Assembly: GCA_951406725.2 (NCBI GenBank)
Contig: OX597828.1
Span: 30,194,001 to 30,258,000, forward strand
Length of the DNA: 64,000 bases
Source of the DNA: Octopus vulgaris
Taxonomy: Eukaryota
Reading direction: 5' to 3'
Shown: piece after piece, positions 1 through 64,000 of the stretch
Numbering within the stretch: position 1 is the first letter of the stretch
Layout of the letters: each line of letters begins with the position of its first letter
Program-made: the position numbers and the translations under genes
Notes under the pieces: generated by a model
Told to the model about the DNA's origin: nothing
The model's database searches: none
The model's input: the letters and a program-made list of their open reading frames with translations, nothing else

Positions 1-1968
1 AATAGAACAAATAAACTAAAAATAGAACAACTAAATTAAAAATAGAACAGCATCTAAAAATAGGACAAATAAACTAAAAATAGAACAGCAACTAAAAATA
101 GGACAAAGAAACTAAAAATAGAACAAGTAAACTGAAAATAGAAAAAATAAACTAAAAATAGGACAAATAAACTAAAAATAGAACAAATGAACTAAAAATA
201 GAACAGCAATAAAAATAGGACAAATAAACTAAAAATAGAACAAATAAAATGAAAATAGAACAGCAACTAAAAATAGGACAAATAAATAAAAAATAGAACA
301 GCAACAAAAAATAGTTATATTCTATATAAATAAATAGAATCTATATATAGAATCTATAAATAGAATCTATAAATGGAATCTATAAATGGAATCTATAAAT
401 AGTATCTATAAATAGAATCTATAAATAGAATCTATAAATAGAATCTATAAATAAATAAATAAATAAATAAATAGAATCTATAAATAGAATCTATAAATAG
501 AATCTATAAATAGAATCTATAAATAGAATCTATAAATAGAATCTATAAATAGAGTCTATAAATAGAATCTATAAATAGTATCTATAAATAGAATCTAAAA
601 ATAGAATCTATAAATAGAATCTATACATAAATAAAAAATAAAAAAATAAATATAAATAGAATCTATAAATAGAATCTATAAATAGAACAAATAAACTAAA
701 AATAGGACAAATAAACTAAAAATAGGAGAAATAAACTAAAAATAGGACAGATAAACTAAAAATAGGACAAATAAACTAAAAATAGAACAGCAACTAAAAT
801 AGGACAAATAAACTAAAAATAGAACAAATAAACTAAAAATAGAACAAATAAACTAAAAATAGAACAAATAAACTAAGAATAGAACGGCAACTGAAAATAG
901 GACAAATAAACTAAAAATAGAAGAAATAAACTAAAAATTGAACAAATAAACTAAAAATAGGACAAATAAACTAAAAATAGAATACATAAACTAAAAATAG
1001 GACAAATAAACTAAAAATAGAACAGCAACTAAAATAGGACAAATAAACTAAAAATAGAACAAATAAACTAAAAATAGAACAACTAAATTAAAAATAGAAC
1101 AGCATCTAAAATTAGGACAAATAAACTAAATATAGAACAGCAACTAAAAATAGGACAAATAAACTAAAAATAGAACAAGTAAACTGAAAATAGAAAAAAT
1201 AAACTAAAAATAGGACAAATAAACCAAAAATAGAACAAATGAACTAAAAATAGAAGAGCAACTAAAAATAGGACAAATAAACTAAAAATAGAACAAATAA
1301 AATGAAAATAGAACAGCAACTAAAAATACAACAAATAAACTAAAAATAGAACAGCAACTAAAAATAGGACAAATAAACTAAAAATAGAACAGCAACTAAA
1401 AATAGTTATATTCTATATAAATAAATAGAATCTATATATAGAATCTATAAATAGAATCTATAAATGGAATCTATAAATAGTATCTATAAATAGAATCTAT
1501 AAATAGAATCTATAAATAGAATCTATAAATAAATAAATAAATAAATAAATAGAATCTATAAATAGAATCTATAAATAGAATCTATAAATAAAATAAATAA
1601 ATAAATAAATATATAGAATCTATAAATAGAATCAATAAATAGAATCTATAAATTGAATCTCTAAATAGAATCTATAAATAGAATCTATAAATAGAATCTA
1701 TAAATAGAAGCTATAAATAGAATCTATAAATAGAATCTATAATTAGTAGCAATAAAATAGAAGCTATAAATAGAAGCTATAAATAGAAGCTATAAATAGA
1801 AGCTATGAATAAATAAAAAAATAAATAAATAATATCTATGAATAGAATCTATAAATAGAATCTATAAATAGAATCTATTAATAGAATCTATAAATATAAT
1901 CTTTAAATAGAATCTATAAATAGTATCTATAAATAGAATCTATAAATAGAATCTATAAATAGAATCTA

Positions 1969-1999
<31 letters not shown>

Positions 2000-2048
2000 A
2001 TAGAATCTATAAATAGTATCTATAAATAGAATCTATAAATAGAATCTA

Positions 2049-2079
<31 letters not shown>

Positions 2080-2245
2080 ATAGAAGCTATAAATAGAATC
2101 TTTAAATAGAATCTATAAATAGAATCTATAAATAGAATCAATAAATAGAATCTATAATTAGTAGCTATTAAATAGAAGCTATAAATAGAATCTAAAATAG
2201 AATCTATAAATAGAATCTATGAATAGAATCTATACATAGAATCTA

Positions 2246-2276
<31 letters not shown>

Positions 2277-2882
2277 ATAGAATCTATAAATAGAATTTAA
2301 AAATAATATCTATAAATAGAATCTATAAATAAATAAACAAATAAATAAATAAATAGAATATATAAATAAAATCTATAAATAGAATCTATAAATAAATAAA
2401 TAAATAAATAAATAAATGAATAGAATCTATTAATAGAATCTTTAAATAGAATCTATAAATAGAATCTATAAATAGAATCTATAAATAGTATCTATAAATA
2501 GAATCTAAAAATAGAATCTATAAATAGAATCTATAAATAAATAAATAAATAAAAAATAAATAAATAGAATATTTAAATAGAATCTATCAATAGAATCTAT
2601 AAATAGAATCTATAAATAGAATCTATAAATAGAATCTATATTTAGTAGCTATTAAATAGAAGCTATAAATAGAATCTATAAATAGAATCTAAAAATAGAA
2701 TCTATAAATAGAATATATATATAAATAAATAAATAAATAAATAAATAGAATCTATAAATAGAATCTATAAATAGAATCTATAAATAGAATCTATAAATAG
2801 AATCTATAAATAAATAAATAAATAAATAAATAAATAGAATCTATAAATAGAATCTATAAATAGAATCTATAAATAGAATCTA

Positions 2883-2913
<31 letters not shown>

Positions 2914-3187
2914 ATAGAATCTATAAATAGAATTTAAAAAGAGAATCTATAAATAGAATCTATAAATAAATAAACAAATGAATAAATAAATAAATAGAAT
3001 ATATAAATAGAATCTATAAATAGAATCTATAAATAGAATCTATAAATAAATAAATAAATAAATAAATAAAGGAATAGAATCTATAAATAGAATCTTTAAA
3101 TAGAATCTATAAATAGAATTTATAAATAGAATCTATAAATAGTATCTATAAATAGAATCTAAAAATAGAATCTATAAATAGAATCTA

Positions 3188-3218
<31 letters not shown>

Positions 3219-5366
3219 ATAGAATCTATAAATAGATTCTATAAATAGAATCTATAAATAGAATCTATAAAGAGAATCTATAAATAGAATCTATAAATAG
3301 AATCTATAAATAAATAAATAAATAAATAAATAAATAGAATCTATAAATAGAATCTTTAAATAGAATCTATAAATAGAATCTATAAATAGAATCTATAAAT
3401 AGAATCTATATTTAGTAGCTATTAAATAGAAGCTATAAATAGAATCTATAAATAGAATCTATAAATAGTATCTATAAATAGAATCTAAAAATAGAATCTA
3501 TAAATAGAATCTATAAATAAATAAATAAATAAATAAATAGAATCTATAAATAGAATCTATAAATAGTATCTATAAATAGAATCTATAAATAGAATCTATA
3601 AATAAATAAATAAATAAATAAATAAATAGAATCTATAAATAGAATCTATAAATAGAAATATAAATAAATAAATAAATAAATAAATAAATAGAATCTATAA
3701 ATAGAATCTATAAATAGAATCTATAAATAGAATCTATAAATAGAATCTATAAATAGTATCTATAAATAGAATCTAAAAATAGAATCTATAAACAGAATCT
3801 ATAAATAAATAAAAAATAAATAAAAAAATAAATAAATAGAATCTATAAATAGAATCTATAAATAGAATCTATAAATAGAATCTATAAATAGAACAAATAA
3901 ACTAAAAATAGGACAAATAAACTAAAAATAGGACAAATAAACTAAAAATAGGACAGTTAAACTAAAAATAGTACAAATAAACTAAAAATGGAACAGCAAC
4001 TAAAATAGGACAAATAAACTAAAAATAGAACAAATAAACTAAGAATAGAACGGCAACTAAAAATAGAACAAATAAACTAAAAATTGAACAAATAAAATAA
4101 AAATAGAACAAATAAACTAAAAATAGAACAAATAAACTAAAAATAGAACAACTAAATTAAAAATAGAACAAATAAATTAAAAATAGAACAGCATCTAAAA
4201 ATAGGACAAATAAACTAAAAATAGAACAGCAACTAAAAATAGGACAAATAAACTAAAAAATAGGACAAGTAAACTGAAAATAGAAAAAATAAACTAAAAA
4301 TAGGACAAATAAACTAAAAATAGAACAAAAGAACTAAAAATAGAACAAGCAACTAAAAATAGGACAAATAAACTAAAAATAGAACAAATAAACTAAAAAT
4401 AGAACAAATAAACTAAAAATAGAACAACTAAATTAAAAATAGAACAGCATCTAAAAATAGGACAAATAAACTAAAAATAGAACAGCAACTAAAAATAGGA
4501 CAAATAAACTAAAAATAGAACAAGTAAACTGAAAATAGAAAAAATAAACTAAAAATAGGATAAATAAACTAAAAATAGAACAAAAGAACTAAAAATAGAA
4601 CAGCAACTAAAAATAGGACAAATAAACTAAAAATAGAACAAATAAAATAAAAATAGAACAGCAACTAAAAATACAACAAATAAACTAAAAATAGAACAAA
4701 TAAACTAAAAATAGAACAGCAACTAAAAATAGTCATATTCTATATAAATAAATAGAATCTATATATAGAATCTATAAATAGAATCTATAAATGGATTCTA
4801 TAAACAGTATCTATAAATAGAATCTATAAATAGAATCTATAAATAAATAAATAAATAAATAAATAAATAGAATCTATAAATAGAATCTATAAACAGAATC
4901 TATAAATAAAATAAATAAATAAATAAATATATAGAATCTATAAATAGAATCAATAAATAGAATCTATAAATTGAATCTTTAAATAGAATCTATAAATAGA
5001 ATCTATAAATAGAATCTATAAATAGAATCTATAATTAGTAGCAATAAAATAGAAGCTATAAATAGAAGCTATGAATAAATAAAAAAATAAATAAATAATA
5101 TCTATGAATAGAATCTATAAATAGAATCTATAAATAGAATCTATTAATAGAATCTATAAATATAATCTATAAATAGAATCTATAAATAGTATCTATAAAT
5201 AGAATCTATAAATAGAATCTATAAATAAGTAAATAAATGAATAAATAAATAAATAGAATCTATAAATAGAATCTTTAAATAGAATCTATAAATAGAATCT
5301 ATAAATAGAATCTATAAATAGTATCTATAAATAGAATCTAAAAATAGAATCTATAAATAGAATCTA

Positions 5367-5397
<31 letters not shown>

Positions 5398-5459
5398 ATA
5401 GAATCTATAAATAGAATCTATAAATAGAATCTATAAATAGAATCTATAAATAGAATCTA

Positions 5460-5490
<31 letters not shown>

Positions 5491-5706
5491 ATAGAATCTA
5501 TAAATAGAATCTATAAATAGTATCTATAAATAGAAACTATAAATAGAATCTATAAATAAATAAATAAATAAATAAATAAATAGAATCTATAAATAGAATC
5601 TATAAATAGAATCTATAAATAGAATCTATAAATAGAATCTATAAATAGAATCTATAAATAGTATCCATAAATAGAATCTAAAAATAGAATCTATAAATAG
5701 AATCTA

Positions 5707-5737
<31 letters not shown>

Positions 5738-7012
5738 ATAGAATCTATAAATAGAATCTATAAATAGAATCTATAAATAGAATCTATAAATAAATAAATA
5801 AATAAATAAATAAATAGAATCTATAAATAGAATCTATAAATAGAATCAATAAATAGAATCTATAAATAGTATCTATAAATAGAATCTATAAATAGAATCT
5901 ATAAATAGAATCTATAAATAAATAAAAAATAAATAAAAAAATAAATAAATAGAATCTATAAATAGAATCTATAAATAGAATCTATAAATAGAATCTATAA
6001 ATAGAATCTATAAATAGAACAAATAAACTAAAAATAGGACAAATAAACTTAAAATTGAACAAATAAACTAAAAATTGGACAAATAAACTAAAAATTGAAC
6101 AGATAAACTAAAAATAGGACAAATAAACTAAAAATATAACAGCAACTAAAATAGGACAAATAAACTTAAAATAGAACAAATAAACTAAAAATAGAACAAC
6201 TAAATTAAAAATAGAACAGCATCTAAAAATAGGACAAATAAACTAAAAATAGAACAGCAACTAAAAAATAGGACAAATAAACTAAAAATAGAACAAGTAA
6301 ACTGAAAATAGAAAAAATAAACTAAAAATAGGACAAATAAACTAAAAATAGAACAAATGAACTAAAAATAGAACAGCAACTAAAAATGGACAAATAAACT
6401 AAAAATAGAACAAATAAAATAAAAATAGAACAGCAACTAAAAATAGGACAAATAAACTAAAAATAGAACAGCAACTAAAAATAGTTATATTCTATATAAA
6501 TAAATAGAATCTATATATAGAATCTATAAATAGAATCTATAAATGGAATCTATAAATAGAATCTATAAATAGAATCTATAAATAAATAAATAAATAAATA
6601 TATAAATAGAATCTATAAATAGAATCTATAAATAGAATCTATAAATAAAATAAATAAATAAATAAATATATAGAATCTATAAATAGAATCAATAAATAGA
6701 ACCTATAAATAGAATCTCTAAATAGAATCTATAAATAGAATCTATAAATAGAATCTATAAATAGAATCTATAAATAGAAGCTATAAATAGAATCTATAAA
6801 TAGAATCTATAATTAGTAGCAATAAAATAGAAGCTATAAATAGAAGCTATAAATAGAAGCTATAAATAAATAAAAAAATAAATAAATAATATCTATAAAT
6901 AGAATCTATAAATAGAATCTATAAATAGAATCTATTAATAGAATCTATAAATATAATCTATAAATAGAATCTATAAATAGCATCTATAAATAGAATCTAT
7001 AAATAGAATCTA

Positions 7013-7043
<31 letters not shown>

Positions 7044-8049
7044 ATAGTATCTATAAATAGAATCTATAAATAGAATCTATAAATAGAATCTATAAATAAA
7101 TAAATAAATAAATAAATAAATAGAATCTATAAATAGAATCTTTAAATAGAATCTATAAATAGAATCTATAAATAGAATCAATAAATATAATCTATAATTA
7201 GTAGCTATTAAATAGAAGCTATAAATAGAATCTAAAAATAGAATCTATAAATAGAATCTATAAATAGAACAAATAAACTAAAAATAGGACAAATAAACTA
7301 AAAATAGGACAAATAAACTAAAAATAGGACAAATAAACTAAAAATAGAACAGCAACTAAAATAGGACAAATAAACTAAAAAAAGAACCAATAAACTAAAA
7401 ATAGAACAAATAAACTAAAAATAGAACAAATAAACTAAGAATAGAACGGCAACTAAAAATAGGACAAATAAACTAAAATTTGAACAAATAAACTAAAAAT
7501 TGAACAAATAAACTAAAGATAGGACAAATAAACTAAAAATAGAACAGATAAACTAAAAATAGGACAAATAAACTAAAAATAGAACAGCAACTAAAATAGG
7601 ACAAATAAACTAAAAATAGAACAAATAAACTAAAAATAGAACAACTAAATTAAAAATAGAACATCATCTAAAAATAGGACAAATAAACTAAAAATAGAAC
7701 AGCAACTAAAAATAGGACAAATAAACTAAAAATAGAACAAGTAAACTGAAAATAGAAAAAATAAACTAAAAATAGGACAAATAAACTAAAAATAGAACAA
7801 ATGAACTAAAAATAGAACAGCAACTAAAAATAGGACAAATAAACTAAAAATAGAACAAATAAAGTAAAAATGGAACAGCAACTAAAAATAGGACAAATAA
7901 ACTAAAAATAGAACAGCAACTAAAAATAGTTATATTCTATATAAATAAATACAATCTATATATAGAATCTATAAATAGAATCTATAAATGGAATCTATAA
8001 ATAGTATCTATAAATAGAATCTATAAATAGAATCTATAAATAGAATCTA

Positions 8050-8080
<31 letters not shown>

Positions 8081-8545
8081 ATAGAATCTATAAATAGAAT
8101 CTATAAATAGAATCTATAAATAAAATAAATAAATAAATAAATATATAGAATCTATAAATAGAATCAATAAATAGAATCTATAAATAGAATCTCTAAATAG
8201 AATCTATAAATAGAATCTATAAATAGAATCTATAAATAGAAGCTATAAATAGAATCTATAAATAGAATCTATAATTAGTAGCAATGAAATAGAAGCTATA
8301 AATAGAAGCTATAAATAGAAGCTATAAATAAATAAAAAATAAATAAATAATATCTATGAATAGAATCTATAAATAGAATCTGTAAATAGAATCTATTAAT
8401 AGATTCTATAAATATAATCTATAAATAGAATCTATAAATAGTATCTATAAATAGAATCTATAAATAGAATCTATAAATAAATAAATAAATAAATAAATAG
8501 AATCTATAAATAGAATCTATAAATAGAATCTATAAATAGAATCTA

Positions 8546-8576
<31 letters not shown>

Positions 8577-8755
8577 ATAGAATCTATAAATAGAATCTTT
8601 AAATAGAATCTATAAATAGAATCTATAAATAGAATCAATAAATAGAATCTATAATTAGTAGCTATTAAATAGAAGCTATAAATAGAATCTAAAATAGAAT
8701 CTATAAATAGAATCTATAAATAGAATCTATGAATAGAATCTATACATCGAATGTG

Positions 8756-8786
<31 letters not shown>

Positions 8787-9047
8787 ATAGAATCTATAAA
8801 TAGAATCTATAAATAAATAAATAAATAAATAAATAAATGAATAGAATCTATAAATAGAATCTTTAAATAGAATCTATAAATAGAATCTATAAATAGAATC
8901 TATAAATAGTATCTATAAATAGAATCTAAAAATAGAATCTATAAATAGAATCTATAAATAAATAAATAAATAAATAAAAAAATAAATAGAATCTATAAAT
9001 AGAATCTATAAATAGAATCTATAAATAGAATCAATAAATAGAATCTA

Positions 9048-9078
<31 letters not shown>

Positions 9079-11401
9079 ATAGAATCTATAAATATATAAA
9101 TAGAATCTATAAATAGTATCTATAAATAGAATCTATAAATAGAATCTATAAATAGAATCTATAAATAGAATCTATAAATAGAATCTATAAATAAATAGAA
9201 TCTATAAATAGAATCTATAAATAGAATCTATAAATAGAATCTATAAATAAATAAATAAATAAAAAAATAAATAAATAAATAGAATCTATAAATAGAATCG
9301 ATAAATAGAATCTATAAATAGAATCTATAAATAGAATCTATAAATAGAATCTATAAATAGAATCTATAAATAGTATCTATAAATAGAATCTAAAAATAGA
9401 ATCTATAAATAGAATCTATAAATAAATAAAAAATAATTAAAAAAATGAAAAAATAGAATCTATAAATAGAATCTATAAATAGAACAAATAAACTAAAAAT
9501 AGGACAAATAAACTAAAAATAGGACAAATAATCTAAAAATAGGACAAATAATTTAAAATAGAACTAAAAATAGGACAAAAACTAAAAATAGAACAAGTAA
9601 ACTAAAAATCGAACAAATAAACTAAAAATAGGTCAAATAAACTAAAAATAAAACCGCAACTAAAAATAGGATAAATAAACTAAAAATAGAACAAGTAAAC
9701 TAAAAATAGATAAAATAAACTAAAAATAGGACAAATAAACTAAAAATAGAACAAATAAACTAAAAATAGAACAGCAACTAAAAATAGGACAAATAAACTA
9801 AAAATAGAACAAATAAAACTAAAAAAAGAATAAATAAACAAAAAATAGGACAAATAAACTAAAAATAAAACAGCAACTAAAAATAGGATAAATAAACTAA
9901 AAATAGAACAAGTAAACTAAAAATAGAAAAAATTAACTAAAAATAGGTCAAATAAACTAATAATAGAACAAATAAACTAAAAATAGAACAGCAACTAAAA
10001 ATAGGACAAATAAACTAAAAATAGAACAAATAAATTAAAAATAGAACAAATAAACTAAAAATAGGACAAATAAACTAAAAATAGGACAAATAAACTAAAA
10101 ATAGAACAGCAACTAAAATAGGACAAATAAACTAAAAATAGAACAAATAAACTAAAAATAGAACAAATAACCTAATAATAGAACAAATAAACTAAGATTA
10201 GAACGGCAACTAAAAATAGGATAAATAAACTAAAAATTGAACAGATAAACTAAAAATAGGACAAATAAACTATAAATAGAACAGCAACTAAAATAGGACA
10301 AATAAACTAAAAATAGAACAAATAAACTAAAAATAGAACAACTAAACTAAAAATAGAAGAGCAACTAAAAATAGGACAAATAAACTAAAAATAGAACAGC
10401 AACTAAAAATAGGACAAATAAACTAAAAATAGAACAAGTAAACTGAAAATAGAAAAAATAAACTAAAAATAGGACAAATAAACTAATAATAGAACAAATA
10501 AACTAAAAATAGAACAGCAACTAAAAATAGGACAAATAAACTAAAAATAGAACAGCAACTAAAAATAGTTATATTCTATATAAATAAATAGAATCTATAT
10601 ATAGAATCTATAAATAGAATCTATAAATGGAATCTATAAATAGTATATATATAAATAGAATCTGTAAATAGAATCTATAAATAGAATCTATAAATAAATA
10701 AATAAATAAATAGAATCTATAAATAGAATCTATAAATAGAATCTATAAATAAAATAAATAAATAAATAAATATATAGAATCTATAAATAGAATCAATAAA
10801 CAGAATCTATAAATAGAATCTATAAATAGAATCTATAAATAGAATCTATAAATAGAATCTATAAATAGAAGCTATAAATAGAATCTATAAATAGAATCTA
10901 TAATTAGTAGCAATAAAATAGAAGCTATAAATAGAAGCTATAAATAGAAGCTATAAATAAATAAATAAATAAATTGTATCTATAAATAGAATCTAAAAAG
11001 AGAATCTATAAATAGAATCTATAAATAGAATCTATAAATAGAATCAATAAATAGAATCTATAAATAGAATCTATAAATAAATAAATAAATATATAAATAA
11101 ATAAATAAATAAATAGAATCTATAAATAGAATCTACAAATAGAATCTATAAATAGAATCTATGAATAAAATCTATAAATATAATCTATAAATAAATAAAC
11201 AAATAAATAAATAAAGAGACTCTATTAATAGAATCTATAAATAGAATCTATAATTAGTAGCTTTTAAAAAGGAGCTATAAATAGAAGCTATAAATAGAAT
11301 CTATAAATAAATAAAAAAATAAATAAATAATATCTATAAATAGAATCTATAAATAGAATCTATAAATAGTATCTATAAATAGAATCTATAAATAGAATCT
11401 A

Positions 11402-11436
<35 letters not shown>

Positions 11437-11899
11437 ATAGAATCTATAAATAGAATCTATAAATAGAATCTATAAATAGAATCTATACATAAATAAATAA
11501 ATAAATAAATAAATAAATAGAATCTATAAATAGAATCTTTAAATAGAATCTATAAATAGAATCTATAAATAGAATCAATAAATATAATCTATAATTAGTA
11601 GCTATTAAAAAGAAGCTATAAATAGAAGCTATAATTAGAAGCTATATATAGAAGCTATAAATAAATAAATAAATATATATATATATTATCCATAAATAGA
11701 ATCTAAAATAGAATCTATAAATAGAATCTATAAATAGAATCGGTAAATAAATAAATAAATAAATAAATAAATAGAATCTATAAATAGATTTTATAAATAG
11801 AATCTATAAATAGAATCTATAAATAAATAAACAAATAAATAAATAAATAAATAGAATATATAAATAGAATCTATAAATAGAATCTATAAATAGAATCTA

Positions 11900-11934
<35 letters not shown>

Positions 11935-12233
11935 ATAGAATCTATAAATAGAATCTTTAAATAGAATCTAAAAATAGAATCTATAAATAGAATCTATAAA
12001 TAGAATCTATAATTAGTAGCTATTAAAAAGAAGCTATAAATAGAAGCTATAATTCGAAGCTATAAATAGAAGCTATAAATAAATAAATATATATATATTA
12101 TCTATAAATAGAATCTAAAATAGAATCTATAAAGAGAATCTATAAATAGAATCTATAAATAGAATCTATAAATAGAATCTATAAATAGTTTCTATAAATA
12201 GAATCTAAAAATAGAATCTATAAATAGAATCTA

Positions 12234-12264
<31 letters not shown>

Positions 12265-12326
12265 ATAGAATCTATAAATAGAATCTATAAATAGAATCTA
12301 TAAATAGAATCTATAAATAGAATCTA

Positions 12327-12357
<31 letters not shown>

Positions 12358-12643
12358 ATAGAATCTATAAATAGAATCATTAAATAGAATCTATAAATAA
12401 AATCTATAAATAGAATCTATAAATAGAATCTATAAATAGAATCTATATTTAGTAGCTATTAAATAGAAGCTATAAATAGAATCTATAAATAGAATCTATA
12501 AATAGTATCTATAAATAGAATCTAAAAATAGAATCTATAAATAGAATCTATAAATAAATATATAAATATATAAATAAATACATAGAATCTATAAATAGAA
12601 TGTATAAATAGTATCTAAAAATAGAATCAATAAATAGAATCTA

Positions 12644-12674
<31 letters not shown>

Positions 12675-12723
12675 ATAGAATCTATAAATAGAATCTATAA
12701 ATAGAATCTATAAATAGAATCTA

Positions 12724-12766
<43 letters not shown>

Positions 12767-13373
12767 ATAGAATCTATAAATAGAATCTTTAAATAGAATC
12801 TATAAATAGAATCTATAAATAGAATCTATAAATAGAATCTATTAATAGAATCTATAAATAGAATCTATAAATAGAATCTATAAATATTATCTATAAATAG
12901 AATCTAAAAATAGAATCTATAAATAGAATCTATAAATAAATAAAAAATAAATAAAAAAATAAATAAATAGAATCTATAAATAGAATCTATAAATAGAATC
13001 TATAAATAGAAAAAATAAACTAAAAATAGGACAAATGAACTAAAAATAGGATAAATAATCTAAAAATAGGACAAATAATCTAAAATAGAACAGCAACTAA
13101 AAATAGGACAAAAAACAAAAAATAGAACAAGTAAACTAAAAATCGAACAAATAAACTAAAAATAGGTCAAATAAACTAAAAATAGGACAGCAACTAAAAC
13201 AGGACAAATAATCTAAAAATAGAACAAATATATTAGAAATAGAACAAATAAACCAAAAATAGAACGGCAACTAAAAATAGGACAAATAAACTAAAAATAG
13301 AACAGCAACTAAAAATAGTTATATTCTATATAAATAAATAGAATCTATAAATAGAATCTATAAATAGAATCTA

Positions 13374-13408
<35 letters not shown>

Positions 13409-14971
13409 ATAGAATCTATAAATAGAATCTTTAAATAGAATCTATAAATAGAATCTATAAATAGAATCTATAAATAGAATCTATATTTAGTAGCTATTAA
13501 ATAGAAGCTATAAATAGAATCTATAAATAGAATCTATAAATAGTATCTATAAATAGAATCTAAAAATAGAATCTATAAATAGAATCTATAAATAGTATCT
13601 ATAAATAGTATCTATAAATAGAATCTATAAATAGAATCTATAAATAAATAAATAAATAAATAGAATCTATAAATAGAATCTATAAATAGTATCTATAAAT
13701 AGAATCTATAAATAGAATCTATAAATAAATAAATAAATAAATAAATAAATAGAATCTATAAATAGAATCTATAAATAGAATCTATAAATAGAATCTATAA
13801 ATAAATAAATAAATAAATAAATAAATAGAATCTATAAATAGAATCTTTGAATAGAATCTATAAATAGAATCTATAAATAGAATCTATAAATAGAATCTAT
13901 AAATAGAATCTATAAATAGTATCTATAAATAGAATCTAAAAATAGAATCTATAAATAGAATCTATAAATAAATAAAAAATAAATAAAAAAATGAAGAAAT
14001 AGAATCTATAAATAGAATCTATAAATAGAATCTATAAATAGAACAAATAAACTAAAAATAGGACAAATAAACTAAAAATAGGACAAAATATCTAAAACAT
14101 AGGACAAATAATTTAAAATAGAACTAAAATAGGACAAAAACTAAAAATAGGTCAAATAAACTAAAAATAAAACAGCAACTATAAATAGGATAAATAAACT
14201 AAAAATAGAACAAGTAAACTAAAAATAGAAAAAATAAACTAAAAATAGGACAAATAAACTAAAAATAGAACAAATAAACTAAAAATAGAACAGCAACTAA
14301 AAATAGGACAAATACACTAAAAATAGGACAAATAAAATAAAAATAGAACAGCAACTAAAAATAGTTATATTCTATATAAATAAATAGAATCTATATATAG
14401 AATCTATAAATAGAATCTATAAATGGAATCTATAAATAGTATCTATAAATAGAATCTATAAATAGAATCTATAAATAGAATCTATAAATAGAATCTATAA
14501 ATAAATAAATAAATAAATAAATAAATAGAATCTATAAATAGAATCTATAAATAGAATCTATAAATAGAATCTATAAATAGAATCTATAAAGAAATAAATA
14601 AATAAATAAATAGAATCTATAAATAGAATCATTAAATAGAATCTATAAATAGAATCTATAAATAGAATCTATAAATAGAATCTATAAATAGAATCTATAT
14701 TTAGTAGCTATTAAATAGAAGCTATAAATAGAATCTATAAATAGAATCTATAAATAGTATCTATAAATAGAATCTAAAAATAGAATCTATAAATAGAATC
14801 TATAAATAAATATATAAATATATAAATAAATACATAGAATCTATAAATAGAATCTATAAATAGTATCTAAAAATAGAATCAATAAATAGAATCTATAAAT
14901 AAATAAATAAATAAATAAATAAATAGAATCTATAAATAGAATCTATAAATAGAATCTATAAATAGAATCTA

Positions 14972-15014
<43 letters not shown>

Positions 15015-15446
15015 ATAGAATCTATAAATAGAATCTTTAAATAGAATCTATAAATAGAATCTATAAATAGAATCTATAAATAGAATCTATTAATAGAATC
15101 TATAAATAGAATCTATAAATAGAATCTATAAATATTATCTATAAATAGAATCTAAAAATAGAATCTATAAATAGAATCTATAAATAAATAAAAAATAAAA
15201 AAAAATAAATAAATAGAATCTATAAATAGAATCTATAAATAGAATCTATATTTAGTAGCTATTAAATAGAAGCTATAAATAGAATCTATAAATAGAATCT
15301 ATAAATAGTATCTATAAATAGAATCTAAAAATAGAATCTATAAATAGAATCTATAAATAAATATATAAATATATAAATAAATACATAGGATCTATAAATA
15401 GAATCTATAAATAGTATCTAAAAATAGAATCAATAAATAGAATCTA

Positions 15447-15477
<31 letters not shown>

Positions 15478-15526
15478 ATAGAATCTATAAATAGAATCTA
15501 TAAATAGAATCTATAAATAGAATCTA

Positions 15527-15569
<43 letters not shown>

Positions 15570-17053
15570 ATAGAATCTATAAATAGAATTTTTAAATAGA
15601 ATCTATAAATAGAATCTATAAATAGTATCTATAAATAGAATCTAAAAATAGAATCTATAAATAGAATCTATAAATAGTATCTATAAATAGTATCTATAAA
15701 TAGAATCTATAAATAGAATCTATAAATAAATAAATAAATAAATAGAATCTATAAATAGAATCTATAAATAGTATCTATAAATAGAATCTATAAATAGAAT
15801 CTATAAATAAATAAATAAATAAATAAATAAATAGAATCTATAAATAGAATCTATAAATAGAATCTATAAATAGAATCTATAAATAAATAAATAAATAAAT
15901 AAATAAATAGAATCTATAAATAGAATCTTTGAATAGAATCTATAAATAGAATCTATAAATAGAATCTATAAATAGAATCTATAAATAGAATCTATAAATA
16001 GTATCTATAAATAGAATCTAAAAATAGAATCTATAAATAGAATCTATAAATAAATAAAAAATAAATAAAAAAATGAAGAAATAGAATCTATAAATAGAAT
16101 CTATAAATAGAATCTATAAATAGAACAAATAAACTAAAAATAGGACAAATAAACTAAAAATAGGACAAAATATCTAAAACATAGGACAAATAATTTAAAA
16201 TAGAACTAAAATAGGACAAAAACTAAAAATAGGTCAAATAAACTAAAAATAAAACAGCAACTATAAATAGGATAAATAAACTAAAAATAGAACAAGTAAA
16301 CTAAAAATAGAAAAAATAAACTAAAAATAGGACAAATAAACTAAAAATAGAACAAATAAACTAAAAATAGAACAGCAACTAAAAATAGGACAAATACACT
16401 AAAAATAGGACAAATAAAATAAAAATAGAACAGCAACTAAAAATAGTTATATTCTATATAAATAAATAGAATCTATATATAGAATCTATAAATAGAATCT
16501 ATAAATGGAATCTATAAATAGTATCTATAAATAGAATCTATAAATAGAATCTATAAATAGAATCTATAAATAGAATCTATAAATAAATAAATAAATAAAT
16601 AAATAAATAGAATCTATAAATAGAATCTATAAATAGAATCTATAAATAGAATCTATAAATAGAATCTATAAAGAAATAAATAAATAAATAAATAGAATCT
16701 ATAAATAGAATCATTAAATAGAATCTATAAATAGAATCTATAAATAGAATCTATAAATAGAATCTATAAATAGAATCTATATTTAGTAGCTATTAAATAG
16801 AAGCTATAAATAGAATCTATAAATAGAATCTATAAATAGTATCTATAAATAGAATCTAAAAATAGAATCTATAAATAGAATCTATAAATAAATATATAAA
16901 TATATAAATAAATACATAGAATCTATAAATAGAATCTATAAATAGTATCTAAAAATAGAATCAATAAATAGAATCTATAAATAAATAAATAAATAAATAA
17001 ATAAATAGAATCTATAAATAGAATCTATAAATAGAATCTATAAATAGAATCTA

Positions 17054-17096
<43 letters not shown>

Positions 17097-17526
17097 ATAG
17101 AATCTATAAATAGAATCTTTAAATAGAATCTATAAATAGAATCTATAAATAGAATCTATAAATAGAATCTATTAATAGAATCTATAAATAGAATCTATAA
17201 ATAGAATCTATAAATATTATCTATAAATAGAATCTAAAAATAGAATCTATAAATAGAATCTATAAATAAATAAAAAAAAAAAAAATAAATAAATAGAATC
17301 TATAAATAGAATCTATAAATAGAATCTATATTTAGTAGCTATTAAATAGAAGCTATAAATAGAATCTATAAATAGAATCTATAAATAGTATCTATAAATA
17401 GAATCTAAAAATAGAATCTATAAATAGAATCTATAAATAAATATATAAATATATAAATAAATACATAGGATCTATAAATAGAATCTATAAATAGTATCTA
17501 AAAATAGAATCAATAAATAGAATCTA

Positions 17527-17557
<31 letters not shown>

Positions 17558-17606
17558 ATAGAATCTATAAATAGAATCTATAAATAGAATCTATAAATAG
17601 AATCTA

Positions 17607-17649
<43 letters not shown>

Positions 17650-18256
17650 ATAGAATCTATAAATAGAATTTTTAAATAGAATCTATAAATAGAATCTATA
17701 AATAGAATCTATAAATAGAATCTATTAATAGAATCTATAAATAGAATCTATAAATAGAATCTATAAATATTATCTATAAATAGAATCTAAAAATAGAATC
17801 TATAAATAGAATCTATAAATAAATAAAAAATAAATAAAAAAATAAATAAATAGAATCTATAAATAGAATCTATAAATAGAATCTATAAATAGAACAAATA
17901 AACTAAAAATAGGACAAATGAACTAAAAATAGGATAAATAATCTAAAAATAGGACAAATAATCTAAAATAGAACAGCAACTAAAAATAGGACAAAAAACA
18001 AAAAATAGAACAAGTAAACTAAAAATCGAACAAATAAACTAAAAATAGGTCAAATAAACTAAAAATAGGACAGCAACTAAACCAGGACAAATAATCTAAA
18101 AATAGAACAAATATATTAGAAATAGAACAAATAAACCAAAAATAGAACGGCAACTAAAAATAGGACAAATAAACTAAAAATAGAACAGCAACTAAAAATA
18201 GTTATATTCTATATAAATAAATAGAATCTATAAATAGAATCTATAAATAGAATCTA

Positions 18257-18291
<35 letters not shown>

Positions 18292-19845
18292 ATAGAATCT
18301 ATAAATAGAATCTTTAAATAGAATCTATAAATAGAATCTATAAATAGAATCTATAAATAGAATCTATATTTAGTAGCTATTAAATAGAAGCTATAAATAG
18401 AATCTATAAATAGAATCTATAAATAGTATCTATAAATAGAATCTAAAAATAGAATCTATAAATAGAATCTATAAATAGTATCTATAAATAGTATCTATAA
18501 ATAGAATCTATAAATAGAATCTATAAATAAAAAAATAAATAAATAGAATCTATAAATAGAATCTATAAATAGTATCTATAAATAGAATCTATAAATAGAA
18601 TCTATAAATAAATAAATAAATAAATAAATAAATAGAATCTATAAATAGAATCTATAAATAAATAAATAAATAAATATATAAATAGAATCTATAAATAGAA
18701 TCTTTGAATAGAATCTATAAATAGAATCTATAAATAGAATCTATAAATAGAATCTATAAATAGAATCTATAAATAGTATCTTTAAATAGAATCTAAAAAT
18801 AGAATCTATAAATAGAATCTATAAATAAATAAAAAATAAATAAAAAAATGAAGAAATAGAATCTATAAATAGAATCTATAAATAGAATCTATAAATAGAA
18901 CAAATAAACTAAAAATAGGACAAATAAACTAAAAATAGGACAAAATATCTAAAAAATAGGACAAATAATTTAAAATAGAACTAAAATAGGACAAAAACTA
19001 AAAATAGGTCAAATAAACTAAAAATAAAACAGCAACTATAAATAGGATAAATAAACTAAAAATAGAACAAGTAAACTAAAAATAGAAAAAATAAACTAAA
19101 AATAGGACAAATAAACTAAAAATAGAACAAATAAACTAAAAATAGAACAGCAACTAAAAATAGGACAAATAAACTAAAAATATAACAGCTAAACTAAAAA
19201 TAGGAAAAATTAACTAAAAATAGAACAAATAAACAAAAAATAGAACAGCAACTAAAAATAGGACAAATAAACTAAAAATAGGACAAATAAAATAAAAATA
19301 GAACAGCAACTAAAAATAGTTATATTCTATATAAATAAATAGAATCTATATATAGAATCTATAAATAGAATCTATAAATGGAATCTATAAATAGTATCTA
19401 TAAATAGAATCTATAAATAGAATCTATAAATAGAATCTATAAATAAATAAATAAATAAATAAATAAATAGAATCTATAAATAGAATCTATAAATAGAATC
19501 TATAAATAGAATCTATAAATAGAATCTATAAAGAAATAAATAAATAAATAAATAAATAAATAGAATCTATAAATAGAATCATTAAATAGAATCTATAAAT
19601 AGAATCTATAAATAGAATCTATAAATAGAATCTATAAATAGAATCTATATTTAGTAGCTATTAAATAGAAGCTATAAATAGAATCTATAAATAGAATCTA
19701 TAAATAGTATCTATAAATAGAATCTAAAAATAGAATCTATAAATAGAATCTATAAATAAATATATAAATATATAAATAAATACATAGAATCTATAAATAG
19801 AATCTATAAATAGTATCTAAAAATAGAATCAATAAATAGAATCTA

Positions 19846-19876
<31 letters not shown>

Positions 19877-19925
19877 ATAGAATCTATAAATAGAATCTAT
19901 AAATAGAATCTATAAATAGAATCTA

Positions 19926-19960
<35 letters not shown>

Positions 19961-20312
19961 ATAGAATCTATAAATAGAATCTTTAAATAGAATCTATAAA
20001 TAGAATCTATAAATAGAATCTATAAATAGAATCTATTAATAGAATCTATAAATAGAATCTATAAATAGAATCTATATTTAGTAGCTATTAAATAGAAGCT
20101 ATAAATAGAATCTATAAATAGAATCTATAAATAGTATCTATAAATAGAATCTAAAAATAGAATCTATAAATAGAATCTATAAATAGTATCTATAAATAGT
20201 ATCTATAAATAGAATCTATAAATAGAATCTATAAATAAATAAATAAATAAATAGAATCTATAAATAGAATCTATAAATAGTATCTATAAATAGAATCTAT
20301 AAATAGAATCTA

Positions 20313-20343
<31 letters not shown>

Positions 20344-21390
20344 ATAGAATCTATAAATAGAATCTATAAATAAATAAATAAATAAATATATAAATAGAAT
20401 CTATAAATAGAATCTTTGAATAGAATCTATAAATAGAATCTATAAATAGAATCTATAAATAGAATCTATAAATAGAATCTATAAATAGTATCTATAAATA
20501 GAATCTAAAAATAGAATCTATAAATAGAATCTATAAATAAATAAAAAATAAATAAAAAAATGAAGAAATAGAATCTATAAATAGAATCTATAAATAGAAT
20601 CTATAAATAGAACAAATAAACTAAAAATAGGACAAATAAACTAAAAATAGGACAAAATATCTAAAAAATAGGACAAATAATTTAAAATAGAACTAAAATA
20701 GGACAAAAACTAAAAATAGGTCAAATAAACTAAAAATAAAACAGCAACTATAAATAGGATAAATAAACTAAAAATAGAACAAGTAAACTAAAAATAGAAA
20801 AAATAAACTAAAAATAAGACAAATGAACTAAAAATAGAACAAATAAACTAAAAATAGAACAGCAACTAAAAATAGGACAAATAAACTAAAAATAGGACAA
20901 ATAAAATAAAAATAGAACAGCAACTAAAAATAGTTATATTCTATATAAATAAATAGAATCTATATATAGAATCTATAAATAGAATCTATAAATAAATAAA
21001 TAAATAAATAAATAGAATCTATAAATAGAATCTATAAATAGAATCTATAAATAGAATCTATAAATAGAATCTATAAAGAAATAAATAAATAAATAAATAA
21101 ATAAATAGAATCTATAAATAGAATCATTAAATAGAATCTATAAATAGAATCTATAAATAGAATCTATAAATAGAATCTATAAATAGAATCTATATTTAGT
21201 AGCTATTAAATAGAAGCTATAAATAGAATCTATAAATAGAATCTATAAATAGTATCTATAAATAGAATCTAAAAATAGAATCTATAAATAGAATCTATAA
21301 ATAAATATATAAATATATAAATAAATACATAGAATCTATAAATAGAATCTATAAATAGTATCTAAAAATAGAATCAATAAATAGAATCTA

Positions 21391-21421
<31 letters not shown>

Positions 21422-21470
21422 ATAGAATCTATAAATAGAATCTATAAATAGAATCTATAAATAGAATCTA

Positions 21471-21513
<43 letters not shown>

Positions 21514-22120
21514 ATAGAATCTATAAATAGAATCTTTAAATAGAATCTATAAATAGAATCTATAAATAGAATCTATAAATAGAATCTATTAATAGAATCT
21601 ATAAATAGAATCTATAAATAGAATCTATAAATATTATCTATAAATAGAATCTAAAAATAGAATCTATAAATAGAATCTATAAATAAATAAAAAATAAATA
21701 AAAAAATAAATAAATAGAATCTATAAATAGAATCTATAAATAGAATCTATAAATAGAACAAATAAACTAAAAATAGGACAAATGAACTAAAAATAGGATA
21801 AATAATCTAAAAATAGGACAAATAATCTAAAATAGAACAGCAACTAAAAATAGGACAAAAAACAAAAAATAGAACAAGTAAACTAAAAATCGAACAAATA
21901 AACTAAAAATAGGTCAAATAAACTAAAAATAGAACAGCAACTAAAACAGGACAAATAAACTAAAAATAGAACAAATAAATTAGAAATAGAACAAATAAAC
22001 CAAAAATAGAACGGCAACTAAAAATAGGACAAATAAACTAAAAATAGAACAGCAACTAAAAATAGTTATATTCTATATAAATAAATAGAATCTATAAATA
22101 GAATCTATAAATAGAATCTA

Positions 22121-22155
<35 letters not shown>

Positions 22156-25100
22156 ATAGAATCTATAAATAGAATCTTTAAATAGAATCTATAAATAGAA
22201 TCTATAAATAGAATCTATAAATAGAATCTATATTTAGTAGCTATTAAATAGAAGCTATAAATAGAATCTATAAATAGAATCTATAAATAGTATCTATAAA
22301 TAGAATCTAAAAATAGAATCTATAAATAGAATCTATAATTAGTATCTATAAATAGTATCTATAAATAGAATCTATAAATAGAATCTATAAATAAATAAAT
22401 AAATAAATAGAATCTATAAATAGAATCTATAAATAGTATCTATAAATAGAATCTATAAATAGAATCTATAAATAAATAAATAAATAAATAAATAAATAGA
22501 ATCTATAAATAGAATCTATAAATAGAATCTATAAATAGAATCTATAAATAAATAAATAAATAAATAAATAAATAGAATCTATAAATAGAATCTTTGAATA
22601 GAATCTATAAATAGAATCTATAAATAGAATCTATAAATAGAATCTATAAATAGAATCTATAAATAGTATCTATAAATAGAATCTAAAAATAGAATCTAGA
22701 AATAGAATCTATAAATAAATAAAAAATAAATAAAAAAATGAAGAAATAGAATCTATAAATAGAATCTATAAATAGAATCTATAAATAGAACAAATAAACT
22801 AAAAATAGGACAAATAAACTAAAAATAGGACAAAATATCTAAAAAATAGGACAAATAATTTAAAATAGAACTAAAATAGGACAAAAACTAAAAATAGGTC
22901 AAATAAACTAAAAATAAAACAGCAACTATAAATAGGATAAATAAACTAAAAATAGAACAAGTAAACTAAAAATAGAAAAAATAAACTAAAATAGGACAAA
23001 TAAACTAAAAATAGAACAAATAAACTAAAAATAGAAGAGCAACTAAAAATAGGACAAATAAACTAAAAATAGAACAAATAAACTAAAAATAGAACAAATA
23101 AACAAAAAATAGGACAAATAAACTAAAAATAGAGCATATAAACTAAAAATAGAACAAATAAACTAAAAATAGAACAGCAACTAAAATAGGACAAATAAAC
23201 TAAAAATAGAACAAATAATCTAAAAATAGAATAAATAAACTAGAAATAGAAAAACAACTAAAAAGAGGACAAATAAACTAAAAATAGAACAAGTAAACTA
23301 AAAATAGAAAAAATAAACTAAAAATAGGACAAATAAACTAAAAATAGAACAGATAAACTAAAAATAGAACAAATAAACTAAAAATAGAACAAATAAACTA
23401 AAAATAGAACATATAAACTAAAAATAGAACAAATAAACTAAAAATAGAACAGCAACTAAAAATAGGACAAATAAACTAAAAATAGAACAAATAAACTAAA
23501 AATAGAACAAATAAACTAAAAATAGAACAGCAACTAAAAATAGGACAAATAAACTAAAAATAGAACAAATAAACTAAATAAACAAATAAACTAAAAATAG
23601 AAAAATAAACTAAAAATAGGAACAGCAATAAACTAAAAATAGAACAAATAAACTAAAAATAGAACAGCAACTAAAAATAGGACAAATAAACTAAAAATAG
23701 AACAAATAAACTAAAAATAGAACAAATAAACTTAAAATAGGACAAATAAACTAAAAATAGAACAGATAAAGTAAAGATAGTACAAATAAACTAAAAATAG
23801 AACAGCAACTAAAATAGGTCAAATAAACTAAAAATAGAAGAAATTAACTAAAAATAGAACAAATGAACTAAAAATAGAACAGCAACTAAAAATACGACAA
23901 ATAAACTAAAAATAGAACAGCAACTAAAAATAGTTATATTCTATATAAGTAAATAGAATCTATAAATAGTATCTATACATAGAATCTATAAATAGAATCT
24001 ATAAATAGAATCTATAAATAGAATCTATAAATAGTATCTATAAATAGAATCTATAAATAGAATCTATAAATAGAATCTATAATTAGTAGCTATTAAATAG
24101 AAGGTATAAATAGGAGGTATAAATAGAAGCTATAAATAGAAGCTATAAATAAATAAATAAATAGTATCTATAAATAGAATCTATAAATAAAATCTATAAA
24201 TAGAATCTATAAATAGAATCTATAAATATAATCTATAAATAGTATGTATAAATAGAATCTACAAATAGAATCTATAAATAAATAAATAAATAAATAAATA
24301 GAATCTATAAATAGAATCTATAAATAGAATCTATAAATAGAATCTATAAATAGTTGCAATAAAATAGAAGCTATAAATAGAAGCTATAAATAAATAAATA
24401 GTATCTATAAATAGAATCTAAAAATAGAATCTATAAATAAAATCTAAATATAGAATCTATAAATAAATAAATAAATAAATAAATAGTATCTATAAATAGA
24501 ATCTAAAGATAGAATCTATAAATAGAATCTATAAATAAAATCTATAAATAGAATCTATAAATAGTATCTATAAATAGAATCCATAAATAGAATCTATAAA
24601 TAGAATATATAAATAAATAAATATATAAATAAATAAAAAAATAAATAGAATCTATAAATAGAATCTATAAATAGAATCTATAAATAAAATCTATAAATAG
24701 AATCTATAAATAAATAAATAAATAAATAATTAGTATCTATAAATCGAATCTAAAAATAGAATCTATAAATAGAATCTGTAAATAAAATCTACAAATAGAA
24801 TCTATAAATAGAATCTATAAATAGTATCTATAAATAGAATCTATAAATAGAATCTATAAATAAATAAATAAATAAATAAATAAATAGAATCTATAAATAG
24901 AATCTATAAATAGAATCTATGAATATAATCTATAAATAGAATCTATAAATAGAATCTATAATTAGTAGCTATTAAATAGAAGCAATAAATAGACGCTATA
25001 AATAGAAGCTATATATAGAAGCTATAAATAGAAGCTATAAATAAATAGTTAAATAAATAAATAAATAGTATCTATAAATAGAATCTATAAATAGAATCTA

Positions 25101-25606
25101 TAAATAGAATCTACAAATATCATCTATAAATATAATCTATAAATAGAATCTATAAATTGAATCTATAAATAGTATCTATAAATAGAATCTATAAATTAAT
25201 AAATAAGTAAATAAATAAATAAATAAATAGAATCTATAATTAGAATCTATAAATAGAATCTATAAATTGAATCTATAAATAAATAAACAAATAAATAAAT
25301 AAATAGAATCTATAAATAGAATCTATAAATAGAATCTATAAATAGAATCTATAAATAGAATCTATAAATAGAATCTATAATTAGTAGCTATTAAATAGAA
25401 GCTATAAATAGAAGCTATAAATAGAAGCTATAAATAGAAGTTATAAATAGAAGCTACAAATAAGTAAATAAATAAATAAATGGTATCTATAAATAGAATT
25501 TAAAAATAGAATCTATAAATAGAATCTATAAATAGAATCCATAAATAGAATCTATAAATAGTTTCTATAAATTGAATCTATATATAGAATCTATAAATAG
25601 AATCTA

Positions 25607-25641
<35 letters not shown>

Positions 25642-28170
25642 ATAGAATCTATAAATAGAATCTAGAAATAGAATCTATAAATAGAATCTATAAATAGAAC
25701 AAATAAACAAAAAATAGGACAAATAAACTAAAAATAGGACAAAAAACTAAAAATAGAACAAATAAACTTAAATTAGAACAAATAAACTAAAAATAGAAGA
25801 AATAAACTAAAAATAGAACAGCATTTAAAAATAGAACAAATATACTAAAAATAGAACAGCAACTATAAATAGGACAAATAAACTAAAAATAGAACAAATA
25901 AACTAAAAAGAGAACAAATAAATTAAAAATAGGACAAATAAACTAAAAATAGGACAAATAAACTAAAAATAGAACAAATAAACGAAAAATTGAACAGCAA
26001 CTAAAAATAGAACAAATAAACTAAAAATAGAACAAATAAACTAAAAATAGAACAAATAAACTAAAAATAGAACAAATAAACTAAAAATAGAACTGCAACT
26101 AAAAATAGGACAAATAAACTAAAAATAGAACAAATAAACTAAAAATAAAACAAATAATCTAAAACTAGAACAGCAACTAAAAATAGGACAAATAAACTAA
26201 AAATAGAATAAGTAAACTAAAAATACAACAAATAAACTAAAAATAGGACAATAAACTAAAAATAGAACAAATAAACTAAAAATAGAACAGCAACTAAAAA
26301 TAGAACAAATAAACTAAAAATAGAACAGCAACTAAAAATAGAACAAAAAGACTAAAAATAGAATAGCAACTAAAAATAGGACAAATAAACTAAAAATAGG
26401 ACAACTAAACTAAAAATAGAACAGATAAACTAAAAATAGAACAAATAAACTAAAAATAGAACAGCAAATAAATAGGACAAATAAACTAAAAATAGAACAA
26501 ATAAACTAAAAATAGAACAAATAAACTAAAAATAGAACAGCAACTTAAAATAGGACAAATAAACTAAGAATTGAACAAATAAACTAAAAATAGAACAGAT
26601 AAACTAAAAATAGAAGAAAAAAACTAAAAATAGAACAGCAACTAAAATAGGACAAATAAACTAAAAATAGAAGAAATAAACTAAAAATAGAACAGCAACT
26701 AACAATAGGACAAATATACTAAAAATAGAACAGATAAACTAAAAATAGGACAGATAAACTAAAAATAGAACAAATAAACTAAAAATAGAACAGCAACTAA
26801 AAATAGAACAGCATTTAAAAATAGAACAAATAAACTAAAAATAGAACAAATAATCTAAAACTAGAACAGCAACTAAAAATAGGACAAATAAACTAAAAAT
26901 AGAATAAGTAAACTAAAAATACAACAAATAAACTAAAAATAGGACAATAAACTAAAAATAGAACAAATAAACTAAAAATAGAACAGCAACTAAAAATAGA
27001 ACAAATAAACTAAAAATAGAACAGCAACTAAAAATAGAACAAAAAGACTTAAAATAGAACAGAAACTAAAAATAGGACAAATAAACTAAAAATAGGACAA
27101 CTAAACTAAAAATAGAACAGATAAACTAAAAATAGAACAAATAAACTAAAAATAGAACAGCAAATAAATAGGACAAATAAACTAAAAATAGAACAAATAA
27201 ACTAAAAATAGAACAAATAAACTAAAAATAGAACAGCAACTTAAAATAGGACAAATAAACTAAGAATTGAACAAATAAACTAAAAATAGAACAAATAAAC
27301 TAAAAATAGGACAAATAAACTAAAAATAGAACAGATAAACTAAAAATAGAAGAAATAAACTAAAAATAGAACAGCAACTAAAATAGGACAAATAAACTAA
27401 AAATAGAACAAATAAACTAAAAATAGAACAGCAACTAACAATAGGACAAATATACTAAAAATAGAACAGATAAACTAAAAATAGGACAGATAAACTAAAA
27501 ATAGAACAAATAAACTAAAAATAAAAAAATAGAACACAAAAAATTAAAAATAGAACAAATAAACTAAAAATAGAACAGTAACTAAAAATAGGACAAATAA
27601 ACTAAAAATAGAACAAATAAACTATAAATAGAATAAATAATCTAAAAATAGAACAGCAACTAAAAATAGGACAAATAAACTAAAAATAGAACAAATAAAC
27701 TAAAAATGGAACAAATAAACTAAAAATAGAACAGCAACTAAAAATAGGACAAATAAAGTAAAAATAGAACAAATAAACTAAAAATAGAACAAATAAACTA
27801 AAAATAGAACAGCAACTAAAAATAGAACAAATAAACTAAAAATAGAACATCAACTAAAAATAGGACAAATAAACTAAAAATAGATCAGCAACTAAAATAG
27901 GACAAATAAACTAAAAATAGAACAGCAACTAAAAATAGAACAAATAAGCTAAAAATAGAACAGCTACTAAAAATAGAACAAATAAACTAAAAATTGAACA
28001 AATAAACTAAAAATAGAACAGCAACTAAAAATAGAACAAATAAACTAAAAATAGAACATCAACTAAAAATAGAACAGCAACTAAAAATAGAACAGCAAGT
28101 AAAAATAGAACAGCAAGTAAAAATAGGACAAATAAACTAAAAATAGAACAGCAATTAAAATTAGGACAAA
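1..28170. repeat. Compound satellite array. A blocks of 20-bp (AAATAAACTAAAAATAG[A/G]AC) and 18-bp (AGCAACTAAAAATAG[A/G]AC) units alternate with B blocks of 13-bp (AAATAGAATCTAT) units plus (TAAA)n. Open at the left edge.
   Basis: Read directly. There are 15 A blocks and 14 B blocks, with a strongly A-rich plus strand and no ORF in the track. The array decays into unique A-rich sequence at ~28,160. Confidence 0.98.
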
Positions 28171-28529
28171 TAATAATTTAATATATTAAATTAGAGATAA
28201 AACCACTATTAGACAAAACAAACAGTGAAAATCATAAGCCAATACATAGAAATAAAATTAATTAAAAAATATATAGAAAAAATTTAAAATATAAAATGTA
28301 AAAATCCAATTAAAATATTTAAATTAAGGTCAAAATTTAAAAAAATTATTTAAATTAATACGTTAAACTTATAAATTATAAATATATATATATTTTTATT
28401 ATTATTTTTTTTAATTATCTTTTTTATTTCTTTTTTAAATATATTTTATATTTTTATATTTATTTATTTATTTATTTTCTTATAAACTTTCAAAAAGTAT
28501 TAAAAGTTTACTAAGATAAATAGTAAAAA

Positions 28530-28623
28530 CACTACGATCGTTTCATGCCCGTAACCAATTCGAATAATAATAAGTTAAATTCAATTAATAATTCGAGTTA
28601 TGGTTACATTCAATCTTCAGGTT
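28530..28623 (-). ncRNA. Type I hammerhead ribozyme (PLE-associated)
   Basis: Minus strand reads aac-CUGAAGA-[long stem II, UGUAACCA/UGGUUACG and UCGAAU/AUUCGA]-GAAA-CGAUC-GUA-gug. The core is intact, stem III is palindromic (ACGAUCGU) and stem I is weak (~2 bp). Confidence 0.8.
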
Positions 28624-30685
28624 AATTGTAATATTTTAATAAATAATCAAAAATATTTAAACAATATTTTTAAAGAAATAAATAATATAATAAATTTTCT
28701 TATAAAAATCTCTATCATCAAACTAGAAATTTAACGATTATGATTATATCAAAACAACGATTATAATGTTAAATATTAATTTTAATTTTTAAGTATTAAT
28801 TTTTAAGGTAAGAAACCCACCAATAATCTAATATCAGTAATAGTCAATATCTAATCACATAAATATTTTACAAAATAAATGATTATTCATATTATTAAAA
28901 TATAAAATATCAATGAAAATATATAAATGTATATAAAAATATAATTAAGATCTAAATAATCTCTATAAATAAATATATATGCACATATAATAAAGACCTA
29001 ATAAATTAATTTTTCATATTTAAAGATGAAATAGCTAATTTCAAAAATACAAGCAAACCATCTTAAACGAACGCTATATTAAATTAACTATCTTCATCTC
29101 TTTGGCTAAATAATAACTTTCAAATATCTTATCTTTAAAATACTTAAAGAAATAATCAATTCGTAGTTATATAGTAACAAATAAGTACTATAAATATATT
29201 TATCAATGGGAATAATGTAACTAGCAAATAACAATTTAAAAAGACAATATATAAGTTAAAATAATAATCACAAGAAATTTAGAACTACAATTAATGCTAT
29301 TAATACATGTATATACATGAATCTAACTTATACCAACTCATATACTTGCTATCAAACAACATATCTATCGCCAAGTAAATTCTTACGAATAAACTTTAAG
29401 TTAATATCTAATAATTATATAGAAAATTACGATAATTGCATATACAACGATATATACATAAAAAAAACAATAATATTATACCATAAGACTTATAAATATT
29501 AAAATTTAGAGATTTTAAATATAAATATATACTTATCTTAGCGAGGTTTTGTAATGAACTAAATTTTGAATCGGAAGACGTCTTTACAGCATTTATAAGA
29601 ATACTCGTGGAATTACGTTATTAGCAAAAAAGAATACATTGTTGAAGAATTCATTACGCGTGAGAAACAAATACGCTTTATCAATGAAGATTGTGAATGG
29701 GAACAGTTATGGTTTATCAATAATTGTAAATAGAATGAAGTCACAAATAAAGAATATAATCACTGAATACTATAAGATTTATTAATAAAATAACTATCAT
29801 AAATAATACTTAATACAGAATAAATCAAATAATTAAAAACCACTAATTATTATATATACTCTAAAAGTCTTATAAGATTAATAAATATATAAAACAAATT
29901 TTTAATAGTAACCCCTCTACGTACTATTAAATTCTTTCCCATTTACTCTTATAATTATAATTTAAAACTAGTGATCATAACCAAAATCACTAATACTTAT
30001 CACAATTTGAGGTATAACTATACATGCGTTTACATATATATATAAATATACATATATTTATATATATACATACATACTCATACATACATGCACATACATA
30101 CATACACATACACATATATACACACACCCATACACACACACATAAATAATTGTATATACATATACATATATATACACGTACATAAACATATACACATGTA
30201 TACATACACAAACAAATAGATATATCATATAAATAAATACGTATATAAATGTCTATATTCATACTTCAATACAAACATAGATGTAAAAATTAAGTTTAAT
30301 CTATATATTCTATCTTACTAATCTATATTTCTATATTAAATAAAATAGATTAAATAAACATCCAACTAAATCTATTTCAAATATAAAGAGATTATATACA
30401 TATAGATTAATTTAACAAAACTATAATTTAACAAAATTATTACAGACATATAACAAAATATATAAACTTAACTTTATTATAAGATAAATATATATATATT
30501 ATATATCATATTATTAATACTCAACACTATTATGAAGTAATAAATTTATAAAATTAATAGAATATTATATTATTTTTTTAATATAACATATAAAAAACCA
30601 TGTAAGAAATCACTTACTATATTTTAGATTAATACTATTACATAAATCAACAAATAAGGAGCTAATTAGGGCCAAGAAATATTCA

Positions 30686-31402
30686 TTATTTATCTAGAAA
30701 TTTATTATATAAGTAAAGTAATTTGTGTCTGCATTTTATTTTGCGCCCATCCCAGGTTTTCACTAAATTATCATGCTTATAAAATAAAATGTCCTTAAAC
30801 TCATTTGAACATAAATAACAAAAATTCCCACCTATACTATATAATTTAGCCTTACTTATTATTTCCCATGTTAAATCATAATTAATATTTTGGGATTTAA
30901 GTCCCCAAATGTACTTACTAAGTCCAGTAGATTTAATTAGGATTTTATTTTTAAATGAATGCAGATGCTGTGCGATTCTTAATTTTATTTTAGAGGAAGT
31001 GGACCCTATATATATCGCGTTTAAGTTATTATTATTCTTATTATTCTCATTAAGTAATATAACTATACATTTATACACCACATCGTTAATATCACATTTA
31101 TTATTTAATTTGCATTTAGTTTTATCTCTACATGTACAGTTAATGAGTGTCTTAACGTTTTTATTGGTATTATTATATAATTTATTTTTATAAAAATTAT
31201 TCAGTTTAAATTTGTTAAAAGAAGAAATAATGTTACCTACACTATTAGTGGTAGAATAACCTACTCCAAAATTACTACCAGAGAAAATGTTTTTATATTT
31301 ACGTTTATCTTGAATGAATTGTTCAATAATATTTAAAATCTCTTTAATAATGTTCGTTTTAACTTGAGCACCATAAGGAACTAGTAACCACATTTTATTC
31401 AT
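30686..31402 (-). CDS. PLE C-terminal region: linker (W..VPYG.QVKTN), CxC-x5-C-x5-C knuckle and GIY-YIG endonuclease; no RT
   Basis: Motifs CTCRDKTKCKLNNKC, VVY...YIGST, R..QH..SF, TGLSKYIW.LK, W.II, CYLC..E and CRH are typical of PLE (Naiad-like) GIY-YIG domains. Confidence 0.85.
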   Translation of the reverse strand: MNKMWLLVPYGAQVKTNIIKEILNIIEQFIQDKRKYKNIFSGSNFGVGYSTTNSVGNIISSFNKFKLNNFYKNKLYNNTNKNVKTLINCTCRDKTKCKLNNKCDINDVVYKCIVILLNENNKNNNNLNAIYIGSTSSKIKLRIAQHLHSFKNKILIKSTGLSKYIWGLKSQNINYDLTWEIISKAKLYSIGGNFCYLCSNEFKDILFYKHDNLVKTWDGRKIKCRHKLLYLYNKFLDK

Positions 31403-31666
31403 ATTTTCTTCTTCTTCTTCTTCTTATTATTAAAACTATCATTATTATTGTTACCATTACTATTATTATATTACTTTATCATATAATAAGATTTAAATTT
31501 ATAATTATAATTAACATTTAAAGAATTATTAAAGTTATTATTTTTATTTTTACTTTTATTTTTATTCTTATTTTTATTTATATTATTTTAATTTTTATAA
31601 TTACTAAAATTATTACTAATATTACTAACATATTATATATATACATATATACATACCTATACACAC

Positions 31667-31710
<44 letters not shown>

Positions 31711-32945
31711 CAGGCATGTAAGAAGTAAATTAAACACCCTTATAATCATTAAAAATTATTTAAATCTGAAATTATACATTCAAATTATCTGTTAGTTGTT
31801 AAAATGTGAACACTCAATATTTAGTAGGAATGATCTTTACATTTATCAATGCAAGGGTCCTATTAGGCATGTTACTGATCAGATGGTGAATATAGTCTTG
31901 TGGAATTTCTATCTTAGTTTCATGCAATAATCTCAAAAGATCTGGCTTTGAAGATGCTTTCTTGTTCTGTTTTTGTTAGGTCTTGTCCATTATACCCCAG
32001 AGGTGTTCAATAGGGTTCATATCTGGTGACTGTCTTGGCTATGGAAGCTTTCTAATGCCATTTTTTCAACAAATCTTGGGTCATTTTAACCATGTGAAAA
32101 GGAATCTCATTTTCCATAAGCAGAGAGTCTTCTTTAATCATTTCACTCCTAGAGAAGTTTGGAAGGAGCCCTTTCTGCAATATGGACACATAGTTATTTG
32201 AATTTATCTTTCCCTCACACTCCACCATCTCTTATCAACCGTTGCTTCAAATTGTTCTCCAGACCATCACAAAATAGCTGCTGTGTTTCCTTGCTGGTTG
32301 CAATATTTTCACATCAAATTCTTGATTAGAGAATCTCCAGACCCACACTCAACTACTGTTGGGAAATACAGTAAATCTGGACTCATCAGAGAATATGACA
32401 TTGTCCCAAAATGGTCTCTCCACGAACTTACTGGCCACATATTTTCTCCGCTTCATATTGGTTGGTCAACGATGTGGCTTCCTTTCTTCCTGCTCTGCCA
32501 TAGTTACCAAGTTTGTAGCGATGCCTAACAGCTGTTCAGGGACTTGCTCTGCTTTACCAGAGATCTTGCAACGAAGATTATCCTCCACACTTCTCTTAAC
32601 AAGCGAAGAGTCCTGTCAGAAGGCCCTGGTTGAGCTGGACAAGGTCATGTGAACTCCTTCCCTTCTCTGGTGAATTGCACAATCACTCTTTTAACTGTGG
32701 AAAGCGGGATCTCAAGGTTTTCTGCGAATTTACGCTGGCTATATCAATCTTCAGCATGACCCACAGTACGGCCTCTTTGAAATTCAGACAGTTCCAAGGC
32801 TTCTTTGGTATATGGCATTATTAAACAGTCTCATATACAATCTGAAACATAAAAATGTCAATTGATAAGCAATATAAACCTTTACAAGTTAGGATAAACA
32901 GAAAACGATGTGTTCTGGGGTGTCTATTTCCTTTTAACATGGTTG
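31711..32945 (-). mobile_element. Tc1-family DNA transposon, full length but decayed
   Basis: Degenerate TIRs (CAGGCATGTAAGAAGTAAATTAAACACCC versus the reverse complement CAACCATGTTAAAAGGAAATAGACACCCC), flanked by TA on both sides. Confidence 0.88.
31814..32818 (-). pseudogene. Tc1 (DD34E-type) transposase pseudogene
   Basis: Manual translation gives MPYTKEALELSEFQRGRTVG... (HTH), VIFSDESRF, *PRQSPDMNPIEHLW and MPNRTLALINVKIIPTKY*. It has multiple stops and frameshifts. Confidence 0.88.
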
Positions 32946-33104
32946 TATATATATATGGACGTATATATATGGTAAAGAAGCATGGGGAAAAATATTGAGA
33001 TGTTGCCAGCGTCCCAAATATGCATTTTTCAAATATCGAGTTATATTTCTATATATACGTATGCATGCCTGTCCGCGTGTATACTATGCCTGAATGTATG
33101 TGCT

Positions 33105-33107
<3 letters not shown>

Positions 33108-33149
<42 letters not shown>

Positions 33150-33154
33150 ATATA

Positions 33155-33194
<40 letters not shown>

Positions 33195-33197
33195 TAC

Positions 33198-33228
<31 letters not shown>

Positions 33229-33243
33229 CATACATATATATAT

Positions 33244-33306
<63 letters not shown>
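33108..33306. repeat. (TA)n microsatellite
   Basis: Read directly. Confidence 0.95.
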
Positions 33307-33309
<3 letters not shown>

Positions 33310-35139
33310 GTTGTATAATGTCGACATAACGTGACAGTCCCGTAGAGGGAATTACACCATCGCTATATATCCCTAGGAGGCATTCGACGCTTCCTGTCGG
33401 CTTTGACAAATTTTGACATATATATATATAAATACGTGTGTGTATGTGAGCTTGTTTGTGTATCTGTGTATAGGTGTCCTAGCGTTACTACACTTATAGA
33501 AGTATATGTGAACCAACACGTACCTGTACGTATAGGCGTTTCTTAAAAGTCATCTATGGATAGTTGCATGTGTACCCATCCATGAAGGACAAATCAACAG
33601 TACAAAGAATCAAATGCGAATTCCATTAAAACAGCAACCACTTTAAGAACAGCAGAACCACCTTCGCACTACATCACCACACATTGAAGGCAGTTTGTCC
33701 ACGGCCCTTCAGCAAATGTACATCCTGATAAAGTCAGTAACTACTACTAAATTTAGACCACGACAGACAGAGAGGTTGTTCTTGAAGTAGAGGATTTAGA
33801 ACTTACATAGACAATATTTACATATCGCCTGGGAAAACACGATTATATGTAATAATTCAGGGAAAGGATTGCATAATCAATTACCCGCTCGCATGGAGAA
33901 CTACGTTGCGTAGAGGCAATCCTTGTGATTAAAAAATAAATATTCAATCGTACTCTTTTTTTAATCCAATATTTTCAATTAACTATTCACATACGACAGA
34001 TGCCCAAACGCAAACCTGAAAGTACGTATAATATTACTACTGGATAGCACAGGGTGAAATCTGAAGGTGGACAAGCTTTATATTTTACTCAACTATGTTC
34101 TTAACGGAATATACCATAACTATGGACATATACATATATATTTTCCGTATATAGTGTATAGTAAATTGGCTCTCGTCTAAGGAATGTGTTCGAAGATGAA
34201 ATAGCAAATATTATTTAAACTAAATTTGATCCACAACATTTTTTGGAAAGCAAAATATAATAATTTAGAAAAACGGCAAAATATTATCCAGAAAGCAAAT
34301 GAGAACATCCAAATGAAAAATAATGGAAAGATGTAAAATAAAATATTCATTTTAGAGTATTTTATTATCTATAATGAAAGATATTTAACACTGCGTGGCA
34401 TTAAGGGAGAAATCGTTTACGAAAATAAAATAAGCATAAATCGAATGCAATATGATATTTTCTCTCCGTAGTTTTAATTATCTTTACCTGCAGTGTGTGT
34501 CGGAATGTTGTACAGCGAGTGTAAATTCTGGAGTAATTATTTGTATTACATTCAAATTGTTGTAGGGGAAAGATGGTAAATGATAAATATTTTCATTAAA
34601 ATTCTATTGTTTAACTCGGAGAAAGATGAAAACAAATGGAGTAAAAATGATTAAAATAATTTGATTGAGTTTATAAGGATCAAAGATAAAAAAGAATGAA
34701 TGCCACTTAATTTTTTTCTGCTATGAACATAAATCTACTCAAGGCATAATTATTTGGAATTGATCTCAGCTCGAAAAACAAGAAAAAACATTGTCTAAGA
34801 TTAAGATTTTCCCAAAGATACCCCAGGAATTAAAAACACACATACACACACCCACATACAAGAGCACGCTTCACATACACACAAATGTATATCGTTGCTA
34901 CTATGTTAAACTGTCATATGTCCATATTTGGCCTAATGCATTCTTTTTTCAATATTTATTTATGCTTGTTCAAACTATCGTATCTCCAGCTGCTTCAGAT
35001 GCCAAGATATCAAAAATGATCAAAGTGTAGAACAAAGCTTTTGCTATGGAATGGTGAAACTATTTTTTCGTTTTCTGAAAAAAGCAACGTTTTGGACTTA
35101 CGATTCTTTTGCACAATAGCAACGATATTATGGGCACAC

Positions 35140-35415
35140 ATATATTTATTATTCTCCAAAAGAACCTGAGGGACGTATGCAAAGTGGATGTATATGTTTT
35201 CAAATCAAAACTGGATCTCTTCCTGTCAAGAGTCCGAGATGAACCTACTTTGCGGCAGGAGGCGCAAATGAAGGTAGCGACATCAAACTCCCTTATTCGC
35301 CAAATGCGACTCATCAGAGGAGGTTGCCAATGATAACAGTGTAGCAAAACGGCGGTGCCCCAGCATGGCCACAACTTTGAGCTGAATCTAATAAAATAAA
35401 TAAATAAATAAATGA
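35140..35415 (+). mobile_element. 3' end of a CR1-group LINE with (TAAA)n tail
   Basis: The peptide LQKNLRDVCKVDVYVFKSKLDLFLSRVRDEPT...SNSL parallels FKKSLDRFLQEIPDKP...NNSL at the end of the 47609-48391 ORF. It is followed by a short UTR and tail. Confidence 0.75.
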
Positions 35416-35441
35416 ATGAACTCAACCCCACATGAGTAGCC

Positions 35442-35443
<2 letters not shown>

Positions 35444-35500
<57 letters not shown>
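35444..35500. repeat. (GA)n microsatellite
   Basis: Read directly. Confidence 0.95.
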
Positions 35501-35503
<3 letters not shown>

Positions 35504-35613
35504 GAAACAGGTAGAAACAAGGAAAATGCCACTTGTATTTGAACACTATGCAAATATTCCTTTAAATAACTTTTCTTTTAACTTTTCCAAAATTTAATTG
35601 TTTTCCATACCTA

Positions 35614-35649
35614 CAGTTGAAAAAGTCTCAATGACTGAAACCGGTACCG
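35614..35649 (+). ncRNA. Degenerate minimal hammerhead (probably inactive)
   Basis: cag-TTGAAAA-agtc-tcaat-gact-GAAA-CCGG-TA-ccg. It differs from CTGAAGA by two substitutions and has a perfect 4-bp stem II and palindromic stem III ACCGGT. Confidence 0.45.
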
Positions 35650-35736
35650 AAATGTTTTTTATAAAATTATTTTAGCATTCTCTATCTTGACTTTTTTCCA
35701 TATATATACGTAAGCAACAAGGATATCCAGAGGTAA

Positions 35737-35821
35737 TGCAGTACGATCGTTTCATACAACTCCATTTAATTGAACAATAGAACCATTACATCCATTAATT
35801 GCAGACCAATCCTCAGCTGCA
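35737..35821 (-). ncRNA. Type I hammerhead ribozyme
   Basis: Minus strand reads UGCAG-CUGAGGA-[imperfect stem II]-GAAA-CGAUC-GUA-CUGCA. Stem I is a perfect 5 bp, the core is intact and stem III is palindromic. Confidence 0.82.
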
Positions 35822-36759
35822 CAAAGACATAGCTTATAATTTAATTAGAACAGATGGATACATTATTATAATTTTACCTAAAATCTCCAAGAACTTAAGG
35901 AGATAGACAAACAACATTGTTGCCCTTCCTTCCACTTAGAAGCTACTAGGTAATCAGGAAAAAAGACTTGTTACAGTTTTTGCTTGTCACTGTTTTATAG
36001 GGGCAGTTTTAATTTATAGACTACAGAAATCCTTTATATCTAAGGCCGAGAGAACAGGAGGCAGTGTCTGTTAGGGGGGTGGCTGATGGCGTCATCAGAA
36101 ATCATAGTGGGTATAGTCAGAAAAAGAAAAATTTATTTGAAGCAATATAATGAGATTTGATAAATGAAAACTTAAATCAAGATGTTAGCTGACAACTAAG
36201 GGGGCTGGCCACTAGCAGACCATTGATAATGAAACAGGGGAAATTTTATCATGTAGTACTATAAGTAAATATTTTAAGCAATACTGTTATATTGTAATAA
36301 AGTTAAAGTTTAGGTTTATTCAGAGGATTATTTAGAAGAATAATTATAACAAAAGGATAAAAAGTTTTATGAATACATTTGAGTATGTACCAAACTTTTA
36401 CCACAATAGAGGGAGGAAAAGAAATTATCCAGAAATAGTTTAATATTTATACATATTATAAACTTAAATACTAACTTATCAGATGATGTCAGTGAATATT
36501 GATCAATTGGAATATACCGGTATTTGATAAAGGACTACTGAGGTAAAAGAACATGTTAACGGTATATTAATTAAATTTTAATCTAAGCAGTTTATTATAA
36601 GCTACGTATGAATATATAGAGGTACAAAAAGTAGATTTATTTTATAAATAAATAAAGGCTATTATAAAATAATGTAGAAATAAAATAACCAGATAGGACA
36701 GAACAACATAGAAAAGAAATAAAATAGCTTAATCACTAAAAACATTATAAAGTATATAT

Positions 36760-36941
36760 ATGAACCAATTTCACGGCAGGAGGTGCAGATGAGGGCAGCT
36801 GCATCGAACTCTCTCATGCACCAGATGGCATTTGCTAAAAAGCATTCGTGAAGTAAAATCATGTAGCAACACCAAATGGCGTTGCCCCAGAATGGTACAG
36901 CTTGTGAGCTGAAACTAAATAAAATAAAATAAAGTAAAATA
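36760..36941 (+). mobile_element. Short 3' fragment of the same CR1-group LINE as 35140-35415
   Basis: GAACCAATTTCACGGCAGGAGGTGCAGATG aligns with GAACCTACTTTGCGGCAGGAGGCGCAAATG at ~35,240. It has the same 3' motif and a (TAAAA)n tail. Confidence 0.72.
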
Positions 36942-37196
36942 TGTAGTTTATTAACTGAAATAGAGAAAATGTGTAATAATTCAAAATATACTAAACTAAA
37001 AATTATATATTTACTTGTTTAGCTAGTATTAATAAAAACTGATATCTCGTATTGGCTGAGGGGATATTTATCTTACTATACTATCCGAGTAATATAATGA
37101 CAACCTTTCACTGTTTGTCCTAAATTATAACATATATAAATAAACTCCATTTACCTAATATAGAGTTGTCTTTCTTTTGTTGTTACTTTTTATTAT

Positions 37197-37357
<161 letters not shown>

Positions 37358-39747
37358 ACACACACACAAAGCGGTACAGGTGAAACGAAAGACACTTTCG
37401 GTACCCATAACTATACAATGAAGAACGACTTATATCTAATATAATAATTTTAAAGTTTTATAAAAGCTATATAATATTTCTGTGAATATTGCCAATTTCA
37501 TAAATTTTCGTTCCTCACTAGTTTCTATATTTATTTTATTGCTCCATGACATTTTGCTGTTTCTCCGGAGAACATTACACCAAGAGATGTATGATACAGT
37601 ATATTCTTTTTAAAAATTGCATGGCATTATAGAATTTAAATATTTGTACAAAAGTTCAAATACCCGATATTTTTTCTAGATAAGTTAGTGTCATTTTAAA
37701 GTGCTATGATTTTGATTTTGAACTTCTTTCAATATAAACTAATTATCTCCGTATTCATCGGAGTAGAACTTGCTGTTTCCGTATGACGCAAAGCATCACC
37801 GATGTTTATTCCACCATGAATCTGGAAACATCTTAAGATTCCCTAGGTTATATATCCCGAGAGAAGTTAAATGCTTATAATATAATGATATTTCTTATCT
37901 CTTAAGACGGATGGACACTTAACAGTGTCATTTGAAAACTACGTTTCGAAACTAGATCATTTCGTATTCAATTTAATTTCACGTTACCTTGAGCATGTTA
38001 CCTTGAGTAACATAAAATCTGTAACCCTACCAATCTCAAATGTCTTTAAAACGTTTATGGTGCGGATGTTTTCCTCTGACTATGCAATACAGTATCGGAA
38101 CAAATATCCTGAAAGCTACGGATTGGAAGTGGCCCGAATATCTGGGAACACACAATCTAAATATTTGTACTGAAATTATAAAAATTAACCATGAGAAGTA
38201 AAGAGGTAAATTTCATCCAACATAGTCTCAAATTAATATGTTTCTAAAGCAGGATCTGTTTGATATCAATTAATCAATATAAAATACTTCGAGTGTATCA
38301 TGATGTATCATGTATATAGCATTATGTTTATAACATGAACATTGACAGGAAAAAGTAAAGAATGTCGTTTTATGTGTTAGATACAGGTAGAGGTACAGAT
38401 TAATACGCTTCTGAAACAGGATATGTTTCATATTTACCAATCCACGTAAAAAAGTATTGAACAAAAATATTTTAACACACCGTATGAAAATTAGCCAACT
38501 TGTAAAACATTGTCACTATAGGGTACAGTATACTGTATGTTGTTAAACCGTATTCCTGGATGAATGGAAGACGAATAAGAGGTCCATTGCTATATATTTG
38601 TGATGAATGTATCATCAGTAAAAGCTTCTGAGAGTAACTTAAAAAGGTACTGTTGAAATAAAATTGCTAAATTCGTATGAACTGATGCTGCAGGGGATAA
38701 TTGTTCAATCTGAACGTACCATACGAATCATGCATCAATAGGAATAGTGACACAAAAGAGTGTGCCGCCTGCTATACGGTTCGATTGTGTGTGCTTTGGT
38801 ACTGTAATTCACACATTGTTATTCTATCGCACGATAGGATAAGCCGGAGTCAAACAATCGGACGGTTCTGTATTGGGAATGATATGCTACAATGGAGTGC
38901 ATAACATCAGAAAACTGCACCTAGTTATATAATGACTCACCATATATTACACTACATGATACAAAAATAATGCAATTTGATACAATTCAATGCATAACAT
39001 ATGATATAATATTAATTGCCATACTGAGTGGTGGATGCAATGTTTATGCTACATTAACTGAGAAAATGAATACAAGCATCATGATGCATTGAATATCTCT
39101 TAACAGTTTAAAAAGAAATATATTACTGGTTTTATAAATTAAATAATGTGAAGTTGAGCGTTATTTTGCATAGCCTTTGATCACTAAGCAAATTGAATAA
39201 CCGTTGGATCTTAGGTGATTTAAAAGTTTTTAGACGCCAACGGAGTTGGTATAATTAAATAAACAATTTGGGGAAAGTTTTTGCTACAGAGCAGCCATAT
39301 TTCAAATCTGACATATCAAGTTGAACAAAAGGAATAATTACGAATTTAATGAGATAAGATGACCACCTCTTGTATTGGGTAATTTCAATATCAAATGGGA
39401 TCGTTCAATGTCATGTATTCTCCAGAAAGAGCAATCATTAAATTATGCAATAAATTAGAGAAATTAAGATATGAAGTAATTAGCTGAAAATGAGAAAATG
39501 ATTAAGGTAAATAATGGTTGCGTGTAATTCACTCAATTAATGAGATTAATTAAAATGGTAATCCATCACGTAGGAGATTTATCATACCAGGAATATATAA
39601 TGAATCATGTTGCATTGGTAAGTTGCAAGCTGTCAGGCATTTCATTAAATCATTAGTAAAAACTTACGACAGCTTCCGTTAATTTAAATAGTGATCAACA
39701 GCACACCGTTCACTTTACACATATACACGAAACCACAGGCACATATA

Positions 39748-39793
39748 CCTATATATATATATATATGCATACATACACATACACACGCACATT

Positions 39794-39841
<48 letters not shown>

Positions 39842-39858
39842 CATATATACATATACAT

Positions 39859-39908
<50 letters not shown>

Positions 39909-39915
39909 GTATATA
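39748..39915. repeat. Compound (TA)/(CA)/(TG) microsatellite
   Basis: Read directly. Confidence 0.9.
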
Positions 39916-40205
39916 AGTATGTGTAAATATCTTTATGTAGGTACAAACTCGTTTAATGAATGGTCGTCTATATTCAAAATGAATTTGCATAAACCCAGTG
40001 CAAGTTAATGTATAAAGCAGGTGGTTGCAGAAACTCATACGCTTCGTTGGTTTGATACTGGAATTTTGGAGGATTAATCCTTTTGAATAGCAATCACTGC
40101 CATCTTGCATGCAAGTAGATCTTTCAATCAACAGATTCCGGGTTTTTTTTTCGCGGATACAACATTAAAAGGTGATGAGGATAGATCGTAGCCATTTCTA
40201 ACACT

Positions 40206-40350
<145 letters not shown>

Positions 40351-41384
40351 ATTACATGTAATAGCTCGCTCAGAGATGTATTATATTATATTATATATAT
40401 ATACATACATATATATATGTATATTTCTGCGCGTGTATATACGTGTATATATGCGTGTATTTCTACGTATATACTCAGATACCAGTTTACTTTTAAATTT
40501 ATATTCAATGTGTATGTGTGTCTATGTGTGTCTATGTGTGAGAAAGACAGAAAGATAGAGAGACAGAGAGATAGAGAAAGCGTGAGAGAGAAAGAATGGG
40601 AAAGAGAGAGATGCAGGGAGAAAGTGAAATCTAGAGAGTGTGACACCGAGAGGAAGAATATGCTTTATCTCTATCTCATTTTAATGTTGAGATGCCATTA
40701 AAGGACGGCATCCCGTGGCCATTGATATGACTAGAATAAAGTGTATCCGCAAAATTAATTCGTTTTCATCTGACAATCTCTACATATATGTAGATTAAAA
40801 ACGAAGCGAATAAAAATACAGCAAGAGCAAAATGTAATTCGCTTAGATATCTTATTTGGTATCTCTTGGATAATTCCTGGATATTCATATTTATATGTTT
40901 GCAGAATATATTAATATTTAGTTGGCGGTTGATTGCACATAATGCTGGTCCACGAACTCATTAATGAATTGCAAAATTACAGGATTACTTTTGGGATTAT
41001 ATATTAGTCAAGTGTTTAATATCCACTAATGACCTGCCTCATTCATTAATTCCTCCTCTAGACACATAAATATCAGTTTAATGTAGTAATGGCTTAGCAC
41101 ACTTTAGGAAATGTACATAAACATATTCGGACACAGGCTTATGTTGGTGAAAGCATAATGATATGCTGTCAGTAAAATACTAGTGATAAGATCGGAGAGA
41201 CATATATATTACTGATACGCAATCCTAGTATCATTACAAAACAATAATTAGCACACGTATAGTTATAACTGTTAGTGATTGCTAGGGATATGTAGTGCAT
41301 ATTTACGAGGATATCAATCGTGACGTCATCGTCCCCATTTTGTAACCGCCATCATGTTATGTTTAGCGAATAACAAATTATATA

Positions 41385-42089
41385 TTGGGTCATCCCATAA
41401 AAAATGCGTTTTATTTTATACTTATTTATTTTTCAAAATTATGATAAAGAAACTTCTTCTTAAATCTAAAATATAGTCCTCTTAATTTTCTACAATGTTC
41501 TTCCATTTATCTGGTAGAGTAGCAATGCCCCTTTTTCCAAAATTCAATTGTCCGTGAGGAAAACTACTCCAGCAGTATCGTTCTGACCTCGTCTACTCGC
41601 AGTAGATCTCCTTTGTTATCGTTTGGTTTGGGTGTATATGTTCAAAGTGGATTAAGCCGTCCATACCCCTCCAAACAGTTAACAACGGACGTTTGCAGGA
41701 AGTCCTCATCAAATTCTACAGATTTTCCAGGACGAGGCATGTCTTTTGAGTTGTAGTTCCCGTCCAAATTTCTCTGAATTTCTGTAACCACCGTTGATAC
41801 TGACTCACGCTAATTGTCCGATCCCCATATTACTCGCCCTTTCCGTTGCGTTGTTGCCTTTATTGATCTCGTAAAGCAAAATAGACCGAATATTCTCCTT
41901 TGTCACTTCCCTTATTTTTTGAAAAATTAATATTAAACTCGCTGCGCTCTTCAAAACTTACTTTAAGAATAAATACAAAGTAAAATTACTACCTGCTTTT
42001 ACAGCAAGTTGATGCACGTAATTTATCCCCTCTCCTCCGACTTTTAGTTCATGCAATTTCAAAAACGTATTAACAATCGGATGACACAA
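41385..42089 (-). mobile_element. Internally deleted mariner (DD34D-type) element
   Basis: TIRs TTGGGTCATCCCATAAAAAATGCG and rc TTGTGTCATCCGATTGTTAATACG, with TA on both sides. Minus-strand peptides EVTKENIRSILLYE, YQRWLQKFR, DMPRPGKSVEFDED, LTVWRGMDGLIHFE and GIATLPDKWKNIVEN*EDY. Confidence 0.85.
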
Positions 42090-43361
42090 TATCACAGTTC
42101 TTCGAATACGCAAAAATTGAGTGAATACACACAAAAGACAAACTAACTATGAGAAAAATTTATAGGACTACTTGATCAGAACTCATGAATTTATGCCTAT
42201 TGACGCGGCATTATGTTTCTTAAGATTAAAAAAATATATAGTACTGGGAATATTCAGCATATTAATTTAAGTTTGCACAGATCCTAACCATAGTCCAATA
42301 CACGTTTCGATAAGTGAAAGTGTCGATAAGTTCAGAGATTGCTTCTCATTGCTAGTGTTGAGGATTTTGTTATGAATCAGGGACACATCTATGACAAGGA
42401 GTGATATATTTTGCCACATTGATCCAACGTATGAAAGAATGACTCTGGTGAAGCAGCCAATGTTTGGTCTTTAAATAGTCATTTGAAATACTAGAAATAA
42501 CATCTTCAAACCAGCAAGCTTCGTCGTAAAAAATGCCACAAAACTTATAATGTAATAAAAGGTACTGTTAGAATAATATAGGCGAAATGCTTACCAAATG
42601 ATATTTTAGCGATAAAGTTTAAATGAACGAAAGAATGTTGAGATATGAAAGGGGACACAGTATATTGTGAGATGAAAGTTAATCACACCTGCTAGCATTT
42701 GCAATGATGAGACAAAACGGTAACAAGGAATTTTATGGAATCAGCACATTGAATTATTTTTTACTACTTAATCAATAGCATAAACCTGGTATGATTTTCA
42801 GCAGATTTTAATTGATCATTAGAAAGAACCCATATTACAAACATTTGTGGGTGATGTAATTATAAAATCTGAATCAGGTTATCAATAATTTGTTAGCCAG
42901 CTCCCAGACCTCTGCAATCAACAATTCCAAACTAGCTTCGTTGCTAGGATGCCTGATTAATATTTTAATGTTTCCGTCTCGTATTCACCTATCAAATAGT
43001 TTGCTCCATTTAATAATGTGTTATCTATCTGATCTAACGGAAACAGATGTTCTCAGCGCTATAGTTCTATAATACGAGTGAATGTACGAACATACTGACA
43101 TTTCATTACAGTCACGATGATTATGTCGGAAACTAAATTTAATATGCATTCCTCAGTAATTTCACAAAAGTCTGTTTGAAATGTTTAAGAGGCAACAATG
43201 GCGACAACTTATAGAAATGACAATATGCTGATCTATTTCATGTGTACGCACACGCCATAACCACATAAACACACCGTCCCCCCAAACACATTCAAATATA
43301 TGTGTATGCTTCTGTATTTATATACCCACATATATATGCACTATGTTTACCCTATATGAGA

Positions 43362-43362
<1 letters not shown>

Positions 43363-43433
<71 letters not shown>

Positions 43434-43493
43434 GTCTATGTATTTTTCTATCTATATAAATGTAAATACATACATGAATGCATGCATATACAT

Positions 43494-43550
<57 letters not shown>
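43363..43550. repeat. (TATC)n and (TA)n microsatellites
   Basis: Read directly. Confidence 0.9.
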
Positions 43551-43555
<5 letters not shown>

Positions 43556-43643
43556 TAGATACATACATGCAAACACTCTCACACACACGTGTGCGTTGAA
43601 ACAGACTAAAAAGGAACTGCTCTTAGTTGGCATCGGTATAACG

Positions 43644-43700
43644 TCTATTATTTACGAAGGTCGCCAAAAAGTCCCCAGTAAACTTGACTGGGAGAGAGAA

Positions 43701-43753
<53 letters not shown>

Positions 43754-44426
43754 GGGAAAGAGAGAGGGAGATAAACGTCCATGGTGTGGGAGGGGGAACG
43801 TAATAATTTTAGCAGAGTGGTAATGTTTTGGCGGGGAGCAAAAAGAAAAGCAGAGAGGGGAGCGAGACAAAGAGAACTGATGGAGAGAAAGAGGGAGAGA
43901 AGGGAATGAGAAAGGGAAGGGAGAGATGATGATGGGTATGGCAATGTTGGAGGAGGAGGCGGTGGCGATTGGATAATGAAAAGTGCAGTTTTTAAAGACA
44001 TTGAATTAAATTGTTTTATATCAATTATCCCTTAACGCATGCGTCTAAGCGCAATTCCGTTAAATATTCGCGCTCGTTTACGTGGCAGATATACGCAATT
44101 TGACTAGATATTGTATCATAGCTATGGGATAATATTTTTGTTTGTTTATGGGGAAAATGGGAAAATAAGAGCGAATATTTTTTTAATGAGTGCTGTGCAT
44201 TCATTTATATAAAATTGTGCATAAACTATATAAAGTGTCTATATTAATTGCATTGAGTAATCACCGTATTCCAATTTCTTTCACATTTCAATGAGTAGCA
44301 GATGAGTGACCATCTTTCCGTACAGATACAAAACAACCTATGCTTTCAGGATTTTGGGATAATTTTTTCAAAATTAAACCAATAGGCTTACTATCAATTC
44401 CGTGAAATATTTGCGGGCCCCGCTAG
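43644..44426 (+). mobile_element. Putative non-autonomous Helitron-like element
   Basis: The 3' end has a hairpin CCGTGAA-ATA-TTTGCGG (44400-44416) followed by GCCCCG-CTAG|T. The candidate 5' TC start at 43644 is weak. Confidence 0.42.
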
Positions 44427-44463
44427 TATTCTAATAGTACTTTTATGTTTTCCTAATATTACA

Positions 44464-44849
44464 GTCGGCCCAGTGGTTAGGGCAGCGGACTCGCGGTCGT
44501 AGGATCGCGGTTTCGATTCCCAGACCAGGCATTGTGAGTGTTTATTGAGCGAAAACACCTGAAGCTTCACAAGGCTCCTGCAGGGGGTGGGGGTGGGGGT
44601 GAACCCTGCTGTACTCTTTCACCACAACTTTCTCTCACTCTTTCTTCCTGTTTCTGTTGTACCTGTATTTCAAAGGGCCAGCCTTGTCACACTCTGTGTC
44701 ACGCTGAATCTCCTCGAGAACTACGTTAAGGGCACACGTGTCTGTGGAATGCTCAGCCACGTGCACGTTAATTCCACGAGCACGCTGTTCCGTTGATCGT
44801 ATCAGCTGGGACCCTCATCGTCGTAACCGACGGAGTGCTCCTAAAAAAA
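44464..44849 (+). mobile_element. tRNA-derived SINE
   Basis: A-box-like CGGCCCAGTGG and B-box-like GTTTCGATTCC in a tRNA-like head, then a ~300-bp GC-richer body and an A-rich end. Confidence 0.8.
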
Positions 44850-45483
44850 CAGTCGTATCGGAATACTACTAAGGCGGTGACCATATTTTCAAGAGCATTA
44901 ACGTCGTACTGGAAAAGAACTGACGTGTAACTGAATGTTTTAGGAAGAAACATGAAACATGCTACCAGGCTATGCAAGTTGGGAGTGATGGCTAATTGAA
45001 CTTATACGTTGTCTAAAATATAAATTCCAATAGTAAATAAGGAGAAGAACGTAAAGCATTTGTTTCTCTGATGAATATCCAATTTTTTTATAATGCATGA
45101 ATTCGTGAAAAGCTCCATTAATGGCGAAGTATAGAATCGATCGAGGTTGAGGTTTATTGTGATAGGTAACTGATTGTTTCTGGCATTACCTGTTCACCAA
45201 GGACAGAAAAAGGTGATCTTAATGGATTCATTCCTAATCAAGTTTAAATTCATTGCTTTGGAAAACATCAGTGCTGTAGAGTTGATAAGAATTTTGTTGA
45301 CTGGTAGATTTATTTCATATTCCTATCTCATATAGAAGCACGTGATAAGAGTATACATTAAGGAGCTTTAATAAAAAAACTTAACAACGAGCGATCGTGC
45401 AAAATGCTATCGAGAGGAGTCTTGTAGCTAGGCTTTATTTCGAATTATCGCATTTGTGTTGATGGGGAAAAGGAACGATGGGA

Positions 45484-45502
45484 ATATATATATATATATA
45501 TA

Positions 45503-45573
<71 letters not shown>

Positions 45574-45785
45574 TTTCTTCTGTTGTCCTGCTCGCTTAGC
45601 CAGTGGGGTGGCGTCATTTGAAGGCTTGAACAATGCGAAGCGCATTGTGACCAGCGATGTGTAACAACATCTGATAGCCTGGTCGGTCACGGTGATCACG
45701 GTGATATGCATATGCATATATATATATATATATACATATATATACATATATATATGTATGTATGTATGTATATGTATATATACAC

Positions 45786-45880
<95 letters not shown>
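45484..45880. repeat. Microsatellite cluster (TA/TATG/CA/TG) enclosing a ~135-bp interspersed-repeat fragment (45572-45705) that ends in (CACGGTGAT)2
   Basis: Read directly. The identity of the enclosed fragment as a SINE/LINE 3' end is inferred from its tandem tail. Confidence 0.7.
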
Positions 45881-45881
<1 letters not shown>

Positions 45882-46029
45882 TGTGTGTCTGTATGTGAAT
45901 GTATATATTTATATATATTTATGAGTGTGCGTGGGTGTGCTTGTGTGTTTGATTTATTGCAGAATAAAAAAGAATTTTACATTCAGTTGAGGGATCTATG
46001 ACGGAATACACATTTATTTTTCTTTAACA

Positions 46030-46338
46030 GGAGTAGCATCCAACCAAAATGCAAATATATGGGAAACTACCACCTGTGTCATCTCTTGTGAAAGGTAGGA
46101 GAGTCCAGTTTGCTGGACATTGTTGTAGACCTGAAAAAGAAGTAATTTCTACTCTTCTCCTCTGGAAGCCATCTACTCGTAATACCAGAGGGAGCACACT
46201 CTCCTACCCTGATGTAATCTCCAGGGATACAGGCATCCAGCAACAGGACGTCCGTAATGCCATGATGGACCGTGAAGTCTGGCGTAGCATGGTAAATTCC
46301 ATTGTCTCGACCACGGTCGAACAATGATTATGACGATG
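46030..46338 (+). mobile_element. 3' end of an RTE-clade LINE
   Basis: Peptide IYGKLPPVSSLVKGRRVQFAGHC.R...LLLWKP...RG...Y.D...D...DREVWRSMV is the RTE C-terminal signature, followed by an (ATG)n-like tail. Confidence 0.85.
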
Positions 46339-46646
46339 TTAGTGACATCGAAATTTTGGTCAACCAAGTCATTATTGGACAGTCCGATGTCGGGTTACCA
46401 GTGGCAGTTGGATGTTGTTTACGTCCTACTAATCTTAAGATGTCGAGAGATGTGTAATAACTCGATTTAATGGCGGAACAAGACTTATCATGGAAACATA
46501 CCCATTATGTTCAGGGATGAGGGCTCTTGTGCCAAGGGTAAACTTTGTGTTTTAGCCGTTGAAGCTTTTCTAACCCAGTAAACTACATGCTGTAATTGAA
46601 AGCTTTATCGTTATATTGAGATCCACTGATGAAACGTTATCATTAT

Positions 46647-46808
<162 letters not shown>

Positions 46809-48391
46809 GCCCCTGATGTCTTAGCGGCGATAAACGAAATAAAACACAATTCAGCAGTAGGCCCCGATAGGTTCCCTGCTTGTGTCCTGAAGGTGTGTCG
46901 ACACCAACTTGCATCTCCCCTTGCTAATCTGTGGAGAAACTCACTGGATGCTGGCTATATTCCAAAAAACCTTCTGTCCCAGTCTGTTGTCCCAGTTTTC
47001 AAAAAGGGAAACAAGTCCCTTGCAGTGAACTACCGTCCGATCTCACTCACCTCTCATATCATCAAGGTATTTGAGAGGGTGGTGAGATCTCGAATAACCC
47101 AATTTCTGGAAAGCAACGGACGGCTGATCTCTAACCAACATGGGTTCCGTAATGGAAGGGACTGCCTAACGCAGCTCCTGCATCACTTTGATGACATTTT
47201 GAGAGCTTTGGGAGAGGGCTCCAACACCGATGTCATCTACCTTGATTTCAGTAAGGCCTTCGACAGGGTCGATCACAAGATCCTATTGAAAAAACTATCC
47301 AACATTGGTGTCTCTGGAAAGTTACTGAAATGGATCAAGTGTTTTCTGACAGACAGATCTCAACATGTTGTAGTTGAAGGGGTAAAATCAAGCCCAGCCA
47401 AAGTCAGTAGTGGCGTTCCGCAAGGCACTGTGCTGGGCCCACTTCTTTTCATCATTTACATTAATGACATTAATGACATCATCAAGCACAGCAACATAAA
47501 TTCTTTGCAGATGATTCCAAGCTACAGAAGGTCATAAATGAGGCGAGTGACCGGACATGCCTTCAGTCAGATCTACTGGCTGTTATCCAATGGGCAGAAA
47601 AAAACAATATGCTGCTGAACGAGGATAAATTTGAATTAATCCACTTTGGAAATGAGGATGCCCTGAAACTCCCATACTCCCTTCCTTCAGGTGAAACTCT
47701 CGCGGCGTCCAACAACATCAGAGACTTGGGAGTAATTGTGGACAACAACATAAGCTGGGCCACTCATATAAACACCAAAGTTGACATGGCCCGCAGAATG
47801 TGTTCCTGGATTCTCAGAACTTTCCAGTCGAGAGATATCCACACCATTATCCTTCTCTTCTCCACTTTTGCCCGACCCCACCTTGAATACTGTTGTCCAC
47901 TGTGGTCTCCCCACACAATACAAGGTATCATAAAAGTTGAAGCACCTCAAAGGGCAATCACAAAAAAGATAGATGGCATGACAGGCCTCGACTATTGGGG
48001 TCGACTAGAAAAGCTAAAACTCTATTCTCTCCAACGTCGTCGTGAGCGCTACATCATCTGCATGATGTGGAAAATATTCCATCAGCATTGCCCAAATGAT
48101 GTTGGCATCACCTTTAAGGTACATCCAAGGCTTGGGCCCCGTGCCATCCGCCCAAAACAAAAATCGCACTCTCATCGCATAACAACAATACGGCACAATT
48201 ATTTCACCTCAATTGGCCCCGCTCTCTTTAACATTACACCAAAACACATTAAAAAAGAAACTAACCCTATAGGGTTCAAGAAGTCTTTGGACAGATTCCT
48301 TCAAGAAATCCCGGATAAACCCCCTACACCCGGATATGTCTCTGTAAACAATAACTCTCTACTTGAGTGGGCCATAGTGCCCAAATTCTGA
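46809..48391 (+). pseudogene. LINE ORF2 reverse transcriptase and C-terminal domain, with one frameshift at ~47,500
   Basis: Motifs GPD, NYRPISLTS, QHGFR, YLDFSKAFDRV and GVPQGTVLGPLLF. FADD (47504-47515) is in the frame of ORF 47609-48391. Also RDLGV, RPHLEY...WSP and LYSLQRRRER. Confidence 0.93.
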
Positions 48392-48483
48392 CTTGAAAGA
48401 CTTCACCAGGTGGTGCTATTAAGTTAGACATGGCCTGGGCCAATAATGGCCGAAACCTATCAAAGTATCAAAGTATCAAAGTA
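46809..48483 (+). mobile_element. 5'-truncated CR1-group non-LTR retrotransposon with an 8-bp (TATCAAAG)3 tail
   Basis: RT coding region, ~65-bp 3' UTR with a GGCCA/TGGCC hairpin, and tandem tail at 48458-48481. Confidence 0.92.
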
Positions 48484-48554
<71 letters not shown>

Positions 48555-48639
48555 ATACACACACACACAACCGTCCATAAAATAAGTACCTGGTAAGTAC
48601 TGGATTCGAAGTAATTGACTTGTTCAATCCTCCGAGGGT

Positions 48640-48798
48640 TGAAGTCGATTACATCAACTAGTAATAATTTTATAGACCCCGAATATATGAGAAACAAAAG
48701 CGACTCTACAAGAGTTTGAAAGTTGACTGTATAGACGGACGAAATGCTGCGAAGCATTTTGCCCTCCGTTGTAAATGTCCTGCCAGCTCGCCGCCTTC
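48640..48798 (-). mobile_element. Degenerate interspersed repeat (SINE-like)
   Basis: Similar to 58220-58390 (GACGAAAT.CTGC.AA..ATTTTGC...CCAG..CGC.GCC). Confidence 0.5.
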
Positions 48799-49358
48799 AT
48801 TCTTTATACGGTGAATTATACTATGTTTATATACCAGGTAATCTATTACTGTGTCAGAGAAAAACATCTCCCTCAGTTTGATTAATTTCGTAGTGGGGAT
48901 GAGGGTGGCATATCCATGCAGTGCGCCTTTCATATCCAATTGACCCTAAAATCCACAATGCATGCCAGACCAACACCTTTCATTTCATTCGATGTTTGTT
49001 AGATGAGTATAATATACGTAACTGTGTATGTACGAGAATTAAAGAAGACATGGTGTATTCAACAAAACCGGTAAATGCACAATGCGAAGTGAATGAGGAA
49101 AAAATTGTTATGACTTGCTTAGTATGCTTCTATAATATATAGTACTGCCAGACGAAGACATATATTTGCCTACAAAGTGTTAAGCTCCATGGAACACTGA
49201 AGTATATAATGTAATATAAAAATAATGTTGTTTATATACCGTTACATTCACTTTGCTACTGGAGCGGAATACTATCGCTGACCAGTCTTTGGTATACGAG
49301 ACAAGAAATTTTATTTCTTCATCACTCTCACAAAATAAATCAAAGGTGGTTATAACAT

Positions 49359-49450
<92 letters not shown>

Positions 49451-49579
49451 AGTGTGTGTGTGCGTGTGTGTGCGTTTTAAATGTTCGTCATTATAAATAC
49501 CCAGTTTTAAATGATTTCGTTTCAATACAGAATCTCAGATTTAAATCACTTATCTGTGATTCATGTATTTTATCTATTG

Positions 49580-49870
49580 CTTCTTTCAGCCATTGGATAG
49601 CGACCATGCTGGTGCACCGCATTGCAGGGCTTCAGTCGAAGAAATCGAACTCCATGTATATTTCTTGAAGTCTGACACTTCTTTTAAAGGTGTCTTTTTC
49701 TTAAAGCGGACGTAAATAGACCAGCCCCGTTTCTAAGCTTTGAGGGAAATAGACACCGTCTAAAAGACACGCATGCACATATACACACACATACACATAT
49801 ACACACATATACTGGTACATACGACAGGATTCTTTCAGTTTCCCTCTAACAAAACTACTCACAGGGCTTT
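49580..49870 (-). mobile_element. Degenerate SINE of the family at 59400-59533
   Basis: TTTCAGCCATTGGATAGCGACCATGCTGGTGCACCGC aligns with TTTCAGTCATTTGACTGTGGCCATGCTGAAGCATCGC. Confidence 0.55.
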
Positions 49871-49935
49871 AGTTTTTCAGAGTCAATAATCGTAGATACT
49901 TGTACAAGTTACCATATTGTGAAACTATTCCTGTA

Positions 49936-50279
49936 CAGTAGAACCTCGCTGTATGAGTGCCTCATTGTACGAGTAATTTACTGTACTGGTCGAGTCTCAT
50001 GCAAATTTTTGTCTTGAGGTTGGGCGGAAATCCGCAGTACGGGCACACAAATCGTCCCATCTTTAAGTTATTTCAGTTAAACATAACCATTTTACATATT
50101 TCTTTCGCATTCTCTTCTTTATAATTGTCATTTTACTTTTTGAGTTGGTTTTAATGGGCTGGAACGGATTAATTACATTTTAGTTAATTTCATTGAGGCT
50201 AGTTGATAAGTAAAACGAGTAAATAGTAAGATAAGCTCGTTCAGTGTACGAATTAAACTCGTACTGCGAGGTATCATTG
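49936..50279. mobile_element. pogo/Tigger-like MITE
   Basis: TIRs CAGTAGAACCTCGCTGTATGAGT and rc CAATGATACCTCGCAGTACGAGT, flanked by TA on both sides, with no ORF. Confidence 0.8.
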
Positions 50280-51581
50280 TACGTATATTTAATAAATTTC
50301 AAGTGCGAAACCTTTAGAACATTACAAAGTTAATCCCAGTGCGCGTTATAGATCTCGCTATATTCTTAATGATAATAGTATATTGTAAATGTTAACGAAA
50401 TATTTTGTTTTCTCACTGTCTTTACTTTGCATCTAGAATATTATTTATAACAATTGCATTAAAATCGAATGAGATTACTATCTCATTGTTTCATGTGTTA
50501 TATAGAGGGAGAAGTATACTTTCCAGCGTTTTCCTTATCTATTATACCTTTGTACGCTGTAACTCAAGGAAGATATAACTTATTTGTAGCATCACGTGCA
50601 CGTATATGGAGTGTTGTATTCAGAGTAAATTGCAAAGCATCAAGTGTGTTGTAAATATGTGTGTACGTGTATGTGCATGCACACGCACACACGACCCACA
50701 CACAAACACACACACATACACAGAAACATATACATATATAGTCAATTAAAATAACAAAGAGAAAAATAAAAAGAAACAAACGAACGTGTGGATGTAGCAC
50801 AAGCAATGTATTAATAAAACATTCAAAGAAGGAAAAGAGTAGTAGTTTTACATTTTGCGCATAGCTCTTCATCGGAAACAGGCAAAACAAGAAGTTCCAA
50901 CACGGAGGAAAAATATCATAAACAATCACGTGCGGTTACAATTTTAAAGTGACTGGAAGTAGAAGGAATGAACAGAAAGTGCTTTCTGGCACAGGAGACT
51001 GTGAAAGTGTCCAGTATATGTGAATGTGTATGTATGTGCTTGTGTGGTAGCGTCTATCTGTATGGTAGCGTGTGTGTGTGATAGTAGCTGCGTGTGTGTA
51101 TGAGTGGCAGCGTGTGGGCGTGTGGTGGTAATTCTGTGTGTGTGTGTGAGTGGTAGCGTGTGTGCGTGCGGTGCAGTAGGTAAATTTTTATTTCTTGCCG
51201 ATAATAACTACGCTTATGTGGTGGATTTGAAATACTATAATGTAGATAGATGGAATATGTGTGTCTTGAATGTTCGACAAGTATACATTAATCATATTAC
51301 CTATGATGATGAAGACACGGATGGCAAATTATTTTATTAGTTCACTAATTTTGAATCCTAGGTATATAGCTAACTATCGGAAATGTTTTCATTTTTCATC
51401 CCATTCAAAATTCCTCTTATCCAAGGTTTGAGTTTTAACTGCCCTTCTTATCATACAAGGTATCCTCTTAAGTTCACCGTTTTTGTGTATAGAAGTGAAC
51501 ACTAATTTTATATGATAAATATGTTGTTTATTGACTTTATTATGCATACCAGCCACTGGTAGAAAAATGTCTCTAAATTTT

Positions 51582-51586
<5 letters not shown>

Positions 51587-51677
<91 letters not shown>
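51587..51677. repeat. (TA)n microsatellite
   Basis: Read directly. Confidence 0.95.
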
Positions 51678-51679
<2 letters not shown>

Positions 51680-54600
51680 TCAGCAGTTCACATACTCGAA
51701 AAGGTTGCACACTATAAGACATTATATCAGTTAAATTTAGATGGCTATTTGTTGTGGCTGGTCAGAGAGTGACCATTTTCGGATCTATATAGCACTCAGC
51801 CGTATAGGAAACTCTAGAGACTCAAATGGCCGGAGGATCATAATATCCATACAACTAGAGGGACGAAAACGTGATGGTCAGTTAATTTCGTAAACAAAAT
51901 CTCAGAACGAAACTCTACGGCCACAAATTTGGCCGAGGTGGAGTTATATCCCTTAGATGAGTTCGAGTTATGTCCATGGCCCTTGCTGAAGATGTCTATA
52001 GGTGGTAGCATTTCCCTAGTGGGAAAGTAGCGAATTGCTCTGATGAAGACACCGGCTAAACATTTCGCTTTGGGATTTTAAAATTCTACCCAGATCAAGC
52101 GGGTTTCTCAGTATTTCGCTCCTTCGGCGTAGCAAAGTTTATATCGTTGCTGCTGTCTAGGAATCTCTAGTTAATTATGTATGGCATATCATCTCCATTT
52201 AAAATCCATAAGAAGCTGGCCAGGGACAAGATGTTGCGCCCCTACGATATCATAAAAGAGGACTTGTCATTGCTAAGATGGTGGTTGAATAGCCTGCCTG
52301 CCTGAATCTATCGAATTACCTAATCAGCTAAGTGCTTTATAAGTGTAAAGCTCATGTTCACTCTCTGACCAGCTATAAAAAATAAACCTCATGTGTGTGC
52401 ATGTGCATGCTGCTCGCGCGACTATGTATACACATACAATCTCACAATGTGTGCAAAATTATATTTGACGTCTTCCCGTATACATAATCTAAGTTCTGAT
52501 TCGGGTAGGAAAGTATCGCACAACATTTAATATCGCTTTGTAGGCTTTAAAAACAAAATATATATTTACAACGTATTTTTCGGAAACCAAAATATATAAA
52601 ATTAAAATCGATTTTTATCAGTTACGTAGACCAGAAAAATACCTTTGAACTAAATAATATTGAACCAAATAACACGACATTACTGCGAACATCTATCCTA
52701 TGTGCACGGAATTTCCGCATGGAGAGCAACCGAATTATAAAAGCGTATAACACCTTCCTGAAGGACATATTACATATGCATCAGTAAATATTACGGGTGT
52801 AGCTATATCATTATCTTGTTAGTAAATCCAATTCATATCAGAAGACACTTTTCTGAGTGATGTATCTATAAAGGAAACACGCTTGAAAATATCTTTTAGA
52901 AATACCTGAATATATTGCATCTTGTATACACAACTTTGAATTATATAGGCCTGATAGAGAAGCTATCGCGATTTTACTTGACTGACAGGAAATCAAAATT
53001 ACCTCATTACTTACATGGTTCTTCTTTCACATGTCCGAACAAGCAATGTTCATTTTCATGCATTTGTGTCTGTTTAACATATAACTTATATTAAAAGAAT
53101 CATTGATTTTTCTTGGGTAGACGAACATTTTCATTTTATAAACATCACTGCTTCCACATTTGTTATTTTGATATATGATCCTTAAATTTCTACAACTATC
53201 ACCTCTGCCTGACCTCTCTTACTTCAATATTTCCCACTTTATATTGCCATAACAATAGCTTTCTCACACATCTTCCGAGCTTTTCCGTTATCAACAAAGT
53301 TTCTTGCCGTAGTTACAGTCACTATATCCTTTCGCTTTCTCACGATGTAAAAGTCTTTACTTTATTTATGAACTTTTTGAACCACGAGTCAATACAATAT
53401 ATATTGACCTGTATTGAAGAGAGATCTCTGTGATCGATGGATTAATCTTGAATGTTAATTCAAACAGATATCTTTCCTGAAGTGTTTTTAGTGTGTTCCA
53501 TTTAAGATCTGATATCAGTAATTATAAAAAGAGGATCATTGTTGCTGGTTAATTTAGGATATGTTGTTTCTTTACTACTGATACTTTTACGATTTTTGTC
53601 TATATTTTTGTTCGCTAGGATTAACAAGGAAAATAGTGTCGTTACCTTTGTTAGTTTATAAAACTAACCCTTTATGTTAATATTTATACTGGAAAGAGAG
53701 CCTGTGTCTATATCCATATCAGTCAGTCTGGGAATTGTGACGATTGTATATCTGCCATTCCGGTTCATCATTTACAAATAAACAGTTGCAGGAAAAACGT
53801 GTCAAGAAGGAAACTTAGGTTAGACGTTCTTAGGAGAAACGTCTCTACGTAATAGTTAATGTGAATATAGGATATGAGCATAACATGAGCAAAAGATGGA
53901 AAGGGAAGAAAATCAATGGTCTCTGAATTGAGCATCAGGCTATTTCGAGTAACAGAGTAAAACAATTGAGGGAGGAGAAAGTTTTTTGTGTGCTAAATAG
54001 CAGTCAGAATGCGATGGGGAGCAGCTTAAACTGAATAAGTGGAGAGGAATTTTATATTTGGATGTTCAACAGCACAGTCCTCACCGTGGATCTTACTTCA
54101 GCTTTGTACTGATTTAGTATTTGTTAGAATCTAAAAAAAGATGGCTATGTGGAAAATTATCTAGGGAGATCATGAGTAAGGAGAACTTATCACAAAAACG
54201 CAACCTTCCCCGTTCTAGTTGTACGTTGATCATTTTTAGTAGGACCTATGGTGTTTCCATGATAAATGAACTGATTTTATGCTTTTGCGGGTACAACATT
54301 GAAAGAAGTTTCTCAAGTTATGGTTAACGAACTCAGTGCCAACAAGGTTTGTCTGTGAACTCTACTCGTAACTAATGTTCAAGATACTAAAGTTTTTGAA
54401 GGAATTAAAGGTCGTACAATCTACATGGGAATGGCATCGTTGGAAGTAACAGCAAGTATGTCTTTATATATGTTGCGTCGACTCCCCCAGACAATGAAAT
54501 AGACTAGCCCAATACGTATATGTAGAGGGAGAAGTCTAGACGTCGTAGAGTAGCAGTGGAAGACTAGAACAGAGCAGAGAGTCGAAGAGTTGAGTAGAGC

Positions 54601-55702
54601 AGAGTAGAGTTGAAGGTATCCGAACGTGCGACATAACAGTATAGTAGAAAAAGTGTAGAGGAGAAACAAATGATAGTGACAGGAATTGATATTTTTTTTC
54701 AATTATAACTTTCTTAGTAAGCATTGCGATTGAGCAATCTGACAAGAATGAACCTCCTGTTAAGCTTATGGAAAATTGTAATTATTTCTGGTAGGGATAA
54801 ATTTATTTTTTGGTCGAAACGTTGTGGTTGCTTGTTTACGCATGTCACTCATCCATCAAGCGTACCCGTGTTTATGTTTTCTTTAGGTATAGTGCAACTA
54901 GGATCTAGTGTGTACTTACTTTTCATGACGGTGCAACGATCACACAGATGTTCCATCCCTCATCGGAACATTCTGGTATTGTTTACCAGTAAACATTTTC
55001 AGCAGTATAAAGGAAAACGATATAAGAATTATAATGCATGTGAGGTAATACGTTATACTATCCACGAGCACAATGTTCGAAAATCAGTTTGCATCATTGC
55101 ATATGAAGGAACTCTAAGTGGGCACTTGACCCGCTCGAATTAGCAGCCAAATCACCCTAAAAAAGTAACACTACTGTCTTTAATAGGAATGGCATTTTAG
55201 ATCAGCTGAAATGCAGAAGTTAAATGCATTATAATTGGAGAAGAATTATAATGGAATAGTATCCACAAGAACGACTCTCATGAAAGATTTACTCAATTAA
55301 AATTGTCCTGGGGTTAAACAATATCAATATCACTATTACCGTTACCGCTATCAAGTTAAACACGAATGGCGAAATCAGAATAGCAACATTGTAGATATTA
55401 TTTGGAGAAGCAAATTGAATGTCTAAGCATATTAAGCTGTTATAGTGTAATTAGTTTGTCATTATAGGAATTATATTCAGTGAATGCCACATAAGTAAAT
55501 AAAAACAACGTAATTGCATTTTTTTAAAACAAACCTTATTAGATCTTTATATAATAATAATAAATTGTGAAAATTCTTCACCTTTTATACACATAATGAT
55601 ATTAAATGAGATTATTGCATTGAATAAAGGCATTTAATGACTCATTATTTTCAGAAGAGCTCTTAAAATGTATTAACGCACAGAATATTTTCACAACTGA
55701 TT

Positions 55703-55890
55703 ATACATACATACATGCATACATACATACATACATACATACATACATACATACATACATACATACATACATACATACATACATACATGCGCACACACAC
55801 ACATACATACATACATACATACATACATACATACATACATACATACATACACACACACACATATATATATATATATTTGTATGTATGTAC

Positions 55891-55939
<49 letters not shown>

Positions 55940-55940
55940 T
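55703..55940. repeat. (CATA)n/(CA)/(TA)/(GA) compound microsatellite
   Basis: Read directly. Confidence 0.95.
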
Positions 55941-56889
55941 GCGTAAGCACACATACAGGCACTCAAACACTCGTCTACATGTAATGTATACTTATTTACA
56001 GTGTTCTCTGGTGAAAATCTATCTACCTACCTACCTGCCTACCCACACTCCTACCTACCTCCCTACCTACCTTACATAACTACTTAACATAAGTACGTCC
56101 TTATTTCATATACACATACGCAAGTACTTACCTACATACATATATGACCACATCCTCTGACAATATCTCATGAACTTTTCAAATACATATAATTACAAAC
56201 CATTTATGTTTTATAATTTATATTTTATGTGTAGTTATACATATTTAAGTAGTAATTTCATAAATAAATATATATAGTTATATATGTTATTAGCAGCTAA
56301 CAGGAAGTATTTTCGACAATATACACGCCAAAAATATTTATATAAGAAAGTAAAGAATTGGGTTGTGAATAAAATATAATTTCGCAAAATTATTCATATT
56401 AGTTAGTTTTAATTTTTGCTTCATCTTTGACATAATGTTGAAAATGATAGTGAAATTTGTCGTACGTCGATGATGTAGCTTAGGACTATGATACTAGCGA
56501 CTCCAGTGACGATTACTGGCGTAGAGGAACTTTTAATATTCATACAGGCTGTGTATACCTCAATGAGGTGAATTTACATCCCATTTTCATTCAGAATCAA
56601 TTTATAAATTGCTAATATTTAAATTTTCAATATAAGAATGAAGTTGATCTGTAATCATAGAAGAAATAAGAGCTATATATTGCTCGTTGTCATTTTTCGA
56701 ATTAATCAGTGGTGCATTCTTGTCAATACAAAATAAATTTTAAAAAAGACACCCCCACCTGTTTTTTAGATAACGTTTCGGCATGACTATAGGTTTAAGT
56801 ATTTATATATATATATTTCGTTTGCCAATATATTCCCAAAGTTGTAGAATCATACCTAAGAAATAAATATTTCTAAGCATATGCCATCT

Positions 56890-57245
56890 AAAATGTTGAA
56901 CGTTTCAAATACATTACTTTATATCAAGAGAATATTAAGAAATGGATGAATTATATCAGAAAGGAATCGAGGTTATGGAATATTCAAAATATATTCCCAT
57001 CTTACAGTAGAATATTAAGAAATGGATGGATAATATAATAGAAATCAATTGAAAATACGAGTTTCCAATGCATATATATTTCTTTTTTGTCAGAAGAATA
57101 TTAAGAAAGGTTTGAATTATAACATGGCAATATAAATTATGAAAGTTTTGAAATACATTCTTATTTTTCAGAAGAATATTAAGAAATGGTTGAATTATGA
57201 GAATTAGGATTGGAAATTAGGAACATTTTTGAAATACCTACTTCC
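56890..57245. repeat. Diverged ~80-bp tandem repeat, about 4 copies
   Basis: Core GAATATTAAGAAA.GG.TGAATTAT at 56930, 57010, 57096 and 57174. Confidence 0.8.
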
Positions 57246-57432
57246 AATTTTGATAATTTCTATTTTACGGAAATAAGTATTCGCTATCTATAAGACGGCA
57301 GAGAAAGCGGTTTTATACAAAATCCCAATTATTTGTTAGAATGAATGAACATCTTGAGTATGAACTAGAATTTTGAGTATATATATATACATACATACAA
57401 ACACACATGCCTGCATGCATACATACATACAT

Positions 57433-57471
<39 letters not shown>

Positions 57472-58214
57472 AATTTTATACAGTAGGAATTCTTGAGTTT
57501 GGGAATGAATCTCCTGATTCGAAAACTCTAAAAGCCAGACGTTCAAGTGAAAACAAATTCTGGACTGTTTGTAAGTTACCAGTGTTCATATAATAATATA
57601 AATTGTTATAAAAGTTATCCATCAGTTATTATCTACAGTTAGGTTCACAAAATGCATTCATATAAGTAGCATATAACACAAATAGGCTTTGTAGCTAAAT
57701 CGGGGAAATATATTTTCCTAATATTTCAATAAATAAGTTTTAGAAATGTTTCATAATATATTACAAAATATTTTATTTATTCTCTATTACAGTAACGTGG
57801 GCAGTATATTATTAGATTCGTTATAATGACGAACAAATATAATTGACTTAATTCCATGTAGTTACAGTGGATGATGTACTCATTCCAAATACCGCGGAAG
57901 TCAAACTTGATGTTTATTGTAAGATCATAAATATATTTTACTAAAGAACTAGATTCCATTCAATGGAATAAATCATTCCCACACAATTCATTTCTATATG
58001 AAATAAGATTAGTGAACCAGCATGGGATGTGTATTGGCAGATACGCCCGTGTGTTAGGCGAAATATCTTGTCATTTACGTTCCGGTGTATTTGTGCTTTG
58101 TGTAGGAACCTTATCTGAATCAGCTTTCATATTAATCTTAATGATGTAGTAAAATAAATATCGATGAAACATTGGTTTTCAATTATGTGAACAATGCCGG
58201 CCTTTTGAGGAGAT

Positions 58215-58390
58215 GAGATATGTCGAATACACCGACCCCACAGATCATCTGGTACTTGTTTCCCCGACCTCGAAAGAGATAAAAGGTAAAACCGACCTTG
58301 GCGGAATTTGAACTTACAAATTCAAACACAGACGAAATACTGCTAAAAATTTTGCTTGGCATGCGAACGATTCTACCAGGACGCTGCCCT
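58215..58390 (-). mobile_element. Degenerate interspersed repeat (SINE-like), related to 48640-48798
   Basis: Shared motifs, plus GGAATTTGAAC (rc GTTCAAATTCC, B-box-like). A shorter opposite-orientation copy may lie at ~58,025-58,085. Confidence 0.5.
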
Positions 58391-59197
58391 AAATTTCAAT
58401 GGAATATTAGAGTTACTTGTTAATGGCAGTCGCCAAACTACAGAATGTGTCTCTTAATGTATCCATAAGAAGTTATTATATTGCTTGAGTTAATGAAACT
58501 TGGCACAGATTATCCATATTCGCTAACGTCTAAATATTGATTGACCAGCTGTTATTTCTATAATAAAAATATTTTGAGAATGGCATGGAAAGAAAAGTGC
58601 CATTCGCTTTAATGTTCAGATTTAAGACCGTGGGAGTTAAATTTTGACATCGTTTACATTGATTCATTTAAGTAATTTATAATATTGTATTTAATATATT
58701 TTAGTCCACAATTTGATGCCGTTGAAAATTTGTCCCTGGGATAATGATGAAATAAGCCTACAGCTACAAGGCTCATGTTATTGGGTACCCGACGGCTGTT
58801 TGACATTTGCTATATTCATACTTATATAGCAAACCTCACAATATAAATTATGAAGTATATAATATTCTATAACATATAGAAATTAGTTCATTGACATAAT
58901 ACACAGGTTATAATGTGCTTTGGATGTCTACTAAAATGAGCTTTTATAGTAGCAATGAAGAAAATGCGCTCCTATTCATAACAAATTGATTTCAACTAAG
59001 TTATTGTTGAATGTTTAGTGAAAACGTAAATATATCATATTATAAATGTGCAAGTAGAATACCGTCTAGCATATTTATATGCTTCCTGAATCTATTGTGG
59101 TACTGGTTACAGTTTGTTTGGTTTAAAGTATATCACTGAAATATACATTCATTGTGACGATGGCAATCGGCTTGTTATTCACACAGAGGTGCGGCAA

Positions 59198-59330
<133 letters not shown>

Positions 59331-59399
59331 CTATATATCTATGTTTCTGTCAAGCTATATAAAGTATTATATACTCTCTCTCTCTCTCTCTCTTTTACT

Positions 59400-59533
59400 C
59401 TATTACTTGTTTCAGTCATTTGACTGTGGCCATGCTGAAGCATCGCCTTTAATCGAGCACTCGACCCCGGGACTTATTCTTTTGTAAGCCCAGTACTTAT
59501 TCTATCGGTCTCTTTTGCCGAACCGCTAAGTGA
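59400..59533 (-). mobile_element. SINE 3' half with a LINE-derived tail
   Basis: rc GGCGATGCTTCAGCATGGCCACAGTCAAATGACTGAAAC matches the 3' UTR of the LINE fragments at 35351 and 36878. Confidence 0.7.
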
Positions 59534-59674
59534 CATATGTATATATGTATGAACATTTTCCCAAAAATTTTTTATATATTTCTGAAAATTTCCATCAAAC
59601 TTTTGAAAATTTTCATCAAAATTTGTGAAAAGTATTTTGAAAATTTTCAGAAATATTTTCAAAAATTTTGATAA

Positions 59675-59890
<216 letters not shown>

Positions 59891-60119
59891 TATGTATGTG
59901 TGTGGGTCGTGTGAATAAATATAAAAATTAGGCGCAAGCATAGCTGTGTGGTAAGAAATTTGCTCCTCAAGCACAGAGATCCGAGTGCAAAATATACATA
60001 AAATACACGATGCGAAGCATATAAAAATATATATAAATATATATACAATGAGCAAGCTATAAAAATATGCATTATATAAAGTTAGAGATATACAGTAAAT
60101 ATATAATTACACATATATT

Positions 60120-61734
60120 AGATGGCCGTTGGCTCTCAATCAAGAGTTCCTTCGCCCTTTGACGGGTTTTGTTTTTCATCACGCAGAGTGCCCAATAAAC
60201 ACCCTCCTCACCAAGCAAGCTTGGTGTGGTTGCCAGTTTAGTCACCGACGGCCCGACCATGCAACGGGTTATACTGGGTTACATGTTACCAGTAGCACTC
60301 GAAAGTGACCTGAAATATTTTTACACATCGTATGATTTCTTTTCCTTATATCTATCTTATCCAGCATACGGCTGTATCATGCGCGATGACATAGTAATAA
60401 TCGGACTGAATACCCGATCGCGCGGTTAAACCGTAGGGAGTGAAGGACCCCTAGCCTTTGTTTGGGCATCCTTCTAGGAGAATATAACTCAGGTAACTGG
60501 GATAACTCCGACATAAAACCTGCGGCTCAGTGGTTACCGATGATGTTGACTTGTTCTTCTTTTCGGATTATGGCTGCTGTTGCTTAGTGAGTGGGATTGA
60601 CTCAGTGCAGAGCCTGTCCTCACTTTAAAAAAAATATTCTTGCACAGGCATTGCACGATAACAACATTGATTGATTGATTGATTATCTAATTCATGATTG
60701 TTGATAGTGCTGTGAATCTCAACTGAATAGATGGCTGTAGCCTTAAAAAGCAAATAATCAATGATATACCAAAACAGTATAATAAATGACAGTAAGGGCT
60801 CTGGAACCACATCAGATGAAAGAGTCTGGCCCGGCAGGGACTCCGAAGCATCACAATCTGAACCCGGCCGTCTTCATGAATAGAACCAAATAAAATGTTG
60901 AATATTGGCTGTTGGAATGTACGGACGCTGCTTGTACGCCAGTACTCTGAATGTCCTGAACGAAGGACTGCGCTTGTTGCGAAGGAGCTTCAACGCTATG
61001 ACCTTGACATCGTTGCTTTATCTGAGACGAGATTACCTTGAGATGGTCATCTTAGAAAATCTTGTGGAAAATATACATTTTTTTGGAAAGGGAGGAATGA
61101 AGAGTTTAGGCTGGTGTGGCATTTGCTGTCAAGACTACCCTTGTGGACAAGTTGGAAGAATTTCTAGTCGGGAGAATTCCTTTGGTTAAAGGAAATTTTG
61201 TGACCTTGGTGAGTGTGTATGCTCCAACGATGTGTTTCTTTCTATCATGCTTTGAAGGGCATTATCAGACATATCCCTTGGGCAGACTTTAATGCTAGAG
61301 TGAGCAGGGATTTTAACACATGGACTGTAAGTGGAAAGCATGGGGGTGGGGAAGTGTAACAGTAAGGGTATGCTTCTGCTGCAGATGTGTGAGGAGCTGT
61401 GTCAGTGTGTTACCAATACCATATTTCCAAAAAAGATTAAGTTTAAGACCACATGGACCACATGCATCTAAAAAATGGCATATTCTAGATTACATCCTTG
61501 TTAGGGTGCGTGGCAGACGAGATGTGCAGTGTGTTCGTGTTCTTCGTGGGGCTGAGTGTTGGACTGACCACTACCTAGTACGTGCAAAAGTGAAATTAGA
61601 CACAACACGAAAAATCGGGTTGCAGGGATTACCCTGCCTAAAAGACTGAATGTTGATCGTCTTAGGTGTAATAGTGTGAAGAGAATTTTTCAAGAGGAAA
61701 TGAATGTTGCAGTTTATGATATAGGCAAGAAAGT

Positions 61735-61735
<1 letters not shown>
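60120..61735 (+). mobile_element. 5' part of an RTE-clade LINE (putative 5' UTR plus decayed AP endonuclease), 3'-truncated at a microsatellite
   Basis: From ATG at 60895: MLNIGCWNVRTL, PERRTALVAKELQRYDLDIVALSETRL, LVSVYAPT, DFNARV, GKHGVGKCNSKG, SKKWHILDYILVR and AECWTDHYLV, with frameshifts. The 5' boundary is approximate. Confidence 0.87.
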
Positions 61736-61771
<36 letters not shown>

Positions 61772-61962
61772 ATGTGTGTGTGTGTGTGTGTTTATGTGTG
61801 TGTGTGTATGTGTATGTGTGTGTATGTGTGTGTGTATATGTTTACATATATATACATATGTGTATATATATGCATGTATGTATATTAGCAGATTTGCATG
61901 TTTTCTCATGCATTAGTTGCATATATAGACATGTTCATATATATACATATATTTATATATAT
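61736..61962. repeat. (TA)/(TG) compound microsatellite between the RTE and the PLE
   Basis: Read directly. Confidence 0.85.
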
Positions 61963-62014
61963 GAATGGAAGAAATGGAGTTGAACGAAGATAGTACAGAA
62001 TTCCTTTTATTACA

Positions 62015-62094
62015 TTCTACAAATGTTTCAAAGGCCACAATTTTCCAAATTCTGATTAAATAAGGATACCATATTGCAGCTTTCTCTTCAGGAA
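62015..62094 (-). ncRNA. Type I hammerhead ribozyme (PLE-associated)
   Basis: Minus strand reads UUC-CUGAAGA-GAAAGCUGCAAU...AUUGUGGCCUUU-GAAA-C-AUUU-GUA-GAA, then UGUAAUAAA. Stem II has 11 of 12 pairs including G-U, and stem I is 3 bp. Confidence 0.85.
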
Positions 62095-62712
62095 AAACCA
62101 GGAATTACGTTGTCAGAACAAAACAAAACAGAGGCGCAGCGAAGCAATTCGAACGAGGACGCTCCTTAAGAGCCCATGGTTAAACTGTTTATCAATGTAC
62201 GTTGAAATCGGGGGGTTGGTGGGGGCCGACAAAAGGTCCGTTGGAATAATTACAGGTCAGGCCGCGGTCAAATCTAGTAGGTTAGGAATTAATGAGAACA
62301 AGGGGTGTGGAGATGTTCTGTGTGACCAAAACTAATGTTCTGAATATTTTAAGAGACAAAACCTACCTAAAAGCATGTATGTGTATACTAGCCTATGTGT
62401 GCGCGGCCGTATGTTGGCGAGGGGCGCTAGATAATGAGGGCTGCTGAAAAAGGCCTGTCAGGCGGCTGAAAAAATTCTGTGTTCGTGTGTTCGTCTGGGC
62501 CTACTTGTCTAAAAATTAACATCGTCAAAGAATCATAAGGGTATATATAATTCCAGCGTTTGCTTCTAAAAAAAAACAAAAAAAAACCGACCAATCGCCA
62601 AATGGGAGTAATTTCCCCTTGCAAGAGTTATTCATAGATTTTTAAAAAGTTTTTTCAAAAATTATTTCCAAAAATTATTTTCATTTTAATAGGGTGATAA
62701 TTGTCTTAGGTA

Positions 62713-63998
62713 TCATTTATATGTAAGATAAGTATGACGCCGCCAATGGGGACATCGAAAATCCGTCTGTAAAAGCCCGTTTACCAAACGGCCTCTGGCG
62801 AACAATATGTGGAAAAGCTCAGAGTTACAAAGATTACACCTCCTTCTGCCCCTATCAAATGAGAGGGCCACCGACAAAATCGACCATTCCAGCCTAAAAA
62901 CTGAATTCGCGTTCTTCAAACGCCAGATAAGTTTGCTAAGTCCTGTAGCTTGGTATTTATTAACGTCGCGAAAAGTTGCGAAATGGTTCGAAATTCTCAA
63001 GGCCAATTTTGACGATGAGGCCCCGACATACGAGTAGACATCTGAATCCGTGTAAACATTGCATTGGTAAATTGCATTTCCGATCTTGGAGTTACTAGAC
63101 AAGAACCTTATTCTATTGGGATTAGCTTCTGATATTAATACTGCGTTTCTGTTACTATATTGACTGTGAGAACTGCGGCCGCATGCTACATTATATTCCT
63201 CATTATCACTATTAATTAACGGACTAACCCGTGCGTATTCCCTATCACTGAGAACGCTGTAATTGCTAGTATCCGTGGACCTGCTATTGCCGGAAACGAT
63301 GCTAAAGTTGCTATTAGGACTCTCTGCATTAATGACCCGAACTGCGCTCTCCTCCCTATTACCATTACTAACGTTATTGACATCACCATTTCTTCTATCG
63401 CTAATCCTATTATTTACTCCCTGGTTGGTACTGAGATTATCAGTCACTGTACTGACTCTTTTATCATTATTACTACTATTATTATTCCTATTGCGCGTTA
63501 AACTGGGATTAGACGGAGCTGCGCCTCCGGACAATGGCGGTAGGGTCTTAATAAGCAGCCTATTATTATGGGAAAGGTTTTTTGTGTTGGAGAAAGCTAT
63601 CCTAACTTTATGTGAATTAACCGTGAATTAACCGTGGAGTAATATTTGGAATTTCTGGGGAAGTTACTGGCAATGGTTTGTCGAAACAGGAGGGGAAGAT
63701 TAGTTCTAATCTGCTTCCCAAAGGAATTACAAACCAGATATGTTTATTCCTATTTTTGTGATGGGTCGGGAAGCCAGCTCTGACATTAGGGTGGGTGATT
63801 CTAGGTTGAATAAAAGGTATTGGTTTAGTATGAACTCCCCCGGACCGTAAATTATCTATGTTCCCTAAATTAAATCCGGAAGTACCTGCTCCAACACTCC
63901 CCGCTCCCATCACTACTTAAATTATTTATGTTATTATAGACGGCCCTATCCTGATGACCGAATGGTGGCATCGGAAGGGCTGGATCAATATATACTAC
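62713..63998 (-). pseudogene. PLE linker + Asn/Ser-rich insert + GIY-YIG endonuclease; the upstream part is frameshifted and the open segment is 62713-63534
   Basis: Motifs AIY...YVGAS, R..NH..TF, ATGLSKLIW.LK, W.IL, CNLC..E and CPH. The upstream part reconstructs as IWFVIP(F)GKQIRTN...NFPRNSKYYSTVNSHKVRIAFSNTKNL after correcting a 1-bp deletion (~63,720) and an 11-bp duplication (GTGAATTAACC x2, 63612-63633). Confidence 0.85.
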
Positions 63999-64000
63999 CT

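Follow-up and report, generated by a model that had tools for sequence, protein, structure and literature searches.

The first 28.2 kb of the window (the whole 64,000-nucleotide stretch of Octopus vulgaris DNA analysed here, from contig OX597828.1) belong to a tandem satellite array of exact MEF2 boxes. We interpret this array as one module of a dispersed patchwork family in which factor binding likely favoured the founding or spreading of units, a reading to which we give about an even chance. Judging by the repeats themselves, protein binding is likely to have helped such sequences arise and spread.

An array of exact MEF2 boxes

The satellite array totals 47,726 bp (47.7 kb), running from G000:C15:30174450 to about position 28174 of the window, with 19.5 kb outside the window on its upstream side; a preliminary description had put its extent at 28 kb. 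The features to which we refer are as follows.

1..28174, + strand: MEF2-box monomer array, downstream 28.2 kb (remainder at G000:C15:30174450-30194000, upstream of the window)
301..25700, + strand: alternating-block region, with 14 blocks of 13-bp units containing tetramer slippage runs, and mixed 18-/20-bp blocks of 0.3-1.2 kb
25701..28174, + strand: terminal block of 18/20-bp units, 2.45 kb, with the A-tract core in nearly every unit
13511..15195, + strand: longest exact internal duplication, 1,685 bp, copy 1
15593..17277, + strand: the same 1,685-bp exact duplication, copy 2
28175..31630, - strand: truncated dispersed element with a GIY-YIG-like frame (30686-31423), which sets the right border and lies outside the satellite

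The monomer classes of 13, 18 and 20 bp are as previously described, and the same core is kept across the three lengths despite differing spacers. Over positions 1-28170 and at 50-bp resolution, the 14 13-mer blocks total 18.2 kb and the 18/20-mer blocks 10.0 kb, an alternation derived from piece counts alone. Tetramer slippage runs make up ~3.3 kb of the array, and higher-order duplications are offset by about 2.1 and 12.2 kb. It is satellite DNA, arranged head to tail over many kilobases and duplicated at a higher order, and the 1,685-bp exact duplication is a sign of recent unequal exchange. Of two long exact patterns searched for, one matched once and the other three times.

Using the MEF2 consensus given in the available text of PMC7470950 and PMC3250504, we counted 1,168 strict CTA(W)4TAG sites in positions 1-28170 and 1 in the remaining 36 kb of the window; loose YTA(W)4TAR sites in 1-28170 numbered 1,319. 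The whole 47.7-kb array holds 1,907 strict and 2,147 loose sites. Base-shuffled versions of the array (n = 200) contained a mean of 1.9 strict sites and a maximum of 8. The earlier identification of the units as exact MEF2 boxes, and the rough estimate of a thousand or more sites, are therefore borne out. Two cores, neither on the minus strand, supply 708 and 399 of the 1,168 strict sites, and across all fetched regions they account for 7,331 of 7,784. One of them, the A-tract core (399 copies in 1-28170), is the SELEX optimum: it is reported as the highest-affinity 10-mer in a MEF2B SELEX-seq study (PMC7470950, available text) and as bound by flatworm Mef2 in EMSA (PMC3250504, available text). 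The host has two MEF2-type genes or exons and a conserved, near-human MADS-MEF2 domain: one of the two is identical to human MEF2A at 65 of 68 residues in a comparison covering residues 18-85, with residues 1-17 in another exon. Host MEF2 is predicted to bind the array where chromatin permits.

If binding protected the site within each monomer, as the preliminary description had suggested, the core should mutate more slowly than the spacer. We collapsed identical contexts, permuted columns of the same base and compared the count of intact MEF2 sites with expectation. Intactness was not above expectation in the MEF2 units (pooled P 0.34, 0.97 and 0.25), with one of nine subsets nominally significant (P 0.04). 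Type-matched allele ranks tilted in the direction opposite to protection (P 0.95 and 0.88), and the substitution profile was flat across core and spacer. Single monomers in the array mutate regardless of the MEF2 site, which is the sequence part of what the preliminary description had named as refuting its idea.

A patchwork family of factor-site satellites

Nine of the 42 fetched regions contain more than 20 strict MEF2 sites, and the window array is one of the nine. At other loci, MEF2 units run straight into other short satellites, built of units that match TCF, TEAD, POU, Grainyhead, NRF1, STAT and ONECUT sites; the preliminary description had overlooked that the MEF2 satellite, its boxes rightly recognised, forms a single module within a family covering several factors. 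Direct joins with MEF2 units were seen for a POU-type unit at 6 loci, a TEAD 59-mer at 3, a Grainyhead-type unit at 3, a TEAD 9-mer at 2 and an NRF1-type unit at 2, in a sample biased by the two query types with which loci were located. MEF2 units abut these unrelated units without a gap and switch strand, and some composite junctions are repeated on different contigs or far apart within one contig. Junction overlap was measurable in the 19 of 114 junction strings that were clean enough, and breakpoint choice favours overlap. Two patchworks contain degenerate telomeric tracts beside their TCF/TEAD blocks, and another such tract, a short one, sits where TEAD-59 and MEF2 units meet; the patchworks yielded no mobile-element ends in common. 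Words of the MEF2 array occur in runs of four organism labels at shares of at least 0.2. The listed holders of these words include no RNA, which has no bearing on expression either way, and neither array border is bridged by any listed contig from other individuals, which gives no verdict on presence of the insertion. We found no paper on these satellites in a search that covered subscription journals thinly.

Nine of 14 linked unit families match one of ten motifs, which were chosen post hoc after the units had been seen, most of them from general knowledge rather than papers; two of eight unlinked repeats match a motif as well. When matches were weighted by specificity, decoy libraries reached the score of the 9/14 families in none of 200 trials with 100 motifs, in 1 of 80 with 200 motifs and in none of 80 with 300, and the excess was gone at 500 motifs (P 0.18). 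By plain counts it was gone at 300 decoys (P 0.44), and for the late-found families alone the excess was gone at 200-300 decoy motifs (P 0.075, 0.34).

Three sister units vary in a site-sparing manner. The NRF1-type unit, discovered after the factor-binding idea had already been recorded, carries the exact consensus of PMC10810270, and the host has an NRF1 gene. Nine of its 10 site positions vary by 0-3%, versus 5-39% for spacer G/C, CpGs included (P 0.0025; 2 loci), and the site is a palindrome, which strand-switch repair could likewise preserve. The TCF core, which is non-palindromic, is conserved over 32 loci (0 of 400 permutations), and the TEAD 59-mer site is conserved at P 0.0075. The other 8 of 11 sister-unit tests were non-significant: Helper 0.21, POU 0.11, TEAD 9-mer 0.31, Grainyhead 0.33, ONECUT 0.46, STAT 0.24, kappaB 0.55 and CREB 0.84. 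For the POU unit, an earlier signal (P 0.035) weakened to 0.11 once more loci were added.

Origin and spread of the repeats

The array grew in place, as the slippage runs and the ~2.1- and 12.2-kb duplications show, and at other loci its units are seen abutting unrelated ones, flipping strand and, in some cases, forming recurrent composite junctions. We propose that pieces relocate through recombination or repair synthesis, switching template where short homologies allow, and that arrays bound by factors may be more open or clustered and hence more frequent donors and recipients. Selection would then act on founding units and on whole arrays, and its mark would be confined to units with old sub-variants that have been sorting for long enough (TCF, NRF1 and TEAD 59-mer). 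Any MEF2 titration would arise incidentally from all arrays together rather than from the window array. We tentatively entertain, as rather less than probable, a selfish form of this process, in which satellites win by mimicking the best sites of host factors, so that their arrays are opened and clustered by the bound factors, swap blocks and seed new loci.

It is somewhat unlikely, in our judgement, that the array is a neutral AT-rich satellite, a short quasi-palindromic unit that slippage and unequal exchange amplified and that resembles a MEF2 box only incidentally. Any short unit will resemble some known motif, and the post hoc motifs, the large decoy libraries matching equally many families and the matches among unlinked repeats all fit such an origin, as do the flat MEF2 profile and the 13-mer, which is self-complementary at 10 of 13 positions and often changes strand at other loci. 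However, one core is kept over three monomer lengths with different spacers, and the weighted decoy test is significant up to 300 motifs. The NRF1, TCF and TEAD-59 units show site-specific conservation, with a TCF site that is no palindrome, and whole-unit self-complementarity is not supported as a common cause, rising above that of shuffled sequence in just one unit of 17. A chance MEF2 match is also less likely because the family is wider and multi-factor.

Retention by the host as a sink or platform that buffers or concentrates MEF2 and co-repressors, as first suggested, seems improbable to us. It has precedents in the available text of three sources: TEAD is among the factors that bind human Satellite 3 (PMC11526998), fly satellites have been proposed as an Hsf sink (10.64898/2026.08.24.746661), and HDAC4 bridges two MEF2-bound DNAs (PMC10954479). 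In each of 4 runs the summed contig depth, which is not a copy number, was thousands-fold higher for the satellite than for unique flank, and the satellite may therefore be under-represented in the assembly. Yet the MEF2 site is without a purifying signal, and 22 strict sites in 570 kb across the other 33 regions imply an estimated ~110,000 genome-wide. By this arithmetic the array holds less than 2% of strict sites and all nine loci ~7%; the array alone is therefore a weak MEF2 sink. Overall, the exact boxes of the preliminary description stand, and its site constraint is not supported. The MEF2 arrays are moreover scattered, with unrelated flanks. Of 159 stop-to-stop frames lying up to ~40 kb away on either side, 147 were compared with Pfam, giving one reverse-transcriptase match and no non-transposon domain, although small exons would escape and an intronic position is possible; three further flanking frames and part of a fourth gave one reverse-transcriptase match, and positions 27000-64000 had no Rfam match to a structured RNA. 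We consider it very unlikely that the array arose by swelling of an internal or terminal repeat within a mobile element, such as a site-carrying Helitron or the adjoining element, which is likely Penelope-like. The element end meets the array end nearly to the base, and Caenorhabditis Helitrons carry clustered heat-shock elements (PMC6927752, available text), but the array is absent from all 19 other copies of the element, 15 of which follow an (AT)n run, and only one other of the 42 regions has the element, at least ~1.6 kb outside its array. No flank common to the arrays appeared among the matches listed, and this origin is largely refuted. There is equally little likelihood of a centromeric or subtelomeric structural satellite. 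The largest MEF2 array observed spans at least 100 kb from the first base of contig C18, its inner end open, and telomeric tracts lie inside two patchworks; against this, the window array lies mid-contig (30.2 of 78.3 Mb), and large arrays were found on few contigs (at least C1, C8, C13, C15, C17 and C18), at least three of them on C18, rather than one major array per chromosome, these counts being lower bounds.

Known systems and significance

Human Satellite 3 is likewise a tandem satellite dense in motifs of signalling-effector factors, a character shared by the 9/14 families found here with post hoc motifs. According to the available text of PMC11526998, it is one satellite of megabases with demonstrated binding, whereas the Octopus family, known from sequence alone, comprises many unrelated 9-59-bp units, each matching another factor, in spliced patchworks of 2-100 kb at dozens of loci. 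NGAAN satellites in Hsf nuclear stress bodies also mimic a factor site, with sequestration proposed; as that source presents them (10.64898/2026.08.24.746661, available text), they involve a 5-bp motif, a single factor and a functional test, while in Octopus 10-bp optimal sites for many factors are read from the DNA. In ALT cells, variant repeats bound by nuclear receptors are mixed with telomeric repeats, as factor-site repeats are interspersed with telomeric repeats here. These repeats move by break-induced replication and are thought to insert via the bound factor (PMC7073516, available text). By analogy, such targeted insertion could be the nearest model for how the Octopus family spread. 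The ALT case, per the same review, is somatic, from one cancer cell line and limited to telomeric hexamers; the Octopus family is inherited, multi-family and interstitial, and factor-guided targeting is here a conjecture. Caenorhabditis Helitron heat-shock elements are likewise clustered factor sites dispersed genome-wide, but are transposon-carried with occupancy shown (PMC6927752, available text), and we found no carrier element in Octopus.

These results address the open question of why certain short sequences turn into satellites: in this genome a dozen units that are unrelated to each other match conserved factors' sites, and some, though not the MEF2 units, vary in a site-sparing way. 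Because the host's MEF2 domain differs little from the human one, protein-binding selection of satellites is directly testable with existing reagents. Should the selfish form hold, blocks would also be exchanged with telomeric repeats, the genome would be a natural selection experiment for factor sites, and the total size of the patchwork library (MEF2, Wnt, Hippo, POU, NRF1 and others) could tune free factor levels. Were the arrays occupied, the number of their copies could shift the dose of several developmental regulators together.

The MEF2-box array and its surroundings

A motif scan of window positions 1-28170 returned 1,168 strict CTA(W)4TAG and 1,319 loose YTA(W)4TAR matches, as against a mean of 1.9 strict sites in 200 base shuffles of the array and one strict match in the other 36 kb of the window, which spans positions 30194001-30258000 of contig C15. 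The preliminary description had placed a MEF2-box core throughout this stretch and roughly estimated a thousand or more sites; the count bears out both, and its three monomer classes (13, 18 and 20 bp) are just as given there. The 28-kb satellite that it described is present over 1-28170 but is longer than was thought: the array starts 19.5 kb upstream of the window, where a short (AT)n run precedes it, and measures 47,726 bp with 1,907 strict sites. Two cores, different at position 4 alone and exclusively plus-strand in the window, make up 708 and 399 of the 1,168 strict sites, and 14 blocks of 13-mers alternate with blocks of 18/20-mers. Array words occur at shares of at least 0.2 in seven runs with four organism labels, so the array is not an assembly artefact.

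Rare 60-mers shared within the array reveal duplication offsets of ~2.1-2.2 and 12.2 kb. Exact repeats inside it reach 1,685 bp, compared with at most 150 bp for exact matches between the window array and any of eight other loci. We conclude that the array expanded locally, starting from a seed. The following features lie in its surroundings (G000, the assembly; C-numbers, its contigs; L-numbers, fetched regions).

G000:C15:30191635-30192050 (L031): SINE-like insertion of ~420 bp, splitting the array upstream of the window
Window 28175-31630, minus strand: abundant dispersed element at the array's right end, with a GIY-YIG-like frame at 30686-31423
Window 31634-32413: dispersed repeat, also present ~75 kb upstream in a copy that is 83.5% alike
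Window 46620-48391, plus strand: two overlapping frames of a LINE-type reverse transcriptase (RVT_1 in Pfam, E 3.6e-25)
Window 59578-59676 and 62638-62683: short AT-rich tandem tracts, by eye like a 24-bp unit that at other places is linked to TCF blocks
Window 62713-63627, minus strand: second frame, without Pfam match, its end resembling frame 30686-31423 by eye

The element at the right end is presumably Penelope-like. Its minus-strand frame 30686-31423 gave Atlas features at 0.97, with unnamed and GIY-YIG clusters, and nothing over the Pfam cut-off. Since the array is beside 0 of 19 other copies of this element, 15 of which follow an (AT)n run, we rejected it as array carrier and treat it as a neighbour of the array. 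The flanking frames searched (147 of 159) showed no host gene domain, and no Rfam family matched in the array's right flank.

A dispersed patchwork of linked units

Genome searches reached 42 regions (1.05 Mb in total), a biased sample picked around MEF2-, TCF- and Grainyhead-type matches. MEF2-box arrays occur in nine of them, the largest taking up the first 100 kb of contig C18, and outside the window MEF2 units abut unrelated units directly. Sister units are labelled by what we take to be TEAD, POU, Grainyhead, STAT, kappaB, ONECUT and CREB motifs; for TCF, Helper, MEF2 and NRF1 we used published consensuses.

Units joined directly to MEF2 units
21-mer with POU octamer: 6 loci
59-mer with TEAD site: 3 loci
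9-mer with TEAD site: 2 loci
10-mer with Grainyhead-type site: 3 loci
22-mer with NRF1 site: 2 loci
AT-rich 14-mer: 1 locus

Via these units the MEF2 family links to a TCF-type 22-mer (32 loci, e.g. L047:1251-2200) and to others that carry STAT/kappaB-, ONECUT- and CREB-like sites. The HMG site of the 22-mer matches SCTTTGATS at 8 of 9 positions, and the unit also matches the nematode Helper consensus GCCRAnW (PMC3916239); spacing rules are described in PMC4154663. Degenerate telomeric-repeat tracts within two patchworks (G000:C8:56728200-56729400; C15:40661100-40666700) adjoin blocks of the TEAD, Grainyhead-type and TCF units.

Certain junctions turn up repeatedly, TEAD-9/TCF at three separate loci and Grainyhead/POU at two. 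The 19 clean junctions of 114 have a median overlap of 3 bases versus 1 in a random null, in an analysis whose breakpoint choice favours overlap, and no flank common to arrays appeared among the matches listed. Two large patchworks, G000:C18:1-100000 (L114-L123), which begins at the first contig base and continues at 100 kb, and C18:20237600-20311200, share a similar block order, in which an NRF1-site unit accompanied by a 152-bp unit is followed by MEF2 units and these by POU-type units. Both are candidates for source arrays. A five-copy 19-bp minisatellite at G000:C1:15064016-15064110 (L037), 12 kb from a large array, combines a strict MEF2 box with an unrelated spacer.

Site conservation and motif matches

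To compare sites with spacers, arrays were tiled by whole units rather than anchored on the core, in-register monomers were retained, identical 45-bp contexts were collapsed, and columns were permuted among same-base positions, thereby preserving mutation bias and column history. Fixed core positions of MEF2 units vary by 2-5% in most columns, similar to the spacer. Pooled over loci, the fraction of monomers with an intact MEF2 site is 0.78, 0.73 and 0.78 versus 0.77, 0.78 and 0.76 expected, and protection was not detected (P 0.34, 0.97 and 0.25); one of nine subsets was nominal (13-mer, C18 set, 0.04). Type-matched allele ranks also lean against protection. Pointing towards it, the site is spared by the commonest alleles, which fall at position 11 of the 13- and 20-mer and at position 13 of the 13-mer, and apart from position 4 and the spacer the three unit lengths are identical. 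The comparison that the preliminary description had proposed thus finds the MEF2 core no better kept than the spacer. A flat profile is expected of a neutral satellite and also of a young array selected as a whole; it therefore lowers the claim of constraint on the MEF2 site, which may still be bound.

Under the same scheme, the fraction with an intact NRF1 site is 0.82 versus 0.38 expected (249 monomers from 2 loci; P 0.0025). The corresponding values are 0.86 versus 0.66 for the TCF core (32 loci; 0 of 400 permutations) and 0.93 versus 0.79 for the 59-mer's TEAD site (3 loci; P 0.0075). Within the TCF 22-mer it is the HMG site that is conserved; eight other sister-unit tests, that of Helper among them, were not significant.

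A match to one of ten motifs occurs in nine of the 14 linked families, compared with two of eight unlinked repeats. Against decoy libraries of letter-shuffled motifs, in which palindromes stay palindromic, the plain count was equalled or exceeded in 1% of trials with 100 motifs and in 44% with 300. A specificity-weighted score was reached in 0/200 trials at 100 motifs, 1/80 at 200, 0/80 at 300 and 18% of trials at 500. Restricted to the families found late, after the idea had formed, the weighted values were 1.5%, 7.5%, 34% and 61% at 100, 200, 300 and 500. The excess is real for libraries no larger than a few hundred motifs, and not overwhelming.

Predicted binding and possible routes of spread

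The host genome has two MEF2-type exons, one of them 65/68 identical to human MEF2A 18-85, together with one SRF-type gene on C10 and an NRF1 homologue.

G000:C4:77301786 and C4:15049268 (L052, L053): the two MEF2-type genes

The A-tract core is the top MEF2B SELEX-seq 10-mer (PMC7470950) and is shifted by schistosome Mef2 (PMC3250504). With a near-human domain and such a core, host MEF2 is predicted to bind the array as naked DNA.

How such a family arose may be read in several ways. A MEF2 sink selected by the host, as the preliminary description envisaged, appears improbable: 22 strict sites in 570 kb of the other 33 regions extrapolate to ~110,000 across the 2.8-Gb assembly, of which the window array holds <2% and the nine loci ~7%, making this array a modest sink. 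On the other side, the satellite's contig depth exceeds that of unique flank by thousands-fold in 4/4 runs, a hint rather than a measure that much of the satellite remains unassembled. A neutral satellite with an incidental MEF2 match would be expected to show the flat core and spacer profile seen here, an expectation shared by a young array selected as a whole, and we consider this account rather unlikely.

We give an even chance to a satellite family that spread by recombination or repair, its founding units filtered by factor binding. Local growth, direct joins of unrelated units, strand changes and recurring composite pieces are observed, and no carrier element was found for the MEF2-array family. 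Pieces may move through recombination or repair synthesis with template switching; if this movement were biased to factor-bound arrays, binding would filter the founding units. MEF2 arrays could be gathered by HDAC4 bridging MEF2-bound DNAs (PMC10954479), and the nearest model for such spread is the factor-bound variant repeats of ALT telomeres (PMC7073516).

Factor-binding satellites (PMC11526998; 10.64898/2026.08.24.746661) and transposon-borne site clusters (PMC6927752) are already known; incomplete literature searches returned nothing on the present satellites. The MEF2 site itself carries no protective signal and function is only putative, but the family as a whole is real and surprising. 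What is new is that many units, every one of them fitting another factor, make up a dispersed patchwork.
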